NCBI GenBank assembly: GCA_949299335.1
Contig: CASGAD010000017.1
Span: forward strand, 764 to 64,763
Direction: 5' to 3'
Source: an uncultured bacterium
GTDB taxonomy: Bacteria > Bacillota_I > Bacilli_A > RFN20 > CAG-826
DNA length: 64,000 nt
Below the pieces are notes generated by a model. That model did not search any database. It saw only the letters and a program-made list of their open reading frames with translations, and was not told where the DNA came from. Below are positions 1-64,000 of the stretch, one piece after another (the stretch's first letter is position 1; the number at the start of each line of letters is the position of its first letter). The position numbers and the translations under genes were made by a program.

Positions 1-351
1 ATAGCTAAAGTTAGAAGTTTAGCTAATATTGAAGTTATTGAATTTAAATCAATTAATAAACTAATCGGTGATAAAGAGATTAAAGGTGTTGAATTAATTG
101 ACACAAACACTAAAGAATTAATTAAACTAGAAATTGAAGGAATCTTTGTTTATATTGGCCAGTTACCACCTACAGATTTTTTAAATGATTTAGGCATATT
201 GAATTCTAGAGGTTTTATTGAAGTTAATAATCATTTTGAAACTAAAATTGAAGGATTATTTGCTATTGGTGATTGTATTAATAAAGATGTTAGACAAATT
301 GTTACAGCAGTAGGAGATGCAGCTAGTGCATTACATTATATAAATGAATAA
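1..351 (+). CDS. trxB: thioredoxin-disulfide reductase, C-terminal fragment (5' end lies outside the window)
   Basis: Frame 1 is open from base 1 to TAA at 349-351. The translation ends ...IEGLFAIGDCINKDVRQIVTAVGDAASALHYINE, the FAD-binding G-D motif and C-terminus typical of TrxB. It is absent from the ORF track because there is no start in the window. Confidence 0.75.
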   Translation: MAKVRSLANIEVIEFKSINKLIGDKEIKGVELIDTNTKELIKLEIEGIFVYIGQLPPTDFLNDLGILNSRGFIEVNNHFETKIEGLFAIGDCINKDVRQIVTAVGDAASALHYINE

Positions 352-1054
352 AATTGGTAAAATTTTAAACACTATTATTTATAGTTTAGTAGTTACTTTA
401 TTTTCGTTAAGCTTTGCAATTGCTATTCCTTTATTTTGGCGTGGATTTTATTATTTACATATTGATGCTTATAATCTAGTTGAAGTGACTGGAGTAAGCA
501 AAAGTGATTTAATTTATTCGTTTAACGATTTAATGGATAGCTTAATGTTTTTTAAAACACCTTTTAGTGAAGGTGTGTTTCCTTTTAGTGAAAGTGGTAA
601 GAGCCACTTTTTAGATTGCCAAGTATTGTTTGTTTTAGATTATATTATTTTAATAATAAGTACAGTTTTGCTGGTTATTTATTTAATTTTACTAAGAAAA
701 AATAGAAATTTGATATATAGGCCATTTAACATCTCTCCTGCTATTTTTATGATGTTAGTCCCGGTAATACTTTTAGGTGCTTTAGGATGTTACGCCTTAA
801 TCGACCTAAATGGTGCTTACACTTTTTTTCATAAAGTTTTCTTTCCTGGAAAAGATAATTGGGTATTTAATAGCCATACCGACCCAATCATTAAAGCTCT
901 GCCAGAAGGTTTTTTTGTTAATTGTGGAATATTAATTTTAAGTGTATACCTTATTATATTTATTGGAATTTTAGTTTATAGTTTAATTAGAAAAAGAAAA
1001 TTAGGTAAAAATAAAATTTATTATTCAAGGAGGAAGAATCATGCCATTTATTGA
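344..1054 (+). CDS. integral membrane protein, TIGR01906/DUF1461-like (the family containing lipoprotein intramolecular transacylase Lit)
   Basis: 236-aa ORF with several hydrophobic helices. The segment SESGKSHFLDCQVLF resembles the conserved HF-x-D-x-K/Q-x-LF segment I recall for this family. The ATG overlaps the trxB stop region. Confidence 0.55.
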   Translation: MNKIGKILNTIIYSLVVTLFSLSFAIAIPLFWRGFYYLHIDAYNLVEVTGVSKSDLIYSFNDLMDSLMFFKTPFSEGVFPFSESGKSHFLDCQVLFVLDYIILIISTVLLVIYLILLRKNRNLIYRPFNISPAIFMMLVPVILLGALGCYALIDLNGAYTFFHKVFFPGKDNWVFNSHTDPIIKALPEGFFVNCGILILSVYLIIFIGILVYSLIRKRKLGKNKIYYSRRKNHAIY

Positions 1055-1385
1055 TTTAAAAACTAATGTAACTATAGGAAAAGACAAAGAAGAACTTTTA
1101 AAAACTTCTTTTGGAAGAATAATTGCTACTTTGCCAGGCAAAAGTGAAACTTGGCTTATGGTAAATATAAGTGATAAAGCAAATTTATATTTTCAAGGTA
1201 AAAAGGATCCTGCTTGCATAATTGAAGTTAAAGTCTATGGTAATAGCGTGAATGATTCCACACTAAATAAATGTACAAGTTTGTTAACTGAAGAAGTTAC
1301 AAAAACTTTAAATATCTCAGCTTCTCGAATTTATGTGAATTATTTCTTTACTCCTTATTGGGGTTATAATGGATTTAATTTCTAG
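1041..1385 (+). CDS. tautomerase/MIF-superfamily protein
   Basis: 114 aa with a Met-Pro N-terminus (Pro-1 is the catalytic base in this fold). Size and beta-alpha-beta-like pattern fit. AGGAGG lies just upstream, and the gene overlaps the previous one by 14 nt. Confidence 0.6.
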   Translation: MPFIDLKTNVTIGKDKEELLKTSFGRIIATLPGKSETWLMVNISDKANLYFQGKKDPACIIEVKVYGNSVNDSTLNKCTSLLTEEVTKTLNISASRIYVNYFFTPYWGYNGFNF

Positions 1386-1393
1386 ACTTAAAG

Positions 1394-1436
1394 TAATAGC
1401 CTAATTGTTTAAATTGACAATTTATGCTATTATTTT
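1394..1436 (+). terminator. candidate intrinsic terminator after the tautomerase-like gene
   Basis: TAATAGC (1394-1400) pairs with GCTATTA (1426-1432). An inner AATTGT/ACAATT helix follows, then TTTT. Confidence 0.45.
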
Positions 1437-1441
1437 CTAGT

Positions 1442-1515
1442 GCATCCTTAGTTCAGTGGTAGAACACCAGCTTCCCAAGCTGGCTATGCGGGTCCGATTC
1501 CCGTAGGGTGCTCCA
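1442..1515 (+). tRNA. tRNA-Gly (anticodon CCC)
   Basis: Cloverleaf read by eye. Acceptor stem GCATCCT/AGGGTGC (one G-U pair), D-arm AGTTCAGTGGTAGAAC, anticodon stem CCAGC/GCTGG with loop TTCCCAA, T-arm GGGTCCGATTCCC, and an encoded CCA. Confidence 0.9.
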
Positions 1516-2020
1516 ACTTTATCACGAAAACCTATATTAATTTAGGTTAAAAATAGAGAAAAAGCATGATGTAATCGTGTTTTTTTCTTGAGAATGAAAT
1601 ATATAATATAATTTTTAGTTATTGCAGAACGGAGAAAGCAAAAATTCACATAACTTTTTTGAAAATTCTTCTACTAATTTTTGATTATTGCTTCTTACTA
1701 AGTTTATGAAAAGAAATAGGCAATCTAATTCTATAAAAATGAGTAATATATAGCCTCAACAAACGAACTCTTAATTTCTTTTTGGATTCTAAAAATATAA
1801 ATATATCAATTTTTAAGTGTTTAATTTTATTTTTATCTAAAATTTTTTCATATGCAATTTTTTAGTTAAAAAGTGCAATTTTCTTAAATTTAAAGTATAT
1901 TAACAATTTAATTGTGTTTATTAATAAAAGTCTTCTGGAAAGAGCAATCCTTTGACAGTTTATCAAGACTCTAATTATTTGAATATTCGATAAAATATTG
2001 AACTTTGATTAAATTTAAAC

Positions 2021-2466
2021 TTAGTCTCTATCACTGGTTAATAAAAATATGATTAACAAGCTGCAAATAGCAAAAGTTGTTATAATTGAACTAAAGCCAA
2101 ATATCAATAGATTTGAGATGTTGTCCTTTGAAGTTATCATCAAAACCAAAGTCACAACCAAAAGCAAAATAAAAATAACTATTGAAAGAAATCGATACAA
2201 TGTTTTTTTCATTTTTACACCTCCAACATTAACTCTAACTGTTCCACAATAAACTGAGTTATATGAAACTTTAATGTCACTAGTACCCCGATATATATCA
2301 AAAATATCTCTGTCAATATTAAACCCATATAAAGAAGATTCTCCATCAATTGCTTGAGTAGAAACTTCAACAATTGGCTCAGGATCTATGTTAATTGAAA
2401 TAGTATTAGTCGCAGATATTTGAGATATACATAAAGCGAGTGCTAACGAACAAATTTTCTGAAATC
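2021..2466 (-). pseudogene. possible truncated or decayed membrane-protein gene (63-aa ATG ORF whose frame stays open about 85 codons upstream with no ATG)
   Basis: The ATG ORF at 2021-2212 encodes two hydrophobic helices. The same frame is open up to 2466 (FQKICSLALALCISQISATNT...VGGVK-MKKT...) and starts right after a TGA. The upstream part looks like the tail of a signal peptide plus an ectodomain. Confidence 0.25.
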
Positions 2467-2523
2467 ATGTGAATAATGTATAATATATTTATCACTATTT
2501 CAATGTTTTTCATTGTTGCAACT

Positions 2524-3099
2524 ATGTTTAGAATTATATCGCCAACTGACAGACTAAAAGCCGCATTTGCTTATGAACCTGCATTTAGTTTGTCAGTTGG
2601 TGTTAAAGAAATTTGTTCGTTAGCTAAAGTAAATAGATCAACTTTTTATTTGCATTATTCAAATACATCTGATTTATTAGAAGAATCAATATATAGATTA
2701 ACTGAATCGTTTAATAAACATTTAGGGGACGAAAAGAAAAATTTTAATATAAATGATATAAGCGACTTGAAATCGTTGTTTTTTATTAATGACAAATTTT
2801 TGATACCGTATTTGAATTTTGTGAAAGAAAATAAAAATATCTATAAAGCCTTAAAGGATAATCCAAAATTATTTAATGCTACTGTGACTTATGAAAACTT
2901 ATTTATAAATCTTTTTTCCCTTATATTAACCAAATTTAAAATTGAAGAAAAATTGCATAAATTCATTATGGATTTCTATATAGCTGGATTATCATCAGTC
3001 TTGTTTAATTGGATTAATACCGATTTTATATATGGAGTAGATGAAATAGCGAAACTAATAAAAGATTTAATTATTTATTATGATAAGGAAATTAATTAA
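2524..3099 (+). CDS. TetR/AcrR-family transcriptional regulator
   Basis: The HTH segment VKEICSLAKVNRSTFYLHYSNTSDLLEE matches the TetR consensus (...eIa..agvsrsTFY.HF.dK..Ll). The likely start is internal Met17 (MFRIISPTDRLKAAF); the ORF track starts at 2476. Confidence 0.6.
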   Translation: MFRIISPTDRLKAAFAYEPAFSLSVGVKEICSLAKVNRSTFYLHYSNTSDLLEESIYRLTESFNKHLGDEKKNFNINDISDLKSLFFINDKFLIPYLNFVKENKNIYKALKDNPKLFNATVTYENLFINLFSLILTKFKIEEKLHKFIMDFYIAGLSSVLFNWINTDFIYGVDEIAKLIKDLIIYYDKEIN

Positions 3100-3100
3100 A

Positions 3101-3713
3101 TTGTTAAAAAACAATTTTGATCTTAGGACTATAATCTTAACTTTTATTTCAATAATTTGTTATTTTCTTTATGCTTTATATAATGGAATTATAGGATTAA
3201 TAAATAAGACAAGCTGGAACTTAAGTATCTTTGTCTATTATTTTTGCTACTAATAGTTAAAATTATTCTTATAGTCGGAGAAATTAAATTATCGCAAAAT
3301 TCTAAAAAACGCAGAGTAATTATATTTGCATCATATTGTTTATTGTTTTTAATTACTGCATCTATGATTGGACCGGCAATTATATTATTAAAAAATAATA
3401 GAGAATATAATTATGGCAAAATAATAGCAATTGCATTTGCTGCATATACAACATTTTCTTTAATAATATCATTAGTAAATTTAAAAAAGACATCTTTAAG
3501 TAACAATTTAATTGTTAAACAAATTCGTTTAATAATTTAATTTCTACATTGATGTCTATTATTGTTTTAGAAAATACCTTGATTTTAGCTAATGGCAGTT
3601 ATAGTTATAATATGAAACTGGTTTCTTTTTATAGTTCTTTAATTATTATGCTTATTATATTAATTTTAATCATTAAGTCTGTTATATCTTTTATTAGGTC
3701 TAAGTGCTATTAA
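3101..3713 (+). pseudogene. multi-pass membrane protein gene split over three reading frames
   Basis: Three consecutive hydrophobic open segments occupy different frames: TTG 3101 to TAA near 3250, then 3244-3540, then 3519-3713. Together they read as one roughly 200-aa polytopic protein. The junctions lie in A/T runs. Confidence 0.35.
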
Positions 3714-3787
3714 ATAAATTAATTTTATAAATTATATTTTAATGTGAAAATAATAATTAAAGTACAATAATATAGTTGGTTATTATT

Positions 3788-4705
3788 ATGGTTTTATTTA
3801 TTAGTGGGAGAACTGATATTTTATCTTACTATCCTAATTGGTTTATTAAAAGAATTAAAGAAGGGTATGTAGATACAAGAAATCCTTATAATCCAAATTT
3901 GGTTTCTAGGATTCATTTTTCTAATGTAGATATTATAGTTTTTTGCTCAAAAAATCCTAGACCATTTTTAAAATATTTAGATGAGGTAGAAAGTATTTTA
4001 AAAGATGTGCCTTTGGTTTTTCATATTACTTTGACTCCTTATAATGATGATATCGAGCCAATAATAGGAAAAATTAAAAAAGAAGTTATTGAAGACATTA
4101 AATATTTATCTTCTAGATATGGAAAAGATAGAATTTTTCTTCGCTATGATCCTATTTTAAAAAATAAAAAATATACAATAGCTTATCACTTAATGGCTTT
4201 TAGTAAATTATGTGAATTATTAAATGGGTATGTCTCTTATGTAGTTATTTCTTTTATTGATATTTATAAAAATGTAAAACATAATTCGAAAGTATTAAAT
4301 TTAATAGATATAAATGAAAAAGAGTATGATTTACTTGCTAAAAGTTTTTATGAAATTGCTAGTAAAAATGGTATAGAAATTTTTACTTGTGGAGAAAAAA
4401 AGAAATTTCTAAATTATGGATTTATTAATGGAGCATGTCTATCTAAGAAGTATGCCTTAAAATTAATAAATCCACTTAATAAAGTTGTGAAATTTAAAAA
4501 GCAAACTAATAGAAAAAATAATAATTGTGAATGTGTTGAAATGGTTGATATTGGAGCTTATAACTCATGTTTATCCAAGTGTAAATATTGTTATGCTAAT
4601 TTTGATGAAAAAGAAGTGAACTCAAATTTTTTAAAACATAATGAAGATTCATCTTTATTAATTGGAGAATTAACTAAAGAAGATATAATTAAAGAGCGAA
4701 GATAA
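3788..4705 (+). CDS. DUF1848-family protein
   Basis: The N-terminus MVLFISGRTDILSYYPNWFIKRIKEGYVDTRNPYNPNLVSRI matches the DUF1848 pattern (S.RTDIPA.Y..WF..R...GY....NP.N...VS). The C-terminus is Cys-rich (CECVEMVDIGAYNSCLSKCKYCYA). ATG 3788 is preferred over the track's TTG 3776. Confidence 0.7.
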   Translation: MVLFISGRTDILSYYPNWFIKRIKEGYVDTRNPYNPNLVSRIHFSNVDIIVFCSKNPRPFLKYLDEVESILKDVPLVFHITLTPYNDDIEPIIGKIKKEVIEDIKYLSSRYGKDRIFLRYDPILKNKKYTIAYHLMAFSKLCELLNGYVSYVVISFIDIYKNVKHNSKVLNLIDINEKEYDLLAKSFYEIASKNGIEIFTCGEKKKFLNYGFINGACLSKKYALKLINPLNKVVKFKKQTNRKNNNCECVEMVDIGAYNSCLSKCKYCYANFDEKEVNSNFLKHNEDSSLLIGELTKEDIIKERR

Positions 4706-4825
4706 AATATTGGGTTTTTGTGAGGTTTTTGAATAAAAGAATAATTTAATTTGAAAATTAACTAGTACACATTTGTTAGTCTTTATTTTTAAAAATAAAA
4801 ATATAGAAACTTAAATAGAAAATAT

Positions 4826-4834
4826 TGATATAAT
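4826..4834 (+). promoter_or_regulatory. extended -10 promoter element (TGATATAAT) abutting the kinase start codon
   Basis: TGnTATAAT at 4826-4834 ends 7 nt before ATG 4842. No Shine-Dalgarno lies in between. Confidence 0.35.
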
Positions 4835-4841
4835 TAGAATA

Positions 4842-6192
4842 ATGAATTTTCAAGATGCATGGATAAATTTTTTTACTAATATATATGATGGAACTTTTAT
4901 CATAACTCTTTTAATTTTAGCTTTAGGACTTTCTTTATTAGAGTTAAAACTTTATAAAGATTATAAGTTTTATTTAAAGATATTTATCAAGTTTGTTATT
5001 TTATTTGGCTTGTTTACTTTGCTATTGGCCTTAACTTTCTCAAGTTTTTCTGCTTTAAAATTGATGCATCCAGCAGTAATGAATGTAACATATTGCGTAA
5101 TAATTGCAGTTTACTTTTTCTTAATGTACAAAGATAAAAATTATATTAATAGAAGTATTAAATATATAGTTTTTATCGCTGTAGCTATTGTCGATATGGA
5201 AGTATCTAAAGACTTAGGTTATGTTGCTGGTACTTTAAGTAACGATAATGTAGCGCTAGTTACTTTTGCTCGTTCAGCGCCTTTATTATTGATTTTTTCA
5301 TTAACTTTTGTAATGAATAAATTTAATATTTCTGAATATGAAAAAATTCCTGATTCAATTTTAACTATTGTTATTTTAACTTCTATTTTATTACTTGTTT
5401 CAACTGCACTTCAAAATTTTTTCATAGAAAATCAATTCGATATAACGATGTATATCTTATTTATTATAATGTATGTTTCTTTAATTATTATTTTAGATTT
5501 ATGCTATTTTTCTTTATATTATGTTACCTATTCAGCAAATAAAAACCTAGAGTTAGAGGTTAATGCTACTTTAACTAACGCTGAAAAAGAAGCTTTTAAA
5601 GTGTCTAAAGAAAATTATGAAGAGATTTCTAAACTTCGTCATGATATAAAAAATCATTTCTCTTATATTCATCTTTTGCTTGAAGCTAATAAAGTAGATG
5701 AAGCAAAAAAAGTATATTGAATCATATAGTGACACGAATTTGAAAGTTTTGAATGCTTTTAAATGCTCTAATGATACAATTAGAGTTATTTTAGAATTAG
5801 AATTAACAAAAGCTAAAATTGCTAATACAAGTTTAGATTTAGATGTCATTGTGCCAAAAACTTTGCCGATTAGAAAAACTCATCTAGTATCGTTATTAAC
5901 TAATATAATCGATAACGCAATCGAAAATAACTTTGTTAAGGATATACCGATTAAGGTTTCAATAAAAATTCATAATGATTATTTTAGAATAACTGTAAAG
6001 AATTCAATTGATACAAATAAGAGTAATTATATTAAAGAATTAAAGACTAGCAAAAGTAGAGGTCATGGTTATGGCACGAAAATTATTAAAAGTATTGCTA
6101 AAGAGTACAACGGTTACGCTGATTTTTTAGTCGAAGGCGAACTATTTATTTGTGATGTAATATTAAGTGTAAAAGGAGATACAAATGCTTAA
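4842..6192 (+). pseudogene. AgrC-like (HPK10, LytTR-partner) sensor histidine kinase, split by a frameshift in an A7 tract
   Basis: ORF 4842-5720 has 6-7 TM helices plus the H-box LRHDIKNH. ORF 5698-6192 has the N-box LLTNIIDNAIEN and the G-box GHGYGTKII. Removing one A from the A7 run at 5705-5711 joins them as ...VDEAKKYIESYSDT... Confidence 0.75.
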
Positions 6193-6922
6193 AATAGCAA
6201 TTTTAGATGATGATAATATTGCTTTAAATATCTCTAAAGGCGTTGCGACTTCTTATTTAGAAGAAAAAAAGTACCAATATTCTTTGTTGACATTTTCTTC
6301 GAGCTTAAATTTTTTAGCTAGTGCTAAAGAAGAGCACTATGATCTTGTTTTATTAGATATCGATATGCCTGAGATGAATGGTATTGAAGTTGCTAGAAGA
6401 ATTAAAGATATTAGTTTTGATACTTCAATAATATTTTTAAGCGAAAAAGAAAACCTTGTGTTTGAATGCTTCGAAGTTCATCCTTTTGGGTTTATTAGAA
6501 AAAGTAAGTTATATGATGATTTTTCTAAAGTCCTTAATTCATTTTTTGAACAATTTTTTGCTTCTCAAGATGATAAAGATATTTTAACTATTAAAACAAG
6601 CACGGTTATATATTCTTTTAAAATAAATGAAATCGTTTATATAGAAGGAAATAGAAATTATCAAACTGTATATAAAAAGAATGGTGAATCAACTAGTTTA
6701 CGTATTTTAATGAAGGATTTAGAAGAAGCGCTTAATGACAAAGGATTTATTAGAATTCAAAAAGGATTTATTGTTAACTCTTTATTTATACAAAGAATAG
6801 AAACTAAAGAAGTTGTATTAATTAATAAAGTTAAACTCCCTTTATCACCAAAATTAAAGGATGAAGTAATAAAAAAGTATCTTTCATTAACAAGGAACGC
6901 AAGTAATCTTTTTATTGATTAG
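6185..6922 (+). CDS. LytTR-family response regulator
   Basis: Receiver domain (ILDDD..., LLDIDMPEMNGIEVA) followed by a C-terminal LytTR-type DNA-binding region (IVYIEGNRNYQTVY...FIRIQKGFIVN). Overlaps the kinase 3' end by 8 nt. Confidence 0.9.
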   Translation: MLKIAILDDDNIALNISKGVATSYLEEKKYQYSLLTFSSSLNFLASAKEEHYDLVLLDIDMPEMNGIEVARRIKDISFDTSIIFLSEKENLVFECFEVHPFGFIRKSKLYDDFSKVLNSFFEQFFASQDDKDILTIKTSTVIYSFKINEIVYIEGNRNYQTVYKKNGESTSLRILMKDLEEALNDKGFIRIQKGFIVNSLFIQRIETKEVVLINKVKLPLSPKLKDEVIKKYLSLTRNASNLFID

Positions 6923-6950
6923 TTTTGTCCCTAAAAAGATAAGTTTTGTT

Positions 6951-6982
6951 AAGGATAGAAGCAATTCTATCCTTTGTTTTTT
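6951..6982 (+). terminator. intrinsic terminator after the two-component genes
   Basis: AAGGATAGAA (6951-6960), loop GCAA, TTCTATCCTT (6965-6974), then TGTTTTTT. Confidence 0.85.
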
Positions 6983-7058
6983 AAGTTTTATCACAATGTA
7001 AGCCCTTTCATAACTTAAATTTGTACTATTTATGTGCAATTCGAAAAGGAGGATAAAC

Positions 7059-8282
7059 ATGAAGTTGCAAAATAATAAACTATTCTTAAGTGTTTTATCT
7101 GTCTTAGTTTTAGGAGCTGGAGTGGTTAGCTGTGGTTCTACTGAAAACAATGATGATAAAACCGAAGAAACTGAACAATTGTCATTCGTTGGAGTTACTT
7201 CAACAGAATGGGATGCAGAAGTTACTGTAGGTAGCTATAAGTATAAGTTCAATATTGATCTTGAAGATAATAATGTTTTGACATTTAACGCTACTTGTAC
7301 AGGAAAGGGTGCAAGCCAAGGCGGTGGTGGATTCCCAGGAGGAGGATTCCCAGGAGGAGGATTCCCAGGAGGAAGTACTGAAACAGAACCTGAAGAGCCT
7401 GATACAACTGATTATTCACAATTTAGCTTTGATTTTACTGGTTCGTGGGAAAAAGAAGCTGGATATGGATATATTCTTAATTTCAATGATGATGCAAAGA
7501 CAGTTATTCATACAGACTACAATAAAAATCAAGGTAGACATCAATTCTACTACTTAGTCACTACAGATTCTGGAAGTGCTACAACACTTTTCCAAGCAAA
7601 AGATAGCGAATTTAGAAAAGAACTTGCTAGTGATTATAAGACATGGGATGAAAGAAATAGTACATATATTTTTACTGGTAAAGTAACTGGAAATAATAAC
7701 TCAGTTGCTAATGGTTATATTTATTGCCATAAAGATAATACAGCAGTATTTAATACAGCAAGGGGTTCTGATAGAGCTGTAACACTTGGATTAAAATGGA
7801 AATTAGAAAATGATACTTTCACTTTAATTGATGATAAAAATGTTCAATATGTCGCTGCAAATTCAATTAATGCAGCACATCCAGGATATAGATTATCTTA
7901 TTCAAGCTCTGCATTCTTCTGCTCAACAAATAGTAGTGTTAGTTGGAGTGATATGAGTAATGAAGACTTTGATGGCAAAACACTTTATCAATTTACAGGA
8001 AGTTATACAACACAAGGACCAGATGGTGGTACTAAAGAAGTAGAACTTAATCTCACTAATAACGACAATAAGATGTTCTTATATACTGGTGGAGTTTTAA
8101 GTAAACAAGGAACTTATAAATTTGAAAATGATATATTTACACTTTCGTTTGATGGAGAAGAAGCTGTAACAGTTAATAAAGGAAGTGATGGAAAATATGT
8201 CTATTCATTCCAAATTAAAGTTTCATCATTCTTCGGTGAACAAACTATCGATGTGTCATTGACATATGTACCTGAGGCATAA
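7059..8282 (+). CDS. lipoprotein with a (GGFP)3 linker
   Basis: ATG 7059 lies 8 nt after AAAGGAGG. The signal peptide MKLQNNKLFLSVLSVLVLGAGVVSC carries a lipobox. The mature protein has no recognised domain. Confidence 0.8.
   Translation: MKLQNNKLFLSVLSVLVLGAGVVSCGSTENNDDKTEETEQLSFVGVTSTEWDAEVTVGSYKYKFNIDLEDNNVLTFNATCTGKGASQGGGGFPGGGFPGGGFPGGSTETEPEEPDTTDYSQFSFDFTGSWEKEAGYGYILNFNDDAKTVIHTDYNKNQGRHQFYYLVTTDSGSATTLFQAKDSEFRKELASDYKTWDERNSTYIFTGKVTGNNNSVANGYIYCHKDNTAVFNTARGSDRAVTLGLKWKLENDTFTLIDDKNVQYVAANSINAAHPGYRLSYSSSAFFCSTNSSVSWSDMSNEDFDGKTLYQFTGSYTTQGPDGGTKEVELNLTNNDNKMFLYTGGVLSKQGTYKFENDIFTLSFDGEEAVTVNKGSDGKYVYSFQIKVSSFFGEQTIDVSLTYVPEA
7329..7373 (+). repeat. perfect 15-bp tandem repeat x3 (GGATTCCCAGGAGGA) inside the lipoprotein gene
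   Basis: Read directly in the sequence. Encodes GFPGG x3. Confidence 0.95.
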
Positions 8283-8283
8283 T

Positions 8284-8928
8284 ATGGAACAAGAAAAAAA
8301 TAAAATAGGAGTGATAAAAACATTTGTTAGAATAACAACTATCGCTTCATTAATTTCTGGATTAGTAATGTTAATTTTATTGGTTTTATTTAACTTTAGT
8401 GGGGTATTTACAATAAAAACATTACCTGGAACAAAATATGAAAATGGATTTACTTATCCTGGATGGCAATCAATTTTCTTCGGTATGGGTGAAATGATGA
8501 TCCAAGGATACACAGAATTTGGGTTTGATATTTATACTTGCTTAGGATTATTTATTCCTTTTATTGCAATTATAGTTTGCTCAATTATCTACTTAAATAA
8601 TTTAAAGAAAAAAGGAACAAATAGAAAAAAAGCTATATTAGACTTCGTAATGGCAGGAACAATATTATTCGGATCAATCATGCTATTTAATTGTGATAAC
8701 TTCTCAATCTTAATGGCATCTCAAGTTGAAGGTTCATACCAAAGTTATTATAACGAATACTTATTACCAGCTTTAAATGGAGAAGTAAGTTTCACTAAAG
8801 AAATATATCCTTATTTAATCTTGGTATTCGGTATATTGTTTACTTTAATAAAAACTGCTAATGGCGGGTTATTAATATATCAAAAGAAATATGCTTTAAA
8901 ACTTAAAAAAGCAAAGGAGACAAAATAA
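8284..8928 (+). CDS. polytopic membrane protein (unknown function)
   Basis: 214 aa counted from ATG 8284 (MEQEKNK). About 5 hydrophobic helices. The start lies 1 nt after the lipoprotein stop. Confidence 0.6.
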   Translation: MEQEKNKIGVIKTFVRITTIASLISGLVMLILLVLFNFSGVFTIKTLPGTKYENGFTYPGWQSIFFGMGEMMIQGYTEFGFDIYTCLGLFIPFIAIIVCSIIYLNNLKKKGTNRKKAILDFVMAGTILFGSIMLFNCDNFSILMASQVEGSYQSYYNEYLLPALNGEVSFTKEIYPYLILVFGILFTLIKTANGGLLIYQKKYALKLKKAKETK

Positions 8929-8929
8929 A

Positions 8930-11900
8930 ATGAAAAGAAAAAATAAAAGAATAATTACATTTGCAGCAAGTGGAATCGTTTTATTAGCATTAATGACTAC
9001 AGTTCATTTAGTTGCTGAATCACAAAGTGGAAATCTTGACTTATTATTCCCTGGACAATCCCATGTTACAGATACAGGTGATGGTTTAGATGGAAAATAT
9101 TACGATTATGAATTTGATAGTCAAGAAAAGGCTTTAAAAAATGCTCAAGAAGTTACTCAATTAACAGCTGAAGAAGGAATGACTTTATTAAAAAACGAAG
9201 ACAATGCATTACCTTTAGCTAAAACAGCAAAAGTTACGATTCTTGGATATTATTCATGGCATAATAATATGAGTGGTGGTGAAGATCCAGCCACTACAAA
9301 AAATGCAATTTCCTTAGGAAAAGGCCTTGAAAATGCTTTTGATACAAATAAAGCTGTCAATGATATTTATGCAAATGCTAAAGGTGATTTTGATGACCCA
9401 GCTGGAGAATTACAAAGCGCAGAATCAACATTCTCTTCATATGACACCGCAGTAGTTACAATTAAACGTAATTCTGGTGAAGGAAATGACCAATCAATGG
9501 ATGCAGGAGCAAAAGAAAACCATAGAACTGGTTTAACTTTAAATACAGCTGAATTAAAGTTAATAGATTACGCTTCAAAACATTTCAATAAAGTAATTTT
9601 AATAATTAATGCAGCTAATACAATGGAATTAGGATTCTTAAATGATAATGATCCAAATTTAAAAAATGGTATTTATACAGATCCTTATAGTCAAAATGAA
9701 TACGATTTCTCGAAAGTAAAAGCAGCAATTTGGGCTGGATGTTGTGGATCTCAAGGTGGTACAGCATTAGCAAATATTTTAAATGGTACTGTAAATCCAT
9801 CTGGACATTTAGTTGATACTTATGTTCGCGATTTAACTAAAGAACCAACATATCAAAACTTTGGTTCATATAAATATTCAAATTCAGCTGAATTAAATTC
9901 ATATCAACAAGAAACATACTTTGTAGAATATGAAGAAGATATTTATATTGGTTATAGATATCATGAAACAGCTGCTTATGAGGCTTTACACGGAAATTAC
10001 GATGGATATGATTATGAAACTTCAGTCGTATTTCCATTTGGATATGGTTTATCTTATACTGATTTCTCCCTTGAATATAGTGAAACACCAACTTATGATG
10101 CTGAAACTCATGAATTTGTATTCAAAGTCAAGATTCAAAATACAGGATCGGTAGCTGGCAAAGGGGTTGCACAAATTTATGTAAATGTTCCTTATATTAA
10201 TGGTGGTGTTGAAAAATCACATGTAGTTTTAGGTGGATTTGCTAAGAGCACAAACTTACAACCAGGCGCTTCTGAAGTTTTGACTATTAGAGTTCAAGAA
10301 GACTATTATGCAAGTTATGATTATACAGGTGAAAAGTGCTATATCCTTGATGCTGGTGATTATAATTTCTACCTTTCTAGTGACTCTCATTCTTGGGCAA
10401 CCATTGATAATGAAGATGCAGAAACCAAAGCAAAACATAAATTTACATATACTTTAGAAGATAAAGTTGTATTTAGAGAAGATGCTGATGGAAAACGTTA
10501 TACAGATAAAACAGAAGCTGTTAATAAAGAAGATGATGAATTAAATTATAAATTTAAGAAATTCGGTGAAGGAAGTACAGGTGATGGTTATGTTCACGAT
10601 TTCACTAGAAGTAATTTCAAAGATTCATTCCCAACTTCACCAACTGGAAACGATTATATCTTATCTGATGAGAGAGCATTAAAAGAAGTCGCTATTTACG
10701 ATGTGTGGGCCGAAGAAAATAATCCAATTACTGAAGAAGTAGCTACTAATGTTGATAAAACTAGTTATAAATTAAGCGATATGAGAGGCGTGGATTATGA
10801 TGATCCAAAATGGGATGATTACATTGACCAATTTACAGTTGATTCAATGGTCAACATGTTCTCTAATGGTGGATGGCAAGAAGTTGCTGATGAAGAAAAT
10901 GGCGTCCCATTATCAAAAGATGCAGACTCCCCATATGGATATTATGCACATGCATTAAATATTAAAGATATTAACAAATGGTATTGTGGTGCTCCAATGG
11001 TAGCTTCAACATTCAACGTTGAAATTGCTAGAAAAATAGGTGAAGCATTCGGTGAAGAAGCTCAAGCTAATCAAATTGCAGGTGGTGATTTAATTACCGG
11101 CTTATATGGTTATGGTGCTAATACTCATAGAAGTGCATTTGGTGGAAGAAACTATGAATATTATAGTGAAGATCCTTTATTATCAGGTAAATTTGCCGCT
11201 AGCGAAGCAAGCGGAGCCAGTGAAAAAGGCTTAATTACCTTCATGAAACACTTCGCATTAAATGACCAAGAAACTAATAGACAAAAGAACGGATATTGTG
11301 CATGGGCTAACGAACAAGCATTTAGAGAAATCTATGTTAAACCTTGGGAAATTTACATTAAAGAAGCAAAAATGACAGTTAATTACTACGATACAGATGA
11401 AGATGGTAAATATGTCATGGCACAAAAAGAAATGCCAGCAGCAACAGGTATTATGACCGCTTATAATAGAATCGGTGCTACATACGCAGGTGCTAGTGTT
11501 TCAATCATTGATATTTTACAAGATGAATGTGGTTATGTTGGTTCAACAATCACTGATGCTGGTGGACAACCAAATACATATATGACTACTGATTACTTAT
11601 TAAGAAGAGGTGGAAACTTGACTCTTACAAATAACGGTTCAAATGGTTTATATGATACAGAATCCAATACAGCAAAGTATTACTTAAAACGTGCTACAAA
11701 ACAAACACTTTATAACAAGGCAAATTCAAATATTATGCAAGGCATCGCTCCTGGAGCAAATGTTACTTATGATATGGCTCCTTGGAGAATAGGATTATAT
11801 AGTGCATGGGCTGTAGTTGGTGCATTATTACTCGCTGATGCTGCTTATATCGCTTTAATTGCAAGTGGAAAAATTAAGATTAAAGAAAAAGAAAAAGCTC

Positions 11901-11932
11901 AAGTAGAAACAAGTGATGAAGAAGAATATTAA
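8930..11932 (+). CDS. glycoside hydrolase family 3 enzyme with reversed domain order and hydrophobic anchors at both termini
   Basis: The C-terminal half carries GH3 catalytic-domain motifs: GGRNYEYYSEDPLL, KHFALNDQETNR, IMTAYNRIG, STITDAGG. The N-terminal half carries the GH3 alpha/beta-sandwich domain plus an Fn3-like region (FGYGLSYTDF, VKIQNTGSVAGKGVAQIYV). There is an N-terminal signal-anchor and a C-terminal TM (GLYSAWAVVGALLLADAAYIALIA). Confidence 0.85.
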   Translation: MKRKNKRIITFAASGIVLLALMTTVHLVAESQSGNLDLLFPGQSHVTDTGDGLDGKYYDYEFDSQEKALKNAQEVTQLTAEEGMTLLKNEDNALPLAKTAKVTILGYYSWHNNMSGGEDPATTKNAISLGKGLENAFDTNKAVNDIYANAKGDFDDPAGELQSAESTFSSYDTAVVTIKRNSGEGNDQSMDAGAKENHRTGLTLNTAELKLIDYASKHFNKVILIINAANTMELGFLNDNDPNLKNGIYTDPYSQNEYDFSKVKAAIWAGCCGSQGGTALANILNGTVNPSGHLVDTYVRDLTKEPTYQNFGSYKYSNSAELNSYQQETYFVEYEEDIYIGYRYHETAAYEALHGNYDGYDYETSVVFPFGYGLSYTDFSLEYSETPTYDAETHEFVFKVKIQNTGSVAGKGVAQIYVNVPYINGGVEKSHVVLGGFAKSTNLQPGASEVLTIRVQEDYYASYDYTGEKCYILDAGDYNFYLSSDSHSWATIDNEDAETKAKHKFTYTLEDKVVFREDADGKRYTDKTEAVNKEDDELNYKFKKFGEGSTGDGYVHDFTRSNFKDSFPTSPTGNDYILSDERALKEVAIYDVWAEENNPITEEVATNVDKTSYKLSDMRGVDYDDPKWDDYIDQFTVDSMVNMFSNGGWQEVADEENGVPLSKDADSPYGYYAHALNIKDINKWYCGAPMVASTFNVEIARKIGEAFGEEAQANQIAGGDLITGLYGYGANTHRSAFGGRNYEYYSEDPLLSGKFAASEASGASEKGLITFMKHFALNDQETNRQKNGYCAWANEQAFREIYVKPWEIYIKEAKMTVNYYDTDEDGKYVMAQKEMPAATGIMTAYNRIGATYAGASVSIIDILQDECGYVGSTITDAGGQPNTYMTTDYLLRRGGNLTLTNNGSNGLYDTESNTAKYYLKRATKQTLYNKANSNIMQGIAPGANVTYDMAPWRIGLYSAWAVVGALLLADAAYIALIASGKIKIKEKEKAQVETSDEEEY

Positions 11933-11950
11933 TTCTTTAAAATAACAAAT

Positions 11951-11994
11951 AAGAGTTATTTAGTTTAAAAAGTTAACTAGATAACTCTTTTTAT
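11951..11994 (+). terminator. intrinsic terminator after the GH3 gene
   Basis: A 15-bp stem AAGAGTTATTTAGTT / AACTAGATAACTCTT (one G-U pair) followed by a T-run. Confidence 0.8.
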
Positions 11995-12160
11995 TATGTA
12001 ACTAGAATCAAAAAATATTATGCTTAAAAACATAGTAATTGAATTTTGTTTATTAAATAGTATAAGTAATAATTAAAAGGTTATAAATAAAAATAACACT
12101 ATGGATTTTCAATAGTATTTTTTTTATAAAGGCGATGTATAATAATAAAGAGGTGATTAT

Positions 12161-14167
12161 ATGAAAGCAAAGCAAGAAAAAATAATTTTAAGGGTTTTTA
12201 GCTTAGTTTTTGGAATAATTGGAACCTTTTCATTAGCTTATTCAATAAAATTGAATTCATTAAGTTTAAGTGAAGTTAATAAAGACATCATTAGAAATAA
12301 TACTAGTGATTATATTTCTTTAAGTAAGGAATATAACTTAGAGGATCTTAATGACTATGCTAGCAATTATATAAGCGAAGAGACACTAACTAAGGTTAAT
12401 GATACACTTGACTTTAATGGAGTAGTCTCTAATTATAGTGAGACAGTTGATTTTAGTAATGTGATAAAAGAGAAAAAAGAAACATCTTCAAATTTATTAA
12501 ACAATTATTTTCCAAAGAATACAACTAACTACTTGCCAGTTTTAAAAGATTTAAGTATATATGATGAATTTGATTCACTTGAAGGAGAATTGCCAAGTGA
12601 AATTAATGAAGTTTTAATCACCGATGTGCAATTAGATATATTTGAAACTTTAGGGTATGAATTTGAATCAGAAAATGAAACATATTCACTTTCTAAAGAA
12701 GAGATTAGTAAAGACCCTTCTTTATTAATTTGTAAACCATTAAGTTACTCATATTTATTAGATGATAATTTAATTATTAAAGGAATAATAAATACTCACT
12801 TTGATTATTCTAAATATGATGATATTAAAAATGATATTTTAGAAGGTAAAAATGTTATTGTTCCTGAAGAATTAGTACAAATGTTTAATTATTCATATTC
12901 TAATATGTTATTAGTTTCTAATGATTATTATGATTTATTAAAAGACAATTTGGATATTTCTTATTCTTTTAAAGATAATGTTTCTATGCTTTATCATGAT
13001 GATAAAGGCTTATATTTATCGACTGAAAAAGCCTTGCTTCCTAGTGGATATTATTATGATAACTTAGTTTATCTAGAAGGTACTAACTTAGATGATTCAT
13101 CATTTGGAATGAGTTTAGATAAATATGTTAATTATTTATCTTCAACCAATCAAATCGATGATTCTATTAAAATACGTTTGCCTAAAGAATTTGTCTTTGA
13201 TGCTAATAGTGACACTTTAATTAATGAGAAACCATCGGAGTTTATAACTAATTTAGATTCTTATGCACTTAATTATTTAGCTTCTAAAAACTATAAAGCA
13301 TATTTTGATGAAAATAAGTTTGATATAAATTTATATGCTTCAAAATATTTTAATGGTCAAAGCTATGATTTAAATAACCTAAAAGAAGAAGAAAAAGTAG
13401 AAATTTTTAAACTATATTTAAAAACTGTTCTTTCTAATTACCCAAAAAATAGTGTTGAAGTTGCGTTGCATAAAGAAAATAAATCTTATTTAACTAAATT
13501 AATAGATTACTTAATTACTATTTATGATGATGAATTATTTACTATTCGTGATTTTAATATTAAATTTAGCGATAATTCAGTCACTGCGTTAACTTTAGTA
13601 GCTTTAGATCCATTAAATAATGTAGATAGATTTTATTTTAGCGAAGCTAATTCTTTAAAGTTCTTAGAAAATTCCACAAATTATTATTCTGCTTTAATTT
13701 CTTTAAATGCTTTTGATGATGAAAAACTTGATACGTTAGTTTCTACTATTAATGAAGAAAATTTAATAGTCAATAATATGAATATTAAAAATGAACAAAC
13801 TCTTAATAGCATGAGTGCGAATTTATTTAAAGGTTATTTAACTACTGGAATAATTGCTTTAATTTTGTTTATTGGAGGGGAAGTGTTTTCTCGCTTTAAA
13901 GTTGAAAGGTATTTATTAATCGAAGAAAAAGAAACAATTAAAAAAGCTAGTAAAGATATCTTAGTAAATGAAATATTAACTATTGGTTTATCAAGTGTAG
14001 TTCTTGTAATCTCTTTATTATTAACTAATAGTGCCTATGGAGTATTTTTAGGATTTAATGCATTTGACTTTCTCTATATTGTAGTTTTTAGTATTGCATT
14101 GGGCTTAATTCAAATATTTTCTAAATATCTACTTGAAAAGCTAGATAAAACAAAAAAAGAAAATTAG
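12161..14167 (+). CDS. large membrane protein with MacB/FtsX-like topology (family assignment weak)
   Basis: 668 aa. One N-terminal TM, a roughly 520-aa extracytoplasmic region, and three C-terminal TM helices. GAGGTG lies upstream of the ATG. No adjacent ABC ATPase. Confidence 0.5.
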   Translation: MKAKQEKIILRVFSLVFGIIGTFSLAYSIKLNSLSLSEVNKDIIRNNTSDYISLSKEYNLEDLNDYASNYISEETLTKVNDTLDFNGVVSNYSETVDFSNVIKEKKETSSNLLNNYFPKNTTNYLPVLKDLSIYDEFDSLEGELPSEINEVLITDVQLDIFETLGYEFESENETYSLSKEEISKDPSLLICKPLSYSYLLDDNLIIKGIINTHFDYSKYDDIKNDILEGKNVIVPEELVQMFNYSYSNMLLVSNDYYDLLKDNLDISYSFKDNVSMLYHDDKGLYLSTEKALLPSGYYYDNLVYLEGTNLDDSSFGMSLDKYVNYLSSTNQIDDSIKIRLPKEFVFDANSDTLINEKPSEFITNLDSYALNYLASKNYKAYFDENKFDINLYASKYFNGQSYDLNNLKEEEKVEIFKLYLKTVLSNYPKNSVEVALHKENKSYLTKLIDYLITIYDDELFTIRDFNIKFSDNSVTALTLVALDPLNNVDRFYFSEANSLKFLENSTNYYSALISLNAFDDEKLDTLVSTINEENLIVNNMNIKNEQTLNSMSANLFKGYLTTGIIALILFIGGEVFSRFKVERYLLIEEKETIKKASKDILVNEILTIGLSSVVLVISLLLTNSAYGVFLGFNAFDFLYIVVFSIALGLIQIFSKYLLEKLDKTKKEN

Positions 14168-14289
14168 TTAATAAAAGTAAAATTATATTAAAAATTGCTA
14201 TTATTCATTCATGATTTAATGATGATTTTTTAAAGTATAAAGTAACGAATATAACCGACAAAAGGTAAATAATTTAGTATAATTATCTT

Positions 14290-15039
14290 ATGAAAAATAA
14301 GGCTATTTTTTATGCAATTGGTGATCTTCATGGAAGCGCTAAACTTTTATTAGAAGCATTACAAAAGATAGAAAATGAGACAAAAAACCTACAAAACCTT
14401 GATATTTTTGTCTTTTTTGTAGGAGATTTTGGCTTTGTTTTTTATGATGATGAAAGCGAAAAAACTAAAAAAGTATCAATACTACAAAGGTTTAATTTTA
14501 ACTTTATTGTTATACTAGGAAATCATGAAAACTACAAGGCTATTTATAGTCTTAAAACTAGCAAAAGATTTAATGGAAAAGTATATGTAGATAAAGATAT
14601 AGATTCTTTAGTTTATGTAGAAAATGGAGAAGTCTTAACGATAGATGATAAAAATTTTTGGTATTATGGAGGAGGCATTTCAGTAGATCAAGAGTGGCGA
14701 GAAGTTAGAGAAATGCTATATAACATTAAAACATGGTGGGAAGAAGAAATTGATGAAACTAATTTCGATAAAGGAATTACTAATTTTAAAAGTAAGAAAA
14801 TAGATGTGATATTAACTCATGATGTGCCTTTATGTGTCTTTAATAAATTAGTTTATTTTTTTGATTGTACCTCTAAAAAAAGAAGTCCTTTACAAGGGTA
14901 CTTTGATTACATCTATTTTGATTTAAATGGTAAGTCTTCTTTATGGATTGCAGGACATTATCATCCTGAAAAAATATTAAAATTTAATAATTTATATATC
15001 TTACCTATCGGGAAAGTGTTTAAACTATTTAACGAGTAA
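14290..15039 (+). CDS. metallophosphoesterase (calcineurin-like)
   Basis: Motifs appear in the expected order: GDLHG, GDFGF, GNHEN, THDVP, GHYH. Confidence 0.8.
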   Translation: MKNKAIFYAIGDLHGSAKLLLEALQKIENETKNLQNLDIFVFFVGDFGFVFYDDESEKTKKVSILQRFNFNFIVILGNHENYKAIYSLKTSKRFNGKVYVDKDIDSLVYVENGEVLTIDDKNFWYYGGGISVDQEWREVREMLYNIKTWWEEEIDETNFDKGITNFKSKKIDVILTHDVPLCVFNKLVYFFDCTSKKRSPLQGYFDYIYFDLNGKSSLWIAGHYHPEKILKFNNLYILPIGKVFKLFNE

Positions 15040-15042
15040 AGT

Positions 15043-15762
15043 ATGCTAAGAGAAACCATATATTTAAATGATTACATGATTGATATCTATATTAATAATT
15101 TGGAAAGTAAGACTTCCTTACCTTTAGTTATTTTAAATTCATATAAAAATGAAAAGATAAATGAAGTTATTGATTTAATTAGGGAAGGAAGTTCGTTTAT
15201 TTTAATTGATATAAAGTTGGAAGATTGGAGCAAGGTACTATCGCCTTATAAAACTCAAATGAATGACAACTTTTTTAAAAATTTAAATGGAGAAGGGAAA
15301 AGTCATTTGGATTTTATTGATAATACATTGATTCCGTATTTAATAACGCACTTAAAATCTAATTTTAAATTAGATGTTTCTAATAGTCTACTTGCTGGAT
15401 ATTCTTTAGGTGGTCTATTTGCAATCTATGGAGGCTTAAATTCTAAATATATTAGTAAAATAGTTTCGGTTTCTGGATCGTTATGGTATCCACATTTTCT
15501 AGATTATGTAACTTCCTTAAATATAAATCGAAATATAAAATCGATTTATATTTCATTAGGAAATAAAGAAAAAAAGACTAGAAATCGATATATGAAAAAA
15601 ATAGAAAAAGCTACTTTAAATATCTATAGTTATTTAAAGACAAAATATTCTAATGTCTTTTTTGAATTTAATGAAGGTAATCACTTTTTTCATTCAAATA
15701 AAAGGCTAGCTAAAGGAATAGTTTACGAGTTAACTCTAAACGAAAATAAAGATAGAATCTAA
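15043..15762 (+). CDS. alpha/beta-hydrolase, putative esterase
   Basis: Nucleophile elbow GYSLGG. Size and layout resemble the putative esterase / IroE-like family. Confidence 0.65.
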   Translation: MLRETIYLNDYMIDIYINNLESKTSLPLVILNSYKNEKINEVIDLIREGSSFILIDIKLEDWSKVLSPYKTQMNDNFFKNLNGEGKSHLDFIDNTLIPYLITHLKSNFKLDVSNSLLAGYSLGGLFAIYGGLNSKYISKIVSVSGSLWYPHFLDYVTSLNINRNIKSIYISLGNKEKKTRNRYMKKIEKATLNIYSYLKTKYSNVFFEFNEGNHFFHSNKRLAKGIVYELTLNENKDRI

Positions 15763-15774
15763 GCATCTTAAAGT

Positions 15775-16053
15775 TTAATTACTATTTTTTAAAATATCAC
15801 TTTGCATGGTTTTACTTGCCTTTAAAAAACCATCTAATACATCTTTATAATACTTTTTAAATTCTTCATTTTTTAACTTTGTTAAGTTATTATCGAGCAT
15901 TTTTGTTTCTCTAGATGAATCTAAAACAGGTATATTATTTTCAAGTTTATAGGCGATAACTTTTTTAACAACTTCCATTCTCGCTTCATATAAAGTAATT
16001 ATTTTAGTATCAATTTCATCAATTTCTTTTCTATATTCGTCTAGATTAGTCAT
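15775..16053 (-). CDS. chorismate mutase (AroQ class, monofunctional)
   Basis: 92 aa. LDEYRKEIDEIDTKIITLYEARMEVVKKVIAYKLENNIPVLDSSRE matches the AroQ helix-1/2 consensus (R..ID.iD..i..Ll..R......ia.yK......v.d..RE). Confidence 0.85.
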   Translation of the reverse strand: MTNLDEYRKEIDEIDTKIITLYEARMEVVKKVIAYKLENNIPVLDSSRETKMLDNNLTKLKNEEFKKYYKDVLDGFLKASKTMQSDILKNSN

Positions 16054-16063
16054 AGATTCTCTC

Positions 16064-17512
16064 CTAAAAAATTAAAGTTCCTATTGGATAAGCGATTAAT
16101 AAAGACACAATAACTGAAAGTATCATCATTATTGAGCCATATAATAAAACGTCTTTAGTTGAAGTGGATTCGTCATTACAAATAATGGCAATATGAGGCA
16201 TTGAAGGAGGAGTAGCAAAGGCAAAACTTGCTAGCATGCCAATAATGCAAATTGTTGCCTCTATATTTAAAGAAGTAGTAGCACTAGTTAAAATTGTACT
16301 AGCAACAGTTGCTACTAGAGTTGCTGTTACCATGTTTGATGATAAGTTGGTTTGTAAAGCTGCCCATAAAGCAAATATTATTAATAAAATTATTGCTGAT
16401 AAGTTATTTAAAGTTGGTCCTAAGTAATTTTCTAGAAAAAGAGTAATTCCTATATCTTCATTTTGTAAAGCTGCTCCTAAAGCTAAAGTAGCAGTACACA
16501 TTATTAAGCTACTCCAAGGGACTCCATTTTTAAAGGCATCATCTACTTTAATTAGTGGTTCTTTATTAACTCTAATTACGCATAAAGCAAGTACCCCAAA
16601 TAAGGGAGGCATACTTGTACCAAAATTATTGAATGTTTTATAAAATTCAGGTGAAATATATTCAAATAAAGAAGGGACAATCCATAAAAGTAAAACAATT
16701 ATAAATATAACTAAAGTATAGATATCTCGTTTATCTAATTTAGGTAATTCATCTTTGAGTTTATTCATATTATCGTATTTAATTTTATTTACATCAGGCC
16801 TAATAAAAATAATTAAAACTAAATACATTAATAAAAATAAAATAAATCCAGCAGGAATGGCTAAGCCCATATATGCAAAAGTAGAAATATTTAGGCTAGC
16901 AGCATTAATAGCTAATACTGGAAATACGTGAGCAATAGGGGTCATACCACTACTAATAGAAACGGTAAATCCTAAGCCTATCATTAAGACTTTAGCAATT
17001 TTATCTTTTTTATCAATTCCTGAAATTTCTAAAATTTCATTGAGGATTGGCAGCATTATTATAAATAAAACACTAGGAGATATAAATAAACCTAATAGTA
17101 AAACAGCTAATAAAAATAGAAAAATAAAGAAGTAACCATTAATTTTAGCTAATTTAGAATTAACAAATGTTATAGCGATTCTTCTAATTAAAGTGGTTTT
17201 AGATAAAGCGTAAGTGCAAACAAAAGTAAATAGTAAAAAAGCGAAAGTAGAATTCCCAAAACTTGAAGAAAGGACTTTACTAAAGCCCAAGCTATTTATA
17301 AAGCCTAAAGACAACATGCATAGTAAACTAGGCCAATCAATACCAATTGTAAGCCATAAAATTAAAGTGCCTAAAAAGATGAACAATACGCCAATTGCTT
17401 CATTACTTAAGGCCTCATTTCCAGGAATAAATTGGCCAAAAAAACATAAGGCCATACATAAAGGAATAATAATCCATCTAAATATTGAGTTATCTTTTAA
17501 CTTAGTTTTCAT
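16064..17512 (-). CDS. DASS/SLC13-type anion (di/tricarboxylate-class) permease
   Basis: 482 aa and highly hydrophobic, with a two-fold repeat architecture. The N-terminal pattern is typical of the ArsB/NhaD-superfamily SLC13 permeases. The substrate cannot be read from the sequence. Confidence 0.65.
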   Translation of the reverse strand: MKTKLKDNSIFRWIIIPLCMALCFFGQFIPGNEALSNEAIGVLFIFLGTLILWLTIGIDWPSLLCMLSLGFINSLGFSKVLSSSFGNSTFAFLLFTFVCTYALSKTTLIRRIAITFVNSKLAKINGYFFIFLFLLAVLLLGLFISPSVLFIIMLPILNEILEISGIDKKDKIAKVLMIGLGFTVSISSGMTPIAHVFPVLAINAASLNISTFAYMGLAIPAGFILFLLMYLVLIIFIRPDVNKIKYDNMNKLKDELPKLDKRDIYTLVIFIIVLLLWIVPSLFEYISPEFYKTFNNFGTSMPPLFGVLALCVIRVNKEPLIKVDDAFKNGVPWSSLIMCTATLALGAALQNEDIGITLFLENYLGPTLNNLSAIILLIIFALWAALQTNLSSNMVTATLVATVASTILTSATTSLNIEATICIIGMLASFAFATPPSMPHIAIICNDESTSTKDVLLYGSIMMILSVIVSLLIAYPIGTLIF

Positions 17513-18728
17513 TTTCTTCTTTAATTCTTAACATATCATTTTCATTAAGCTTTAGATTACATTTTATATAGACTCTTTGCTTAATTTTTTTGACTTCTTC
17601 TAAAGGATTTTTATTTAAGTCTAAAATTTCTTCAATTTTGAAGGTTTTATTAAAATTATCTGAATTTGATAATACTTCTAAAGTATCTCCAACTTTGAAT
17701 TTATTACGATGTTCTACTAATAAGTAACCATCTTTAGAATCGACAACTAGAGCGACATATTTATAAGTTTGAAATAGTTTAGAAGTTAAAGTATTAGTTT
17801 TAGAATCACTATTAAAATAAAATCCAGTAGTGAAAGCTCTATTTGATGTCTTTTTTAATTCATTAATGTAATTAAAAGATGGTACTTTATTGACTTTTAA
17901 ATCATCAAGCGCTCTACGATAAGTATTAATTACAGTAGCAACATAATAACTAGATTTCATTCTGCCTTCAACTTTAAAACTAGTGACTCCAGCTTCAACT
18001 AATTCTTTAAGATGTTCAATCATACAAAGATCTTTACTATTTAAAATATAGGTTCCTCTAGAGTCTTCTTGAATAGGAAAATATTCGATACCATCGATAT
18101 TATTTTCATCTTTAACACTTATTGCATAGTTCCATCTACAAGGCTGAGCACAAGCCCCTTTATTTGAATCTCTACCAGTTAAATAGTTAGATAAAAGACA
18201 TCTTCCACTATAAGAAATGCACATAGCTCCATGACAAAAACATTCTATATCAATATCTTTACCAATAGCTTCTTTAATCTCTTTAATTTCTTTAATAGAT
18301 AGTTCTCTAGCTAAAACGAGTCGCTTAGCACCTAATTTAACCCACATTTTAGCTGAATAAATATTAGTAATATTAGCTTGTGTGGATACATGCAGTTCTA
18401 AAGAAGTGTGTTTTTTTACTAAACTAGCAATTCCTAAATCACTAACAATGACGCCATCAGCATGATTTTCATCTAAAAATTTTAAATAATCGATCATTCC
18501 TTCAAAATCTTCGTTATGAGCTAAGATATTGACAGTAATATAAACTTTGACATTATGATCATGAGCATATTTAATGGCTTTTTTCATTTCTTCTTCGTCA
18601 AAATTATTTGAAAAAGCTCTAAGTCCAAATCTTTTACCTGCGAAATAAACAGCATCACATCCAAAATGTATGGCTGTAACTAATCTTTCAAAATCTCCAA
18701 CAGGAGCTAATAATTCTAATTCACTCAT
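17502..18728 (-). CDS. peptidase-U32-family protein (TrhP/YrrO-like size class)
   Basis: The N-terminus MSELELLAPVGDFERLVTAIHFGCDAVYFAGKRFGLRAF is the canonical U32 start. A Cys cluster is present (CFCHGAMCISYSGRCLLS...CAQPCR). Overlaps the permease gene by 11 nt. Confidence 0.9.
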   Translation of the reverse strand: MSELELLAPVGDFERLVTAIHFGCDAVYFAGKRFGLRAFSNNFDEEEMKKAIKYAHDHNVKVYITVNILAHNEDFEGMIDYLKFLDENHADGVIVSDLGIASLVKKHTSLELHVSTQANITNIYSAKMWVKLGAKRLVLARELSIKEIKEIKEAIGKDIDIECFCHGAMCISYSGRCLLSNYLTGRDSNKGACAQPCRWNYAISVKDENNIDGIEYFPIQEDSRGTYILNSKDLCMIEHLKELVEAGVTSFKVEGRMKSSYYVATVINTYRRALDDLKVNKVPSFNYINELKKTSNRAFTTGFYFNSDSKTNTLTSKLFQTYKYVALVVDSKDGYLLVEHRNKFKVGDTLEVLSNSDNFNKTFKIEEILDLNKNPLEEVKKIKQRVYIKCNLKLNENDMLRIKEENEN

Positions 18729-18816
18729 GATAGTATGATACTTCTAAATTAATCGTTTTGAAAGTAATTATATTATATAAATATAATTAAATATGCTAAA
18801 ATTTCGATTATAAAGT

Positions 18817-21072
18817 ATGAATGAATTATTATCTCCAGCTGGGTCAATTGAAGCTTTCTATGCGGCTATAAGTAATGGTGCAAATGCCATTTATTTAGGA
18901 GTACAAAAATTTAATGCTCGTGCCTATGCTAATAATTTTTCAATTGATGAACTTAAAGAACTAGTGAAGTTTGCTCATTTAAGAAATGTGAAAATATATG
19001 TCACAATGAACACTATTTTATATGATGAAGAATTAGATGAAGCTTTTAAAATGATTGATGAACTTGCTAATATTCATGTGGATGGAGTAATTATTCAAGA
19101 TTTAGCTTTATTAAATTATATTGCTAATCATTATGATTCGATTAAGCCTCATATTTCTACTCAAATGGGAATAGATGATCTTTATGGTTCTATTTTAGTA
19201 AAAAAATTAGGCGCGACTAGAGTTGTATACGCTAGAGAAACCTCCTTAGAAACTCTAAAAAATATTAAAGATAATTTAGATATTGAAATTGAAGCTTTTA
19301 TTCATGGAGCACTTTGTGTTTCTTATTCTGGAAATTGTCTAATGAGTTCAATGATAGGAGAGAGAAGTGGAAATAGGGGACGTTGCGCTGGATGTTGTCG
19401 CCAAGTTTATTCTTTAATTGATTTAACTAATAATAAGAAAATAAAAGTAGGTTACTTACTTTCAATGAAAGACCTAAATGTTTCTAAATATATTAAAAAT
19501 ATGGATTTTATCGACTCTTTTAAGATTGAAGGAAGAATGAAAGAGCCAGTTTATGTAGGGGCAGTCACTAATTTTTATAGAAAAATAATTGATAACGAAA
19601 AGGTTGATTTTGAAAATATTAATAAAGTATTCAATCGTACTTATACTAAAGGATTTATGTTAGATGAATCTAGTGAAGATATTACAAACATAGAACGACC
19701 AAATAATTATGGCTATGAAATTGGTAAGGTAGTTAAAATAAATAAAGATACTATTTGGATTAGACTATTTAAAGAACTTAATAAAGGCGACCAAATAAGA
19801 ATTGAATCTAATAATCCTTTTGAAGAGATTAGTTTACCAATTAATAAATTATTTGATGCTTCCTTTAAAGAAGTTGAATCAATAAATAAAGTAGCAATTA
19901 TATCTTGTCATAAAAAGGTAGAGTTAAACGCAAAAGTGTATAAAACTAAGGATAGTAAATTTAACGATTTAATTAATGAATCTTTCAAGCAAAAAGAATA
20001 CAAAAAACTTGATATTACATTTAATATCTACGCAAAAATCAATCAAAAATTAGTTTTAGAAGGGATTTTTGATGACATTAAAGTCATGGAAACTAGTGAA
20101 TTTAAAGTGGAAAAAGCAATTAGTTCAGTCACTAGCAAAGAGAACATTATTAAGCAGCTTTCTAAACTTAATGATACCCCTTATAAACTAAATGAATTAA
20201 ATATTTCTATGGATGAGAATGTTTTTATCCCTTTAAAGTCGTTAAATGAATTAAGGCGAAAAGTTATCGAAAAAATTGACTTAATTAGACTAAATGAAAA
20301 AGTGATTTTAAAAGAAAAAAGACAAATTAATCCCATTACTAACGAGTTGAAACTTCCTTCAATTAGTGTAGAAGTTAGTAACGCTACGCAATATGAAATT
20401 GTTAAAGAATTAGGAATTGAACATATTTACTTTACTAACAAGGTATTAAGAAATAATCCTAGATATATTGAAGTAGCTTCAAATAAAGAGATTTTAATTG
20501 GTGGATTAGGCGCAATAGAAAAATATAAAGATGAAAATGTAGATTTAGTTAGTGATTATTCTTTAAATGTTTCTAACTATATAAGTGCAGGAATCCTTTC
20601 ATCTTTAGGAGTGAAGCGAATTACTCTATCACCAGAAATTAATAAGGACCATATTAATTATTTAGTAAGTAATTACTATAATGCTTTCAAGACTTATCCT
20701 AATTTAGAATTAATCGTATATGGTAAAACTAAATTAATGCATACAAAATATTGTCTTTTAAAGCGACTTGGAATGTGTGGGGAATGCAAAAAGAATAATT
20801 TTACTTTAAAAGACAAATTTATGGAATTCCCTTTAATGTTTAATAATGATTGTTCTATGACTATATTAAACGCTAAGACTTATAATATTATTGATGAAGT
20901 TAATAAAATTAAAGGAGTAAATTACTTTAGAGTAGTTTTTACTAACGAATCTAAAGAAGAAATAATTAAAGTAATAAATTCATTAACTAAAGTTTTAAAT
21001 AATGAAGAAGTAGATAAAACATTTGATGGTTCAACTCATACTAGAGGACACTTTTTTAAAAACGCATTATAA
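18817..21072 (+). CDS. peptidase-U32-family protein, long form with C-terminal extension (RlhA/YdcP-like architecture)
   Basis: MNELLSPAGSIEAFYAAISNGANAIYLGVQKFNARAYA plus the Cys cluster CVSYSGNCLMS...GRCAGCCR. 751 aa with a long C-terminal region carrying a second Cys cluster. Confidence 0.85.
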   Translation: MNELLSPAGSIEAFYAAISNGANAIYLGVQKFNARAYANNFSIDELKELVKFAHLRNVKIYVTMNTILYDEELDEAFKMIDELANIHVDGVIIQDLALLNYIANHYDSIKPHISTQMGIDDLYGSILVKKLGATRVVYARETSLETLKNIKDNLDIEIEAFIHGALCVSYSGNCLMSSMIGERSGNRGRCAGCCRQVYSLIDLTNNKKIKVGYLLSMKDLNVSKYIKNMDFIDSFKIEGRMKEPVYVGAVTNFYRKIIDNEKVDFENINKVFNRTYTKGFMLDESSEDITNIERPNNYGYEIGKVVKINKDTIWIRLFKELNKGDQIRIESNNPFEEISLPINKLFDASFKEVESINKVAIISCHKKVELNAKVYKTKDSKFNDLINESFKQKEYKKLDITFNIYAKINQKLVLEGIFDDIKVMETSEFKVEKAISSVTSKENIIKQLSKLNDTPYKLNELNISMDENVFIPLKSLNELRRKVIEKIDLIRLNEKVILKEKRQINPITNELKLPSISVEVSNATQYEIVKELGIEHIYFTNKVLRNNPRYIEVASNKEILIGGLGAIEKYKDENVDLVSDYSLNVSNYISAGILSSLGVKRITLSPEINKDHINYLVSNYYNAFKTYPNLELIVYGKTKLMHTKYCLLKRLGMCGECKKNNFTLKDKFMEFPLMFNNDCSMTILNAKTYNIIDEVNKIKGVNYFRVVFTNESKEEIIKVINSLTKVLNNEEVDKTFDGSTHTRGHFFKNAL

Positions 21073-21083
21073 GGGAGAAAAAT

Positions 21084-21926
21084 ATGGTTTATTTAAAAAT
21101 TGATTTATATGAGTACTATCATGTAGAGAGAAAAGAACACGAAAAAGGTTTTTTGACAGTGTATGCTAAGAAGAACTCTAAAGAGATTAATATAAATCGT
21201 CGATATCCAGGCATTATTGTATTTCCTGGAGGAGGATATGAATTTACTTCGGATCGAGAGGGAGAACCAGTTGCCTTAAAACTTTTGAATAATAATATTC
21301 AAGCTTTTGTTTTAGAGTATAGTTGTACTCAAAATGCTATGTATCCAGCTCAATTATTAGAAGGATATCTTGCTTTAAAATATATTAGTGATAATAGAGA
21401 TAAATTAAATATTGATATCAATAAAATTGGGGTAATAGGATTTAGCGCAGGAGGACATTTAGCTGGATTAGTTTCAAACTTTTTTGAAATAAAACATTAT
21501 AAAGATATTCTAGGAGAATTACCTAGATTTAAATTTGGTGCATATATTTATCCAGTTAATTATTATGATAAAACTAATTCTCATAGTCGTAGTTTTATTA
21601 ACTTAACTAGAAACGATGAGGAACTTATGAAGCGTTTAAGTTTTGAAGATGCCATCACTAAAGATAGTCCTAATGCTTTTTTTGTATCGACATTTAAAGA
21701 TAAATTAGTAGGTTATCAAAATACATTAAGTTTAGTTAATAAATATTCTAGTTTAAATCTACCTTTTGAAGTTCATATTTTTAATAAAGGAGAACATGGC
21801 ATTTCATTAGGTGATGAATCAGTAGAATTAGCTGATGAGATCTCATTAGTAAGACAAGTTTTTTCTAAATGGTTTGAACTTTTTATTAATTTTTTAAAAG
21901 TTAATGCGTTTTTAATTAGCAAATAA
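21084..21926 (+). CDS. alpha/beta-hydrolase (acetyl-esterase/lipase-like)
   Basis: Oxyanion-type FPGGGY and nucleophile elbow GFSAGGHL. GGGAGA lies upstream of the ATG. Confidence 0.8.
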   Translation: MVYLKIDLYEYYHVERKEHEKGFLTVYAKKNSKEININRRYPGIIVFPGGGYEFTSDREGEPVALKLLNNNIQAFVLEYSCTQNAMYPAQLLEGYLALKYISDNRDKLNIDINKIGVIGFSAGGHLAGLVSNFFEIKHYKDILGELPRFKFGAYIYPVNYYDKTNSHSRSFINLTRNDEELMKRLSFEDAITKDSPNAFFVSTFKDKLVGYQNTLSLVNKYSSLNLPFEVHIFNKGEHGISLGDESVELADEISLVRQVFSKWFELFINFLKVNAFLISK

Positions 21927-22098
21927 AATAATAATTTAAAATATTGCAATTTAATAAGTTTTAACTAACCAAAAGCTTTTATTTTTTTAAGTATTGTAAA
22001 AAATAATACAAAAATATTATTTTTGCGCCTTTTTTGTAAGAAATAATCAATACAATATTAAGATAATATAAAAAAATAAATATTTTAGTTAACTAAAG

Positions 22099-22128
22099 TT
22101 GACTTTTATATTTTGTTTTTACTAATAT
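22099..22128 (+). promoter_or_regulatory. sigma-70-type promoter candidate (TTGACT - 18 nt - TAATAT)
   Basis: -35 at 22099-22104 and -10 at 22123-22128, read directly. Located upstream of the structured leader and the lipoprotein operon. Confidence 0.45.
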
Positions 22129-22142
22129 AAGTACGTAAAGAA

Positions 22143-22204
22143 AGTCGCAATCGCCCCCCTAAGTTTACTTGAGTGAACAAGCTAAATAACTAACCGATGC
22201 GATT
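22143..22204 (+). promoter_or_regulatory. candidate structured 5' leader RNA (unclassified)
   Basis: A locally GC-rich island in an AT-rich spacer. AGTCGCAATCG (22143-22153) pairs with CGATGCGATT (22195-22204) with one bulged A. This encloses an unpaired C6 run and an inner hairpin TTTACTTG/CAAGCTAAA. A strong SD and a 5-codon ORF (22234-22251) follow. Confidence 0.3.
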
Positions 22205-22333
22205 AGTTTTCGTTAACGATTAAGGAGGTGGTTATGCCAAACAATATTTAATAATTTTTAAAAAATACTATACGAACATTAATTAATTATTTTTATTTTT
22301 TCAAAAAAATTTAGGTTAGGAGTTTTATTATTT

Positions 22334-24364
22334 ATGAAAAAAAGAAATGTACTATTATTCGTTCTTGCTGCATCTACTTTAGGTCTTTCTAGTTGTGGTG
22401 AAACAGATGTTTTACCAGAATCCATCAAAATTAGCGCTGAAGGAAATGCAACTTCAATTAGTGTTGGTGAAACTTTAAACTTTGAGGCGACTGTTCTTCC
22501 TGAAGGCGCCATTCAAGAAGTTGTCTGGAGTGTAGTTGAAATTACAGGGGAAGCAACTATTACAACAGCTGGAGTTTTAACGGCTACAAAAGAAGGAACA
22601 GTTGAAGTAATGGCTACTTCATATTTAGACAGTGACGTTAGAGGAACATATTCTTTAAAAATAGAAAAAGCAAAAGATATCGCACCTACAAGTTTAAAAG
22701 TTGTTAGTTCAACTACTGAAGTAAATATTGATGGAACCACAACTTTATCGGTTCAAGTAACTCCAGAAAATGCATCAACAAGTGTTACTTGGTCTTCATT
22801 AAATCAAGAAATCGCAACAGTTAGTGCTACTGGTGTAGTTAAAGGAATTAGTGCTGGCGAAGCTACAATTAAAGCAACATCTACTGTTGACACTAATGTA
22901 AGTGCAACAATTAAAATCACTGTTAATGAAGAATCTGATGTCGAACCAACATATGATTATGAAAACATGGCTTTTACAACTCATGATGACTGGGTTAATG
23001 GAGAAAATGATACACCTTTAAAATTTAAAGGAAAAGTTGCTCATATTACTGAAAGTTCAAAGGGTACATATAATTGTTGGGTCATGAACGGAAGCGAAGG
23101 CTACTATTTATGGGGTCTTGATGAAGAAAAACAAGTCCTTGAATTAGGAAAATCCTATGAAATTGGTGGTATTAGATATCAACATACTGATGGAACATTT
23201 GAAGTTAAAAATATTGAATATATAAAAGAAATTTCAGAAACATTTGATATTACAGTTACTGATATTACTGATAAAAAGCCAAATGTTTTAGATAATATAA
23301 GACCGTATTTAGGTGGAATGGTTGAAGTTAAACAAGTAGCAACTAGTGAAATTTCAGTAAGCGATACAAAGGCATACAATGTAGTTGTCGATGTTAAAGA
23401 AGATGATTTTACTATTAGAATTGATCCAAGTGTTTGTGGTGATGATGAATTTGCTAAGATTAACGACAAATTAAGAAATCTTCCAACTGGATATTTAATT
23501 GATGCTAAAGGAATTATGCACGCCTATGGTTATGGTGGCGCTAAACCACAACTTTACGTTGTTAAAGCAGATGATTTGGTTGTTCCAGAATTAAGCGATG
23601 CAGATAAGATTCAATTAGCAGTTGGCGCAGTTACTTTACCAAATTGTGTAGCCGCTGATGCAACAAAAATTGATTTACCAACATCTGTTGAAGGCTATGA
23701 TGTTACAATTAGTTGGGCTACAACAAGTGAATATTTTGATAATAATGGTACTAAATTAAGTACACCTGATAGAACAACTGATGCTAAATTTACTGCTACA
23801 TTCACATTAAATTCTGAAGTTGTTCAAAAAGATTACTTTGTAACTGTTATTGGAAATGAAGAATTAGAAACTGTTCATACATTTAATTTAGAAGATGCAG
23901 ACCCAGAAAATAATTATGGTAATAGTGTTACTAAACCAAGTTATGCTGAAGGTAAAGTTACTTTAGGTAATCCTCAAGCAACATGGAACTTAAAGAACTG
24001 CTTAATTAGTTCAACAGATTCAGATGCTCATGACGGAATTTACGGATTAAGAATTCAAAGTAATAAATCGGCTGATAAAACTGGACAAGTAGAATTACAA
24101 ACTGATTTTGAATTCACAACCGTTGATTTTGATTTTGCTACATATGGTGGAGATGTATTTGGAGGTACATTAATTCCTAAGTATTCAATTGATGGTGGTG
24201 AAACTTGGAAGACACTCAATAAGGAATATGTTAGTAATTCAAGAACATTAGAAACAATTAGAGTTGTAATTCCTGAAACAAGCACAACAATGAGATTCCA
24301 ATTAACATTCAAAGAAAATACAGGAAAGAGATTAAATCTTGATAACTTTGTATTCTATAAATAA
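22334..24364 (+). CDS. surface lipoprotein with three Big_2-type Ig-like repeats and further beta-rich domains
   Basis: Lipobox in MKKRNVLLFVLAASTLGLSSC. Three repeats follow the pattern VGETLNFEATVLPEGA...VxWSS...ATVSATGVVKGISAGEATIKATS. Confidence 0.8.
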   Translation: MKKRNVLLFVLAASTLGLSSCGETDVLPESIKISAEGNATSISVGETLNFEATVLPEGAIQEVVWSVVEITGEATITTAGVLTATKEGTVEVMATSYLDSDVRGTYSLKIEKAKDIAPTSLKVVSSTTEVNIDGTTTLSVQVTPENASTSVTWSSLNQEIATVSATGVVKGISAGEATIKATSTVDTNVSATIKITVNEESDVEPTYDYENMAFTTHDDWVNGENDTPLKFKGKVAHITESSKGTYNCWVMNGSEGYYLWGLDEEKQVLELGKSYEIGGIRYQHTDGTFEVKNIEYIKEISETFDITVTDITDKKPNVLDNIRPYLGGMVEVKQVATSEISVSDTKAYNVVVDVKEDDFTIRIDPSVCGDDEFAKINDKLRNLPTGYLIDAKGIMHAYGYGGAKPQLYVVKADDLVVPELSDADKIQLAVGAVTLPNCVAADATKIDLPTSVEGYDVTISWATTSEYFDNNGTKLSTPDRTTDAKFTATFTLNSEVVQKDYFVTVIGNEELETVHTFNLEDADPENNYGNSVTKPSYAEGKVTLGNPQATWNLKNCLISSTDSDAHDGIYGLRIQSNKSADKTGQVELQTDFEFTTVDFDFATYGGDVFGGTLIPKYSIDGGETWKTLNKEYVSNSRTLETIRVVIPETSTTMRFQLTFKENTGKRLNLDNFVFYK

Positions 24365-24376
24365 TAGGTAAATACA

Positions 24377-25840
24377 ATGAGAAAAACTAAATTATTTGCT
24401 TTATTAGCTATTGGTTGTTTACTTTCAGCGTGTGGAAATGAAGTAACCGAAGTTTCGCCAAAATCTATTGATGTTTTCAATAACGGAACAGTTATAAGAA
24501 AACTTGATGCTGAAGTAGGTGATCAATATACTTTAACAGCTAAGGTAAATCCAAGTACAGCTTCTCAAGAAGTTTCTTGGAAAATCAATGATACAAGTGT
24601 TGCTACAATATCTGATATGGGTGTTGTGGATATTGTTAAAGAGGGAGAGGCAGTAATTACTGCCACCTCTTTGATAAATCCTAATATCTCAACAAATGTT
24701 TATTTATTTGTTGCAGAACCAGTAGGACAAAAAGGTGTTGGTAATGGCTTTACAGCTGAAACACCAATTTATACTGGTAATGAAGGAAAAGACGAACCTT
24801 TAGAAATTTATTTTATCGAAGTCAGACAAATGTATGCTGATGCAATTTATATTAGAAAGGGTAATGTCGATATTTTAATTGATTCTGGTGAGGCTTATGA
24901 TGGAACTTATGTAAATCAAGTCTTAAAAGAGAAAATGCATGATAATAGACTTGACTTATTGATTGCTTCACATGGAGATAGTGATCATATTGCAGGCATG
25001 ACAAACGCTTTAGAAGGCATTGAATTTGTTTCTACTATTATTGACTATGGTGGAGTACAAAATGGTGCATTTGCTAGATTAAAACAAACATATATTGATA
25101 AAGGCGCAACCTATCATACAGCATATGATTGTGTTAATTTTAATAATGGAATTACAGATAAATATTATTTAACCGATGAATTCACATTAGATATTTTAGA
25201 TACAGGAAACTACATTAAAAACGATGAAAATGGTGGATCTAATCCAAATAGTGTAGCATGTCTATTCCAATATAAAGATTTTAAATTCTTTACTGCCGGA
25301 GACTTAACAACTGCTTCTGAAGCTTCGCTATTAAAAAGAGAAGAGTTACCTCAAGTCACATTATACAAAGCATCTCATCATGGTAGTAATGGAAGTAATT
25401 CACAAGAATTACTTAATACCTTAAACCCTAAAGGAGTAGCAATTAGCGCTGCGAGATATTCAACTAGTTATGGGATAGCTCCTAGTGATAAACCTACTCA
25501 AAGAGATACAAATTTAGGATTAACTGGTGGACATCCTTATGAAGAAGCCCTTGAAAGAATTTATAGTACTCCTAACATTATGAGTTCTCTAGATGTCCAT
25601 TGGAATGCTGTTAATGGAACAATGTGTTATTCTACTTATGGCGAAAATAGTTATACTTTCCAAGGAAGCCCAACATTAAAAGGATATTATGATTTATCTA
25701 AAACTAATGGTACTGGAGTTTGGAATGAAGAACTTCAAGATTTCGAAAATAGGGTAACAGGTGAAGAGAATAAAAAATTCCATGAAACAGTTGCTTTTAA
25801 AGCTAGAGGCTATGAATACATGGTTGAAGGCTTAATATAA
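24377..25840 (+). CDS. lipoprotein with one Big_2 repeat and a ComEC/Rec2-related metallo-beta-lactamase-fold domain
   Basis: Lipobox LLSAC, followed by a Big_2-like repeat. MBL-type motifs are present: ILIDSGE, ASHGDSDHIAG, FTAGD, YKASHHGS. Confidence 0.75.
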   Translation: MRKTKLFALLAIGCLLSACGNEVTEVSPKSIDVFNNGTVIRKLDAEVGDQYTLTAKVNPSTASQEVSWKINDTSVATISDMGVVDIVKEGEAVITATSLINPNISTNVYLFVAEPVGQKGVGNGFTAETPIYTGNEGKDEPLEIYFIEVRQMYADAIYIRKGNVDILIDSGEAYDGTYVNQVLKEKMHDNRLDLLIASHGDSDHIAGMTNALEGIEFVSTIIDYGGVQNGAFARLKQTYIDKGATYHTAYDCVNFNNGITDKYYLTDEFTLDILDTGNYIKNDENGGSNPNSVACLFQYKDFKFFTAGDLTTASEASLLKREELPQVTLYKASHHGSNGSNSQELLNTLNPKGVAISAARYSTSYGIAPSDKPTQRDTNLGLTGGHPYEEALERIYSTPNIMSSLDVHWNAVNGTMCYSTYGENSYTFQGSPTLKGYYDLSKTNGTGVWNEELQDFENRVTGEENKKFHETVAFKARGYEYMVEGLI

Positions 25841-25861
25841 GGAGCAATAACTAATTAAAGT

Positions 25862-25891
25862 AAAATGGTAGCAAGTGCTACCATTTTTTTA
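25862..25891 (+). terminator. intrinsic terminator
   Basis: AAAATGGTAGC, loop AAGT, GCTACCATTTT, followed by a T-run. Confidence 0.9.
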
Positions 25892-26038
25892 TAATCTACG
25901 CAAAAACTAGTTTTTTTTAAATATTTAATTTGTTAAATTAACTATATTAATTTGATGATACTTTTAAATTGAATTATCAGTATAAATAAGGGAAAATAAA
26001 GATAGTTTGATTTAATCAAAATAATATTTGGAGACTTT

Positions 26039-28603
26039 ATGAGAAACAAAATTTTACTAAATAGCGATTGGCTATTTAATAAAGATTGTGTCGATATTAA
26101 TAAAATCGACGCTTCTTTATTTTCTAGTGTAGTTTTACCTCACACTTGGAATGCTTTAGATGGACAAGATGGAGGAGGAGATTATTTAAGGACGAAAGCA
26201 ACTTATCTTAAATATCTTGCTATCGCTGAAGAAGATTTAACAAAAGATCTTTATTTAGAATTTGAAGGTGTTTTTAATATAACTGAAGTATATATAAATA
26301 AAAAGAAAGCGTTTACTCATAAAGGTGGGTTTCAAAAATTTAGAGTTTATTTAAATGAGTATATTCATTTAGATAATAATGAGATAGTAGTTTATGTCGA
26401 TAATAAGCCTAATAAAGAAACATATCCACAATTTGCAGATTTTACTTTCTTTGGAGGAATATATCGTGATGTAAGCATAATCAAAGTAAATAAAACGCAT
26501 TTTGATTTAAATTATTATGGTACTAATGGGGTAAAAGCTTTAATTAAGAAGGAAAACGATAAATGGAATATTTATTTAACTTCATTTATTGATAATTTTT
26601 TAAGTAATTATGAAGTTGAGTATAGTTTAATTGATGATACAAAAGTTATTAGGTCTATAAAAGTTGATAATCCTGATAAAGAAAATATTTTAGAGATTGA
26701 TTCACCGAGATTATGGAATGGATTTATCGATCCTTATTTATATAAATTAAGTGCAAGAATATTAGATAAGGATAAAATTATTGATGAGGTCGAATTTAAC
26801 ATTGGATTTAGGACATTTTATGTTGATAGTGAAAAAGGATTCTTTTTAAATGATAAAAGCTACCCTTTACATGGTGTAAGTCGTCATCAAGATAGATTAA
26901 ATAAAGGCTGGGCAATTTCTAAAGAAGATCATAAAGAAGATATTAAGTTGATAAAGGAAGTAGGAGCAAATACTATTAGACTCGCTCATTATCAACATGC
27001 CCAATATTTTTATGATTTATGTGATAAGTATGGGTTTATTGTTTGGGCTGAAATCCCTTATATTTCAATGCATATGGATGAAGCTAAAGAAAACGCTTTT
27101 AGTCAAATGAAAGAATTGGTTCTTCAAAACTATAATCATGCTTCTATTATGTTTATTGGCTTATCTAACGAAATAACAATGAGAGGAGAATCCCCTAAAT
27201 TAATTGAAGATCATAAAGAATTAAATGCTTTAGTTCATAGATTAGATCCTACTAGATTAACGACATTAGCTCTAGTTAGTATGAATAAAATTGATAGCGA
27301 AATGTGCCGAATTACCGATGTAATTTCTTATAATCATTACTTTGGATGGTATGCTGGCAAAGTAGAAGATAATGGACCTTGGTTAGATAATTTCCATAAA
27401 AAATATCCGAATATCTCACTTGGATTAAGTGAATATGGGGCTGAAGGAATTTTAAAATGGCATTCTACTTACCCTACACAAGGTGATTATAGTGAAGAAT
27501 ATCAAGCTTATTATCATGAAAAAATGTTAGAGATATTTGCAACTCGTCCATATTTATGGTCAACACATGTATGGAATATGTTTGATTTTGGTGCAGACAA
27601 TCGCGATGAAGGAGGAGTGAAAGGAAGAAATAATAAGGGCCTAGTTACTTATGATAGAAAGATCAAAAAAGATTCCTTTTATATTTACAAAGCTTATTGG
27701 AATGATGTAGATAAATTTATTCATATTACTTCAAAGCGCTTTATTAATCGCTCACATGAAAAAATTGAAGTTAAAATATATACTAATTTAGAAGAGGTAA
27801 GTCTTTATCAAGAAGATAAATTTATCGACACTAAAAAAGTTGAAAATCATATTGCCAGATTTAATGTTAAACTTCATGATGGTGAAAATAAAATAATAGC
27901 GAAATATGGACAATTTAAAGATGAAGCAACTTTTATTAAAGTAGAAAAAGAAGATGCTTCTTATCAATTAGACGATAATGAAGGAGTTACTAATTGGTTT
28001 GACAAAGATGGCAATCCAGTTGATTTTAAATATCCTGAAGGTTATTTAAATATAAATTCGACAATTAATGAAGTAAAAAAAGTTCCTCTTGGCAAAGCCT
28101 TAATAGATTTTGGCATGAAGTTTGCTATGAAAAAATTAGGAATGGGAGAAGGTGGTTCTAACGAGGATCTTTTAAACATGGTTGGTGAAATGAATATCAA
28201 AAGAATTCTTAAATTTGCTGGTTCAAAAATTATTACAAAAGATGTTTTATTTTCATTAAACGAAATTTTAAATAAAATACCTTTAGAAGTTAAAGATACC
28301 CAAAATATATATAAATCCTTTGCATATAATTATAAAGATGAGAAACTAATTTTAAAAAAACGTACAAATTATTTTAATATCAATGCAAAAGTAGGGCATT
28401 TATTAAATAATGAAATTGTTAATGGTGTTTTTAATTTATTAATGAATTTAAAAAAGGATGGTAAAAAATTAGTCAATATTTCGTGGGTAAAGTTAGTAGT
28501 TTTAAAACATATGAAAGTTGGAACGCTTTTAAAACTTAGTAAGAATTTGCCAACAAGTTACATTTACGATATTAATGATATTTTATTAGAACTTCATAAA
28601 TAA
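26039..28603 (+). CDS. glycoside hydrolase family 2 enzyme (beta-galactosidase/glucuronidase class)
   Basis: LNSDWLF...LPHTWNALDG at the N-terminus. Acid/base region SNEITM, nucleophile region LSEYGAEG, and WNMFDF are all present. Confidence 0.9.
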   Translation: MRNKILLNSDWLFNKDCVDINKIDASLFSSVVLPHTWNALDGQDGGGDYLRTKATYLKYLAIAEEDLTKDLYLEFEGVFNITEVYINKKKAFTHKGGFQKFRVYLNEYIHLDNNEIVVYVDNKPNKETYPQFADFTFFGGIYRDVSIIKVNKTHFDLNYYGTNGVKALIKKENDKWNIYLTSFIDNFLSNYEVEYSLIDDTKVIRSIKVDNPDKENILEIDSPRLWNGFIDPYLYKLSARILDKDKIIDEVEFNIGFRTFYVDSEKGFFLNDKSYPLHGVSRHQDRLNKGWAISKEDHKEDIKLIKEVGANTIRLAHYQHAQYFYDLCDKYGFIVWAEIPYISMHMDEAKENAFSQMKELVLQNYNHASIMFIGLSNEITMRGESPKLIEDHKELNALVHRLDPTRLTTLALVSMNKIDSEMCRITDVISYNHYFGWYAGKVEDNGPWLDNFHKKYPNISLGLSEYGAEGILKWHSTYPTQGDYSEEYQAYYHEKMLEIFATRPYLWSTHVWNMFDFGADNRDEGGVKGRNNKGLVTYDRKIKKDSFYIYKAYWNDVDKFIHITSKRFINRSHEKIEVKIYTNLEEVSLYQEDKFIDTKKVENHIARFNVKLHDGENKIIAKYGQFKDEATFIKVEKEDASYQLDDNEGVTNWFDKDGNPVDFKYPEGYLNINSTINEVKKVPLGKALIDFGMKFAMKKLGMGEGGSNEDLLNMVGEMNIKRILKFAGSKIITKDVLFSLNEILNKIPLEVKDTQNIYKSFAYNYKDEKLILKKRTNYFNINAKVGHLLNNEIVNGVFNLLMNLKKDGKKLVNISWVKLVVLKHMKVGTLLKLSKNLPTSYIYDINDILLELHK

Positions 28604-28621
28604 TTATAAAAGGAGAAACAT

Positions 28622-30085
28622 ATGAAATTTTATAAAGATGCAGTTCGAGCGTCCACTAAAGAAGAAATTGCTAAACCGTTTGGTTGGCGAGATAAAATCT
28701 CTTATGGATTAGGAGATTTTGGATGCAACATGTCGTTTGCTTTAAATGCTCAACTTATGGCGTTTTGGACCCAATACATGGGCTTAAGTTTAACTGTTTG
28801 GGGAATATTGATACTTTGCTTAAAAATTTGGGATGCAGTAAATGATCCTATTATGGGCGGATTAATGGACTTTATTAAACCAAAACCTGGACAGTCTAAG
28901 TTTAAACCATGGATTTTCTGGGGCTCATTTGTGTTGATTTTTACCGGAGCCTTATGCTTTATACCAATTAAAGATGCTCCTTTAGCTTTGAAAATTGTGA
29001 TTTGTATTGTTGGCTATTTATTATGGGATATGTCGTATACTATCGTTAATGTTCCTTATGGCTCAATGAATTCGGTTATTACATCAAATTCTAGTGAACG
29101 TAGCCAATTATCAACTTGGAGAAGCATCGGTGCTTTAATCGCTCAAGTTATAATTTTAATTCTTATTCCAATTTTAATTTTTGACTCTAATAATGTTATT
29201 TTAGGTGAAAGATTAATTATTATCGGAATTACCTTAGGTGTTATTGGTTTAATTTCATTTCAAGTATTACTTCGTGGAACTATTGAAAGAGTCCAAGTTG
29301 ATTATGAGACTCAAAGAAAAGAACATAAATATAATTATTTTAAATCGATTGGTGCTTTCTTTACTAATCGCTCGGCTGTTTCTTTAACAGTTTCTTCAAT
29401 TTTCCAACTTTTAGCCTTAGCATTTATGCAAAATTTAAGCACTATCTTTATTCAAATTGCTTTACCTGGTATGGCTAAATTTAGTGGAGTTATTACTTTA
29501 CTTGGATTCTTACCTGCTTTCTTTTTTGTTCCTTTTATTAAACAAATCGTTGAAAAGTTCGGTAAAAAAGAAGCTAGTACTTGGCCTTTATTATGTGGTG
29601 GAGTTGCTGGAATAATTTTACTCTGTTTACCAATTGAAAGTTTTTCAACTGGTGTTGGTATGTTTTTATGGGTTTTAAGTGCTTTCTTTGTTGGACTTGG
29701 CATTGCTGTTAATAGTATGGTTACTTGGGCAATGGTTGCTGATTGTATTGATGCTCAAGAATTGCAAACTGGTAAAAGAGAAGAAGGAGTAGTTTACGCT
29801 ACTTATTCATTAGGAAGAAAATTAGCTCAAGGTTTTGGAGCTAGCTTAGTAAGTTTACTATTAATTTTTACAACTTATGATCCTCAAATAGATGTTAATT
29901 TACAAGTAGAAGGTACTGCAGGACAAGTAAGAATTTTACTTGGTATAGTTTATATTGTAACCTTTATGGTTCAATTCTTCGTTTTACTATTTGGTTATGA
30001 TTTAAATAAGAAAAAAGTTGCAGAAATGGAAGCTAAACTTGGTAGAGCAAACGAAGTCAAGCCTACTGAAGAATTTAATGACTAA
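28622..30085 (+). CDS. glycoside-pentoside-hexuronide (GPH) family cation symporter
   Basis: KISYGLGDFGCNMSFALNAQLMAFWTQYMGL...KIWDAVNDPIMGGLMD matches the GPH signature. 12-TM pattern. AAGGAG lies upstream of the ATG. Confidence 0.85.
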   Translation: MKFYKDAVRASTKEEIAKPFGWRDKISYGLGDFGCNMSFALNAQLMAFWTQYMGLSLTVWGILILCLKIWDAVNDPIMGGLMDFIKPKPGQSKFKPWIFWGSFVLIFTGALCFIPIKDAPLALKIVICIVGYLLWDMSYTIVNVPYGSMNSVITSNSSERSQLSTWRSIGALIAQVIILILIPILIFDSNNVILGERLIIIGITLGVIGLISFQVLLRGTIERVQVDYETQRKEHKYNYFKSIGAFFTNRSAVSLTVSSIFQLLALAFMQNLSTIFIQIALPGMAKFSGVITLLGFLPAFFFVPFIKQIVEKFGKKEASTWPLLCGGVAGIILLCLPIESFSTGVGMFLWVLSAFFVGLGIAVNSMVTWAMVADCIDAQELQTGKREEGVVYATYSLGRKLAQGFGASLVSLLLIFTTYDPQIDVNLQVEGTAGQVRILLGIVYIVTFMVQFFVLLFGYDLNKKKVAEMEAKLGRANEVKPTEEFND

Positions 30086-30160
30086 GATAGACTAATTTAC
30101 CACTTAAAATAATATATGTATTTAGAAAATTAATCGGTATAATATTACTAGGTTTTTAAT

Positions 30161-32683
30161 ATGAAAAGTAAGTACTTATATAGTAAAGGTAAAGAAGTTT
30201 ATTTTGATGATTTAGTGATAGAATATTTAGTTGCTAAAGAAATTGCTTCACTAGATAAATATAATGAAATTGGTGAAGAAGTCTTAAATAAAGTTGTTAA
30301 GACTTTAGAAAATAGAAATATTAAAGTTAAAAAATCCATCTTATCTAATTACATTTTTAAAATATTAAAAGTGTATCGTAAAAATATTGGTTGCCCATTA
30401 TTTCAAACTTTTGAAAGTATTTTTAAGTCAACTGATATTGTTTATTTAAATGCTTATCGCTTAAAAGATCGAGTAACTTTAATTAATGACTTATCTCGTA
30501 TTTTTTTACAAACCGATATTTATATTGAAGACTACTTGCCATATGTAATTAGTGGACTTAATTCTTTTAATGAATTTAATGAACTTAAAATAAAGTCCTA
30601 TATTTTTAACTTTTTATATAATTATGACTCAGTTAAAGAAAAAGTAATTAATGCTATTAAAGAAGTGGACTTAAGTTATGAAGAAGTAGACATATCTTTA
30701 TTGTTTAAAAATAAAAAACTAATTAAATTACTTTATCGAAATGCAGTTAATACTTTTAAAGATTTAAAAGAGTTAGATAGCGATTTAATTACTCTATTAG
30801 TTTTCTTCGACTATCCTTTATTTATTAATAAATTAAAGTTAATGAAAGAAGAATTAACTAATGAAGTTTTACTTTCTATTATTAATGATGCTTTTACTAA
30901 ATTAACTAAAATTGAGTATCAGGTCTTGAGTTTAAAAGAAGGATTTAATGATACTAAAAAATATAGTAATGAAGAAATAGCTTTAAAAGTTTCTAGGGCC
31001 AAAGATAGAGTTAGAATCATTTTAAATTCTATAAATACAAAAATTAAGCAAAGTAAATTAGATGAAATTAGTTTACCTTTATTTGTAACATTTTTAAAAG
31101 TTAAAAATAATCAAAAATATCTTAGTTTTGAAGGGTTAATTTCTTATTTTAATGATGAATTAATAGTTAATAAGCTTATTTATTTATATAGTTTAGATGA
31201 CTCTAATATCTCTTATTCTAGTAACTATCATATTCTATATCTTCCTTATGAATTTAGTATTAGAAGCTATATTGATGACTTTTTAAAAGAGCATAGTTTA
31301 TATGTTTTAGGTTTAGATTATGAAGCTTCTTTTTTATTTAAAAAAGCGATTATAAAAGAAAACTATCGATTTATAGCTAATAAAAACTATTACTTAAGAA
31401 AAGGTAAAAACGAAAGTGAAATCATCGCTTTACTTTTAGAGACAGAATTTAAAGACGGCTTTAAAGTTAATGACTTAAATGTCTTGTATTTAGTTAATGA
31501 AAAGTTAATTGAAAAGTTTAACACAAGCTTTAATTTAACCAATCGTTCTTTAGAAGGAATCATCACTAAATATAATTTCACTTTAATTGATAAAGGAACT
31601 TATAAATCTAGTAAAAAAGTTGTTAAGCTAAATGAAGAATTAGTTGATAGTATTTTAGATTATATAGATTCTACTAATGGAAGCGTAAAATATGTCACCA
31701 TCTTTAATAAATTTAAAAATGAATTAAAGGAGTATGGTGTTTTAAATCAATATTACTTAAAGGGAATTATTGATTCTTATTTAAGTGAACTTTACATCCA
31801 TACTAGAGACTATATTAAGCCATTAAAATTAAAAGATTCATTTAAAAAGATGACTATTGATTACTTAAATAGTATCGATGGAAAGGTTACTTTTAATGAA
31901 TTTAATGCCTTACATAAAGAAATAAATGAATATATTTTTTTAGATGCAATTAATTCATTAAATCGTTATGTTCAATTTGAAAACGAAGAATTTATTCCTT
32001 TAAAAGATTTTGCTTTATCTAAAGAATTAATAGATAAACTTAAAGAGATTATTAATGAATATTTAAAGAAAAATTCTTTAGATTTTTTAACTTCTAGAGG
32101 TTTATTTGATTATATATTTAATGCACATAAAGAAGAGTACGACTATTTAATTAGTTTAAATATTAGTAATCACTTTAGACTATATTCTTTGCTTCATACC
32201 TTATTTAACGATTTTTATTATTATAAGCGACCTATTATTTCAATTAAAAAGTTAAATAGTCTTAATCAATTTGAAATGATTGCTAGTTACTTAAATTCTT
32301 TAAATGAATTTGACTCTAAAGATCTTTTAAGTTACATCAAAGAGTATAGTTTAAGACCTATTCAAAACTATTTAGAGTTTTATTTAGACTATTTGCCTGA
32401 TTTTATTTTAGTAGACAAAAATAAGTTTATTAAAAAAGAATTATTAGTAGTTAATGACAATAATTTACTAGAGATTAAAGATTTCTTACTTTCTTATTTA
32501 TCTACTAATGAAAAACTAGATTCTAGTGAATTTAATGCCTATAAAGCTTTGCCTTTATTAAATTACTCTTGGAATAAGTATTTACTTTTTGGAGTGATTA
32601 ATTCTTATTTATCTAATTTATTTAATTTAACTATAGTCTCTAATAGTTTAAGAAATGGTGACTATACTATTGCTTTAAAATAA
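30161..32683 (+). CDS. 840-aa cytoplasmic protein of unknown function with an internal sigma-70 region-4-like HTH
   Basis: Long uninterrupted ORF with no TM helix and no Walker motif seen. LTKIEYQVLSLKEGFNDTKKYSNEEIALKVSRAKDRVRIILNSINTKIKQ resembles sigma-70 region 4. Confidence 0.55.
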   Translation: MKSKYLYSKGKEVYFDDLVIEYLVAKEIASLDKYNEIGEEVLNKVVKTLENRNIKVKKSILSNYIFKILKVYRKNIGCPLFQTFESIFKSTDIVYLNAYRLKDRVTLINDLSRIFLQTDIYIEDYLPYVISGLNSFNEFNELKIKSYIFNFLYNYDSVKEKVINAIKEVDLSYEEVDISLLFKNKKLIKLLYRNAVNTFKDLKELDSDLITLLVFFDYPLFINKLKLMKEELTNEVLLSIINDAFTKLTKIEYQVLSLKEGFNDTKKYSNEEIALKVSRAKDRVRIILNSINTKIKQSKLDEISLPLFVTFLKVKNNQKYLSFEGLISYFNDELIVNKLIYLYSLDDSNISYSSNYHILYLPYEFSIRSYIDDFLKEHSLYVLGLDYEASFLFKKAIIKENYRFIANKNYYLRKGKNESEIIALLLETEFKDGFKVNDLNVLYLVNEKLIEKFNTSFNLTNRSLEGIITKYNFTLIDKGTYKSSKKVVKLNEELVDSILDYIDSTNGSVKYVTIFNKFKNELKEYGVLNQYYLKGIIDSYLSELYIHTRDYIKPLKLKDSFKKMTIDYLNSIDGKVTFNEFNALHKEINEYIFLDAINSLNRYVQFENEEFIPLKDFALSKELIDKLKEIINEYLKKNSLDFLTSRGLFDYIFNAHKEEYDYLISLNISNHFRLYSLLHTLFNDFYYYKRPIISIKKLNSLNQFEMIASYLNSLNEFDSKDLLSYIKEYSLRPIQNYLEFYLDYLPDFILVDKNKFIKKELLVVNDNNLLEIKDFLLSYLSTNEKLDSSEFNAYKALPLLNYSWNKYLLFGVINSYLSNLFNLTIVSNSLRNGDYTIALK

Positions 32684-33123
32684 ATTTAAACGATATTAAG
32701 ATTACTTTAATTTTAAAGTTGATATAATCAAGAAATATTTTTATTTATTAAGAATTCATAGCAAATTTAAACTTTAATTTAGTTCTATGATATATTTTTT
32801 GATATGAAAAAATAGAGGGAACAAATGATGGTAAAAGAACTAGTTTTAATATATAAAGGGGTGAATGAAGTCAATGCTACGTGTGGCATTGACATTATTA
32901 GTCTTGCTATTAAAACTAGTTCTTTTATTACTAGAAGAATTAAATTGAGCATTAGTTATTTTATTAGATCAATTTACTATTACTTTTATTATATCTTTAC
33001 TTCATTAAGAACTTATAGTTATTAACTTATTGACTACTTTATAGCTAAGTAAAGCTAATGAAGTATATTAAGAACCTTGGATTTGACTATTACAAACTTA
33101 ATGTTCTTAATAGTTAAATAGAT

Positions 33124-33287
33124 AAAATATCGACCTAGACTAACAATAATTTCTTTCCTATTAAACATATTTGGTTAACAAAGAAGTGCAAATAAATGTC
33201 ACTTTTAAATAAAAAAATGCGTTAAATTAAATTTTTCTCTACAATTTACGAAACTAAAAATTTCTGAGTTAGTCTAGGTCATATTTT
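33124..33287. repeat. inverted repeat pair (13 bp perfect, 20 of 21 with flanks) bracketing about 123 bp
   Basis: AAAATAT-C-GACCTAGACTAAC (33124-33144) against GTTAGTCTAGGTC-ATATTTT (33268-33287). Confidence 0.9.
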
Positions 33288-33288
33288 G

Positions 33289-33318
33289 AATAACTTCCAT
33301 GTTTGGAAGTTATTTTTT
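33289..33318 (+). terminator. intrinsic terminator hairpin in a region with no annotated gene
   Basis: AATAACTTCC (33289-33298), loop ATGTTT, GGAAGTTATT (33305-33314), running into T6. Confidence 0.75.
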
Positions 33319-33525
33319 ATTTTATGAAACTTAAATTTTAATTCGAGTAAATTTAAAGAAATTTCTAGTTTTTTACTGATAGAGTCTTTATTAGGGTCAA
33401 TTTATGTCATCATTAATCATAAAGAGTGTCACTATTTTGTTATTTTTATGATCTATGGTTAATTAAAGCTTATGATTTTAGCTAAAAATATTACCTTTTT
33501 AAGAAAGTTAGATTATATCTAAAAA

Positions 33526-33555
33526 TTGACAAAGCATATTTTTTAGGGGTATCAT
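33526..33555 (+). promoter_or_regulatory. sigma-70-type promoter candidate for the 17-kb operon (TTGACA - 18 nt - TATCAT)
   Basis: -35 at 33526-33531 and -10 at 33550-33555. This would give a 5' UTR of roughly 185 nt containing nested inverted repeats (TAAGACTT/AAGTCTTA and ACTATT/AATAGT). Confidence 0.4.
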
Positions 33556-33746
33556 TAAGTCATGAAAAAAGTAAAAGGGCTTAAATAATTATTTGGATAA
33601 GCAAAAAGCAATAATAATTTAAGTTTTAAGACTTACTATTCTGAAATTCCTTAGTAATAGTATGTTTAGAAAGTCTTACTTATGGGGTAAAAAAGATAAC
33701 ATATTAAAAACCTCAAGAAGTTTCTATCTTAATGGAGGAGTATAAG

Positions 33747-34559
33747 ATGAGAAAATTAAAATCGGCAAATAAAAGAAAATGGATTGTCGGAGGAACGGCT
33801 TTTTTCCTTGGAGTGATGGTATTATCGACAGGTTTTGCGACTTGGATCATCGGTATCAATGTTGCTAGTGTAGATAATGGTGGCACAAACGCAATCGTAG
33901 ATGGAACTAAAAGTAATAATTTTGAATTAAAGGTAGATTTTACAAGAGATAATAGTATTATTGTGACTGAAAAAACAAGTTCTGATAGCCCTGCTAAAAA
34001 AGGCAATTTTACATTTGTAAACAATGGATATAAAGTAGATGAGGAATATAAAGACACAGACTTTATTGTATCTGGAACAATAACTTTAACTATTGGCAAT
34101 AATTCTGATTATTATGGCAAATCAATAGAGATAGTTCCTAGTTTTAATTATAGTGAACAAGGTGGAAAAATAGATGTCGATGATGAAAATAACGGCACTG
34201 ATAATAATAAGATTGATAATTATGAAGTTACATCGTGGAGAAATGCAGGAAATTATGAATATTTAGGTTTATGCGATTCAATAGAAGTGCCTACTAAAAC
34301 TAATGGCAATTGGACTGTTACTGATGATGGAACTAATATAGTTTACAAATTTGATGGAGAAATTGAGTTATTTAAGCGGGGCTCATATTTTAGTAATATG
34401 AAACCAAGTAAGTTTTATACAAGAACAACTACACCTGATTTTGTTGTTGATGGCGAAGCGTCAACCAAAATTGCTGCCGAAATGAATAAAATGGAAACGG
34501 CATTAAATGGAAAAAATATCCATGTTATATTAACAGCGCAAGCTAAGAAAGGCAATTAG
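33747..34559 (+). CDS. exported protein, paralog 1 of 5 (SipW-class-like signal peptide)
   Basis: ATG 33747 follows GGAGGAG. N-terminus MRKLKSANKRKW plus a hydrophobic helix ending GFATWIIG. The C-terminal region GSYFSNMKPSKFY matches the family motif. Confidence 0.75.
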   Translation: MRKLKSANKRKWIVGGTAFFLGVMVLSTGFATWIIGINVASVDNGGTNAIVDGTKSNNFELKVDFTRDNSIIVTEKTSSDSPAKKGNFTFVNNGYKVDEEYKDTDFIVSGTITLTIGNNSDYYGKSIEIVPSFNYSEQGGKIDVDDENNGTDNNKIDNYEVTSWRNAGNYEYLGLCDSIEVPTKTNGNWTVTDDGTNIVYKFDGEIELFKRGSYFSNMKPSKFYTRTTTPDFVVDGEASTKIAAEMNKMETALNGKNIHVILTAQAKKGN

Positions 34560-34571
34560 CATAGGCTTTTT

Positions 34572-35363
34572 ATGAAAAGCAAGAAGAATACAAAAATTTT
34601 GGGATTATGTATCTCATTTGCATGTGTTGCAATTGGTACTATAGGTTTATCAACATGGCTTATTGGTGTTGAGGATACAAAAGAAGAATTAAGTTTAACT
34701 TTAAGCGTTGATAACGTTAATTCAACTAGCTTGATTCTTGAGGCAACGTTTGAAGATGATCAAACTATAGCAATTGCAGAACGTGTCTCATATACTAAAG
34801 GAAGTAATGATATTATTGGTACTGATGATAAAGGTGGACTTAGTATTTCAGAAAACTCTTTATCATTTTCTTTTTCTGCTTTAAATATTTATACAACTGA
34901 TGAAAATTTTGATTTGAAAAAGTATAAATTGACAATTGATGTCGCTTTGCCAGAAGAGAATAAAATAAGTGTTAAAGAAACTACTAATTCCACTACAGTA
35001 TTTCATCCAAATGAAACTGATTTTAACTATTTAACTTTTAACACAATTTCATGGGGAGGCGAAAATCTCAGTAATAAGATTTCGAAAGATAACGATTATA
35101 CTTCATCAAACGGATTATATAGATATCAATTAAATAATGGTGAGAATAATTTTAAACTGGAATGGGGCAATTTTTTTGAGCAGAAATCGCCTGTAAATTT
35201 TTATAATGAGAAATATCATGTTGTATCATCAACGTTAACCGCAGAAGAAAAAGTTTCTTATGTTAACGCGGCTGTTAATGAAATAACTACAATGAAAAAC
35301 AGATTGGAGGATGCGACTGTAAAAGTAACAGTTACGCTTGAGACTTATGAAAGCCAACAATAA
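34572..35363 (+). CDS. exported protein, paralog 2 of 5
   Basis: N-terminal basic region plus a helix ending GLSTWLIG. C-terminal FKLEWGNFFEQKSPVNFY. Confidence 0.75.
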   Translation: MKSKKNTKILGLCISFACVAIGTIGLSTWLIGVEDTKEELSLTLSVDNVNSTSLILEATFEDDQTIAIAERVSYTKGSNDIIGTDDKGGLSISENSLSFSFSALNIYTTDENFDLKKYKLTIDVALPEENKISVKETTNSTTVFHPNETDFNYLTFNTISWGGENLSNKISKDNDYTSSNGLYRYQLNNGENNFKLEWGNFFEQKSPVNFYNEKYHVVSSTLTAEEKVSYVNAAVNEITTMKNRLEDATVKVTVTLETYESQQ

Positions 35364-36099
35364 AAATAAAAAAATAATTTTTATTATCTCTTCCATTATG
35401 TGTGTTTCTGTGCTTTCTGTTGGATTATCAACATGGGTTGCAGGAATTGAAGTTAAGAATGATTCTGATTATGCAACGATTGAAGTTGATAGTGTTTCGA
35501 ACCAATCTAAATTTTTAGATATTGTATTCGCAAATGGTGAAAAGATAGTATTATCTGAAAATACGACTGGTGATGTTTGGAAAAATGATGGGTCAGAAGC
35601 TGATTTCGAACTTGATATATCTTCTAGTAGAGTAATGCTTGGAAAGGGATTAAGTGGTAATTCGCCAACCGTCTCATTATCTAAAATTGAGTTCAATAAA
35701 GAAAATTTCACTTATAATAATATAAACACTGGTATTTTTTATAATAATAATGGCAGCCAGTTATCTTATATCAAATTGAAATCTAGTTATCAAGAAATAA
35801 CATGTACTCAAATATCAGAAAATGACTTGTCTGAATCTGAAAAGAATTTGTCTACTAATTATATTTTTTATAAATTGGACACTACAAAGATTGAATTCGA
35901 ATGGGGCAGTGCGTTTAATAATGAATCGCCATGTACATATTTAAATGATGAATATAGTAAATGGATCGGAGGCGAAGGAGTTGATTCAACGAATTTAGAC
36001 AAAGCTCAAAAAATTGCTGATCAAGAAAATTTTTTAAATGTTTTTAAAAATGCTTTTGATAGCTTAAAAATGACTTTCTTTTTTACATTGAATATTTAA
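35347..36099 (+). CDS. exported protein, paralog 3 of 5
   Basis: ATG 35347 (MKANNKNKK) is preferred; the track's start at 35338 is TTG. The helix ends GLSTWVAG. C-terminal IEFEWGSAFNNESPCTY. Overlaps paralog 2 by 17 nt. Confidence 0.75.
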   Translation: MKANNKNKKIIFIISSIMCVSVLSVGLSTWVAGIEVKNDSDYATIEVDSVSNQSKFLDIVFANGEKIVLSENTTGDVWKNDGSEADFELDISSSRVMLGKGLSGNSPTVSLSKIEFNKENFTYNNINTGIFYNNNGSQLSYIKLKSSYQEITCTQISENDLSESEKNLSTNYIFYKLDTTKIEFEWGSAFNNESPCTYLNDEYSKWIGGEGVDSTNLDKAQKIADQENFLNVFKNAFDSLKMTFFFTLNI

Positions 36100-36100
36100 T

Positions 36101-36925
36101 ATGATTAAACCAAAGCTGAAAAATAATAGAAATTTTGTTGTTATTACAACGTTGATAATGATTGCTTTAGTAAGCGTTGGTTTTTCAAGTTGGATTGCAG
36201 GAAATGGCGTGACAAGCAGTAACACATCTACAATGATTAATATGGAAATCGTTGCAAATCACGTAGTTTTTAGCGAAATAATACCTTATCAAAAGAGTGA
36301 AGATGGAACTTTTGAAAAAGTTGATAAAATTGGGGATATTAAGTTTGCGCCTGAAAATGATGTGATTGATGGTGAAAGCACAAGTAATTCGAATAATGTT
36401 GAAATTCCTATTGAAATTGAACTAATTGTGTCTAATACATTAAAAATTACCCAAATCGAAATGAATTCTAATATTTCCATTGGGGATACAGTAAATAATA
36501 CTGAAGCAGGAGCTTTTAATGATATAGAAATAACAACCAAAAACTTTTTTGACAGGGAAATTGGTAAATATCAATATATATGTTTGTCTGATGTAGATAT
36601 CGATATAACATCTTTGACATATGAGGATTATAAAATTGAAGGAAATGCTACCAGTTATAAAAAATATATTATTGATTTGACAGATAAACTCCAAATAAAT
36701 TATGGAAATTATTTTAACAATCAGTCACCACAAGAATTTTATAATAATGCAATAGGATTAGCACTTAGAAATTATCAGGCAAATCAAACAGAAGATAATA
36801 AAAATAAATATCTGCTTACAGTTCAAGAAGCATATAAAGAATTAGAACTGATGAGGGAAAAATTAGGAAGTCAGAAAATTAATATAGAATTTACAGTGTC
36901 AACTGAAGAATTAAGTGAGGTATAA
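36101..36925 (+). CDS. exported protein, paralog 4 of 5
   Basis: The helix ends GFSSWIAG. C-terminal LQINYGNYFNNQSPQEFY. The start lies 1 nt after the previous stop. Confidence 0.75.
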   Translation: MIKPKLKNNRNFVVITTLIMIALVSVGFSSWIAGNGVTSSNTSTMINMEIVANHVVFSEIIPYQKSEDGTFEKVDKIGDIKFAPENDVIDGESTSNSNNVEIPIEIELIVSNTLKITQIEMNSNISIGDTVNNTEAGAFNDIEITTKNFFDREIGKYQYICLSDVDIDITSLTYEDYKIEGNATSYKKYIIDLTDKLQINYGNYFNNQSPQEFYNNAIGLALRNYQANQTEDNKNKYLLTVQEAYKELELMREKLGSQKINIEFTVSTEELSEV

Positions 36926-36927
36926 AT

Positions 36928-37608
36928 ATGAAAAAAAACAAAAGCAAAAAAATGGTATGGATTGTAAGTTTACTTACATGCGTCGGGATTGGAACACTTG
37001 GTTTTGCTAGTTTCATTTTAGGAGGTGTTACTAGTGCAACAGAACAAGTCACAATTAATGTCGGTGATGTAGTAGATAATGCAGTCGTAACTAAAATTAG
37101 TGAAAATCCAGACTTGAATATTTCATTTGATTTTAAAAACAATGGTTTAAATGAAAGTATTACTAATGGAGATAATAAAACAGAAGATTTAGAGTTTTCC
37201 TTTACATTTACAATCTCAGCGAATAAGTCTCTAACTGAATTATTGCAAAATGTTACAATTAAATTCACTGCTAACGATGATTTATTATCTTATTCTAATG
37301 GAAATTATGTTAATTTGCCTTTTACAAATTTATCAGAAAATTCCATAACAATTGAGACTAAAGAGACAACAATAAGTGGAACAAATAATGCCAAAACTAT
37401 TGCTAAATCTACATTAAATTCAAACAACATGACCTTAAGCTGTGAGGTTACTTCGACATTTGAATGGGGATCTGAATTTGATAATAAAAATCCATGTGAT
37501 TATACTGCTACTGGATGGGAAAATAAATTAAGAACATTTGGAAATTTGAAATCTCAACATAGTAATCCAAAAATTGAAGTTTTAATTCAACCAAATTTGA
37601 AAGCTTAA
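36928..37608 (+). CDS. exported protein, paralog 5 of 5
   Basis: The helix ends GFASFILG. C-terminal STFEWGSEFDNKNPCDY. A8 and A7 tracts occupy codons 2-8. Confidence 0.75.
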   Translation: MKKNKSKKMVWIVSLLTCVGIGTLGFASFILGGVTSATEQVTINVGDVVDNAVVTKISENPDLNISFDFKNNGLNESITNGDNKTEDLEFSFTFTISANKSLTELLQNVTIKFTANDDLLSYSNGNYVNLPFTNLSENSITIETKETTISGTNNAKTIAKSTLNSNNMTLSCEVTSTFEWGSEFDNKNPCDYTATGWENKLRTFGNLKSQHSNPKIEVLIQPNLKA

Positions 37609-37611
37609 TAT

Positions 37612-38688
37612 ATGGATGGTATCGAAATAATATCGCTTTTAGTAACAATTATTTGTTTATTGAGTTTTTCAATAGTTTTTACTTTTCTTTTTAGACATTA
37701 TTATTTAAGTAATATTGACAAAGTGGTAAATGGACAATTTGATTTTGATTTGATTGATATGGCTGTAATTAGGGAACAAGAAAAAAATAACAAAAGTAAA
37801 AAAGTTTGGAATATCATTAAGAACGTTTTTAGTTATTTATTTCTTGCTATTGTGTTAATATTTTTTGGATTTTCTGTTTACTCTAGAGCAACAGGAAGTT
37901 TAATATCAGTCAATAATACAAGTTTAATTGTTATCGCAACGGGCTCTATGAGTAGCAAAAACAGCTATAATGATTATCTTTTTGATAGTGATTTAAGAGA
38001 AAAATATAACTTAGATAATCAATTTAAAGCCTATGATATTATTGGAATACAATCTTATGGTATTAATGAAGAACCACAATTATACGATGTAATAGCATTT
38101 CATGGCAAAGATGGACAAATTTATGTTCATAGGATTATAACAATTAATGATAATGGTTATGTTACTAGAGGTGATACAAACTCAATTAGCGATACAAATC
38201 AGTTATATGATGGCTATTTGCAAAAGGAAAATATAATTGGCTATTATAATGGAATTGATATACCAGCTGTAGGTATTTTTGTCGTTTTTCTCCAATCCAA
38301 TTCAGGAATTATTACAATTGTTTCAATCATATATTGTCTAATTATGTTTGAACATTTTAAAAATAAATACGAAGATGTAGCTGATAAACGTACTAAGTTG
38401 CTTTTGGAAACATTAGAATATAGTTTAGATACTGATGTTGAAGCTGAAAAGAAGATGTTAAAAGAAGATTTTGATTGTATTTTATTCAACGGATATAGAT
38501 TTACCTTCTCAAGTAATAAGTTAATAAAAAAGGAAGAACTTGGTAATGAAGAGTGCGCATTAGTAAGTGAGCATATAAAATCTTTTGACAATAATGACAA
38601 CAGCAAAGAAAAAAGTGGTAGTTCTGAGAATAGATTCTTAAATAAAATTAAAAAAGTTTTTAATAAAAATAAAACCAAAAAAGATTAA
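37612..38688 (+). CDS. sipW: SipW-type (S26B, ER/archaeal-type) signal peptidase I with extra N-terminal TM region and a roughly 110-aa C-terminal tail
   Basis: Catalytic-Ser box IVIATGSMSS, His box IYVHRIITI, and TRGDTNSISD. These align with B. subtilis SipW motifs (SGSMEP, THRV, KGDNN..D). A TM helix follows the catalytic domain as in SipW. 358 aa total. Confidence 0.8.
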   Translation: MDGIEIISLLVTIICLLSFSIVFTFLFRHYYLSNIDKVVNGQFDFDLIDMAVIREQEKNNKSKKVWNIIKNVFSYLFLAIVLIFFGFSVYSRATGSLISVNNTSLIVIATGSMSSKNSYNDYLFDSDLREKYNLDNQFKAYDIIGIQSYGINEEPQLYDVIAFHGKDGQIYVHRIITINDNGYVTRGDTNSISDTNQLYDGYLQKENIIGYYNGIDIPAVGIFVVFLQSNSGIITIVSIIYCLIMFEHFKNKYEDVADKRTKLLLETLEYSLDTDVEAEKKMLKEDFDCILFNGYRFTFSSNKLIKKEELGNEECALVSEHIKSFDNNDNSKEKSGSSENRFLNKIKKVFNKNKTKKD

Positions 38689-38708
38689 TTATATAAAGGA
38701 GAACTCAT

Positions 38709-40523
38709 ATGAAAACTCATTTTACAAGAAAGAACTTCATAGCAATAGCAATAATCTTTTTCTATGTATTGCTAGCGTTATTTAGTGGTCTTTGCATTGA
38801 TTCAATTAATCCTGTGTTGAAGGCAAATAATCCTATTCAAAAGATGGGATTAGCATTAGGATTTCCTGCTAATAATCCAGGATTCTGTGGATGGATATTT
38901 TTAGGGTGCGTTTCCCTTTATATCCTCATTTTTGCCGCAGCTTTTATATATGAAATGAGATTGGCAAAATACTATGAAAACAAAATTTTTACAAAAAAAT
39001 ACTCATTAATTTATCTATTAACTTTTTTAATTATATTTGGTGTTGGAATAGGGATTGCGTTAGCTGCTCAATATCCTTATGATCCTTCCTTTATGTTTAA
39101 TTCTTTCTTATTCGTAGTTGAGAGTTTGGTAATTGGGCTTTTAATTTTTCTCATCCTTGGATCAATTATAATGTTTGGCATCATGTTATATGTTAATTTT
39201 AAACATATCGATGAGCCATTTAGATTTTTTGGAAATAAAGTTAAAAATCAAGAACTTGATGAAGAAGCACAAGAGGAAGAAAATGAACAACTTCTTGAAG
39301 AACAGGGCAATCTTTCAGCTAGTTTTGGGGAAGCTTCTGGAAATGATAATAACTTTAATGGTGCTATTGCCGGTGGACAAGGAGGCAATGGTGAGGTTAA
39401 TCTCGGCAACGAAACAGTATTAAAAGATAAAGAGCGTGTATTTCCAGGATTATGCTCGATTGACTATTTCTCAATGTCAAAAGTGGACGAAGAATTTGAT
39501 GATGTTACCGACTTATCATTTTTATGTACTCAATTTAGAAATTATTTAGCAAAAAACGAAAAACTATATTTTGATATCGGAACAATAAGAGCTTTTATTT
39601 CAGGATTGGCGGCAAGTAGATTTATTATTCTTGAAGGTTTAAGTGGTACAGGTAAATCATCACTTGCTAGATACTTTAGCGATTTTATTGGAGAAGAGTC
39701 TTTCTTTGAGGCAGTACAAGCTACTTGGAGAGATAGAACGTCAATTCTCGGGTATTATAATGACTTTTCAAAAACTTATAATGAGACAGAATTTTTAAAG
39801 AGATTATATTCATCAACATTTAAGGATAATCATATAAATATAATGGTTCTAGATGAAGTCAATATTTCGAGAGTTGAGTATTATTTTGCAGACTTTTTGT
39901 CAATTTTAGAGTATCCAGTTGATAAGTGGGCTTTAAAAATTATGCAATTGCCATATGATTTTGATGCTCCTGAACATTTACAAGATGGTATATTAAAAAT
40001 TTCACCTAATACATGGTTTATTGGAACTGCGAATAAAGATGATTCAACATATACTATTACTGATAAAGTTTATGATAGAGCTATTACAATTTCTTTTGAT
40101 GACAGAAATGAACCTTTTGATGTGTTGGAAGATGTTAGTAAACTTAGAATTTCGTTTACTAAATTACAAGAATTATTTGCTGGAGCAACAAATAACGCTA
40201 AAAATAGATTGACAACGAGGGATTTAGAGAAATTTTCTATTATCACAAATTACACCTATGATACGTTCGATTTAACTTTCGGCAATAGAATTATGCGCCA
40301 AATCGAGACATTAGTACCAGTTTATGTCGCTTGTGGTGGCACAAAAGAAGAAGCTTTAGACTTTATGTTCTCTAAGAAAGTTCTTTCAAAACTTGATGGA
40401 AGATTTGAAGACTATATTAAAAAAGGTTTAACAAACCTAAAATCTCTTATTGAAAAAACCTATGGTGATGAATCGTTTAAATTATCAAAACATACAATCG
40501 ATAAATTAGTAAGAAAGTTATAG
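38709..40523 (+). CDS. McrB-family AAA+ GTPase fused to an N-terminal four-TM membrane domain
   Basis: AAGGAGA lies upstream of the ATG. Residues 1-165 form about 4 TM helices, followed by an acidic and G/N-rich linker. Walker A is EGLSGTGKSS. Walker B plus the McrB signature reads MVLDEVNISRVEYYFADFLSILE. The GTP-specificity-like segment is FIGTANKDDSTYTITDKVYDRA (NKxD). Confidence 0.7.
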   Translation: MKTHFTRKNFIAIAIIFFYVLLALFSGLCIDSINPVLKANNPIQKMGLALGFPANNPGFCGWIFLGCVSLYILIFAAAFIYEMRLAKYYENKIFTKKYSLIYLLTFLIIFGVGIGIALAAQYPYDPSFMFNSFLFVVESLVIGLLIFLILGSIIMFGIMLYVNFKHIDEPFRFFGNKVKNQELDEEAQEEENEQLLEEQGNLSASFGEASGNDNNFNGAIAGGQGGNGEVNLGNETVLKDKERVFPGLCSIDYFSMSKVDEEFDDVTDLSFLCTQFRNYLAKNEKLYFDIGTIRAFISGLAASRFIILEGLSGTGKSSLARYFSDFIGEESFFEAVQATWRDRTSILGYYNDFSKTYNETEFLKRLYSSTFKDNHINIMVLDEVNISRVEYYFADFLSILEYPVDKWALKIMQLPYDFDAPEHLQDGILKISPNTWFIGTANKDDSTYTITDKVYDRAITISFDDRNEPFDVLEDVSKLRISFTKLQELFAGATNNAKNRLTTRDLEKFSIITNYTYDTFDLTFGNRIMRQIETLVPVYVACGGTKEEALDFMFSKKVLSKLDGRFEDYIKKGLTNLKSLIEKTYGDESFKLSKHTIDKLVRKL

Positions 40524-40527
40524 TCAT

Positions 40528-41943
40528 ATGTTTAGAAAAACTTATTATTTAAAAGGATTTAATAAATTTATGTTTAGAAATTTTAAATCTAAGATGAGTT
40601 TTTCTATGCTTGAAGATTTTATTAAAAATAATAATATTGAGTTCTCAACTGTTTTTAACTATGAAGAAGTGCTTAAAGAATCAATAGAAATTAAACGTGT
40701 TGTCGACAAAATTTATTCAATAGTTTATAAGCCTCACATAAAAAGTGATATTGAAGAGGTTGTTTTAAGAAGTGAACAAGCAACATCTGTTTCTAATAGA
40801 AATTTTTTTGAAACAATAAAAGATCCGAAATTATGGAAATCAAAAGATAATGTAATGACTCCAGAATATGTTCATACAACAATAAACATTGATACAATTG
40901 ACACATACGAAAATCGATTTATCTCTTTATTGATAAGTTTACTTTCTGAAGAGCTTAAAGAGTTGTTGAGTGAGATGACTCCATTAATTCAACCATTTGA
41001 AGAAAAGATGGAATTGAACCTTTTAACATATGGTGAACATTCAATATTAAATGACTTCCCAGATAATGAAGTAATCGAGAATGTATTTACTGAAAATGAA
41101 TCCATTAAGGCAAAAGCTTATAAAACAGCAATTAAATTGTTTAAACGTATTAATATCTTAAAAGAGACAGAATTTTTTAGAATTACGTCAAAGCATAAGC
41201 CATTAGAAGTTATGCCTACAAACATCTTAATACATGATTCTTTATATAGTTATTGTTATAAATTTTATAAGAATATGTTACTTGATGATGAAAAAGATAA
41301 ATATTTGAATGATATTTATTATCATAATTATGTTGTAATTACATTAATCGACTATATTTTTAAAAATGTTAAAAAAATAGGTTCGACAATTAAAAATGCT
41401 AAATTATATTTTGATGAAAATGGCATGTTACATTTTGAAAAATTTAATTTTAGAAATGGAGCATTTAAATATTATATTGATGAAGTGTCAGACAATTATT
41501 TAAAGTGTGAAACTTTTTATTTAGGGAATGACCAAGTCAGTAAAAAAGAAACAAATATATATAAAAGTATTAACTACATTACTACAACTTATTCATTAAA
41601 TGATGAGTTTTATGCTAAATTTTATAACGACCATAAACTTAATGATTATGGATTGCTTGTTGTGACTTGCAAAAATATTTCAAAAAAGGTTGGAAATATA
41701 ATGACAATTTCGCCATATTATAACAATCACACTAGTTTAATAAGAAATTATTTTAAATCCCTGTCACTGCTATTTGACTGCGATGGAACTATATACGAAA
41801 ATGAATGTCCAGTATGCGGCAAAAAAGAAGTGGATTTCGAAACAAATGGATATATATGCCATAATTGTAAATCCAAGTATGCGATTCTAAATGAAAAAAA
41901 GAATTTACTATGGATACAGTCTTTTAGGAGGAAATCTGAATGA
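40528..41943 (+). CDS. McrB-partner-like protein (DUF2357/McrC-like N-terminal half suspected) with a C-terminal CxxC...CxxC zinc ribbon
   Basis: Sits immediately after the McrB-like gene (4-nt gap). IDTIDTYENRFISLLISLL resembles the D-T-x-E-N-R-F motif I associate with DUF2357-type McrB partners. The zinc ribbon is CPVCGKKEVDFETNGYICHNCKSKY. No clear PD-(D/E)xK motif was seen by eye. Confidence 0.45.
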   Translation: MFRKTYYLKGFNKFMFRNFKSKMSFSMLEDFIKNNNIEFSTVFNYEEVLKESIEIKRVVDKIYSIVYKPHIKSDIEEVVLRSEQATSVSNRNFFETIKDPKLWKSKDNVMTPEYVHTTINIDTIDTYENRFISLLISLLSEELKELLSEMTPLIQPFEEKMELNLLTYGEHSILNDFPDNEVIENVFTENESIKAKAYKTAIKLFKRINILKETEFFRITSKHKPLEVMPTNILIHDSLYSYCYKFYKNMLLDDEKDKYLNDIYYHNYVVITLIDYIFKNVKKIGSTIKNAKLYFDENGMLHFEKFNFRNGAFKYYIDEVSDNYLKCETFYLGNDQVSKKETNIYKSINYITTTYSLNDEFYAKFYNDHKLNDYGLLVVTCKNISKKVGNIMTISPYYNNHTSLIRNYFKSLSLLFDCDGTIYENECPVCGKKEVDFETNGYICHNCKSKYAILNEKKNLLWIQSFRRKSE

Positions 41944-42740
41944 ACGAAGAGAAAATTAATAATATTTTCGATGAAACCGATGAAAATATGACCATTTCAG
42001 ATATTAACATCCCTGAATATGTTTTAGAAGTTAAAGACTTATATAAAAGTTATGGAAGGAAAGATGTTTTAAAAGGACTAGATATTAGTGTAAAAAAAGG
42101 TGAAGTATTTGGATTTATTGGTAAAAATGGTATTGGTAAATCAACTACTATAGATTGTATTGTTGGTCTTAAAGAGCCAAATAGTGGTGATATTTTAATT
42201 TGTGGGAAGGATGCTAAAACTCAGCCTTTAGAAGCAAAGATGCTATTTGGCTATGTACCTAGCGAACCAACCACCTATGAAATGATGACTGGCAATGAGT
42301 ATTTACAATTTATTGCTTCAAGCTATGGTATGTTACAAAGTGCTTTTAACAAAAATTATGAGTTTTTATTAAAAAAATTTTCTATGAGTGTTATTGATAT
42401 GAATAGAAAAATAAAGGAATATTCTCATGGTATGAAACAAAAAATTTGCTTAATGGCGAGTTTAATTCATAATCCTAAATTATGGATATTGGATGAGCCA
42501 ACAGTGGGACTTGATATTATGGTTTATGAAGTTCTTTTAAAAATGATTAAGGACTTCGCATTATATGGCAAAACTGTTTTTATCACCTCACATAATATCG
42601 ATCTTGTTTCTAAAGTTTGTGATAGAGTAGCAATTATTAATAACGGAAAAGTTGAAGTCCTAATTGACTTAAATAAGGAACCATTAAAGAGAAGAGATTT
42701 ATCAAGAATTTTCTTAAATGTATATGGTAATCAAGAATGA
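41940..42740 (+). CDS. ABC transporter ATP-binding protein (ABC-2 exporter type)
   Basis: Walker A GKNGIGKST, signature-like YSHGMKQK, Walker B LWILDEPTVGLD, H-loop TSHN. An ATGA overlap with the upstream gene. Confidence 0.9.
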   Translation: MNEEKINNIFDETDENMTISDINIPEYVLEVKDLYKSYGRKDVLKGLDISVKKGEVFGFIGKNGIGKSTTIDCIVGLKEPNSGDILICGKDAKTQPLEAKMLFGYVPSEPTTYEMMTGNEYLQFIASSYGMLQSAFNKNYEFLLKKFSMSVIDMNRKIKEYSHGMKQKICLMASLIHNPKLWILDEPTVGLDIMVYEVLLKMIKDFALYGKTVFITSHNIDLVSKVCDRVAIINNGKVEVLIDLNKEPLKRRDLSRIFLNVYGNQE

Positions 42741-44347
42741 TGGTAATTGAATTAATAAGAAAAGAACATCTTGAAAGAAAAGAAGTAACATCAAAAAGCA
42801 AAGTTGCTAATATTTTCTCTTTACTATTAAAAGTTATATTTATTGGCTGTTTTATTGCTTTGGAGTGCTATATATTCTTTTCTTTAGACAAAAAAATAGA
42901 AAAATATTCCGAATATGGAACATTTGATTTTTTGGTCCTCTTTTTGTTTACAATGATGATTGTTAGTATTATTAGTTCGACAGTTAGAGCGAGGAAAACA
43001 CTTTTTAATCATTTAGACAATAATGTTCTTTTGCCGCTGCCAATTTCTACTGGAGAATTAATTTTTAGTAAAATTTTATACATCTATTTGCAAGAAGTTG
43101 TGACACATTTTATTGTTTCAACACCTATTTTAATTGTGTTTGGTTCTACTAGAATGTATATCCCTTACTTTTATGTATTTTCTATTTTATATCCATTACT
43201 AATTAGTTTATTTAGTGTAGGTTTAGCGTTGTTTTTTGTTGTAATATATCAGTTTATTTATCAATTAATTAAATTAAGTGATATAGTACAATTTATTTTA
43301 GCATCGATTTTAGTTATAGGATTGTGCTTCGTTTATCAAGTTGTTTTAAACTTATTTTTAAACGCACTAAGGGATTCAATGATTGGTGGTGTATTTGATA
43401 AAAACTTTATTGATTCATTGCATAACTCCTTATACTATCTTGTACCAATTTATTATTTGTTTGACTCTGTTATTAATGGCACAAACATTCTTTCTAATGT
43501 ATGTATTTTGCTTGGTTCAATCATCATTTCATTATCGTTAGGGGTTACGATTTCTAGTGTTGCATACATCAAATTAAGCAAAAATGAAATTGACTTATTT
43601 GTTAAAAGAGAAAATCAAAAAGAAATTAAAATGATTTCTCCATTTAGAATGTTATTAAAAAAAGAATTTGACATCATTTTTAAAGACAGTGGAAATATAT
43701 TTTCCTACACATCACTATTGATTATGGCTCCTTTTTTAACATATGTTGTTATTTCTAGTTTAAACACAGTCCTATATCAATCTTTAACTCAATTTTTAGT
43801 TTATTTTCCTGAGTTAATAAATGTCATTAACATCAGTTTAATAATATTATTCTCAAGTGTTATTAATAGCAGTGCATCATTATCAATGTCTCGTGAAGGA
43901 AGATGCATTCAAATAGTAAAATATATACCTATTTCACCTTTTAAACAAATATTAGCTAAATTAATAATACCAACTAGTTTATCTATTTTTTCTCTATTAA
44001 TTACTATAATTGTGATTGGAAGTTCTGGAGTAGTTTCTCCATTAGCAACATGCATGTCATTACTGATGGGTATTTTATTAATTGTTTCAAATAATATTTA
44101 TGCAATTTATATTGATATGCATGACCTAAGCGATTTCAATAATAAATTACTATTTATTAATGAATTAATATCAATAGGATTCCCTGTTTTAATCTTAACA
44201 TTTAACTTTTTAATGATTTTCTTTGGAGTCCCTTCTTATGGTATGTATCTATTATCAATTACTTTATATATAGTTTTATTTGTATCAAGTATTATTAAAA
44301 TGAAAAGTAGATCAACCAAACTTTTTAAAAGGATGGAGGTAAGATAA
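42737..44347 (+). CDS. polytopic membrane protein, presumed permease partner of the ABC ATPase
   Basis: 536 aa with at least 12 hydrophobic helices. An ATGA overlap with the ATPase gene. No named family recognised. Confidence 0.6.
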   Translation: MMVIELIRKEHLERKEVTSKSKVANIFSLLLKVIFIGCFIALECYIFFSLDKKIEKYSEYGTFDFLVLFLFTMMIVSIISSTVRARKTLFNHLDNNVLLPLPISTGELIFSKILYIYLQEVVTHFIVSTPILIVFGSTRMYIPYFYVFSILYPLLISLFSVGLALFFVVIYQFIYQLIKLSDIVQFILASILVIGLCFVYQVVLNLFLNALRDSMIGGVFDKNFIDSLHNSLYYLVPIYYLFDSVINGTNILSNVCILLGSIIISLSLGVTISSVAYIKLSKNEIDLFVKRENQKEIKMISPFRMLLKKEFDIIFKDSGNIFSYTSLLIMAPFLTYVVISSLNTVLYQSLTQFLVYFPELINVINISLIILFSSVINSSASLSMSREGRCIQIVKYIPISPFKQILAKLIIPTSLSIFSLLITIIVIGSSGVVSPLATCMSLLMGILLIVSNNIYAIYIDMHDLSDFNNKLLFINELISIGFPVLILTFNFLMIFFGVPSYGMYLLSITLYIVLFVSSIIKMKSRSTKLFKRMEVR

Positions 44348-46819
44348 ATGAAAAAGAAGACTCTTATTATTTTATTAATTATTCCTTTTGTTATTGGATT
44401 AATATCTTTTGTTAGCGTTGTTTTATTAAATATTACGGTTGCTAGTGATATTAGTGGAATTGATTTTGATTACCGTGAACAAGAAGGATTTAAAATTAGA
44501 GATGCTGGGTATGAATTAAAAGCTACTCCAGTAGTAAGTGACATATTAATTTTAGCACCTGATAATGATTTAATGTGGTATGTAAAAGAAGAGACTAATG
44601 TAGCTAAAATCGAAGAAGATGAAGAAAATAACTATTATTTATTTGCTTTAGAAGAAGGTGAATGTACAGTAGTTTGCTCAAACGTTAAAAAGAGCGTTCA
44701 AAGGGAATTTAAAGCTATAATTTATGAAAACGGAACAATATTAATTAATCCTACTAGAACTCAAAGCGGTCAACAAGTTGAATCAACTCGTTATTACGGA
44801 TTGTATGATTTAGAGTATGATGAAGTGAAAATGGATGGAGCTAAAAAGGTTAATTCAACTATTGAATTTGATATAGATGTCGTAGGAGACAATGTAAAAA
44901 CTGATAAGGTTAGTGTTTTAGATAAGAGTGATAATTTAACTTATTCAAATAATGTGATAACGATTAATTCTTATGCTGAGAATTCTTATGTGACTTTAGT
45001 AAGTGTTGATCAACCATTCATTTCTAATACATATACATTTAAACTTGTTAAAGATGGTGTAAATGTCTATGACTACAATGATTTATTAATGTGTACAAAC
45101 TTCTCAACTATTGGAGAAATTGTTGTTATGCAAACTTCTTTAGGAAGTTTAAGAGAAGTATATGTAGGAAAAGATGTTGAAATTGATTCCACATATACAA
45201 GCCAGGGCATTTATAAGTATGAAATAGATCCATCATTTACTAAAAAAAGTGGCAATATTAGTTTATTTGGTAATTATGATGAAAAGAGTGGAACATTTAA
45301 TTTTGCTAATGAATTAGTTTATATTGAAACTAGCTATAACCATAAATTTATAGATGATTATAACGCAAATCGCGGGACAAATATTTCTACAGAAGTAAAG
45401 GTAGGCATAAAAGTACAAAAAGATTTCTATGGAAATGGTTTTTCAATCAATATGAATAATTTATGTTTCCCAAATAATGGTAGTATTGACATCAATCTTA
45501 AAAAGTTAGCGCCTGATTATGAAAAAGATTATTTCTTTGGCCCACTTGCTTTCGTGACAATAGGAGATCCTAGTGGGAACCAGCCATTTGTTAAAGCTTA
45601 TGGTCAAGACAATGCCGGAATGATGCTTAAAGGAAATGGAATTATAGTCAACGACTTAAGAATACAAAATATTGATGATAACTCTAATAAACGCAACTAT
45701 GCTTTTACTGGAACTGTTATTGAAGTAAAAGGTGATGACATAACAATTAAAAATTCAACTGTTAAATTAGGCAAGAATTTAATTAGTGCCTTCGATACTA
45801 AAAATCTCACTATTAAAAATTGCATTTTAACTAGAAGTAGCGAATTTAATTTAAAAGTAGGCAGTAATCAAATTATGCCTTATGATAACAGTAAAGTCAT
45901 TGATGTCACAATTGGTGGCACAAAATATAGTGTCCCATTTGATGAATTCTTTGATATTAATTCAACTAACATTGCTTCAGCTAATATGATTTTGGAAGAG
46001 TTTCTTGGTGCAGGCAATGGAATTTTCTTAAATCAAAGAGAAATGTTTGAATCATTAAGAATTTTGCAAAATGCTTTAAATAATGAATCTTATGATGAAG
46101 ACATATATGCTAGCGAAGTCATTGTTGAAGATGTCTTGTTTGATGACTCTGGATTATTTTCAATAGGTTTAGAAACTGAATTTAATGGGCCTTTTTTGTA
46201 CAATGGTGGTTCCCAAACTTTAGTTTCGACATTAGGCGGAATGCTGCAAAGTGACATACCAAATAAGATAGGTGGAACATCTCTTCCTTCTAAAGTTACA
46301 ATTAAAGGAAAGACAAAATTCTATGATTGGAAAAAGTATACCGATATCGATACAACCAGTTTAATAGAAGAGAGAATTTCTGTTTTTGCATCAAGTGCAT
46401 TGGGACAAGATATCGAACTCTCAATCGATGACTTCTTTCCAATGAAACCTATATTAAAGGATATGTGTAAATCAAAAGGATATATTTATACTAAAGATAA
46501 TGAAGAATATATTAATACAATAATTGCGTATTATGGAGGAGGATTAAATAATTCAATTGTAATAAAAGAGATTGAAAATGCTGAAAATACTTTTAGCGAT
46601 GACATATATGTTGATTTATTGACTAATATCGATAAATATGTTGCATCAATAGATGGTGGAAGAATTGATTCTCTAATTAAAATCTTATCTAAATGTGTTC
46701 TTTTTGCAGCAGGCTTTGAGCCTTTTAAATTTATTACAAATGGAAAAGTGACACAAAATGTTGACCCTGAATTATTTAACGAAAATCCACAAATAAGCGA
46801 TTTAAAAGCTAATTTATAA
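44348..46819 (+). CDS. 823-aa membrane-anchored or exported protein with Ig-like and parallel beta-helix-like regions
   Basis: The start abuts the previous stop (TAAATG). The N-terminal helix ends IGLISFVSV, a variant of the locus motif. NLTIKNCILTRSSEFNLKVGSN and ITIKNSTVKLGKN resemble PbH1 repeats. Confidence 0.6.
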   Translation: MKKKTLIILLIIPFVIGLISFVSVVLLNITVASDISGIDFDYREQEGFKIRDAGYELKATPVVSDILILAPDNDLMWYVKEETNVAKIEEDEENNYYLFALEEGECTVVCSNVKKSVQREFKAIIYENGTILINPTRTQSGQQVESTRYYGLYDLEYDEVKMDGAKKVNSTIEFDIDVVGDNVKTDKVSVLDKSDNLTYSNNVITINSYAENSYVTLVSVDQPFISNTYTFKLVKDGVNVYDYNDLLMCTNFSTIGEIVVMQTSLGSLREVYVGKDVEIDSTYTSQGIYKYEIDPSFTKKSGNISLFGNYDEKSGTFNFANELVYIETSYNHKFIDDYNANRGTNISTEVKVGIKVQKDFYGNGFSINMNNLCFPNNGSIDINLKKLAPDYEKDYFFGPLAFVTIGDPSGNQPFVKAYGQDNAGMMLKGNGIIVNDLRIQNIDDNSNKRNYAFTGTVIEVKGDDITIKNSTVKLGKNLISAFDTKNLTIKNCILTRSSEFNLKVGSNQIMPYDNSKVIDVTIGGTKYSVPFDEFFDINSTNIASANMILEEFLGAGNGIFLNQREMFESLRILQNALNNESYDEDIYASEVIVEDVLFDDSGLFSIGLETEFNGPFLYNGGSQTLVSTLGGMLQSDIPNKIGGTSLPSKVTIKGKTKFYDWKKYTDIDTTSLIEERISVFASSALGQDIELSIDDFFPMKPILKDMCKSKGYIYTKDNEEYINTIIAYYGGGLNNSIVIKEIENAENTFSDDIYVDLLTNIDKYVASIDGGRIDSLIKILSKCVLFAAGFEPFKFITNGKVTQNVDPELFNENPQISDLKANL

Positions 46820-46831
46820 GAGGTAAAAGTT

Positions 46832-47956
46832 ATGAGATTTAAAAAAATTAAAAAAATGTGCTTAACTCTAAGTATATTGTTGGGAAGCGTTTCAATTTCT
46901 AGTTGTTCTGCCTTTTTTGGTAGTGACGAGTTAAATATATCAAGCACTGATATAAAAACTGATGATAATGGCAACACAACAGTAACTATTACTTTTACTG
47001 ATGAGAGCAAAAGCCCTTTAACTTTTACAATTCCTAGTGCAATTAACGGAGAAGATGGTGTTGGTATCGCAACGGTAACAAGTGAATTAAGTGAAGATAA
47101 GACACTTGTAACTATAATAATTACATATACTGATTCAAACAGAGAACCAACTGTTATAACGGTTCCTGTTTATAAAGGAGAAGACGGAAAAGAAATAACT
47201 AATTTTATTTGTAACTATGATGAAGATGGAAATACGACAGTAGTTGTTGAATATAGTGATGGCACATATAGTGACGAATTTACTATAAAAAAAGGTGAAG
47301 ATGGAAAAGGAATTAGTAATATAATTATGAATTCCGATCAAAATGGTAACTATGAGATAACAATTGTTTATACAGATGGCACATCCGAGGAACCTATTTA
47401 TTTAAATTCAGGTGTTGGCATTGCTTCTATTATTTATGATGAGAGTAAAAGTGATGAAGAGTACTATTGCTTAGTGGTTTATTACACTGACGGAAATAGT
47501 GAGGAAATTTATGTCCCAGCTCCACAATCCACTAAGTGGCTGAGCGGAAATGCCTATCCTTCTAATGATTTGGGAAATGAAGGAGACTTCTATGTAATAG
47601 AAAGTAGTGGAGCTGTTTATAAAAAAACTGGTGGAACATGGAGATATTTATTTAGCATTAAAGGCGTTGGAAGTGATTTAACTTATACAGTCACTTTTAA
47701 TCTTAACGGAGGAAAGTGGATAAACGGAGATTTAACAAATCCAGATATATCTTCAACTGAAGTAAGAACAATTAGTGGATTAGCATATGGCGCTTTTATT
47801 GATTTAAATCAAGATAATTTGAAATGTTATAATGAAGATGAAAACTTAGATTTTAAAGGATGGTGGAGTGATGCTGTGATTACACCAAATTCTGGTCATT
47901 TTACAAATTTAACTGCTGTTACTAAAGATCTTAGTTTATATGCGATTCGGGGGTAA
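46832..47956 (+). CDS. lipoprotein with about five 45-50-aa GEDG-containing repeats and a C-terminal Listeria-Bacteroides (Flg_new) repeat
   Basis: Lipobox SISSC. Repeats read GEDGVGIATVTSE.../KGEDGKEITNF...EYSDGT/KGEDGKGISNI...VYTDGT. The C-terminus TYTVTFNLNGGKW...LDFKGWWSD matches the Flg_new pattern. Confidence 0.7.
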   Translation: MRFKKIKKMCLTLSILLGSVSISSCSAFFGSDELNISSTDIKTDDNGNTTVTITFTDESKSPLTFTIPSAINGEDGVGIATVTSELSEDKTLVTIIITYTDSNREPTVITVPVYKGEDGKEITNFICNYDEDGNTTVVVEYSDGTYSDEFTIKKGEDGKGISNIIMNSDQNGNYEITIVYTDGTSEEPIYLNSGVGIASIIYDESKSDEEYYCLVVYYTDGNSEEIYVPAPQSTKWLSGNAYPSNDLGNEGDFYVIESSGAVYKKTGGTWRYLFSIKGVGSDLTYTVTFNLNGGKWINGDLTNPDISSTEVRTISGLAYGAFIDLNQDNLKCYNEDENLDFKGWWSDAVITPNSGHFTNLTAVTKDLSLYAIRG

Positions 47957-47959
47957 ATA

Positions 47960-48703
47960 ATGATCGGTAGAAAGTCCAATAAATGTACATTGATTGTAAT
48001 TGCAATTGCTAGTAGCATTTGCCTTTTTAGTTTTGGATTTTCAACTTTTATTATTGGTGAAGAAGCTGGTCAAAAATCAACTGATATTCAATTCAATTAT
48101 GGAGATGTAATAATATCTAGTGATTATCTTTCGTTAAATACTGCGAAAGGTGATGGTACTAAATTGCCATATACAGGAATTAGTATGTTTAATTATAATT
48201 CTAGTGGATTTGTAGTTAATGAAACTATGATGTTTAGTACTTTCATTACATATTATGTTAGATTTGATGTAGTATCTTTTTATAAAAATTATAGTGAAAA
48301 TATTGTAAATTTCTCACTAAATCTTTCATATGCAAATGCGTCTCGAGATAATTATGCATTGTTGAGTTCGAGTTATTTTGATCAAAATTCTTCAAGTGTA
48401 AAGTATTATAGGGGTACTAGTGGTTCTTATTTTTCGAGTGCAACTATAAACACCGGAATAAGTAATGAAAATTTTTTAATTGATGATATCAATAAGAAAA
48501 TATCATTTTCCTTTACTTATGAGTTTACTCCAAATGACTATGCAAATACTAACACTATGTGTCGGTTTGAATTTAAGTTTTCATTTAATGCAAATGACAA
48601 AGCATCTTTTGATTATCTGTATAACAATGAATTTCATATAACTGATAGCAATCTCGAACAATCTAGTTATAGATTAAGTGTAGGAATAAATTATGAAGAT
48701 TAA
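47960..48703 (+). CDS. exported protein with the locus signal-peptide motif (not a close paralog of the first five)
   Basis: N-terminus MIGRKSNK plus a helix ending FGFSTFIIGE. The body is rich in S/N/Y/F and beta-like. Confidence 0.65.
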   Translation: MIGRKSNKCTLIVIAIASSICLFSFGFSTFIIGEEAGQKSTDIQFNYGDVIISSDYLSLNTAKGDGTKLPYTGISMFNYNSSGFVVNETMMFSTFITYYVRFDVVSFYKNYSENIVNFSLNLSYANASRDNYALLSSSYFDQNSSSVKYYRGTSGSYFSSATINTGISNENFLIDDINKKISFSFTYEFTPNDYANTNTMCRFEFKFSFNANDKASFDYLYNNEFHITDSNLEQSSYRLSVGINYED

Positions 48704-50345
48704 AATAACTAAAAAACATAGAAACACTTTTCTTGCTCTTTTAATTTTATTTTTAAGTATAGTCGTTTCCTGCATAGTTGGCTTTGGCAATTTTCTAGTT
48801 TCAACTGACATCTCTAGTGGCAGTTCAGGTAATATTGTTAATGATCCTGTTTGCTATAATTCGAATACTGGAATTTATTACACCACAATTGAAAAGGCAC
48901 TTGAAGATGCAAATATAAGGAGTGACGCGGATACAATTATTGTTTTGCCAGGAACGAATCCTACTATTACAAGAAATTGTACAATAAGTTCAAACGATTC
49001 ACTAATCGTATCATACGATGATGGAGGAACAAGAGGAAATTGGAACGCCGCAGATGATTTTTATAGTGGTAATACTTATCATAATAAAACAGTTACATAT
49101 GTGAGTACTGTTACTATTTCAGAAGGGATTTCTTTAACAAATTACGGCTTAATAGAAAATTATGGTGAAATTGTTGCAGCTAGTGGAAATCAGCGGGGAG
49201 GATTTCCTGCTAGAAATTGTACTCAATTTTTACTTGAAGCAAATGCTAAAATTTTAAATTATGGTACTATAAATGGGTTTGGATATTTTAATGAGTCATC
49301 AAGTAATAATGGTTCCGAAATTATCAGTTATAGTGGCAGTATTATTCATTTGCCTTTTTCAATTTTATTCAGAGGAGGTACTGCGACAGTTGCTTTAACT
49401 GGCGGTCTTGGCTTCATAGTAAGTATTGTTAGCGATTTAAGTTCCTCCAAAATATTTCCATTTGATCAATATGAGATAACAAATATTAGTACTAATACAG
49501 TAATTTATAGTGGCTGTTATATTTATGCACATTTTTGTTTTAATTTATCAGACTCTGTGTCAGGAGATTCTCGTAAATCTTTCACAGCGCAAATAAACTT
49601 AGTCGGGGACAAAAATTTATCAAATTGTCTATTTAAATTGCATGATAATTCATTTATGAACATGAAGTATAATGGTGTGGAAAACGGAATAAATCCAATC
49701 AAACTTGATTTTTATGGCGGAATGGATATGGAGGAAGTATCTATTACTTTGAATTTGACCGTTTCCGGTATTTCAGCTTCTAGAACATTAAATAGTTCTG
49801 AGTATTATTTTCCATTTTGTTATAATATGAACATTTCTCTCAATGCCTTAGATGAAGATAGCGGAGCAACTTATAATTTTGATAATTTATTAAAATTTAT
49901 GCCAGGTTCGTCACTTCTTGTTAACGAAAGAGTAACATTGAATTTAACAGGCACTACAGTTGTGTATAAGGATGTTTCTAGTGAATATGTTGGGGCTTTA
50001 TATAAATCTGGATATGGTGATGCAAATTTTGTAATTTTAGGTGAGGTGTATGCAAATAATTTTGCAGGATTTGTGTCAACTGATTCCAATGGTTCTCTAC
50101 TCTTAGTTAGTGGAAGTTCTTCTGTCACAACACAAGAATTAGTTAGTAATAATGATGAGGCAAATTACTATACGTACACAAATAATGCTAGTGCTTTTAT
50201 AAATAACGAAAATAATTTGGAAAATATAAAATCAAATTTTTTATATGAAGGTAGAGGGAAATACTGGATTGAATCGTCGATTGTCTTAATTAAGCAGAAA
50301 AATATTGAAAGTATTACAATTTATGATAACTCTGGCAGGTATTAA
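48693..50345 (+). CDS. 550-aa exported beta-helix-like protein; its frame continues past a single TAA into the next ORF
   Basis: The N-terminal helix ends VGFGNFLVS. YYTTIEKALEDANIRSDADTIIVLPG resembles the N-terminal cap of right-handed beta-helix proteins. Overlaps the previous gene by 11 nt. Confidence 0.6.
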   Translation: MKIKITKKHRNTFLALLILFLSIVVSCIVGFGNFLVSTDISSGSSGNIVNDPVCYNSNTGIYYTTIEKALEDANIRSDADTIIVLPGTNPTITRNCTISSNDSLIVSYDDGGTRGNWNAADDFYSGNTYHNKTVTYVSTVTISEGISLTNYGLIENYGEIVAASGNQRGGFPARNCTQFLLEANAKILNYGTINGFGYFNESSSNNGSEIISYSGSIIHLPFSILFRGGTATVALTGGLGFIVSIVSDLSSSKIFPFDQYEITNISTNTVIYSGCYIYAHFCFNLSDSVSGDSRKSFTAQINLVGDKNLSNCLFKLHDNSFMNMKYNGVENGINPIKLDFYGGMDMEEVSITLNLTVSGISASRTLNSSEYYFPFCYNMNISLNALDEDSGATYNFDNLLKFMPGSSLLVNERVTLNLTGTTVVYKDVSSEYVGALYKSGYGDANFVILGEVYANNFAGFVSTDSNGSLLLVSGSSSVTTQELVSNNDEANYYTYTNNASAFINNENNLENIKSNFLYEGRGKYWIESSIVLIKQKNIESITIYDNSGRY

Positions 50346-50378
50346 GAGAATAGGGATTATATTGATGCGAACTTAAAT

Positions 50379-51053
50379 GTGACAATCAATATCAAATACG
50401 CTGATTTACCTAATAAGAAATTAATAATAAATGGTGTTGATTATTCGTCTTCCATTACATCAACAGAATACTCTATTAATTTAACTATTGGGAATGGCGG
50501 GTTAATTATTGAGGCATATGCTGGCGTGTATACTTTATCTGTAACAACTTATAATGCAAGTTTCAGCATTATTGATGAAGAAACAAATTCTTATGGTAGT
50601 GGCGATGATATAGTTTATGGAACGAATTTAACTTTTAAATTCTCTTGTAATGAGACTGTGTCTAGAGTTATTATGAATGGCCAAATTTATAATTATACTG
50701 ATACAGAGGAATGTGCTATGGGTACATTTAATATTCAAGTAACTGGCGATATTAATATAACTATTATTTCCGGAATAAGGAATTTAAGTTCCAATCTTAG
50801 TACTAATTCTCGGTTATACACTTATGAAGTAACAGGACCTGGTTTCTTAAGCGATTCTGAGATAATACTGCATCAAGGTTTAAATATTTACTATAAACGT
50901 TCGTTAACTGGAAGCAAGAAATTAACTGTTACTAATAATGGGGATGTGGAAGTAGAACAAACATATAGCCCTACTACTGGTTCATTTGGAAATGTTGAAA
51001 TAAATTATTCTATAGCGTCAGTAAACGGGGATGTAAACATTAATATTTCTTAA
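50379..51053 (+). other. 224-codon ORF in the same frame as 48693-50345, separated only by TAA 50343-50345. Either the C-terminal part of a nonsense-interrupted gene or a GTG-initiated gene.
   Basis: 48693 and 50379 share a frame. No ATG and no SD lie ahead of GTG 50379. There are 11 sense codons between the TAA and the GTG. Confidence 0.4.
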
Positions 51054-51712
51054 TAAAGTTAATAATTAGGTAATAAAATAGTTGTATAATAGATTTTTAT
51101 TAGCTTTGTAAAATTACTGCAAATATTTTTATATTATTAGTAATACTTATCTTATGTTTTCGAATTTATTTGTATAGAGATTTTTTATTGTTTTCTAAAA
51201 TTTAAATTCAGAGGGTTGTGAACTTGTCTTTTTTAAATTTCAACGATTTTATTCAAATAGCATGACTTAAAAAAATTACGTCGTTTTGAATCTTAGTACT
51301 TTTTAGTTATTGTAGAGATAATTTAATTGTCTCTTTTGTAACCTTATTATTTATTTTTCCGTATTTATTAAAGCGAATAAGGCAATAATAATATAGACTC
51401 CATCTGAAACTAAAATTTCAAGCCATTAACTATCATTAGTAATACCTAAATATTCTAATAAAGATCCATCAACCAGTTTAATAATAACTTATGAACTTAA
51501 ATTAATGGTATCTTGATAAAAAAACTTTAATTTTTACTAAGTAAGCAAATACAAAGTTAGGATTAAAAATACACTATATTTAAATATTAAAAATAGTTCT
51601 TGGATAGATGAAACCCCGACATTAATTAGCAATCATTATTTTTATTTTCATCATTAGATTATTATCAAAAAGAAGAGTTGTTTGATATAATTAAACCAAT
51701 AGGTGAATTAAT

Positions 51713-53212
51713 ATGTTAAAAAGGAAATTTATAGGGGCTATAGCTATATCTTCATTACTTTTAATAAGCACAAGTTGTGAAGATTTCGATAATGATAAAA
51801 AAGATGAGACAACAATTTTAAAAGGAGATTGCGTAACTATAAATGAAGCAATTGGTGGAATAGTAATTTGTAAGAATCCATTACAAAATAATGTTGGAAG
51901 TAAAATCTATTTAGAAGTTGAAACTGATAGTAATTATTACTTGGAAGATTTAAAAATCTCAAGTGGAGAGACTATTAGTTTTGAAGGTGAAAATTTATAT
52001 TCTTTCACTTTAAAAGAAGGCAAAAATATAGTTACTCCTTATTTTGCTCAAAAAAGTGAAACAATGGATTGCACTTTATTTATATCTCATAATGAGTTTG
52101 GAAAAATTACCATTTTAGATAATAAATATCTTGCAAAATCCCCATTAAATTTTGTAGTTACACCAAATGAAGGGTATAAGGTTGAATCAATACTTTTTAA
52201 TAATGAACAATTAACTTTAAACTCTATTAACACTTATAGTGTGACTTTATTAGAGAACTTTAATTTTTTAGATGCTAACTTTATCGGAGATACTTCATCT
52301 AAAGAAGATTTTAGTATTGTTGATAATCTAGAAATAATTACTAAAGTAGTAAATATAGATTTTGCTGAAGAAGATGATCCTTATGAAGATGTAACTAAAG
52401 AAGAGTTTTATGAAAATTATTCTATTTCAAATAGCTATGAAGATTCATATTTCCGTTCTAAACATTATTTAATGAGTGGAGATATTACTCCTCAAAAACA
52501 TATTCCTTCTTTAAACTATGAGTTACCTTTTGAAGTGCCAATGTATGAAGATTCATATTTAATGAATTCATTATGTAGATATGAAGTTGATCAATATGGT
52601 AACTATATTTCATATAAAGTAAATACATTAGATAATACTGATTACAAAATATATTATGGTGGAGGATATTCTAGTTTAGAAGATGTAAGCGCTTATTTAT
52701 TTGCATTTGGTGATATTCCAGCAAATCATTTAGTAGAAAAGAAGGCTAGTAGCTATGAAATTGAAAGTACTTGGGGAGAGTACTTAAGATTAAATCAATC
52801 TGACTTTTCTGGAGATACTGAACGTTATCCTTATGAACCAGAACTTACAGGAATATTTGATAAATATAAATACTATGAAAGTGATTTTGGATCAATTGGT
52901 GGATTTACTGTCTCTAATCCAGTAGAAATTTATAATAACGGACATAAAATTGATAGAGGAACTTGTAGATTTGTTTATAATTATATGAATTTAGACGAAA
53001 CTGACCTTGATTTAAATAATAGGCATGTATTTTATACTTATAATCACTATAATGATTTTCAAGAATATTTAAATTATAAAGGCGGTTTCACTGCAAGATT
53101 TGGAAACGAAACTGCAGGTAATCCATATGGACAGGTAATAGGAGATAATAAGCCAACTAATCCATATAAAATAGTAAAAGCTCAATTTAATTTTCCAATA
53201 ATACAAAATTAA
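51713..53212 (+). CDS. lipoprotein with a C-terminal barnase-family (microbial RNase N1/T1/barnase) ribonuclease domain
   Basis: Lipobox LISTSC. The C-terminal roughly 170 aa align by eye to barnase. VSAYLFAFGDIPANHL matches VADYLQTYHKLPDNYI. YYESDFGS matches WREADINY (Glu). IDRGTCRFVYNY matches RNSDRILYS (Arg). FYTYNHYNDFQEY matches YKTTDHYQTF (His). Confidence 0.75.
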   Translation: MLKRKFIGAIAISSLLLISTSCEDFDNDKKDETTILKGDCVTINEAIGGIVICKNPLQNNVGSKIYLEVETDSNYYLEDLKISSGETISFEGENLYSFTLKEGKNIVTPYFAQKSETMDCTLFISHNEFGKITILDNKYLAKSPLNFVVTPNEGYKVESILFNNEQLTLNSINTYSVTLLENFNFLDANFIGDTSSKEDFSIVDNLEIITKVVNIDFAEEDDPYEDVTKEEFYENYSISNSYEDSYFRSKHYLMSGDITPQKHIPSLNYELPFEVPMYEDSYLMNSLCRYEVDQYGNYISYKVNTLDNTDYKIYYGGGYSSLEDVSAYLFAFGDIPANHLVEKKASSYEIESTWGEYLRLNQSDFSGDTERYPYEPELTGIFDKYKYYESDFGSIGGFTVSNPVEIYNNGHKIDRGTCRFVYNYMNLDETDLDLNNRHVFYTYNHYNDFQEYLNYKGGFTARFGNETAGNPYGQVIGDNKPTNPYKIVKAQFNFPIIQN

Positions 53213-53279
53213 TTAAAATATTGATATTATCGTATATATTTTTAAAGTAAAATATAAATAGATATATATTGGATTTAGT

Positions 53280-54230
53280 ATGGTTAAAAATAAAAAAATT
53301 AGATTAAAAGATATTGCTTATAGTTTAGGAGTGAGTGTAACTTGTGTTTCTCGCTCTTTAAGAGATTGTAGCGATATTAGTGAAGATACAAAAAAGTTAA
53401 TTAGAGCAAAAGCGATTGAACTTGGTTATCAATCTAAATATAACGAAATAAAAACTAAGGAAAAATATGTTGTTGCTCTTATTTTTGATAGCATTAAAAA
53501 TCCTTATTTTATTAAACTTGGTGATATATTAGTTAGTAAATTAAATAAAGAAAATTATGATTTTTTAATTATGATTACTGATTCATTTACTAAAGTAGAT
53601 GATATATTAATTAAAAAGTGTATTTTTAGAAATGCTGATATAATCATATCTTTTAATGAATTTAGTGAAAAAGCTGTTGAAATTGCTAAAATCAATAATC
53701 TTCCTTTAGTGCTTCTTGGCAGAATTTCTAGTTCAACATATGTAGATTCAATTTATACGGATGATAAAAAAGGTGGAGAATTAGCTTTTAACTATTTATA
53801 TTCATTAAATAAAAGAAAATTACTTTATTTAGAAGAAAGTAGAAGTGAAGCGAGCTTAAGAAGATTACAAGGCTTCCAAAATGCTAAAGAATTACATCCA
53901 GAAGTTAATATTCAAATAATCGATTCTAAAGATTTAAGTTATGCTCTTGAATTTATTAAAGAAGGGTATGATGGTATATTTGCTTATAACGATATTACTT
54001 CACTTAGTTTAATTAATGAATTAGAAAAAAATGATTTATTAAAAGAAAACATCAAAATCATCGGTTATGATAATGATGTTTTAAGCTTAAAATTTTATAT
54101 GAAGGATTATAAATCAATTACTTTTAACTATGAGAAGGTAAGTGATTTAGCAATATCAATAATCAAAAATAAATTAGAAAAGAAAATTAAAGATAAAACA
54201 TATCGTTATAAAGTCGAAGTTACTCTTTAA
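53280..54230 (+). CDS. LacI-family transcriptional regulator
   Basis: N-terminal HTH IRLKDIAYSLGVSVTCVSRSLRD followed by a periplasmic-binding-protein-like sugar-binding fold pattern. Confidence 0.9.
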   Translation: MVKNKKIRLKDIAYSLGVSVTCVSRSLRDCSDISEDTKKLIRAKAIELGYQSKYNEIKTKEKYVVALIFDSIKNPYFIKLGDILVSKLNKENYDFLIMITDSFTKVDDILIKKCIFRNADIIISFNEFSEKAVEIAKINNLPLVLLGRISSSTYVDSIYTDDKKGGELAFNYLYSLNKRKLLYLEESRSEASLRRLQGFQNAKELHPEVNIQIIDSKDLSYALEFIKEGYDGIFAYNDITSLSLINELEKNDLLKENIKIIGYDNDVLSLKFYMKDYKSITFNYEKVSDLAISIIKNKLEKKIKDKTYRYKVEVTL

Positions 54231-55499
54231 TTACTTTAATTTGAATACATTTAATAAACCATTATTAAATGTATTATCTTTCTTATCTTGAATTAATGGC
54301 AAAGCATAATCTAAAAATGTATCGTTAATATAGTTACATTTTGAATTTATATATGTTAATGGTAAATATTTTTCTTTGTTTGCAACTAAAGCAATGTCGA
54401 TTAAGTCGTATTTTATTTTGTATTTACTACTTGTGCCAATTCTTTTTAAAGTTACAATCTTATCATTTTCACCTTTAATTGCTTTTTTTAATGCAAATTC
54501 ACCGACTTTAATTGCTTCTTTAATATCTAAACTAGAAGGAAGTATTGAATTAGCTCTTTGAAGTAAAGACAATTCGAAAGCACGAGTTTTATAGTTAAAT
54601 TCTTTCTCAACTATTTTAGCTAATCTAGAAGCTACGCCACCAAGTTGAGTATGACCAAATTTATCTTTTAATTCGCTAGTTTCAAAAATAAAGTTTCCGT
54701 TCTCATCTTTAATTCCTTCACTAACACAAACTAAACAATGTTGTTTTGTTTCATAAATTGATTTAACGTCGTTTAAAAAAGAAGTTAAATCAAAAGGAAC
54801 TTCCGGGACGTAAATTAAATCAGGAGCAGTACCATTAAGTTTACTTAATAAACTTCCTGCAGTAAGCCAGCCAGCATTTCTGCCCATAATTTCAACAATA
54901 TTTACTCTGCCTTTTTTATAACTATGATCATCTAAATAAATTTCACTGACTGCGTTAGCAATAAATTTAATTGCGCTAGCATATCCTGCAGTATGATCTA
55001 TAAAAGGTAAGTCATTATCGATTGTTTTTGGTATTCCTACGCAATAAAGTTCATAATTTACTTTTTTTGCATATTCGCTGATTTTATGTATAGTATCCAT
55101 AGAATCGTTTCCACCATTATATAAAAAGAAGCGAATGTTATATTTTTTAAATATATCGATTATTTTTATATAATCTTTTTCGTCGGCTGAATAATGAGAT
55201 AATTTATAACGATTACTACCAAAAGCGGCGCCAGGAGTATTTTTAAGTTTTGCTAGTTCTTCTAGTGTGTAGTTATCTAAATCAATTAGGTCATTATTTA
55301 ATAAACCTTCTAAGCCAAAATGCATTGCATAGACTTTACTAATTATATTTTTATGTTTTCTTGCCTCTTTAATGACTCCATAGGCACTTGAATTAATTAC
55401 ACTTGTTGGTCCACCGGATTGACCATATATTAAATTTCCAATAATAGTTTCTTTCATGAAAATAATCTTATCATAGTTTAAGTCTCTTTTAAACTTCAT
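54231..55499 (-). CDS. 6-phosphofructokinase-family enzyme (long PfkA clade; phosphoryl donor ATP or PPi not decidable by eye)
   Basis: Motifs GQSGGPTSVIN, GGNDSMDT, PKTIDNDL and IMGRNAGWL. An alternative start is Met15. Its stop codon abuts the LacI stop. Confidence 0.8.
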   Translation of the reverse strand: MKFKRDLNYDKIIFMKETIIGNLIYGQSGGPTSVINSSAYGVIKEARKHKNIISKVYAMHFGLEGLLNNDLIDLDNYTLEELAKLKNTPGAAFGSNRYKLSHYSADEKDYIKIIDIFKKYNIRFFLYNGGNDSMDTIHKISEYAKKVNYELYCVGIPKTIDNDLPFIDHTAGYASAIKFIANAVSEIYLDDHSYKKGRVNIVEIMGRNAGWLTAGSLLSKLNGTAPDLIYVPEVPFDLTSFLNDVKSIYETKQHCLVCVSEGIKDENGNFIFETSELKDKFGHTQLGGVASRLAKIVEKEFNYKTRAFELSLLQRANSILPSSLDIKEAIKVGEFALKKAIKGENDKIVTLKRIGTSSKYKIKYDLIDIALVANKEKYLPLTYINSKCNYINDTFLDYALPLIQDKKDNTFNNGLLNVFKLK

Positions 55500-55632
55500 A
55501 ATCTTTTTCTTTAAGTAATTATGATAAAAAATTAATTACCGAAAAACTACTAATTCTTTGTTTTTTGCTTTAAAAGATTATTTCGTTCTTGAAATTAAAA
55601 AAGAAGTAAAGGAATATATAAAAAGGAGAAAG

Positions 55633-58125
55633 ATGATGAATAAAAAAATAATTAAACGTGATGGAAGAATTGAAGATTTTAAAGACTCTAAGATTTTAAA
55701 TGCTATTTCTAAAACATTTAAGTCTTTAAATTTATCTTTAAGTGAAGATGATGGTACTAAGATTTTAAATTTGATTCATGCTTCCATAGATTTAAAAGAA
55801 GAAGTAACAGTTGAAGATGTCCAAGATGAAGTCGAAAAAGCTTTAATGGCTTTAGATTTTTATGATATAGCCAAATCCTATATTTTATATAGAAATTCAA
55901 GAACTCAAATTAGAGAATATCGAGATTATATAGTGTCTCAATTTAATAGTTATGACTTAAGATTATTATTTAAAAATATTGAAAAAGATTTTCCTGGAAA
56001 TGAATACTCCTTATTACATTTAGTTAATAAATATAAAAGTTTATTAGTAGCTGAAGATAATGAAATTACTAAGATGGATACTTTAATTAAATCAGCCTTG
56101 GAATTAACAAGTATTGAAGCACCTAAATGGGACTATATAGCTGGAAGAATTGAGTTATTTAAGCTTTATATTGACATAAAAACTAAGTCGAAAGAATATA
56201 ATATCACTAGCTTTTTTAGTAAAATCAAATACTTAGTTGATAATGACTACTATGGTAGTTATTTATTGACCAAGTATAGTGAAGATGAAATTAATAAAAT
56301 TGAGAAAATGATTTTAAAATCTAGAGACCGCTTAATTAGCTATTCATCTTTAGATATTTTAAAGTCTCAATGCTTAATTAAAACAAAGGATGATTCATTT
56401 ATCGAAAGTCCTCAAGAAATGTTTATGACTATTGCGATGCATTTAGCCATGAATGAACAAGATAAATTAATTTATGTTAAAAAGTTTTATGATATCCTTT
56501 CTAAGTTTGAATTTGTCTTTTCTTTACCAATTTTAAAAAATGCTAGAAGACCTAGTAGTCAATTATCAAATTGTTTTATTGATATTATTGATGATTCAGT
56601 TAATGGTATATTTAATTCAATTTCTAATTTAGCTTCCACTTATAAAACTTGTAGTGGGATTGGACTATACTTAGGAAAATTACGTGCTTCTAGTTATTTA
56701 GATAATAATTATGAAAGCAATAACGGCATCATAAAATGGTTAAAAGTAATTAATGAAGTAGTTGAAGCCATTAATAAAAAGAACTATGTTAATGGAGTAG
56801 TCACTTGCTACTTAGATGTATGGCATAAAAATTTACTTGAATTTTTAGAATTGAAAAATAATAAAGGTAACTATGAATACTCAATTTTACCTGCGATTTG
56901 TTATCCAGATTATTTTTGGAAATTAGCTAGAGATAATATTAACGCTATGTGGTTTTTAATGGATCCTCATGAAATTTATGAAGTTAAAAACTATCATTTA
57001 GAGGATTATTATGGTATCGAGTGGGAAAATCGTTATTTAGATTGCGTTCACGACGATAGAATCAATAAAAAAGAAGTTCCAATTAAAGAAATAATTCGTT
57101 TAATAGTTAAAAGTGCTTTTGAAACTGGAACACCATTTTGCTTTAATCGTGATATAGCCAATAAAGAAAATCCAAATAAACATAAAGGAATGATTTATGC
57201 CTCTAATTTATGCTTAGAAATTATGCAAAATAATTCTAGTAGTGAACTACTCGATGTTAGTAAAGAAGTGACTTCTAATAATAATGAAGTAATTGTAAAG
57301 CGTTATAAAGAAAACGATTATCCAACTTCTCTAATTGGCTCAATTTGCTTAGCTAATTTGGATTATGAAAGTGATTCAAAATTAGAAGAAGTAATTAGAT
57401 TAGGAGTTAGAGCCTTAGATAACGCAATTGATTTAACTACTTCAATTAATTTAAATTCCTTAGAAACGTTAAAAAAGTATCGTTCATTAGGGATTGGAGT
57501 TAGTGGCTATCATGATATAGTGGCTAGTAAACTTATCTCTTTTGATAGTGAAGAACACTTAATATTTGCTAATAATTTATTCTCTAGAATTTCGTATTAT
57601 GTATTAAAAGCAAGTAATGAATTAGCTATTGAAAGAGGAGCCTATCCTTACTTTAATGGTAGTGAATATGAGAATGGCAATTACTTTGAAAGACATGGAA
57701 ATTTATCAATAAAACGGGCAAAACTCAAGTCAAATATTCAAAATTACGGATTAAGAAATGGATATTTATTAGCTTTAGGATCTTCTAGATATGCCAGTTT
57801 AATATCTTCAACAAGTCAAGGCGTAGGACCTATATCTTCTAAATTTTATTATGAAACAAATAGTAAAATAATGATGCCTAGAGTTATTAAAGGTATTAAT
57901 GAAGAGACTATTAATTACTATAAAGATGCTTATGAAATTAATAGCGAATATCTAATTAAAGTGAATCAAGTAATTAATAGATTTATCGATCAAGGAATTA
58001 CATTAAATCTTTACATTAATAATAGTTATTCAATGAGACAAATTTTAGATTTATATATTAAAGCTTATGAAGCTAATTTAAAGAGTGTCTATTTTGTACG
58101 TTCGAAGTCATTAAATTATGATTAA
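55633..58125 (+). CDS. nrdA: class I ribonucleotide reductase alpha subunit with one ATP-cone
   Basis: ATG 55633 follows AAGGAG. ATP-cone IIKRDGRIEDFKDSKILNAI. Active-site motifs are LSNCFI, ASNLCLEI and SICLANL. Confidence 0.9.
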   Translation: MMNKKIIKRDGRIEDFKDSKILNAISKTFKSLNLSLSEDDGTKILNLIHASIDLKEEVTVEDVQDEVEKALMALDFYDIAKSYILYRNSRTQIREYRDYIVSQFNSYDLRLLFKNIEKDFPGNEYSLLHLVNKYKSLLVAEDNEITKMDTLIKSALELTSIEAPKWDYIAGRIELFKLYIDIKTKSKEYNITSFFSKIKYLVDNDYYGSYLLTKYSEDEINKIEKMILKSRDRLISYSSLDILKSQCLIKTKDDSFIESPQEMFMTIAMHLAMNEQDKLIYVKKFYDILSKFEFVFSLPILKNARRPSSQLSNCFIDIIDDSVNGIFNSISNLASTYKTCSGIGLYLGKLRASSYLDNNYESNNGIIKWLKVINEVVEAINKKNYVNGVVTCYLDVWHKNLLEFLELKNNKGNYEYSILPAICYPDYFWKLARDNINAMWFLMDPHEIYEVKNYHLEDYYGIEWENRYLDCVHDDRINKKEVPIKEIIRLIVKSAFETGTPFCFNRDIANKENPNKHKGMIYASNLCLEIMQNNSSSELLDVSKEVTSNNNEVIVKRYKENDYPTSLIGSICLANLDYESDSKLEEVIRLGVRALDNAIDLTTSINLNSLETLKKYRSLGIGVSGYHDIVASKLISFDSEEHLIFANNLFSRISYYVLKASNELAIERGAYPYFNGSEYENGNYFERHGNLSIKRAKLKSNIQNYGLRNGYLLALGSSRYASLISSTSQGVGPISSKFYYETNSKIMMPRVIKGINEETINYYKDAYEINSEYLIKVNQVINRFIDQGITLNLYINNSYSMRQILDLYIKAYEANLKSVYFVRSKSLNYD

Positions 58126-58139
58126 TAGTAGGTGAAGTT

Positions 58140-59195
58140 ATGAATGAAATGGATAAATTAATTAAAAAATCATTATTTAATTCTCGTGGAGAAATTGGTT
58201 CTAAGTTTAAGTTAATAGTTAATGCTAACCTAACTAACATTAATGATTTTAATAACATTAAATATGATCGGGTATCAAATTGGTATAGAACTTCAATTAG
58301 CAATTTTTGGATTCCAGAAGAAGTTAATATGAATTTAGATGTTAAAGATTATAGAAAAGCTTTAACAATTGCTGAAAGAAGGAGCTATAACAAAACTTTA
58401 TCTTTTTTAATTTTTTTAGATAGCCTACAAACATTAAATATTCCTAATATCAATCAATATATTAGTGCTCCTGAAATTAGCTTTTGTTTAAATATTCAAT
58501 GCTTTCAAGAAAGTATACATTCCCAAGCCTATGCTTATATATTAGATACACTTTGTTCTCCTAGCGAAAGAAATGAAATACTTTATGATTTTAGAAATGA
58601 TAAATTAGTCTTAAAAAGATATGAATTTATTTCTAATGCTTATCAAGAGTTTCTAAATGATAGTAATTTAAATAGTTTCATTAAAGTGTTAGTGGCTAAT
58701 TATATTTTAGAAGGTATCTATTTTTATTCTGGATTTATGTTTTTCTATAACTTAGGTCGCAATAATAAAATGGTAGGGACCGCTGAAATTATTAGAAATG
58801 TTAATAGAGATGAAAATTCTCACCTCTCTTTATTTAGAAATATCATCTTAGAATTAAGAAAAGAAAGACAAAACTTATTCACTAAGGAAATGGAGCTCTC
58901 TCTTCAAGCAATGATAAAAGAAGCTTGTCGACAAGAAATCGAATGGGCATTTTATGTGATTGGAAATGAAATTCGTGGACTAGATATTACGATGATTAAA
59001 GACTATATAATGTATTTAGGTAATTTAAGATGTAGTAGTATTGGATTAAAACCAATATTTGAAGGTCATGAAAAAGAGCCTCAAAGTATGACATGGGTCT
59101 CTAAATTTAGTAAAAATGATTTTATTAAAGTTGATGAAGTGAGTACAAAAACTAATTTATATTCTAAATCATCAACTTTAAAAGATGATTTATAA
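58140..59195 (+). CDS. nrdB: class I ribonucleotide reductase beta subunit
   Basis: NFWIPEE, FLDSLQ, the metal and radical motif ESIHSQAY, and RDENSH. Confidence 0.9.
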   Translation: MNEMDKLIKKSLFNSRGEIGSKFKLIVNANLTNINDFNNIKYDRVSNWYRTSISNFWIPEEVNMNLDVKDYRKALTIAERRSYNKTLSFLIFLDSLQTLNIPNINQYISAPEISFCLNIQCFQESIHSQAYAYILDTLCSPSERNEILYDFRNDKLVLKRYEFISNAYQEFLNDSNLNSFIKVLVANYILEGIYFYSGFMFFYNLGRNNKMVGTAEIIRNVNRDENSHLSLFRNIILELRKERQNLFTKEMELSLQAMIKEACRQEIEWAFYVIGNEIRGLDITMIKDYIMYLGNLRCSSIGLKPIFEGHEKEPQSMTWVSKFSKNDFIKVDEVSTKTNLYSKSSTLKDDL

Positions 59196-59196
59196 T

Positions 59197-59823
59197 TTAT
59201 TGAATATTGTTATTTCTAACATCTTTTAAAACTGCTGCTAAGACTTGAATCGATTTATTATCGTATCCATCATTATTTATGATTAAGTCAGCATAATATT
59301 GGCTAGGACCAATTATTTCTTCATACATTGGTTGGACGCTTTTAAAGTATTGAGTAGTGATGGAATCATAGGTTCTGCCTCTTTCATTGACATCACGTTC
59401 CATTCTTCTAAGTAATCTACGTTCACGGCTAGCGTTAATAAATACTTTTAAGTCGCCTAATTCACGAACATCTTTATTAACTAAAGCCATAATGCCTTCC
59501 ACAATGATTAAATCTTTAGGTGTAACTTTTTCAACTTTACTGCTTCTATTATGTTCTTTATAGTCGTAGACTGGTTTTTCGATAGTTTCTCCATGTTTTA
59601 ATTTAATAAGCTGTTCTTTCATAAGCTTCCAATCGAATGCTTTAGGATGATCAAAATTTTGCTTTTTTCTTTCCTCAATTGACATTAAAGAAAGATCCTT
59701 GTAGTAATCATCAATTGAAAAATGAGTTACACTATCTTCCCCAAGTAATTTAATTACTTGATCAATAACGTAAGTTTTTCCGCTAGCGGTGCCTCCGCCA
59801 ACAAGTATAATTTTTTTATCCAT
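59197..59823 (-). CDS. udk: uridine kinase
   Basis: P-loop GGGTASGKT and the Udk pattern DDYYKD...FDHPKAFD. Confidence 0.9.
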   Translation of the reverse strand: MDKKIILVGGGTASGKTYVIDQVIKLLGEDSVTHFSIDDYYKDLSLMSIEERKKQNFDHPKAFDWKLMKEQLIKLKHGETIEKPVYDYKEHNRSSKVEKVTPKDLIIVEGIMALVNKDVRELGDLKVFINASRERRLLRRMERDVNERGRTYDSITTQYFKSVQPMYEEIIGPSQYYADLIINNDGYDNKSIQVLAAVLKDVRNNNIQ

Positions 59824-59848
59824 AGACCTTTAGCCCTTTTCTATTATT

Positions 59849-60013
59849 AAAGAAAGTGAATTTTTAATCAATAAAAAATATTTTTTAAAAGATAAATATA
59901 CTTCAAAAAATTGACTTTCTTGAATAAAAAAATAACTTTTTGCAGGGTTTTTATATAAATTATAACTATAAAATTTATCTTAAAATAAAAGTTAATTCAA
60001 ATTCACTTTCTTT
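59849..60013. repeat. perfect 15-bp inverted repeat bracketing about 135 bp of the udk/degV divergent spacer
   Basis: AAAGAAAGTGAATTT (59849-59863) against AAATTCACTTTCTTT (59999-60013). Confidence 0.9.
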
Positions 60014-60056
60014 TCGAGAATAAATGTAAATACTTTATAAAGATGTTTTGATTTAA

Positions 60057-60065
60057 TGATATAAT
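60057..60065 (+). promoter_or_regulatory. extended -10 element TGATATAAT upstream of degV
   Basis: Read directly. Located about 48 nt upstream of ATG 60114, which is preceded by TAGGAGAG. Confidence 0.4.
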
Positions 60066-60113
60066 ATTATCGAGAGATAGTTATAATTTTTGAAATTCTA
60101 GGAGAGATGTATT

Positions 60114-60944
60114 ATGGAATATAAAATTGTAGTAGATAGTAGTTCAAATTTAAAAAGTGATTACATTAAAGATGAAGAAGTTGGTTTTGAAGTAGTTCCT
60201 TTGACTATCAGAGTTAATGGCAATGAGTATGTTGATAACGATAATATTAATTTAGAAGCCATGTTTAAGGATTTAGATTCAAGTAAAGAAGCAGGTAAAA
60301 CAAGCTGTCCAGCACCTAATGATTTTTTAGAAGCTTTTAAGGGTGCTAAGCATATTATTGTTGTTACAATTTCATCTAAATTAAGTGGTTGTTTTAATAG
60401 TGCAACAGTTGCTAAAAATATGAATGAAACTGGTGCTGATATTTTAATTGTTGACTCTAAACTTGTTGCTGGGGCAATGAGAATTTTAGTTGATACAGCA
60501 TATCGCCTTATTAAAGAAGGTAAAAGTTATGAAGAAATCACTAAGATTTTATTAGAAAAAAGGGACAATACTAACTTATTATTTGTCTTAGATAAATTTG
60601 ATAATTTAGTTAAAAACGGCAGAATGAGTAAAGTTGTAGCTTTCATTGCAACAATGGCCTTTATTAAACCACTTTGTTATGGTGATGATGGTGAAATTAA
60701 AGTTAAAGAAAAGATTAGAACTTTAAAAGGCGCTTTAAAACGTTTAGTTGTTAATATTGGTAAAATGGTAAGTGATACCAAAGATAGAATTTGTGTAATT
60801 TCACATACCGATAATGAGTATGATGCTTTATATTTACAAACCTTAATCAAAGAAGAATATGAATTTAAAGATGTAATCGTTGAAAATAATAGAGGTTTAT
60901 GTGCATTCTACTCATTAAAAGGTGGAATTATCGTTAGTTTTTAA
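60114..60944 (+). CDS. DegV-family fatty-acid-binding protein
   Basis: The N-terminus KIVVDSSSNL, TSCPAPNDF and the overall 276-aa layout are typical of DegV. Confidence 0.9.
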   Translation: MEYKIVVDSSSNLKSDYIKDEEVGFEVVPLTIRVNGNEYVDNDNINLEAMFKDLDSSKEAGKTSCPAPNDFLEAFKGAKHIIVVTISSKLSGCFNSATVAKNMNETGADILIVDSKLVAGAMRILVDTAYRLIKEGKSYEEITKILLEKRDNTNLLFVLDKFDNLVKNGRMSKVVAFIATMAFIKPLCYGDDGEIKVKEKIRTLKGALKRLVVNIGKMVSDTKDRICVISHTDNEYDALYLQTLIKEEYEFKDVIVENNRGLCAFYSLKGGIIVSF

Positions 60945-61043
60945 TAAATATTATTAAAACTTAAAAATATTTAAGCAAAATTGAATGAAATTTATTAGTA
61001 GTTAAAACTACAATTATATCTTTTAGTTTGTTATAATTACGGC

Positions 61044-61391
61044 ATGGCAAAAACGCAAAGTAGAACTGAGAAATTTAAAGAGTATCGTGAAGAGATTAAA
61101 AAAGAAACAAATGATACTAAAACAAGTAGTATAGAAATAGGAACATCTACAATCTTTTCAGCTCCTACTAAGGTAGAAAAAGTAAAGAAAAAGAAGGTTA
61201 AAAAAGACACTAGTAATAAACATGTCTATGAAACCGGACACGAAAAAAAGCCTTATGTCGTTAAAGAAAAAACAATTTATGATGAGTATGTGAAAGCAAA
61301 AACACTAAAAAGATTTGCTTATTTTCTTTTTGTAGCAATCATTATTGCGTTGCTAATTACAGTATTAATACTTTCACTTAAGAATTTTTAG
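61044..61391 (+). CDS. Lys-rich tail-anchored small membrane protein (unknown function)
   Basis: 115 aa. A charged N-terminal 85 aa followed by one C-terminal TM (FAYFLFVAIIIALLITVLILSL). Confidence 0.55.
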   Translation: MAKTQSRTEKFKEYREEIKKETNDTKTSSIEIGTSTIFSAPTKVEKVKKKKVKKDTSNKHVYETGHEKKPYVVKEKTIYDEYVKAKTLKRFAYFLFVAIIIALLITVLILSLKNF

Positions 61392-61399
61392 GGTGGGTG

Positions 61400-62074
61400 A
61401 TGAAAATGAAAAAGAACTATTCAATTGCAATCGATGGTCCAAGTGCAAGTGGAAAATCAACAGTAGCAAAGATTATTGCTAATAAACTTAACTTTATTTA
61501 TGTTGATACAGGAGCGATGTATCGTGCTTATACATACGCTGTTTTAAAGGCCAATTTAGATCCTAAAGATGAAAAGGCATCTGAATCATTAATTGGAAAA
61601 ATAGAAATTTCTTTTGATGAAAATAATCACATTACCTTAAATGGAGTAGATGTTAGTAAGGAAGTAAGATCTAATGAAGTAGCTGATAATGTCAGCTATA
61701 TTGCAAGTTATAAAAATATTCGTTTATTTTTAGTCGAATCTCAAAGAAAAATCGCTCAAAATAAAAATGTTGTTATGGATGGTAGAGACATCGGAACTTA
61801 TGTTTTGGATCATGCTGATTTAAAAATTTACCAAGTTGCTACCGCTGAAGAAAGAGCCAATAGACGTTATAAAGAAAACTTAGAAAAAGGTTTAGAAACT
61901 TCTTATGAAGATTGCTTACATAATGTCAATAAAAGAGATTATATCGATTCTCATCGTTCTTTTTGTCCACTTCATCCAGCTGATGATAGTATAGAAATTA
62001 ATACAACTGATATGACAATTGAAGAAGTTACAAATAAAATTTTACAAATTGCTAAAGAAAGAGGTATTTATTAA
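61400..62074 (+). CDS. cmk: cytidylate kinase
   Basis: IAIDGPSASGKSTVAK, DTGAMYR and the GRDIGT pattern. ATG 61400 follows GGGTGG; the ORF track uses GTG 61397. Confidence 0.9.
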   Translation: MKMKKNYSIAIDGPSASGKSTVAKIIANKLNFIYVDTGAMYRAYTYAVLKANLDPKDEKASESLIGKIEISFDENNHITLNGVDVSKEVRSNEVADNVSYIASYKNIRLFLVESQRKIAQNKNVVMDGRDIGTYVLDHADLKIYQVATAEERANRRYKENLEKGLETSYEDCLHNVNKRDYIDSHRSFCPLHPADDSIEINTTDMTIEEVTNKILQIAKERGIY

Positions 62075-63384
62075 TGTCTTTAGGCTTAGTAGCAATAGTT
62101 GGTTCTCCTAGTGTAGGAAAATCAACAATTTTTAATCGAATAATTGGTGAGAAAAAATCTATTATAGAAGAAACTAGAGGCGTAACTCGTGATAGAATTT
62201 ATGCCCATACTTCTTGGCTCACTAAATATTTTGATATTGTTGATACTGGTGGAATTGAACTTGAAAATTCTACTTTTCAAAGTCAAATCAGAATGCAAGT
62301 CGAGATTGCTATTAATGAAGCAGATGTCATTTTATTTGTTGTAGATGGAAAAGTTGGTCTTAACGATGATGATTATTTAGTGGCTAAAATGCTTTATAAG
62401 TCAAATAAGCCTGTTATTTTAGCAGTTAATAAAATTGATGATAGTCACCTAATTAATAATATTTATGAGTTTTATTCATTAGGATTAGGCGAACCTATTC
62501 CTTGTAGTGGAGCACATGGTGTTGGAATTGGTGAAATTTTAGACAAAATTTTAGAATATTTGTCAAAAAACGAAGAAAAACAATCTCAATTAACAGGATT
62601 AAGATTTTCAATTATTGGAAGACCAAATGTTGGTAAATCCAGTTTATGTAATGCTATTTTAAATGAAAATAGAGTTATAGTTTCAAATGTTGAAGGAACA
62701 ACTAGAGATGCTGTTGATACAAAGTTTGTCCGTAATGGAAAAGAATATGTTGTAATTGATACAGCAGGCCTTAAAAAAAGAGGAAAAATATACGAAGCCA
62801 TCGATAAATATGCAGCATTAAGAGCTTTAAGAGCGATCGATGGAAGTGATGTTTGCTTGCTCGTTATTGATGGGAATGAAGGAATTAAAGAGCAAGATAA
62901 ACATGTTGTTGGCTATGCAATAGAAGCTAAAAAAGCCATTATTATCATTGTCAATAAATGGGATTTAGTTAAAAAAGACAATAACACAATGAATGAATTC
63001 ACTAAAGAAATTCGTAAAGAATTTAAGTTTTTAGACTATGCTCCAGTTATTTATACTTCAGCAATTAACAAGTTAAGAATTGATGATATATTTGACACTT
63101 TAGAAAAAGTATATGAAAGTTATACATTCCAAATTCAAACTAGTGTTTTAAACGATATTATTCAAGAAGCTCAAATGATGAATGAAACTCCTGAATTTAA
63201 TGGAGGAAGATGCCGCATTTATTATGCTCAACAAGTTTCTTCGAAGCCATTAACTATTGCTTTATTTGTAAACGAGCCAACATGGATGCATTTCTCCTAT
63301 ATGAGATATATTGAAAATAGAATAAGAGAATCTTTTGAATTAACAGGTTCACCAATAAATTTAGTATTAAGAAAGAGAAAATAA
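62074..63384 (+). CDS. der: ribosome-biogenesis GTPase Der (EngA)
   Basis: Two G-domains (GSPSVGKST...DTGG...NKID and GRPNVGKSS...DTAG...NKWD) plus a KH-like C-terminus. TAATG overlap with cmk. Confidence 0.95.
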   Translation: MSLGLVAIVGSPSVGKSTIFNRIIGEKKSIIEETRGVTRDRIYAHTSWLTKYFDIVDTGGIELENSTFQSQIRMQVEIAINEADVILFVVDGKVGLNDDDYLVAKMLYKSNKPVILAVNKIDDSHLINNIYEFYSLGLGEPIPCSGAHGVGIGEILDKILEYLSKNEEKQSQLTGLRFSIIGRPNVGKSSLCNAILNENRVIVSNVEGTTRDAVDTKFVRNGKEYVVIDTAGLKKRGKIYEAIDKYAALRALRAIDGSDVCLLVIDGNEGIKEQDKHVVGYAIEAKKAIIIIVNKWDLVKKDNNTMNEFTKEIRKEFKFLDYAPVIYTSAINKLRIDDIFDTLEKVYESYTFQIQTSVLNDIIQEAQMMNETPEFNGGRCRIYYAQQVSSKPLTIALFVNEPTWMHFSYMRYIENRIRESFELTGSPINLVLRKRK

Positions 63385-64000
63385 TGGAAATATTTATTTA
63401 TGGTTGTGGTGCTTTTGCGTTAGGTTTAGGAAGTGTTTTAAATTCTAATGGTCATAAAGTGAAGTTGTATTGTCGAGATAAAGTTAGATGTAAAGAATTA
63501 TCTTTGACACATATTGAAAATAAATATTTTTCGAATTTTAAACTAGATGATGAACTTGAATTTACATCAAATTTGGATGAAATTAAAAATTATTCGATTA
63601 TTGTAATTGCTGTTCCTTCTAGTTCTATTAAAAATGTAGTTAATAAGTTTAATAGTTATTTAATTGATAAAAAAGTATTGATAATTAACGCAACTAAAGG
63701 CCTTGAACCATCGACCAATTCACGTATTTTAGACTATTTAAGAAAAAACTTGTCAAAAAATATAGATTATAAATTGGCTTCGATTTTAGGTCCTGGATTT
63801 GCTAAAAATATTTTAAAACATGATTTAACTTGCGTTAATTCTGTCTCTAAAGATTTAGAGGTAGCCAAGTTTGTCCAAGAGTTATTCTCTAATCATTATT
63901 TTAGAGTTTACGCTTTAACTGATGAAGTTGGAGCAGAATTTTCTTCAAGTATTAAAAATGCCATTGCTATCGCTAGTGGAATCTTATATGGACTAGGCTA
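63384..64000 (+). CDS. gpsA: NAD(P)H-dependent glycerol-3-phosphate dehydrogenase, N-terminal part (3' end lies outside the window)
   Basis: ATG 63384 overlaps the der stop (TAATG). The translation MEIFIYGCGAFALGLGSVL...INATKGLE...GPGFAKN...NAIAIASGI matches GpsA. Open to the window end, so absent from the ORF track. Confidence 0.85.
   Translation, partial: MEIFIYGCGAFALGLGSVLNSNGHKVKLYCRDKVRCKELSLTHIENKYFSNFKLDDELEFTSNLDEIKNYSIIVIAVPSSSIKNVVNKFNSYLIDKKVLIINATKGLEPSTNSRILDYLRKNLSKNIDYKLASILGPGFAKNILKHDLTCVNSVSKDLEVAKFVQELFSNHYFRVYALTDEVGAEFSSSIKNAIAIASGILYGLG

Follow-up and report, generated by a model that had tools for sequence, protein, structure and literature searches.

The window (the whole 64,000-nucleotide stretch of DNA analysed here) contains an operon of about 17 kb, whose ORFs all lie on the + strand between positions 33747 and 51053. 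It consists of 14 tightly packed genes and a fifteenth ORF that is doubtful. The features are as follows.

33526-33555, + strand: candidate sigma-70-type promoter, TTGACA-18-TATCAT, matching the consensus at 11 of 12 positions
33747-34559, + strand: P1, first exported paralog, 270 aa from an ATG after GGAGGAG; signal helix ending in TGFATWIIG
34572-35363, + strand: P2, paralog with a GLSTW signal end
35347-36099, + strand: P3, paralog with a GLSTW signal end
36101-36925, + strand: P4, paralog with a GFSSW signal end
36928-37608, + strand: P5, a distinct paralog class with GFASF, directly 5' of the peptidase gene
37612-38688, + strand: enlarged SipW/Sec11-type (S26B) signal peptidase, 358 aa, from profile matches
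38709-40523, + strand: membrane-anchored McrB-like AAA+ GTPase, 604 aa, four TM helices and an AAA+ domain
40528-41943, + strand: McrC-like partner, 471 aa, DUF2357 (McrC N-terminal) and a C-terminal CxxC...CxxC zinc ribbon
41940-42740, + strand: ABC ATPase, DrrA/GldA-like ABC-2 type (ABC_tran, 3e-26)
42737-44347, + strand: polytopic permease, 536 aa, about 11-12 TM, of "putative ABC exporter" families
44348-46819, + strand: conserved 823-aa protein with a signal anchor, possibly a right-handed beta-helix
46832-47956, + strand: lipoprotein, 374 aa, lipobox ...SSC then SAFFG, three GEDG-type repeat units
47960-48703, + strand: P6, 247-aa exported protein with a GFSTF signal end; distant member of the motif class, without FxWG
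48693-50345, + strand: 550-aa exported protein with the relaxed motif VGFGNF
50379-51053, + strand: doubtful 224-aa ORF with a GTG start, in frame with the 550-aa gene past a single TAA

Thirteen of the 14 junctions are overlaps or gaps of 0 to 20 nt, the exception being the 33 nt between the gene for the 550-aa protein and the 224-aa ORF. An earlier note on this DNA had described fifteen ORFs with gaps of no more than 20 nt or overlaps; this description is accurate for 14 genes, and fails for the 224-aa ORF, which lacks both a signal peptide and a Shine-Dalgarno sequence, is without homologs across 66 related loci, and is doubtful as an independent gene. All of the overlaps that had been reported were found: ATGA at 41940 and 42737, TAAATG at 44345-44350, 17 nt between P2 and P3 (the P3 ATG is at 35347), and 11 nt at 48693. 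The inventory of five divergent paralogs, enlarged peptidase, four-TM GTPase, zinc-ribbon partner, ABC ATPase and permease, and GEDG lipoprotein was likewise correct.

Upstream of the operon are 1063 nt, the length claimed for a non-coding stretch, but they hold a 66-aa ORF at 32825-33025 and, at 33288-33315, a hairpin resembling a terminator. Downstream are 659 nt, in agreement with the 0.66 kb of non-coding DNA described. The promoter candidate, about 190 nt 5' of the first start codon, is the best + strand match within 32600-52000, although promoter-like sites as a class were not enriched over shuffled sequence in consensus matching. Internal terminators were sought across the operon, and none was convincing.

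The comparison set consisted of 66 related loci from distinct species genomes of RF39-type gut bacteria (Ca. Onthovivens, Enteromonas, Enterosoma). The gene families occur together, in a constant order, in each related locus that is long enough to show it. The order paralogs, peptidase, GTPase, DUF2357/zinc-ribbon protein, ABC ATPase, permease, 823-aa protein, lipoprotein is kept in 62 of 63 loci. The peptidase was present in 56 of 57 loci, DUF2357 in 60 of 60, the ABC ATPase in 57 of 57, the permease in 53 of 53, the 823-aa protein in 49 of 49 and the lipoprotein in 48 of 48; the McrB-like/McrC-like pair was found in all 60 loci tested. The genes flanking the operon differ between loci, which indicates that selection acts on the operon unit itself. 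Conservation within the unit is uneven, with the cytoplasmic and membrane-bound machinery well kept. The ABC ATPase (53-80% identity) is among the most conserved gene products and the GTPase is 51-69% identical, while the exported paralogs are only 21-35% identical and number from one to seven 5' of the peptidase gene. Such low identity and variable copy number are typical for structural subunits exposed at the surface.

The signal helices of six window proteins (P1-P5 and the 247-aa protein) end in a common motif with the core G-F-(S/A)-(S/T)-W and the broader form G[FL][SA][STN][WFY]. A relaxed version, GFGNF, is found in a seventh, the 550-aa protein; the signal anchor of the 823-aa protein lacks the motif. 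The shared signal-peptide end noted earlier is thus genuine, but it occurs in seven proteins and not eight. Of the 66 ORFs in the window that reach 80 aa, six bear the motif, all inside the operon, and of the 155 motif-bearing ORFs across the loci essentially all belong to the operon or adjoin it in the same orientation. Conservation reaches past the residues used in the search; the fuller motif at the helix end reads (S/A)-L-x-x-(V/I)-G-F-(S/A)-(S/T)-W-(I/V)-(I/V). The peptidase cleavage site is ambiguous and may follow either G-F-(S/A) or W-(I/V)-(I/V)-(G/S).

The peptidase itself is of the SipW/archaeal type and matched the TIGR02228 (3.7e-13) and SipW NF046067 (2.1e-12) profiles, in both cases under the curated cut-offs. 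Residues S112, H173 and D188, a Ser/His/Asp triad, are unchanged in 27 homologs. Three TM helices (aa 9-27, 72-90 and 222-240) suggest a topology with the catalytic domain outside the cytoplasm and a C-terminal tail of about 118 aa within it.

Pairwise E-values among the paralogs range from 1e-9 to 1e-3. The profile of the family has the GFxxW motif at the N-terminus and FxWGxxFxxxxPxxxYN at the C-terminus, and all paralogs retain a C-terminal amphipathic strand together with the FxWG motif. Orthologs of P1 (the "LLTTGFATW" class) form the opening gene in most related loci, and a P5-type gene immediately precedes the peptidase gene in about 50 loci, including minimal loci with two paralogs. 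The P family had no sequence similarity to TasA, camelysin or the TIGR04088-04090 models, the last having been proposed earlier as a check; in an hhalign comparison with TasA, the signal ends alone aligned, at 3% probability. Structure prediction, also proposed, gave an AF2 model of P1 rich in beta structure, with a helix and a strand at the C-terminus, at low confidence (mean pLDDT 60). This model had no significant match among PDB folds, the best being type 1 pilus FimA (E 0.09, probability 0.23).

At least 13 other loci encode a motif-bearing protein of 206-246 aa downstream of the lipoprotein, in a position comparable to that of P6. The 550-aa protein belongs to a class of large motif-bearing proteins of variable size (445-1085 aa), among which Big_2 and Hint modules occur; two of its own homologs contain Hint modules. 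Genes of this class are found upstream, downstream, or between the peptidase and GTPase genes.

In the GTPase, four TM helices (aa 10-158) precede an acidic helix, a Gly/Asn-rich linker and the AAA+ domain; its Walker A (GLSGTGKSS) and Walker B (MVLDEVN) motifs are intact, and it bears the signature T-A-N-K-D-D-S. All close relatives carry the N-x-D-[DE] variant of the McrB motif, with N-K-D-[D/E] conserved. Its fold resembles the MCM/BrxL/RavA/McrB clade of AAA+ proteins, and its top PDB sequence match, E. coli McrB, is weak (E 0.16). In the restriction enzyme McrB the N-domain is a DNA reader, whereas the window protein has the four TM helices in its place. The partner shares with McrC a DUF2357-type N-domain (2.4e-6; detected in 22 of 27 homologs) but has no detectable nuclease: none of the 27 homologs matched a nuclease family, and the residues beyond position 150 contain no conserved D...(D/E)xK motif in the 27 partners compared. 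Its invariant residues are C427, C430, C444 and C447, and W103-K104-x-K106, and its PDB matches were to the zinc ribbon only.

The ABC ATPase gene is translationally coupled to both neighbours through the ATGA overlaps, and the subfamily matches of its product to DrrA and GldA are below cut-off. Eleven TM segments are predicted in the permease, which matched PF09847 (12TM_1) weakly, as a homolog did PF16949 (ABC_tran_2). The support for describing the 823-aa protein as beta-helix-like consists of weak Pfam Beta_helix matches in five of 23 homologs (best 4.7e-5); the window protein has no such match, and no PDB sequence match. The lipoprotein has a conserved Cys-Ser-x-F-F motif and a C-terminal Listeria-Bacteroides (Flg_new) repeat (9e-4; 3.2e-5 in one ortholog, L012).

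The operon's closest match is a class that has been named but never described. Bell et al. (eLife 2024, PMC11090510) applied the term CoCoPALM to McrB GTPases of the NxD type that are associated with signal-peptidase genes, deferred their description, and in section 7 independently tied this clade to pilus assembly through those genes; the NxD branch also includes the CoCoNuT defence systems (PMC11090510). We found no later paper describing CoCoPALM. The earlier note's view that this combination is not a described system is therefore right only in part.

A more distant, CoCoPALM-type locus, L079, encodes an exported protein, a SipW-type peptidase, an NxD GTPase with TM and coiled-coil regions, a coiled-coil McrC-like protein and a further SipW-type peptidase; GGDEF and EAL genes flank this set. 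Its peptidase, GTPase and McrC-like genes are homologous to those of the window and in the same order. The GTPases share 39% identity (E 3e-87), and profile comparison gave E 3e-15 for the peptidase and E 1.4e-7 for DUF2357. The L079 GTPase differs in having TM plus coiled coil rather than four TM helices, and the window operon adds the zinc ribbon, the ABC exporter and the conserved surface proteins. Another locus, L072, from a lineage with 46% GC, is likewise an independent recurrence and has a SipW-type peptidase, four-TM GTPase, DUF2357 protein, ABC ATPase and permease.

Our preferred interpretation, to which we assign a probability of about one half, is that the operon belongs to the cell envelope and is found throughout the lineage of RF39-type gut Bacilli. 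It would be a four-TM, ABC-equipped CoCoPALM variant whose products build or maintain a surface structure made of protein, most probably a fibre or matrix of fast-evolving paralogs. The suggestion of a peptidase-processed fibre or pilus-like apparatus, powered by the ABC and/or AAA+ components, remains the best reading and is strengthened by the fixed order, the operon-confined motif and the recurrence in L079, although confidence in the subunit model is low and it has no significant fold match. Sec would export the P proteins together with the large proteins that bear the motif, and the N-terminal helix with its observed motif would retain them in the membrane. The dedicated peptidase, with its Ser/His/Asp site on the outward-facing side of the membrane, would recognize this box, cleave, and free the subunits, which may then assemble on the surface with P1-type proteins as the bulk and P5-type proteins as minor or nucleating subunits; the lipoprotein and the 823-aa protein could be anchors or accessory parts. 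By analogy with McrBC, the GTPase would form a hexamer with four TM helices per protomer, activated by insertion of the nuclease-less partner into the ring, and would act as a motor or gate on the cytoplasmic side. Coupling to the peptidase might occur through the extra N-terminal TM helix and the cytoplasmic tail of the latter, as suggested by the coiled-coil tails in L079. More speculatively, the ABC-2-type exporter might clear cleaved signal peptides or export another matrix component. To our knowledge TasA-type fibres require no NTPase, so the GTPase step would be without precedent.

The operon might instead serve the display of surface proteins or the quality control of secretion, with tagged proteins that never polymerize. 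They could be monomeric, variable adhesins or enzymes, the large beta-helix-type proteins included, that bear a private tag and are matured by the peptidase, while the GTPase and ABC proteins regulate processing or clear signal peptides. The great divergence and variable number of the paralogs resemble those of variable surface antigens, the sharing of the tag with Big_2/Hint proteins is easier to reconcile with a general sorting signal than with one restricted to pilins, and no pilin-like fold was detected for the P1 model. We nevertheless consider this rather unlikely: the constant pairing of P1-type and P5-type genes at the peptidase, kept even in minimal loci, resembles major and minor subunits, the conserved C-terminal strand and FxWG suggest a common assembly interface, and the sole literature on the related class favours pilus assembly (PMC11090510).

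The four-TM GTPase/DUF2357 pair also stands alone in other lineages, in three cases (L070, L073, L074) beside capsule or EPS genes encoding Wzz, a CpsD-like kinase, glycosyltransferases, CapD and Bac_transf. In one stand-alone pair the partner carries a fused GNAT acetyltransferase. The core role of the pair may thus differ from the handling of protein subunits, and the structure could be a polysaccharide or glycan-containing matrix, with glycan-active beta-helix proteins, an ABC-2 exporter of a glycan or lipid-linked intermediate, and a GTPase pair that regulates envelope polymer synthesis. Export of glycans or lipids is common among DrrA/GldA-type ABC-2 ATPases, and the weak Beta_helix matches point the same way. 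However, three neighbourhoods are a small sample, the operon has no glycosyltransferase, polymerase or flippase, and its strongest conserved linkage is that of the peptidase with its motif-bearing proteins, which makes this reading improbable.

The earlier note had also suggested a defence module embedded in a matrix or adhesin operon. The pair would then be a membrane-associated defence or conflict module that responds to incoming DNA or to damage of the envelope, with the other products either effectors or unrelated. Its GTPase belongs to the branch that includes CoCoNuT and matches the PADLOC candidate family PDC-M26A (1.6e-32), and the pair is a portable two-gene module elsewhere. But the partner had no match in the PADLOC search, the 27 partners have no nuclease, other effector domain or conserved catalytic motif, and TM helices replace the DNA reader. 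Methyltransferase and mobile-element genes are absent, and the pair is translationally coupled to its neighbours and has a fixed position in all 60 loci, where defence islands would be expected to be patchy. We regard a defence function as very improbable and do not retain that suggestion.

Finally, the idea that separate transcription units came together by chance, without joint function, for which one might cite the promoter-like hexamers frequent in this AT-rich DNA, is effectively refuted by synteny: the junctions are tight and uninterrupted by a convincing terminator, the order has survived deep divergence amid differing flanks, and the core from peptidase to permease recurs in the 46% GC lineage.

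The window is AT-rich (GC about 27%), and from 33.7 to 51.1 kb its forward-strand ORFs form an unbroken run. An earlier note on this DNA had described the run as one operon, an observation that is real and whose components were correctly called. The features that bound it are as follows.

32825-33025: 66-aa ORF, annotated as a gene in the identical public contig (locus L001)
33288-33315: terminator-like hairpin, a 12-bp stem followed by a T run, closing the upstream unit
33526-33555, forward strand: candidate promoter TTGACA-18-TATCAT, the top forward-strand promoter match within 32600-52000
33747, forward strand: ATG start of P1, the first of five tandem exported paralogs (P1-P5), preceded by GGAGGAG
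50379-51053, forward strand: 15th ORF (224 aa), with a GTG start and neither a Shine-Dalgarno sequence nor a signal peptide

Checked one by one in the sequence, the first 13 junctions measure, in order, 12, -17, 1, 2, 3, 20, 4, -4, -4, 0, 12, 3 and -11 nt, and the claimed overlaps, ATGA at both 41940 and 42737 and TAAATG at 44345-44350, are present. Gaps of at most 20 nt had been reported for all 15 ORFs. That description holds for these 13 junctions (-17 to 20 nt) and fails at the last, where 33 nt separate the gene for a 550-aa protein from the 224-aa ORF, the sole exception to the tight packing. The 224-aa ORF is in frame with the 550-aa gene, a single TAA lying between them (...YDNSGRY-stop-ENRDYIDANLNV...). 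Because of this position, its GTG start, its missing Shine-Dalgarno sequence and signal peptide, and the absence of any homolog among 66 related loci, it is doubtful as a separate gene.

A leader of about 190 nt runs from the promoter candidate to the first start codon. The 1.06 kb upstream of the operon had been stated to be non-coding, but it holds the 66-aa ORF and the terminator-like hairpin. An Rfam search of 32680-33760, which covers this region including the 5' leader, gave no credible RNA element, and no convincing internal terminator was found within the operon. The flanking genes are ordinary chromosomal ones, with GH2 and MFS genes upstream and LacI, phosphofructokinase and ribonucleotide reductase genes downstream.

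A word-indexed search with the four-TM GTPase of the operon (604 aa) found more than 3,500 homologs, of which the best 120 are full length with 58-68% identity and include proteins named from Candidatus Onthovivens and "Bacilli bacterium". Scanning one genome of each GTDB species by pattern gave 66 loci, from MAGs labelled Candidatus Onthovivens, Enteromonas, Enterosoma, Mollicutes or Bacilli; some "cleanbin" records among them are evidently mislabelled. We take the genera Onthovivens, Enteromonas and Enterosoma to fall in the GTDB order RF39; the NCBI taxonomy places Onthovivens under Bacilli. Loci were compared by tblastn and ORF-level BLAST, and presence was counted in those with enough flanking sequence.

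Presence of operon components in testable loci of RF39-type genomes
SipW-type signal peptidase (Sip): 56 of 57
DUF2357 partner of the GTPase: 60 of 60
ABC ATPase: 57 of 57
ABC permease: 53 of 53
823-aa protein: 49 of 49
Lipoprotein: 48 of 48

The gene order paralogs, Sip, GTPase, DUF2357 partner, ABC ATPase, permease, 823-aa protein, lipoprotein is kept in 62 of 63 loci. Identity to the window proteins is 51-69% for the GTPase, 53-80% for the ABC ATPase, 25-44% for the partner and 21-35% for the paralogs, and the window's flanking genes are common only to its closest relative, L012. With these order and presence counts, the operon passes decisively the comparison with other genomes that the earlier note had proposed, and it is a co-inherited, conserved unit. 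Upstream of Sip there are usually either two paralogs, one of P1 type and one of P5 type, or six to seven. Large motif-bearing proteins shift their place, being encoded upstream, downstream, or between Sip and the GTPase. One sublineage has the gene for an 884-aa exported protein between the Sip and GTPase genes (L014:7326-9980, also L022 and L025), so this junction tolerates a gene of the substrate class. The sole departure in order, L065, carries a second AAA_5-domain protein of 923 aa upstream of the operon (L065:106-2874).

The N-terminal hydrophobic helix of P1-P5 and of a 247-aa protein (P6) ends in G[FL][SA][STN][WFY]. Of the 66 window ORFs with 80 aa or more, six carry the motif, and all six lie in the operon. 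The 550-aa protein has a relaxed form, GFGNF, and the 823-aa protein lacks the motif; the shared signal end reported previously is thus real, and the number of proteins that carry it is seven (six full and one relaxed), not eight. Across the 66 loci the motif follows a hydrophobic stretch in 155 of 1,560 ORFs, virtually all of them in or beside the operon and on its strand. Aligned on the Trp, 160 sequences give the consensus (V/I)-(S/A)-L-x-(T/S/G)-(V/T/I)-G-F-(S/A)-(T/S)-W-(I/V)-(I/V)-(G/S/N), in which conservation reaches positions beyond those used for selection. Its two small-residue boxes are candidate cleavage sites, and processing could occur after GF(S/A) or after W(I/V)(I/V)(G/S).

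The mature parts of P1-P5 have in common a C-terminal FxWGxxFxxxxPxxxYN motif and a final amphipathic strand, which argues that they are a genuine, though very divergent, family. A word-indexed protein search returned five matches with P1 and ten with a profile of 86 sequences. With so few homologs, giving a 16-sequence alignment, the AF2 model of P1 is poor, and a Foldseek search of this low-confidence model against the PDB found nothing significant; the top matches, to FimA, reach only E 0.09 and we do not count them as evidence. A PDB profile search with the family gave noise only, and Pfam, Peptidase_M73 included, had no match. The SipW-cognate models TIGR04088-04090, to which the earlier note had pointed, did not match, and nor did any other NCBIfam model at E <= 0.1 for the seven motif-bearing proteins. 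When the P profile was compared by hhalign with an approximate TasA sequence, the signal ends alone were aligned, at 3% probability, which we treat as no more than a lead.

Sip (358 aa) matches signal peptidase I models of the archaeal/SipW type, TIGR02228 (3.7e-13) and SipW NF046067 (2.1e-12), both below the curated cut-offs. Like the peptidases of SipW-type fibre operons, it is a SipW/Sec11-type S26B enzyme with catalytic Ser and His (plus Asp), and S112, H173 and D188 are invariant across 27 homologs. These matches and residues, together with three hydrophobic segments, suggest that an additional TM helix stands at the N-terminus, that the catalytic domain faces outward and that a tail of about 118 aa lies in the cytoplasm. 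Its gene lies directly upstream of the GTPase gene in 56 of 57 loci, and a SipW-type peptidase gene likewise precedes the GTPase gene in two loci of more distant relatives, L072 and L079. A private N-terminal motif goes together with a private peptidase of the SipW type whose triad is intact.

In these respects the operon resembles tapA-sipW-tasA of B. subtilis and sipW-bsaA of C. perfringens, in which a dedicated Ser/His peptidase of the SipW type also lies beside private substrates, the signal helices of the substrates end in a box of small residues and Trp (GFSTW in the window), and there is a logic of major and minor subunits. The signal end of TasA is GGGTW-A. However, the P family has no detectable sequence similarity to TasA or camelysin, Sip is nearly twice as long as its counterparts and has the additional helix and tail, and the known operons contain no GTPase, McrC-like gene or ABC transporter. 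In C. perfringens an NTPase-driven machine (type IV pilus proteins) has been suggested to help BsaA oligomers across the wall (PMC11580942). McrBC is mentioned in the same paper, merely in an E. coli strain genotype, and we rejected it as a link.

The GTPase begins with four TM segments (aa 10-158), which form long helices in the AF2 model, followed by a helix of about 30 aa (177-205), a disordered Gly/Asn linker and the AAA+ domain. Walker A (GLSGTGKSS) and MVLDExN are invariant. In the genome loci the signature reads T-A-N-K-D-[D/E]-S-T, with 34 NKDD, 17 NKDE and one NRDE, so that N+2 is always D and N+3 either D or E. Taken by itself, NKDD would also fit NxxD, and HMMER aligned it in that way to E. 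coli McrB; given the NKDE and NRDE members, the signature is NxD. The Pfam AAA_5 match (7e-4) is under the gathering cut-off, the top PDB sequence match, E. coli McrB, is weak (E 0.16) with Walker A, Walker B and signature aligned, and Foldseek places the model in the MCM/BrxL/RavA/McrB clade of AAA+ proteins, where McrB ranks only 25 and 32, yet has the highest sequence identity. From these sequence and model comparisons, the AAA+ core, with its Walker A, Walker B and Asn/Asp signature, is predicted to be of McrB type; since the direct matches are partial, this family call leans on the neighbouring DUF2357 gene. PADLOC strongly matched the core to the candidate family PDC-M26A, a further partial line for this call and the sole match within the pair, and we rejected membership of that candidate system because the partner matched nothing.

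The partner (471 aa) contains DUF2357, the N-terminal domain of McrC, which was found in 22 of 27 homologs (best E 1e-8), and ends in an invariant CxxC...CxxC zinc ribbon, the only region matched in a PDB profile search. Among the 27 partners there was no match to nuclease families and no invariant D...(D/E)xK motif of the PD-(D/E)xK type. The family models gave no coiled-coil matches, unlike for the partners in L068 and L079. The operon thus encodes an intact NxD McrB-like four-TM GTPase and a McrC-like protein without a detectable nuclease domain.

The pair can be compared with two kinds of restriction or defence system. It has in common with E. coli McrB and McrC (PDB 6hz4, 6ut6) an AAA+ core with Walker A and B motifs and an Asn/Asp signature, and an adjacent partner with the McrC N-terminal domain. 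It differs in that a four-TM membrane domain replaces the N-terminal DNA-binding specificity domain of McrB, the signature has the form NxD instead of NxxD, the partner is without the PD-(D/E)xK nuclease, and the pair is conserved and vertically inherited in an envelope operon, not in a defence island. Two named groups, CoCoNuT (coiled-coil nuclease tandems) and CoCoPALM, derive from an NxD branch of the McrB GTPases whose motif is "usually followed by E or a second D" (Bell et al., eLife 2024, PMC11090510, section 7). The window GTPase belongs to the same branch as CoCoNuT, TM-free relatives with long N-terminal extensions are among its nearest matches, and in CoCoNuT systems the nuclease of the McrC homolog is often inactive or absent. 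CoCoNuT systems are, in contrast, cytoplasmic, always accompanied by HEPN or other nucleases and predicted to act in RNA-targeting defence, whereas the window has no such partners.

Searched with a profile, 1.84 billion cluster representatives yielded 8,468 clusters related to the GTPase, 934 of them at E <= 1e-30. The best 150 clusters all contain T-A-N-x-D-[D/E]-S and fall into three architectures, one with four TM segments and the GTPase (about 45 clusters), one with no TM segment and a long N-terminal extension, which is CoCoNuT-like, and one with one or two TM segments and about 200 aa before the GTPase. Among the sampled contexts, L072 (46% GC) retains the series SipW-type peptidase, four-TM GTPase, DUF2357 protein, ABC ATPase and permease. 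Five others (L070, L073, L074, L075 and L077) have the GTPase/DUF2357 pair alone, with neither peptidase nor ABC transporter, and in three of these (L070, L073 and L074) it adjoins capsule or EPS genes for Wzz, a CpsD-like kinase, glycosyltransferases, CapD and Bac_transf. The L073 partner, a protein of 1158 aa, includes a fused GNAT acetyltransferase domain, and another pair-only partner ends in a zinc finger.

The third architecture is represented by L079:3217-11157 (GCA_028748505.1), which encodes a TM protein, an exported protein with the signal end ...ASFAWFS, a SipW-type peptidase, the GTPase (P0220, with TM/coiled-coil segment and NNDD signature), a McrC-like protein with YENRF and a long coiled coil of AEEARL repeats, and a second SipW-type peptidase. 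The peptidases, the GTPase and the partner all have charged or coiled-coil cytoplasmic segments. The locus is flanked by GGDEF and EAL genes, which hints at c-di-GMP or biofilm control. L079 fits the published description of CoCoPALM as a textbook match. The GTPases of the window and of L079 are 39% identical over 359 aa (E 3e-87), the peptidases and DUF2357 proteins match by profile (E 3e-15 and 1.4e-7), and the three genes have the same order.

The description of CoCoPALM was deferred by its authors to a forthcoming paper (PMC11090510). We found no such follow-up in the literature, nor any CoCoPALM gene lists, structures or experiments; the class is published as a name only. Like it, the window has a membrane-anchored GTPase with NxD-(D/E), a nuclease-less DUF2357 partner after it, a peptidase of SipW/archaeal type immediately before it, and exported proteins before that. 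It differs in having four TM segments and a short acidic helix in place of an FtsB-like single or double TM segment and coiled coil, which is absent from the N-terminal side of the GTPase, and in a partner that ends in a zinc ribbon and, by the family models, not in a long coiled coil. It also adds the ABC ATPase and permease, the 823-aa protein and the lipoprotein. Compared with L079 in particular, it has one peptidase instead of two, and its GFSxW substrate family is unrelated in sequence to the substrates there. Judged by the published description, the identity to the L079 GTPase and the ordering of bit scores, the operon is best classed as a distinct variant of CoCoPALM. The earlier note had not recognized a described system, and we likewise found no literature on this operon or on RF39 surface structures; the system is experimentally untouched, but it falls near a class that is named, if undescribed.

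The ABC ATPase matches ABC_tran (3e-26), with DrrA/GldA subfamily matches below cut-off, and the permease has 11 predicted TM segments (about 11-12) and weak matches to 12TM_1 and ABC_tran_2, which are "putative ABC exporter" families. A nucleotide-binding protein beside a polytopic permease is the arrangement of an ABC-2-type exporter, as which we would class the two. The 823-aa protein has a signal anchor and weak beta-helix support, seen in 5 of 23 homologs, and a PDB profile search with its family had no match. In the 374-aa lipoprotein the lipobox is conserved, and GEDG-type repeats and a Flg_new repeat are present. Homologs of the 550-aa protein range from 445 to 1085 aa, conserved over the N-terminal 500 aa or so and variable at the C-terminus, and on this basis the 224-aa piece that follows the window gene may be a variable C-terminal module that has been split off or is reached by read-through.

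Of the two functions that the earlier note had offered, a peptidase-processed surface fibre or pilus-like apparatus is the best available reading, and we put its probability at about one half. The motif proteins would be cut by Sip and would then assemble into a surface fibre or matrix; on the cytoplasmic side, a GTPase ring with its partner would serve as motor or gate and be coupled by way of the additional TM helix of Sip and its tail; and the ABC exporter would clear signal peptides or export another component. An analogy, purely functional, can be drawn with type IV pili and type II secretion, where a hydrophobic helix at the N-terminus likewise keeps the subunits in the membrane, a dedicated peptidase serves them, and a hexameric NTPase in the cytoplasm works through a platform in the membrane. 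The systems are not homologous; the window has an S26B peptidase on the outer face rather than an aspartic prepilin peptidase, its motif lies at the end of the helix and not at the start, and its NTPase is an McrB-type AAA+ protein instead of a PilB-type one. A bolder form of the reading, which we advance only tentatively, is that a nuclease-less, McrBC-derived, four-helix-anchored GTPase ring is the motor or gate of a novel Gram-positive pathway of surface-filament assembly that is a core feature of RF39. Sip, physically coupled to the ring, would release GFSxW-tagged subunits and the ABC exporter would complete the machine. It would be a pathway other than those of sortase pili, type IV pili, chaperone-usher pili and spontaneous TasA polymerisation.

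The weakest point of the fibre reading is the structural evidence, in models and sequences, for polymerisation of the paralogs. In the leading rival, a system that displays or sorts surface proteins, Sip would mature monomeric proteins that bear the motif; the major and minor subunit logic speaks for the fibre, and we consider display alone unlikely. A role in a polysaccharide matrix would agree with the capsule and EPS genes beside three of the pair-only loci, while the operon itself surrounds the pair with private exported proteins and their peptidase, and we regard that role as improbable. The second of the two offered functions, a matrix operon with an embedded defence module, is disfavoured, and we reject a membrane-associated defence module as very unlikely; the McrB-type core is what suggests it, and the partner without nuclease and the position outside any defence island speak against it. 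Chance juxtaposition is effectively refuted by the conserved order and is likewise rejected. If the fibre reading, the favoured one, is true, the operon would be a clear exaptation of a restriction-system motor (McrBC) for a task at the membrane or in assembly.

Human and animal guts commonly harbour RF39-type Bacilli, whose genomes are reduced. To our knowledge they have never been cultured, and we know of no description of how they attach or build their surface. A genome survey predicted that RF39 species mostly have peptidoglycan walls (PMC10868615). All the related species genomes that were examined retain the 17-kb operon intact. It probably has a central part in the envelope biology of these bacteria and in host contact and, as a conserved feature of an abundant uncultured gut lineage, is worth following up. 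It also gives the CoCoPALM idea, so far a name only, a concrete system of many sequences, with a GFSxW tag, a defined peptidase and a purifiable two-protein GTPase module, and, with its private signal motif, exported proteins that belong to the apparatus can be predicted from metagenomes.

Surface proteins are abundant in this part of the chromosome. Big_2-domain surface proteins are encoded at 22334-25840, and downstream of the operon a 499-aa predicted lipoprotein (51713-53212) has a divergent InlB B-repeat (Flg_new_2). Upstream, an 840-aa protein (30161-32683) has no Pfam match and is conserved in L012 only (58% identity). Two large motif-bearing homologs of the 550-aa protein contain Hint or Hom_end_hint domains (L011:4061-7315, aa 863-891; L030:1100-3649, aa 619-647), and one of the two also has a Big_2 domain; these modules recall autoprocessing or polymorphic-toxin-like C-terminal cassettes on proteins with GFSxW signals. 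Among the more distant relatives, L078:4475-11585 has two tandem AAA_5/DUF2357 pairs (492+668 and 517+669 aa) with a giant ORF, longer than 3,176 aa, immediately downstream, and in L068 a pair lies between LRR_5 proteins of 2,750 and 290 aa. Both loci tie TM-anchored NxD GTPases to giant surface proteins.

Follow-up and report, generated by a model that had tools for sequence, protein, structure and literature searches.

The five tandem genes at positions 33747-37608 of the analysed window (the whole 64,000-nucleotide stretch of DNA, from an uncultured bacterium) encode, to judge from their sequences, one undescribed family of exported proteins. The gene for a putative SipW/archaeal-type signal peptidase follows, and all six are probably part of a 15-gene operon (33.7-51 kb), the likely task of which is to build a cell-surface structure, whatever its form. 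It is quite possible, and the reading that we tentatively prefer, that the paralogs are cleaved by the SipW-type enzyme and assemble into a heteromeric surface structure, preferably a fibre-like or pilus-like one. The combination of SipW with cognate substrates is a known theme, of which this protein family and its operon setting are a new variant.

All five genes are on the plus strand and are full-length open reading frames (226-274 aa), as the earlier note had claimed. Paralog 1 (33747-34559, 270 aa, motif GFATWIIG) has the strongest ribosome-binding site and starts with the ATG at 33747, with GGAGGAG upstream; the reading frame offers an alternative start at 33732, and the closest homolog (P0001) begins with MRKLKS, which supports the 270-aa start. 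This protein is the candidate major subunit. It is followed by paralog 2 (34572-35363, 263 aa; GLSTWLIG, LTLSVDNV, FKLEWGNFFEQKSPVNFY), paralog 3 (35347-36099, 250 aa with the ATG at 35347 as start; a TTG start at 35338 would give 253 aa), paralog 4 (36101-36925, 274 aa), and paralog 5 (36928-37608, 226 aa), which is of the last-position type. The remaining N-terminal strings quoted in the earlier note (GLSTWVAG, GFSSWIAG, GFASFILG), its other strand segments (ATIEVDSV, TMINMEIV, VTINVGDV), and its EWG..F....P..FY motifs, including the degenerate RGSYFSNMKPSKFY of paralog 1, are likewise found in the translations. The five proteins are 20-25% identical, with values of 22-25% in the pairwise comparison. 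Each matches the family profile, which comprises the five and 68 homologs from other genomes, with an E-value between 4e-41 and 3e-55, and an HMM search with the profile of the five against 5.8 billion proteins, a check proposed earlier, retrieved members of their own family only. Their paralogy is thus not due to chance. The family spans about 1,900-2,260 clusters at 50% identity and has no model in Pfam or NCBIfam.

Each paralog has a single N-terminal hydrophobic segment and a tripartite signal peptide, the end of which reads [GA]-F-[AS]-[TS]-[WYF] across the family. No other part of the protein is as conserved as this motif, at 3.13 bits per column (body, 1.12). Counted over 73 and 69 family members, P3 is G or A in 100%, P2 is F in 85-93%, P1 is A, S, or G in 100%, and P2' is W, Y, or F in 100%, which bears out the proposed resemblance to the cleavage region of TasA. 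Small residues at P3 and P1 and aromatic ones at P2 and P2' make the motif compatible with a cleavage site like that of TasA, which reads T-W-A|A-F and leaves a mature fibre subunit beginning at A28 (fibre 8aur). Cleavage of the paralogs and its exact position are inferred; the register appears uncertain because an alignment of the family T-W on the T-W of TasA would place an unlikely I or V at P1. No NCBIfam signal-peptide model matched any paralog at E-values up to 1, a search in which short models are easily lost to the HMMER filters. NCBIfam holds a curated model for SipW-type signal peptides, TIGR04088; the family motif differs from the motif G-T-[FWY]-A-x-F. Type IV pilins and pseudopilins, in which a class III signal peptide places a short leader and G|F-T-L-I-E ahead of the hydrophobic helix, were rejected as relatives, as there was no N_methyl match (L018, by contrast, readily yielded true N_methyl proteins) and the motif comes after the hydrophobic core, not before it.

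Among the 67 open reading frames of at least 80 aa in the window, exactly seven carry the motif, each at residues 25-34, and all seven lie within the operon: the five paralogs and the genes at 47960-48703 and 48693-50345. The latter two proteins have different bodies, and homologs of both elsewhere retain the motif. The peptidase gene (37612-38688, plus strand, 358 aa) starts 4 nt after the stop codon of paralog 5, in line with the earlier claim that a cognate-type peptidase directly follows the paralogs. Its product matches TIGR02228 with an E-value of 3.7e-13 (49.6 bits, just below the cut-off of 51.85) and the SipW model NF046067 with 2.1e-12. The protein contains three hydrophobic segments and ends in a charged tail of about 110 aa. 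Among 24 orthologs, conservation reaches at least 95% at S112, M113, H173, R174, G187, and D188, and the boxes GSM (S112), H173-R, and G-D188-T-N (the GDxN box) align with the corresponding boxes of Bacillus subtilis SipW. By these sequence criteria, the protein is a SipW/archaeal-type (S26B-like) signal peptidase I with conserved catalytic Ser, His, and Asp. Adjacency of the peptidase to the family was seen in 21 genome loci, in five of five family-centred look-ups, and in about 50 of about 59 metagenome loci centred on the AAA+ gene, and in nearly every genome it is the type of paralog 5 that adjoins the peptidase gene.

Together with the motif, the hydrophobic segment forms an uninterrupted stretch of 23-26 residues, which would suffice as a permanent membrane anchor. 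The N-terminus might accordingly stay uncleaved, so that the paralogs would be type II membrane-anchored proteins forming a surface coat or membrane complex, while the peptidase serves other substrates; G-F-A-T-W-I-I would then be a helix-packing or lipid-interface motif by which the paralogs dock onto one another or onto membrane proteins encoded in the operon. Carriers without peptidoglycan could make use of a lipid anchor, and peptidoglycan is lacking in some of the Bacilli, Mollicutes, and Acholeplasmatales lineages to which the carrier metagenome-assembled genomes (MAGs) are assigned (PMC10868615). BsaA oligomers of Clostridium perfringens remain membrane-anchored until cleaved by SipW (PMC11580942). 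We nevertheless consider an uncleaved anchor unlikely: strictly small residues at P3/P1 spacing with an F between them are a requirement of a signal peptidase and not of an anchor, a dedicated peptidase directly follows the paralogs in nearly every locus, and the motif is common to proteins with unrelated bodies.

The likeness to SipW-dependent TasA and camelysin put forward in the earlier note holds for the signal-peptide end, but not as homology. PF12389 (Peptidase_M73), which all bona fide TasA relatives carry, did not match the five paralogs at E-values up to 1 and was absent from the families matched by 69 family members at E-values up to 0.1. An hhalign comparison of the 73-sequence family with a 37-sequence TasA-family alignment gave a probability of 19.7% over 57 columns, i.e., signal peptide and first strand, and a comparison with TasA alone gave 1%. 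We therefore rejected membership of the paralogs in the TasA/CalY/camelysin family. AlphaFold2 modelled the core of paralog 2 with a pLDDT of about 85 (residues 1-51 below 50) and the mature part of paralog 5 with a pLDDT of 80 and a pTM of 0.73. Both monomer models leave the N-terminal strand unpaired and at low confidence, although it is conserved at 2.13 bits. In Foldseek searches with the paralog 5 model, run to look for the jelly-roll fold of TasA (5OF1/8AUR), the top PDB match was the TasA fibre 8aur_A (E-value 1.2e-2, TM 0.32, rmsd 10 Å), an E-value also reached by an unrelated viral protein; the donor-strand pilins AggA (second) and FimA/FimI (fourth to sixth) followed, all with E-values of at least 1e-2 and TM scores of at most 0.33. 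The paralog 2 model had no match to a TasA fibre, and neither model had a significant structural match to any filament subunit. In these comparisons, neither sequence nor predicted structure significantly linked the body of the paralogs to TasA or any known pilin.

The lack of a significant filament match would suit proteins that are cleaved and secreted but do not polymerise, such as soluble or loosely attached binding proteins, partners of enzymes, or toxin- or bacteriocin-like effectors. In that case the paralogs would be variants of such a factor that have diversified, and export or immunity would be the task of the ABC-2 transporter of the operon. ABC-2 ATPases of this kind are known from lantibiotic protection and PSM export, and the window is otherwise rich in glycoside hydrolases. 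The proposal appears doubtful to us, as the paralogs match no catalytic or toxin family in Pfam or NCBIfam, their conserved N-terminal strand is unpaired in the models, and paralog types hold the same order across genomes. Orthologs of paralog 1 (type 7) lead the multi-paralog arrays, two-gene arrays are led by a separate type 8, and minimal operons retain one first-type and one last-type gene. Order and type are kept across genomes whose AAA+ proteins share just 44-66% identity, which argues for fixed, distinct roles of the paralogs and not for diversifying variants. An arrangement of major plus minor subunits fits this conserved order.

The operon stretches about 13 kb beyond the part first described. 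In uncultured gut bacteria it recurs, across 21 species genomes and some 50 metagenome contigs, in the conserved order two to seven paralogs, peptidase, membrane McrB-like AAA+ protein, McrC-like protein, ABC-2 exporter, and three surface proteins. In the window, the best sigma-70-like promoter match ahead of paralog 1 (TTGACA-18-TATCAT, 33526-33555, plus strand; a match to the consensus only, at 11 of 12 positions) is preceded by a terminator-like hairpin (33288-33315). Gene spacing is tight, and the one terminator-like match from the promoter to 51 kb is a weak 5-bp stem (46711-46723) inside the gene of an 823-aa protein. All further genes of the operon are likewise on the plus strand. The membrane protein with the McrB-like AAA+ domain (38709-40523; weak AAA_5 match) has four hydrophobic segments (residues 10-158); at 21 genome loci and about 50 metagenome loci, the AAA+ and peptidase genes are neighbours. 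It is followed by a McrC-like DUF2357 protein with a C-terminal zinc ribbon (40528-41943; 27.4 bits, cut-off 23.3), in which no nuclease-type C-terminal domain was detected. In one Acholeplasmatales MAG, the AAA+/DUF2357 pair sits amid type IV pilin-like genes. The exporter consists of an ABC-2 (DrrA/GldA-type) ATPase (41940-42740) and a permease with 11-12 hydrophobic segments (42737-44347), the orthologs of which match Pfam 12TM_1. Downstream are the conserved 823-aa protein (44348-46819), which has one N-terminal hydrophobic anchor and no family match, and a lipoprotein (46832-47956) with the lipobox ISSC, internal repeats, and a C-terminal Flg_new-like domain. The position of the sixth family-like gene (47960-48703, 247 aa, GFSTFIIG) after the lipoprotein gene is conserved across loci; signal peptide, motif, and N-terminal strand of its product match the family (family HMM E-value 2e-9; hhalign 97.6% over the first 62 residues only), but the body differs. 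The 550-aa protein encoded next (48693-50345) has the signal-peptide end GFGNF on an unrelated body, for which its homologs elsewhere have GFSSW or GFASF. A 224-aa open reading frame with a GTG start and no signal peptide (50379-51053) is the final gene ahead of a 660-bp gap; it had no homolog at an E-value of 1e-5 in related loci, and its membership in the operon is uncertain.

The McrBC-like pair could also be the centre of a defence or mobile-element module, with the exported paralogs as membrane or surface sensors or effectors. DUF2357 is a McrC-type domain, the AAA+ domain matches the PADLOC candidate PDC-M26A (E-value 1.6e-32), the ABC ATPase matches mad3 (3.2e-24), and relatives in Christensenellales are two-gene McrBC-like pairs, of which the partner that was checked (L025, about 790 aa) carries PDC-S18. 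This C-terminal domain is absent from the McrC-like protein of the window, however, and there was no viral structural match. In dozens of species, the pair keeps its place within a long operon that encodes exported proteins, which is not the pattern of variable defence islands, and the operon is flanked by ordinary chromosomal genes (ribonucleotide reductase, Der GTPase, glycosidases). We regard such a module as very improbable.

In the preferred model of a heteromeric surface assembly, precursors with a signal peptide made up of a basic N-terminus, a hydrophobic core (about 17 residues), and the [GA]-F-[AS]-[TS]-[WYF] end would be exported via Sec and cleaved by the downstream-encoded SipW-type peptidase, most likely between [AS] and [TS]. 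With its aromatic P2 and P2' residues, this site would be poorly cut by the general signal peptidase, a property also described for TasA; such residues hinder LepB, and SipW is the dedicated enzyme (PMC10269814). The mature proteins (22-27 kDa) would have a tip of hydrophobic residues (TWII), some 10 residues of polar linker, and a conserved amphipathic strand (h-x-V-x-V-D-x-V), ahead of a beta-rich core with a W-G-x-x-F-x-x-x-x-P loop and a C-terminal helix and strand. In this assembly, the first-position paralog would serve as the main subunit and the other paralogs as minor subunits in a set order. The divergent sixth member would nucleate or anchor it, in analogy to TapA, which primes the TasA filament by strand complementation (PMC10151520). 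An ordered assembly is supported by the conserved paralog order, the conserved but unpaired N-terminal strand, the sixth member sharing the N-terminal module alone, the top (non-significant) Foldseek matches to the TasA fibre, AggA, and FimA/FimI, and the tight gene spacing with no more than a weak terminator-like stem. The other operon genes (AAA+/McrC-like pair, ABC-2 exporter, 823-aa protein, lipoprotein, and 550-aa protein) may supply anchoring, export, or energy. We know of no TasA-type fibre that needs ATPases or an ABC transporter, and the TasA analogy therefore does not explain the operon content. For the paralogs, the fibre form is plausible. That they polymerise and exchange strands is hypothetical, as are the roles proposed for the other operon genes.

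The operon resembles tapA-sipW-tasA of Bacillus subtilis in that a dedicated archaeal-type peptidase is encoded beside its substrates, P3 and P1 are small and P2 and P2' aromatic (TasA T-W-A|A-F, family G-F-A|T-W), several substrates share an N-terminal module on different bodies, like TasA and TapA, and a mature N-terminal segment would be available for contacts between subunits. However, sequence and profile similarity is weak and confined to the first 57 or so aligned columns (signal peptide and N-terminal strand), that of the fold is not significant, and two to seven paralogs take the place of a single major subunit. The peptidase has almost double the length, an additional hydrophobic segment, and a tail, and the operon adds the AAA+/McrC-like pair, the ABC-2 exporter, and three more surface proteins. 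With sipW-bsaA-bsaB-bsaC of C. perfringens it shares a SipW-type peptidase and several secreted substrates in one operon, a non-homologous third substrate, and separate envelope machinery for export, there type IV pilus proteins; the paralogous subunits of bsa are unequal, as BsaA polymerises and BsaB does not (PMC11580942). BsaA and BsaB are remote TasA homologs, unlike the family described here, in which isopeptide-bond residues could not be identified and the accessory machinery is operon-encoded and of a different kind. McrBC-type pairs (PDC-M26A, PDC-S18) have the AAA+ core and DUF2357 domain in common with 38709-41943, but here the AAA+ protein bears four N-terminal membrane segments, the partner is without PDC-S18, and the pair is set among genes of exported proteins. 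Structural matches to donor-strand filaments, i.e., archaeal bundling pili, threads, and chaperone-usher pili, do not go beyond the E-values and TM scores given above; AbpA is processed by the general signal peptidase, and the operon has no chaperone or usher. Yet these filaments are built, as the proposed assembly would be, from Sec-exported, beta-rich proteins of about 20-25 kDa with an N-terminal strand, and AbpA/AbpB are encoded in a multi-gene operon with a second, larger secreted partner (PMC9245690).

Five consecutive ORFs on the plus strand occupy 33.7-37.6 kb of the window (33747-37608), which is AT-rich (about 27% G+C) and in which the ORFs are intact under the standard bacterial code. 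The start of the first gene, which the earlier note had placed at 33747, is borne out by the ribosome-binding site GGAGGAG ahead of the ATG and by the nearest homolog of paralog 1, which starts with MRKLKS; all motif strings quoted in that note were found in the five proteins. Pairwise identity among the paralogs is only 20-25%. A profile built from the five sequences recovered only family members among 5.8 billion proteins, and each paralog matched the wider family profile with E-values of 4e-41 to 3e-55. The tandem paralogy proposed from the sequence is therefore real, and the profile searches rule out chance similarity or non-coding sequence as its explanation. An exhaustive HMMER search of 1.84 billion representatives yielded 2,260 family members with E-values up to 1e-3 and 1,894 with E-values up to 1e-10, i.e., a family of about 1,900-2,260 clusters at 50% identity, and the best 150 of these matches are all 206-320 aa long. 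No family member has a Pfam domain, and the one with a source name is a 'hypothetical protein'. Pfam and NCBIfam scans of the five paralogs and 69 family members gave no significant match, neither database holds a model for the family, and sequence and profile searches of the PDB returned chance matches only (an archaeal Pilin_N chain, E 2.6; congerin, E 0.82).

The most conserved part of these proteins is the signal-peptide motif, with 3.13 bits per column as compared to 1.12 in the body. Column composition across 73 locus-derived and 69 database members shows G or A at P3 (100%), F at P2 (85-93%), A, S or G at P1 (100%), T, S, A or N at P1' in nearly all sequences, and W, Y or F at P2' (100%), a pattern that reads as a canonical small-x-small site with an aromatic residue after it. 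TasA is cleaved at T-W-A↓A-F, and the fibre structure 8aur starts at A28. Its site is refractory to LepB through the aromatic P2 and P2' residues, and SipW is the dedicated enzyme (PMC10269814). Read as G-F-A↓T-W, the new motif would have the same small/aromatic pattern as TasA. The register chosen by hhalign instead matches the T-W of the motif to the T-W of TasA, which is unlikely to mark the cleavage site, as it places I or V, poor candidates, at P1.

The pattern G-[FL]-[ASG]-[STN]-[WF] occurs in exactly seven of the 67 window ORFs of at least 80 aa, each time at residues 25-34. These are the five paralogs, a 247-aa protein (47960-48703, GFSTFIIG) and a 550-aa protein (48693-50345, GFGNFLVS), the latter two carrying it at residues 26-30, and homologs of both in other genomes retain it. 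The 247-aa type shares only its first 62 residues with the family, comprising signal peptide, motif, linker and strand (hhalign probability 97.6%), and the 550-aa type shares the signal alone. The motif marks a set of proteins and not one fold. Unrelated bodies with a common signal, encoded in one operon with a peptidase, are what is expected of a dedicated processing system.

The gene directly downstream (37612-38688), which the earlier note had called a cognate-type peptidase gene, matches TIGR02228 (archaeal-type signal peptidase I) with E 3.7e-13 and 49.6 bits, the cut-off being 51.85, and the SipW model with E 2.1e-12. Ser112 (GSM), His173-Arg and Gly-Asp188 are at least 95% conserved in 24 orthologs. 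The Ser/His/Asp residues line up with the corresponding boxes of Bacillus subtilis SipW (pairwise E 1e-10). The peptidase is almost twice as long as SipW, with three hydrophobic segments and a charged C-terminal tail. Strong comparative evidence speaks for dedicated cleavage, in which the adjacent peptidase would process the paralog precursors; that the paralogs are instead uncleaved membrane anchors appears improbable to us. An archaeal-type dedicated peptidase may, as a rule, go with cleavage sites flanked by aromatic residues.

What the mature proteins form is less firmly predicted. The AlphaFold2 model of paralog 2 is moderate (pLDDT 67, core about 85, residues 1-51 below 50); that of mature paralog 5 is better (pLDDT 80, pTM 0.73) and shows about eight strands, short helices and, at the C-terminus, a helix with a terminal strand after it. 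In neither model is the conserved amphipathic N-terminal strand confidently packed. Foldseek searches of the PDB with the paralog 2 model found antibody domains alone (TM 0.10). With paralog 5, the TasA fibre 8aur_A ranked first, followed by AggA and FimA/FimI, none of them with E below 1.2e-2 or TM above 0.33. As the best match in a viral library, an unrelated protein, reached an E-value equal to that of the TasA match, we treat the latter as noise-level; nothing in the viral structure library indicates a phage origin. Alignment by hhalign to the TasA family covered only the N-terminal 57 columns at 19.7% probability, and TasA alone likewise aligned at the N-terminus only, which leads us to reject TasA-family membership. 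A type IV pilin identity was rejected as well, because the side of the hydrophobic core on which the motif stands is wrong for a pilin and N_methyl was not matched. Of the TasA/camelysin-like processing proposed earlier, the SipW-type logic holds and homology to TasA does not. After cleavage, in the mechanism that we favour, the mature proteins would assemble into an ordered surface polymer, to which the sixth, N-terminally related member (the 247-aa protein) would contribute like TapA. Such assembly is plausible by analogy and from the conserved unpaired strand and the fixed order of the paralogs; the alternative, that they are secreted factors that do not polymerise, is in our view unlikely.

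The real unit is probably a 15-gene operon. It is preceded by an unusually long, AT-rich intergenic region of about 1 kb (32684-33746) that holds two terminator-like hairpins (32870-32893 and 33288-33315) and, after the second of them, the best promoter-like site (33526-33555); Rfam had no match near the operon, this region included. Most operon genes overlap or stand less than 30 bp apart, and the only terminator-like sequence that was matched along them up to 51 kb, a weak stem of 5 bp (46711-46723), falls within the 823-aa gene (44348-46819). A scan with the AAA+ protein, restricted to one genome per species, gave 38 loci, 21 of which share one gene order: two to seven family genes, peptidase, membrane AAA+, DUF2357 protein, ABC ATPase, permease, 823-aa protein, lipoprotein and often the 247-aa and 550-aa types. 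The same arrangement was seen in all look-ups begun from family members (five to six) and, in an AAA+-centred metagenome scan, in about 50 of the roughly 59 loci that combined a full-length AAA+ gene with 3 kb or more of sequence upstream of it. From genome to genome the paralog types follow one fixed order, and minimal operons keep a gene of the first type and one of the last, which indicates that the paralogs would have distinct roles. Most carriers come from gut samples; they are MAGs labelled Bacilli, Mollicutes, Acholeplasmatales or Clostridiales, i.e., uncultured Bacilli, Mollicutes-like bacteria and related Firmicutes of human and animal guts. Nine of the approximately 15 operon genes lack even a weak curated Pfam or NCBIfam match, and only the DUF2357 protein, the ABC ATPase and the 12TM_1-type permease reach a curated threshold. 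PDB sequence searches with the peptidase, the AAA+ protein and the 823-aa protein gave no match.

In four loci (L058, L059, L063, L085), the peptidase and the remaining operon genes are present and no family gene is detectable upstream; in L058, the one inspected in detail, the upstream genes lie on the other strand. The substrate genes of these loci may stand elsewhere or have diverged beyond detection. The contig with the top best-segment identity to the window AAA+ (L020, CAVCCX010000028.1; 74% over 84% of the query, with a weaker E-value than L002 at 69%) is labelled Bacteroides uniformis and is probably mis-binned, since all the other carriers bear the label Bacilli, Mollicutes or Firmicutes. 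The lipoprotein (46832-47956), which is conserved in the operon, has the lipobox ISSC and internal repeats of about 40 aa with GEDG(V/K)(G/E)I. Together with another predicted surface protein (51713-53212; signal-like N-terminus, Cys at residue 22) it shows weak, sub-threshold matches to Flg_new and Flg_new_2 (Listeria-Bacteroides repeat domains). The 550-aa gene is directly followed by a 224-aa ORF (50379-51053) that starts with GTG and lacks a signal peptide. Because several homologs of the 550-aa protein are 585-805 aa long, it may be a split-off C-terminal part of that protein, or else an unrelated addition. Upstream of the operon, an 840-aa protein (30161-32683) with a weak sigma-70 region-4-like helix-turn-helix (residues ~227-299) is not conserved beside it in other genomes. 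Two divergent peptidase U32 genes (17502-21072), one of them containing a DUF3656 domain of the collagenase type, genes for glycoside hydrolases of families 2 and 3 (8930-11932, 26039-28603), a tRNA gene (1442-1512) and a DUF1848 protein (3776-4705) are ordinary chromosomal context of a sugar-degrading gut bacterium.

Between peptidase and ABC transporter, in a position fixed in dozens of genomes, lies a pair (38709-41943) of a McrB-like AAA+ protein, whose N-terminal part has four membrane segments, and a McrC-like DUF2357 protein with a zinc ribbon. The AAA+ protein matches the PADLOC candidate PDC-M26A, as would suit a defence module. However, the partner lacks the C-terminal PDC-S18 domain seen in a Christensenellales relative (L025), and the pair is fixed within this operon; a defence module is thus very improbable. 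In the Clostridia and Christensenellales MAG loci to which L025 belongs (L024-L037), only the C-terminal AAA+ part is conserved (query residues ~240-604), beside DUF2357 proteins that range from about 440 to 840 aa, with many close to 790. L025, the one locus that was checked, has a 792-aa partner matching PDC-S18 and looks like an ordinary McrBC-like defence pair.

The same membrane pair, 48% identical, occurs in an Acholeplasmatales MAG (L018, CALUXS010000007.1, 1-21599) among six clustered type IV pilin-like proteins of 145-1233 aa, adjoined by a PilB-like ATPase gene. Three checked pilin-like proteins have N_methyl (Pfam), and the rest have the leader KKGFTLVELLVVIAILA in common. That locus has no family members and no SipW-type peptidase, the pair is its sole phmmer overlap with the window operon proteins, and a metagenome scan with its AAA+ protein found no relatives. 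In two metagenome contigs without family genes (L099, 1874-3799; L105, 7989-9884), a protein of roughly 635 aa that has a hydrophobic segment at its N-terminus precedes the pair; in L105 its visible N-terminal part carries collagen-like GDKGD repeats. Based on these pilin-like and collagen-like neighbours, the pair may be tied to fibrous surface proteins in general. Its embedding in the operon raises the question of whether a restriction-type motor has been recruited to an envelope function.

On this possible tie we base a broader, tentative and in our judgement rather doubtful proposal, namely that the operon is a previously unrecognised surface-filament or array machinery of genome-reduced, possibly wall-less gut Bacilli. 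The dedicated SipW-type peptidase would release subunits of a new fold. Their assembly, anchoring or movement would fall to the McrB-like AAA+ NTPase in the membrane, to its McrC-like partner without a nuclease and to an ABC-2 exporter; this motor pair, exapted from restriction for cell-surface biology, would be reused with the other fibrous surface proteins.

The literature searched, including that on SipW in connection with Mollicutes or RF39, gave no description of this system and no account of the surface biology of the carriers. There is a realistic chance that the system is part of a new kind of surface machinery. If the fibre model is true, it would be a candidate adhesion or biofilm structure of prevalent gut organisms. 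The system is best classed as a variant of the theme of SipW plus cognate substrates and, under the fibre model, would represent a third lineage, unrelated in sequence, of matrix or pilus proteins processed by SipW, beside TasA/CalY and BsaA.

Follow-up and report, generated by a model that had tools for sequence, protein, structure and literature searches.

Pairs of an McrB-type GTPase with a membrane-anchoring N-terminus and a downstream McrC-like partner have, in the literature we could find, been mentioned only in the three sentences that Bell et al. 2024 (PMC11090510) give to CoCoPALM, "pilus assembly linked to McrBC". The same paper delineates the NxD type of McrB, in which the Asn of the motif is sensor-1-like and the motif itself is "usually followed by E or a second D", and of which no representative has so far been characterised. 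Among operons built around SipW-type signal peptidases, the SipW/TasA-like matrix system of Clostridium perfringens depends in part on type IV pilus genes (PMC11580942). In a contig of an uncultured CAG-826 bacterium (GCA_949299335.1, CASGAD010000017.1, positions 764 to 64,763; this whole 64,000-nt stretch is the window to which all coordinates below refer) we found an ATPase-partner pair that brings these themes together. We read it, with about an even chance of being right, as a membrane-tethered, nuclease-dead NxD-type McrB-McrC NTPase module that has become fixed in a surface fibre or secretion operon and does not serve restriction.

The pair comprises ORF A (38709-40523, 604 aa) and, beginning 4 nt after it, ORF B (40528-41943, 471 aa), both on the forward strand, as are all protein features given below. 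Searches recovered over 3,500 full-length relatives of ORF A, the best 120 listed being 58-68% identical save one at 98%, and 39 relatives of ORF B, which are 24-44% identical except for one near-identical (97%) and one partial sequence; hence both are real genes. Residues 1-165 of ORF A (38709..39203) form four membrane helices, recognised both by hydropathy (segments at about 10-30, 58-80, 98-120 and 128-162) and as long helices in the AlphaFold model (7-30, 58-88, 96-119 and 126-165), for which an N-in/C-in topology and an anchoring role are predicted. All close relatives share this four-helix topology, with a mean identity of just 19% across the membrane domain. The next segment, residues 166-238 (39204..39422), is an acidic Gly/Asn-rich linker (14 E, 12 G and 11 N out of 95 residues counted in this region) that is disordered in the AlphaFold model, with pLDDT below 50 across most of 175-236; in the relatives it averages 10% identity and 22% D+E and varies from 22 to 116 residues in length. 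Such variation in length favours a tether over a rigid mechanochemical link with the membrane domain, and a linker that is both disordered and variable would transmit force poorly. Searches of residues 1-238 with Pfam and other profile models yielded no domain match, and no DNA-binding or modified-base-reading domain was found there. Neither the model of the ATPase nor that of the partner contains a long coiled coil, the sole candidate being a linker helix (residues 179-202) modelled with low confidence. The first-pass annotation, made from the letters alone, had described a four-TM domain in place of the DNA reader, followed by an acidic Gly/Asn-rich linker, and both features are borne out. 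Its further idea of a mechanochemical motor sits less well with the variable, disordered linker.

Residues 239-604 of ORF A (39423..40520) are, by profile matches, an AAA+ NTPase domain of McrB type that belongs to the NxD branch, with a Walker A GLSGTGKS (residues 310-317; 39636-39659), a Walker B VLDEVN (380-385; 39846-39863) within the stretch VLDEVNISR (380-388), the tetrad N442-K-D444-D445 (NKDD, 442-445; 40032-40043) and a DKVYDRA motif at 452-458. All catalytic motifs are retained, and in 28 diverse relatives G310, G313, G315, K316, D382, N385, R388, N442, D444, D456, R457 and R527 are invariant. The NKDD tetrad had earlier been taken for an NKxD guanine-specificity motif; given that N442 and D444 are invariant while D445 varies between D, E and G, it is instead the NxD motif of McrB and not of the Ras type.

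A profile search of the PDB (177,635 sequences) returned chains of E. coli McrB as the only significant matches (E 7.4e-10 to 1.3e-9), over an alignment that spans both Walker motifs and the signature, and the next match (E 0.064) covered the P-loop only. In hhalign the ATPase matched E. coli McrB with a probability of 97.5% (E 4.9e-12); the extended Walker B, DEvNisR, aligns with DEINRA of McrB, and N-x-D with its NTAD. Foldseek comparison of the AlphaFold model gave a different ranking, with MCM, dynein and MoxR-type proteins (NorQ, CbbQ, RavA) on top (E about 1e-5, TM 0.2-0.5) and McrB absent among the top 50, and Pfam offered a weak match to AAA_5 alone, a model that spans both McrB and NorQ/CbbQ. 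Taken by themselves these results would fit a MoxR/NorQ-type AAA+ chaperone lying beside an unrelated gene, its likeness to McrBC being superficial. The fold search does not discriminate on its own, and NorQ, CbbQ and RavA were absent from the profile search even at E up to 10, as was every other chain of the MoxR family. MoxR systems have a VWA-domain partner, and the neighbouring gene carries a DUF2357 domain and not a VWA domain. We hence consider a MoxR-type identity very improbable and, on the sequence profiles, assign the ATPase to the McrB family, as first proposed.

The product of ORF B is, by its sequence, an McrC homologue. A DUF2357 domain at residues ~62-150 (40711-40977; Pfam PF09823, 27.4 bits against a cut-off of 23.3) includes the motif DTYENRF at 125-131, and the partners at four related loci (L050, L066, L076 and L077) also contain DUF2357, at 31.7-47.8 bits. 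The domain, together with the position of the gene immediately after the ATPase, upholds the initial placing of this protein as a DUF2357-type partner in the McrC position. Its AlphaFold model (pLDDT 81) has as top PDB folds McrC itself, 6hz4_M (E 5.8e-3, probability 0.84) and 6ut6_G, with TM-scores of at most 0.25, a range shared by weak matches to Bax1, Ecl18kI and MspJI; hhalign of the partner against E. coli McrC was not significant. The alpha/beta region that follows (residues ~250-420) is poorly conserved across homologues. In an alignment of 26 of these, F313 is the sole invariant residue from position 250 to the zinc ribbon, the C-terminal half shows no conserved D...(D/E)xK, and the candidate acidic positions vary and have no Lys after them. 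This agrees with the earlier failure to find a convincing PD-(D/E)xK, and the partner is predicted to be nuclease-dead, lacking conserved catalytic residues. The CxxC-x13-CxxC ribbon noted at the outset is, by contrast with this degenerate region, strictly maintained: the cysteines of C427-x2-C430-x13-C444-x2-C447 (residues 427-447; 41806-41868) are all four invariant in the 26 homologues, and the ribbon is present in nearly all loci whose ATPase has the four-helix N-terminus (henceforth the 4-TM class).

The pair lies within a run of 15 genes (33732-51053) spaced by -26 to +33 nt and flanked by housekeeping genes. A candidate sigma-70-type promoter, TTGACA-18-TATCAT (33526..33555, forward strand, 11/12 matches), precedes the first gene by about 175 nt, with a terminator-like hairpin (33288-33315) upstream of it; as sites of this kind are no commoner in this AT-rich DNA than in shuffled versions of it, the promoter is a positional lead only. 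The run opens with five paralogous genes for secreted or anchored proteins (33732..37608; 275, 263, 253, 274 and 226 aa), which have in common a segment rich in Lys at the N-terminus, a hydrophobic stretch that ends in G-[FL]-[SA]-[TS]-[WF]-[ILV]-x-G and, at the C-terminus, the motif WGxxF...P..FY. We presume them to be signal peptidase substrates, and they are candidate fibre subunits. They have no Pfam, NCBIfam or PDB match, nor detectable similarity to TasA or any pilin. Relatives of these paralogues lie upstream of the ATPase-partner pair in most related loci. The paralogues diverge very fast: for the second, the search turned up just 6 relatives, all at least 85% identical. They are followed by a gene for a SipW/archaeal-type signal peptidase I (37612..38688, 358 aa; TIGR02228, E 3.7e-13, and a SipW model, E 2.1e-12, both under the curated cut-offs), which contains three hydrophobic segments and, at its C-terminus, a tail of roughly 100 aa; its GSM at 111, HR at 173 and GDTN at 187 we take to be the Ser/His boxes. 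This gene ends 20 nt before the ATPase gene, an adjacency seen in about 50 loci. On the other side of the pair lie the ATPase (266 aa, ABC-2/DrrA-like) and polytopic permease (536 aa) of an ABC transporter (41940..44347), the ABC ATPase gene overlapping ORF B by 4 nt, with a further 4-nt overlap at its other side; these genes follow the pair in at least 44 loci, and Pfam 12TM_1 is recorded on the orthologue at locus L001. Five further genes (44348..51053; 823, 374, 247, 550 and 224 aa) complete the run. The 823-aa protein is N-terminally anchored, the 374-aa protein has a candidate lipoprotein signal together with a weak match to the Listeria-Bacteroides repeat, and both genes are syntenic in most loci. 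The 247-aa and 550-aa proteins carry the signal-anchor motif of the five paralogues, so that G-[FL]-x-[TSN]-[WF] closes the hydrophobic segment in seven proteins of the operon. None of the operon proteins matched TasA/camelysin or SipW-cognate-signal models, and no HEPN domain, other recognisable nuclease or effector was detected in the operon.

The order signal-anchored paralogues-SipW-ATPase-partner-ABC ATPase-permease-823-aa-374-aa is kept in 44 of the 59 loci of the 4-TM class, all of which come from different species-level genomes, and it reaches down to 35% identity; this conserved synteny lends support to the initial suggestion of repurposing within an export-type operon. In a rough neighbour-joining tree the 4-TM class and a class of ~501-aa relatives with an FtsB-like N-terminus form separate clades (72% and 76% bootstrap), and a sister subclade with 97% bootstrap contains two pairs (L049 and L050) that follow pilins-PilD-PilC-PilB in a type IV pilus operon (Pfam assignments on L050). 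With PilB already present there, the pair cannot simply be called "the" assembly ATPase of these pilus operons. Identity falls from 59% in the ATPase core to 24-44% in the partner, and relatives of the secreted paralogue appear only at 85% or more, a gradient of the pattern expected for a cytoplasmic engine serving fast-evolving surface parts. Among 2.9 million viral contigs a single match was found, to the AAA+ part only and not to the full architecture, and none of the plasmid records spans as much as 80% of the ATPase.

From its gene content, this operon of uncultured low-GC gut Bacilli appears to make, process and export SipW-type signal-anchored surface proteins, its product being probably a fibre, pilus or matrix apparatus. 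Given the loss of the DNA-reading and DNA-cutting parts, the gain of a membrane anchor and the fixed membership in an export operon, the pair has probably been re-used for envelope work and not for restriction. By analogy with E. coli McrBC, six ATPase subunits, each on an anchor and leash of its own, would form a ring just beneath the membrane, and one partner subunit would insert its DUF2357 domain into the ring to switch on hydrolysis of GTP (or ATP). The nucleotide cycle could then drive or gate assembly or export through a membrane-proximal client, without cleavage of nucleic acid, the likeliest clients being the precursors that bear the signal anchor, the SipW peptidase with its long tail or the ABC exporter. 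In this scheme the membrane domain would stand in for the DNA-binding "targeting" domain of classical McrB. A stronger version, which we put forward only tentatively and think less likely than not to hold in full, is that of a hitherto undescribed envelope machine, in which SipW-processed fibre subunits could not be assembled or exported without a membrane-tethered McrB-McrC GTPase ring that acts as engine or gate in concert with a dedicated ABC exporter. If true, the ring would do here what a PilB-type ATPase, a sortase or a chaperone-usher pair does elsewhere; McrBC motors would then have their first task away from nucleic acids, and gut Bacilli with reduced genomes a new route to surface filaments.

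Against a role in the envelope count the nearest soluble relatives, which belong to predicted CoCoNuT defence operons, and a match of the ATPase to a defence-candidate model of PADLOC. Soluble members of the NxD branch are predicted defence systems, and nucleic-acid binding is suspected for the zinc ribbons of their CoCoNuT counterparts (PMC11090510); the soluble relative L077 sits in a CoCoNuT-type operon, and the PADLOC model, PDC-M26A, matches at E 1.6e-32. The pair could accordingly be a membrane-associated anti-phage or abortive-infection module that guards the surface structure, a likely phage receptor, or senses incoming DNA or RNA, a sensor of this kind having been suggested at the outset. 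On such a scheme the zinc ribbon would bind nucleic acid and an unrecognised effector would sit elsewhere. Yet in CoCoNuTs the McrC homologues without a nuclease always adjoin another nuclease (Bell et al., PMC11090510), and here neither conserved nuclease residues in the partner nor a recognisable HEPN domain, nuclease or effector in the operon was found. The SipW-ABC placement is fixed in at least 44 species, as opposed to the patchy occurrence of defence islands, the ATPase core is unusually well conserved, the architecture was absent from the phage contigs and plasmids searched, and the partner had no PADLOC match, PDC-M26B included. PDC-M26A also matches CoCoPALM-type as well as CoCoNuT-type relatives, which makes it a generic NxD-McrB model; on the ATPase it covers residues 268-401 and a second stretch, with its N-terminal 300 profile positions unmatched. 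Strict secretion synteny thus fits poorly with defence, and we regard the anti-phage scheme, ribbon and distant effector included, as improbable, though far from negligible.

At a comparable, rather low probability we place the idea that the module is no motor at all but a membrane-tethered nucleotide switch or timer, a regulator or quality-control device that would monitor the export apparatus and, according to its state, gate processing by SipW or export by the ABC transporter. The variable, flexible leash and the weakly conserved anchor suggest localisation and not force coupling, the extra membrane segment and long tail of the SipW protein are unusual and offer a possible docking site, and the type IV pilus operons have a complete PilB/PilC motor beside the pair. 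McrB-family rings, on the other hand, are partner-stimulated translocating motors (Niu 2020, Nirwan 2019, cited in PMC11090510), and the catalytic and arginine residues are all invariant, as expected for sustained hydrolysis; between switch and motor the sequence does not discriminate.

Set beside the known systems, the pair shares with E. coli McrBC (6hz4, 6ut6) an AAA+ domain with Walker A/B and an Asn/Asp signature and an activating partner domain encoded downstream, and a ring-plus-one-partner assembly is probable by analogy. It differs in the missing DNA-reading N-terminal domain, in NxD instead of NxxD, in a partner with no conserved PD-(D/E)xK and in not being linked to restriction-modification genes. 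The sipW-tasA/tapA operon of B. subtilis and sipW-bsaABC of C. perfringens resemble the operon in combining a SipW-type peptidase with paralogous secreted proteins that share a signal-peptide end motif, but the secreted proteins of the window have no detectable similarity to the TasA/camelysin families. To our knowledge neither operon includes an McrBC-like pair or an ABC exporter, and we know of no dedicated cytoplasmic NTPase in the extracellular assembly of TasA-type fibres in Bacillus, which, like the lack of similarity, counts against our reading. With CoCoNuT (CnuB/CnuC) the pair has in common the NxD branch, with N-x-D followed by a second Asp; its AAA+ part is 44-45% identical to Butyrivibrio relatives (L077 and L079), of which L077, the nearest among the soluble relatives examined, belongs to a helicase-wHTH-McrB-McrC operon. 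A zinc ribbon at the C-terminus, as in the partner described here, occurs in some CnuC proteins, as does a nuclease fold that has been inactivated (PMC11090510). Unlike CoCoNuTs, however, the pair lacks coiled coils, cold-shock or other nucleic-acid-binding domains and helicase or HEPN neighbours, and it is membrane-anchored in a secretion-operon setting. The closest likeness in these respects is to CoCoPALM, which likewise combines an NxD-type McrB GTPase that has a membrane-anchoring N-terminus with a DUF2357 partner directly downstream, is linked to genes of the signal peptidase family and for signal-anchored proteins, and occurs in Bacillota. CoCoPALM as described has one membrane helix and an FtsB-like coiled coil, a layout we see in the ~501-aa relatives (L059-L081; sequences such as "...LIIFLIYRSIKVYIRYRRNVKKEDMLIDEIDSLNNEIFKLKRQN"), which are likewise linked to SipW-like peptidases, whereas the window ATPase has four helices and a disordered acidic linker. 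The window partner has a degenerate alpha/beta domain and a Cys4 ribbon that partners of the ~501-aa class lack, and the ABC exporter is an addition of the window operon. On these comparisons the pair appears to be a variant of the CoCoPALM kind, with a four-helix anchor in place of the FtsB-like part.

The standard bacterial code serves well for reading the window, whose GC content is about 27%; the ATPase (ORF A, 604 aa; 38709-40523, + strand) and its partner (ORF B, 471 aa; 40528-41943, + strand) lie exactly where the first-pass annotation had placed them, and every motif it had quoted from the two is present. A gap of 4 nt separates the two ORFs, whereas the following gene shares 4 nt with the end of ORF B. 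More than 3,500 full-length relatives of ORF A, 602-617 aa in length, were recovered, the 120 best listed being 58-68% identical to it with the exception of one at 98%, while the 39 detectable relatives of ORF B show 24-44% identity, apart from one near-identical (97%) and one partial sequence. Both are real genes.

ORF A contains the motifs GLSGTGKS (residues 310-317), VLDEVN (380-385), NKDD (442-445) and DKVYDRA (452-458). In Pfam it produced a sub-threshold match to AAA_5, and a PDB search with the single sequence gave no match. Matches to GPCRs and other membrane proteins, obtained when a full-length family profile was run against the PDB, were discarded as spurious products of the hydrophobic N-terminus. 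When 17 diverse relatives were used to build a profile of the soluble part and this was searched against 177,635 PDB sequences, E. coli McrB was the sole significant match (6hz4_A, 6ut6_A and 7vsr_A; E = 7.4e-10 to 1.3e-9), aligned from Walker A across the DEINRA-type extension of Walker B to the Asn/Asp signature; the next match (E = 0.064) covered the P-loop only. Comparison of the ATPase profile with E. coli K-12 McrB likewise gave a probability of 97.5% (E = 4.9e-12). Placement in another AAA+ clade, such as MoxR, draws on a Foldseek search with the whole model, in which MCM, dynein, NorQ, CbbQ and RavA rank first and McrB is absent from the top 50; this absence indicates that fold comparison is evidently unable to separate members of this AAA+ clade. 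Given the restriction of significant profile matches to McrB, a MoxR-type ATPase is very unlikely, and the original assignment to the McrB family holds at the sequence level.

Residues invariant in 28 diverse relatives include K316, D382, N385, R388, N442, D444, D456, R457 and R527, and this preservation of the catalytic motifs makes the NTPase look fully functional. The invariant aspartate of the signature is D444 rather than D445, with relatives displaying GTANQD, GTANRD or GTANMD. An NxD variant, "usually followed by a glutamate or a second aspartate", defines a major branch of McrB, and its Asn has been equated with sensor-1 (Bell et al. 2024, PMC11090510). Because D444 is the invariant aspartate and the Asn corresponds to sensor-1, the earlier interpretation of this motif as a Ras-type guanine-specificity motif of the NKxD form was mistaken, and ORF A instead carries the NxD signature.

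The proposed N-terminal membrane domain is supported by hydropathy, which reveals four hydrophobic segments within residues 1-165, and by an AlphaFold model (28 homologs, mean pLDDT 82) with helices at 7-30, 58-88, 96-119 and 126-165. Residues 166-238 are disordered in this model (pLDDT mostly below 50), and the AAA+ domain that follows is confidently predicted. As the distribution of Lys and Arg residues fits such an arrangement, we infer an N-in/C-in topology that places the AAA+ part in the cytoplasm. Mean identity is 59% in the ATPase core, 40% in the lid, 19% in the anchor and 10% in the linker, whose length ranges from 22 to 116 residues among relatives. Two relatives (protein records P0003 and P0012) carry a precomputed Pfam DUF4199 (PF13858) match, presumably on the membrane domain, and under this annotation their relationship to McrBC goes unrecognized.

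DUF2357, the McrB-activating N-terminal domain of McrC, is detected in ORF B with 27.4 bits against a Pfam cut-off of 23.3. The structural model of ORF B (pLDDT 81, pTM 0.75) has McrC as its best fold match in the PDB (6hz4_M, E = 5.8e-3, probability 0.84; then 6ut6_G), in addition to weak matches to the PD-(D/E)xK-fold proteins Bax1, Ecl18kI and MspJI, all with low TM-scores. An hhalign comparison of the partner family with E. coli McrC was not significant, and the partner profile matched the PDB through its zinc ribbon alone, to ribosomal L37Ae-type ribbons. Besides this ribbon (C427-x2-C430-x13-C444-x2-C447), whose four cysteines are kept in nearly all loci of the class with a four-helix membrane N-terminus (the 4-TM class), ORF B contains the motif DTYENRF (125-131). 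In an alignment of 26 homologs the invariant residues cluster in the DUF2357 part (E83, T96, W103, PEYV 112-115, D122 and YEN 127-129), in a helix at 231-247 and in the four ribbon cysteines; between residues 250 and 420 an Asp...(Asp/Glu)-x-Lys pattern is not kept and F313 is the sole invariant position. With McrC as the best fold match and this pattern lost, ORF B most probably retains a degenerate nuclease-type fold devoid of catalytic residues, followed by the zinc ribbon. Hence, conservation favors the suspected nuclease-less partner over an intact nuclease of a standard type IV restriction system. One relative of ORF B (P0135) is publicly annotated as a "TFIIB-type zinc ribbon-containing protein", with no recognition of its link to McrBC.

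The pair lies in the middle of an operon of 15 same-strand genes (33732-51053) with intergenic distances of -26 to +33 nt. The operon opens with genes for five paralogous proteins of 226-275 aa with a signal-anchor motif (33732-37608), followed by a SipW/archaeal-type signal peptidase (358 aa; 37612-38688). Downstream of the pair are an ABC ATPase (41940-42740), a polytopic permease (536 aa; 42737-44347), an anchored protein of 823 aa (44348-46819), a 374-aa protein with a candidate lipoprotein signal and a weak Listeria-Bacteroides repeat (46832-47956), two proteins of 247 and 550 aa with the N-terminal motif of the paralogs (47960-50345), and a 224-aa protein (50379-51053). Common to the paralogs are an N-terminus rich in Lys, a hydrophobic segment whose end reads G-[FL]-[SA]-[TS]-[WF]-[ILV]-x-G, and a C-terminal motif WGxxF...P..FY. 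The signal peptidase, which has three membrane segments, a tail of some 100 aa and the boxes GSM, HR and GDTN, matches TIGR02228 (E = 3.7e-13) and the SipW model (E = 2.1e-12), in both cases below the curated cut-offs; the permease ortholog in the comparison locus L001 carries Pfam 12TM_1. None of the secreted proteins matched Pfam, NCBIfam or the PDB, a profile of the secreted paralogs retrieved nothing from the PDB, and the SipW-cognate signal model of NCBIfam gave nothing at a lax threshold. The third paralog (35338-36099) is listed with a TTG start overlapping the previous gene by 26 nt; its true start is probably the Met at residue 4 (MKANNKNKK...), since this better matches the N-termini of its paralogs.

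A gene-poor gap of 1,048 nt (32684-33731) precedes the operon and contains, at 33288-33315, a hairpin resembling a terminator and, at 33526-33555, the region's best promoter-like site; a gap of 659 nt follows the operon. Rfam yielded a single tRNA in the whole window and nothing in the 1-kb leader region. Immediately 5' of this gap lies a gene for an 840-aa protein (30161-32683) whose residues 227-299 show a weak resemblance to sigma-70 region 4 (RpoD_Cterm, E = 1.4e-4); a relative occupies the same position in locus L006. The protein is possibly a dedicated regulator of the operon. The genes in the flanks are those of an ordinary chromosome and encode an MFS transporter, a LacI regulator, glycoside hydrolases, ribonucleotide reductase and the Der GTPase; no mobile-element hallmarks were seen there. 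The tRNA-Gly(CCC) (1442-1515), a DUF1848 protein (3776-4705) and the glycoside hydrolases GH3 (8930-11932) and GH2 (26039-28603) are the ordinary chromosomal context of a saccharolytic gut bacterium.

At E <= 1e-3 an all-against-all library search recovered 7,788 representative clusters, a number that falls to 681 at E <= 1e-30; the roughly 45 nearest carry the four-helix anchor. One genome per species was scanned, giving 80 loci (L002-L081), all from gut or rumen metagenome-assembled genomes, labeled as Bacilli, Mollicutes, Acholeplasmatales or, often doubtfully, Clostridia, with Candidatus Onthovivens as the nearest named relative. Synteny was mapped profile-free with the window's own proteins as queries. 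Of the 59 4-TM loci, 44 keep the full order of paralogs, SipW, ATPase, partner, ABC ATPase, permease, 823-aa and 374-aa proteins, with ATPase identities as low as 35% (L047 and L075); 6 more are consistent with it and interrupted by contig ends, and 9 have the pair without these neighbors. In two of these nine loci (L049 and L050, from Clostridia-labeled genomes) the 4-TM McrB/DUF2357 pair instead ends a type IV pilus operon (about 1.4-12.4 kb), after pilins, PilD, a 465-506-aa protein of no assigned family, PilC and PilB; Pfam identifies in L050 the N-terminal methylation motif, Peptidase_A24, T2SSF (PilC, E = 8e-56) and T2SSE (PilB, E = 6e-129). This subgroup is a subclade of the 4-TM clade with 97% support in a rough neighbor-joining bootstrap tree that leaves the deep branching order unresolved. 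Two adjacent ORFs (393 and 564 aa) match the ATPase in L035 (8656-11638), as do adjacent pairs in L015 and L055, representing either tandem duplications or frameshifted/split genes. Six contigs with low-GC, Bacilli-type operons of this kind (L033, L041, L002, L009, L074 and L076) bear the labels Bacteroides uniformis, Roseburia hominis, Lachnospiraceae or Muribaculaceae, and are probably mis-binned or come from misnamed public bins.

The pair, by its sequence features a predicted membrane-tethered, catalytically intact McrB-type NTPase with a putative activating McrC-type partner lacking nuclease residues, is obligatorily linked to a signal peptidase, its presumed substrates and an ABC exporter, and independently, in a sister subclade, to type IV pilus genes. 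It had been proposed to be either a mechanochemical motor or a membrane-associated defense or abortive-infection sensor. The latter derives some appeal from the ancestry of the NxD branch and from a match to the PADLOC model PDC-M26A (E = 1.6e-32); however, that model matches every NxD relative tested and the partner matches no PADLOC model, and membership in PDC-M26 was rejected, as the generic AAA+ part alone accounts for the match. Further, 2.9 million viral contigs contained one match to the ATPase, confined to the AAA+ part, and in a set of 72,556 plasmids the AAA+ part was matched by 286 records, none of them covering at least 80% of the protein. The operon has no recognizable nuclease or other effector, its gene order is fixed across many species, and conservation falls from the ATPase core (59%) through the partner (24-44%) to the second secreted paralog, whose relatives are detectable solely at 85% identity or above, a pattern expected of a cytoplasmic engine serving fast-evolving surface parts. 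On these mobility, effector and synteny data a defense role appears improbable, and the motor or gate is favored. The sole viral-contig relative (L083, an IMG/VR contig of 98.5 kb; 8001-8993), 37% identical over residues 264-582 in the AAA+ part, is possibly a soluble NxD McrB carried by a phage.

Classical McrB is targeted by its N-terminal domain, which sits on a flexible link; here the place of this module would be taken by the membrane anchor on a leash of 22-116 residues, which would position the ring on the cytoplasmic side of the membrane and not couple it rigidly to the membrane. Six ATPase subunits would assemble into this ring and one partner would insert its DUF2357 domain to trigger hydrolysis, by analogy with the structures 6hz4 and 6ut6 of E. 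coli McrBC (Niu 2020 and Nirwan 2019, cited in PMC11090510). The most likely job of such a motor or gate, to which we give an even chance, would be driving or gating the assembly or export of the signal-anchored proteins; candidate clients would be the Lys-rich N-termini of these proteins in the cytoplasm, the long tail of SipW and the ABC exporter. That the pair is a pure regulatory switch seems as improbable as the defense role. In Clostridium perfringens, SipW-dependent TasA-like matrix proteins depend partially on type IV pilus genes (PMC11580942), which makes the SipW and pilus contexts of the family mutually consistent without thereby testing the hypothesis itself.

The family is abundant, with over 3,500 sequence clusters from gut metagenomes, so that the role of an McrBC motor without contact to DNA can be tested directly. 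Among restriction motors driven by GTP, McrBC is the textbook example, and we know of no member of its large NxD branch that has been studied experimentally. The window offers a clean, compact case, in which the nuclease is lost, the DNA reader is swapped for a membrane anchor and the pair has a fixed place in a 15-gene surface-protein operon. This operon points to an uncharacterized surface structure in abundant uncultured gut Bacilli related to Candidatus Onthovivens, which could matter for adhesion, biofilm formation or host interaction. It also cautions against automatically annotating matches to McrB or to PADLOC candidate models as defense systems.

Among the relatives, an FtsB-like class (L059-L081) has a shorter ATPase of about 501 aa with the signature GTINNDD, in which a single membrane helix precedes an FtsB-like coiled-coil segment, and its ATPase gene is followed by one for a DUF2357 protein of about 365 aa without a ribbon. 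SipW-like peptidases lie in the vicinity of this class, as do proteins with signal peptides ending in '...ATYAYF', an ending that we take to be of the TasA type. N-termini read by eye suggest that its pairs in L059, L063 and L073 (about 9.8-12.5 kb) adjoin cell-division or cell-wall genes, namely mraZ-rsmH-ftsL-PBP in L063 and PBP, MraY and FtsW in L059 and L073; in view of the FtsB-like fusion, a link to division is conceivable. The window's ATPase class forms a clade of its own, apart from this class, in the rough neighbor-joining tree. The closest soluble relative examined is a 780-aa NxD McrB from Butyrivibrio (L077), in an operon of the CoCoNuT-type order UPF1-like helicase, wHTH, McrB and DUF2357. 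L077 and a second Butyrivibrio locus, L079, show at 3958-13348 a complete CoCoNuT-type operon with a UPF1/Mokosh-like helicase of 1,037 aa and a DUF2357 protein of 762 aa; both come from cultured isolates and could provide relatives amenable to experiment.

Bell et al. (PMC11090510) named the NxD branch and, in three sentences only, a membrane-anchored offshoot of it with links to pili, CoCoPALM. We found no later literature on CoCoPALM, and details beyond the article are absent from the preprint version; no computational or experimental description of the window's 4-TM class was found, and the sole literature overlap between SipW and McrB was an E. coli strain genotype. The first-pass find is real and unusual and was for the most part read correctly, and the system it uncovered is not categorically new. 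Some CnuC proteins of CoCoNuTs resemble ORF B in combining an inactivated PD-(D/E)xK domain with a zinc ribbon (Bell et al., PMC11090510). In contrast to CoCoPALM, whose described anchor is one helix plus a coiled coil, the ATPase of the window has four helices and no coiled coil, its partner has a degenerate nuclease-type domain and a zinc ribbon, and its operon has an added ABC exporter, such that it differs from the named offshoot in anchor, partner and operon.
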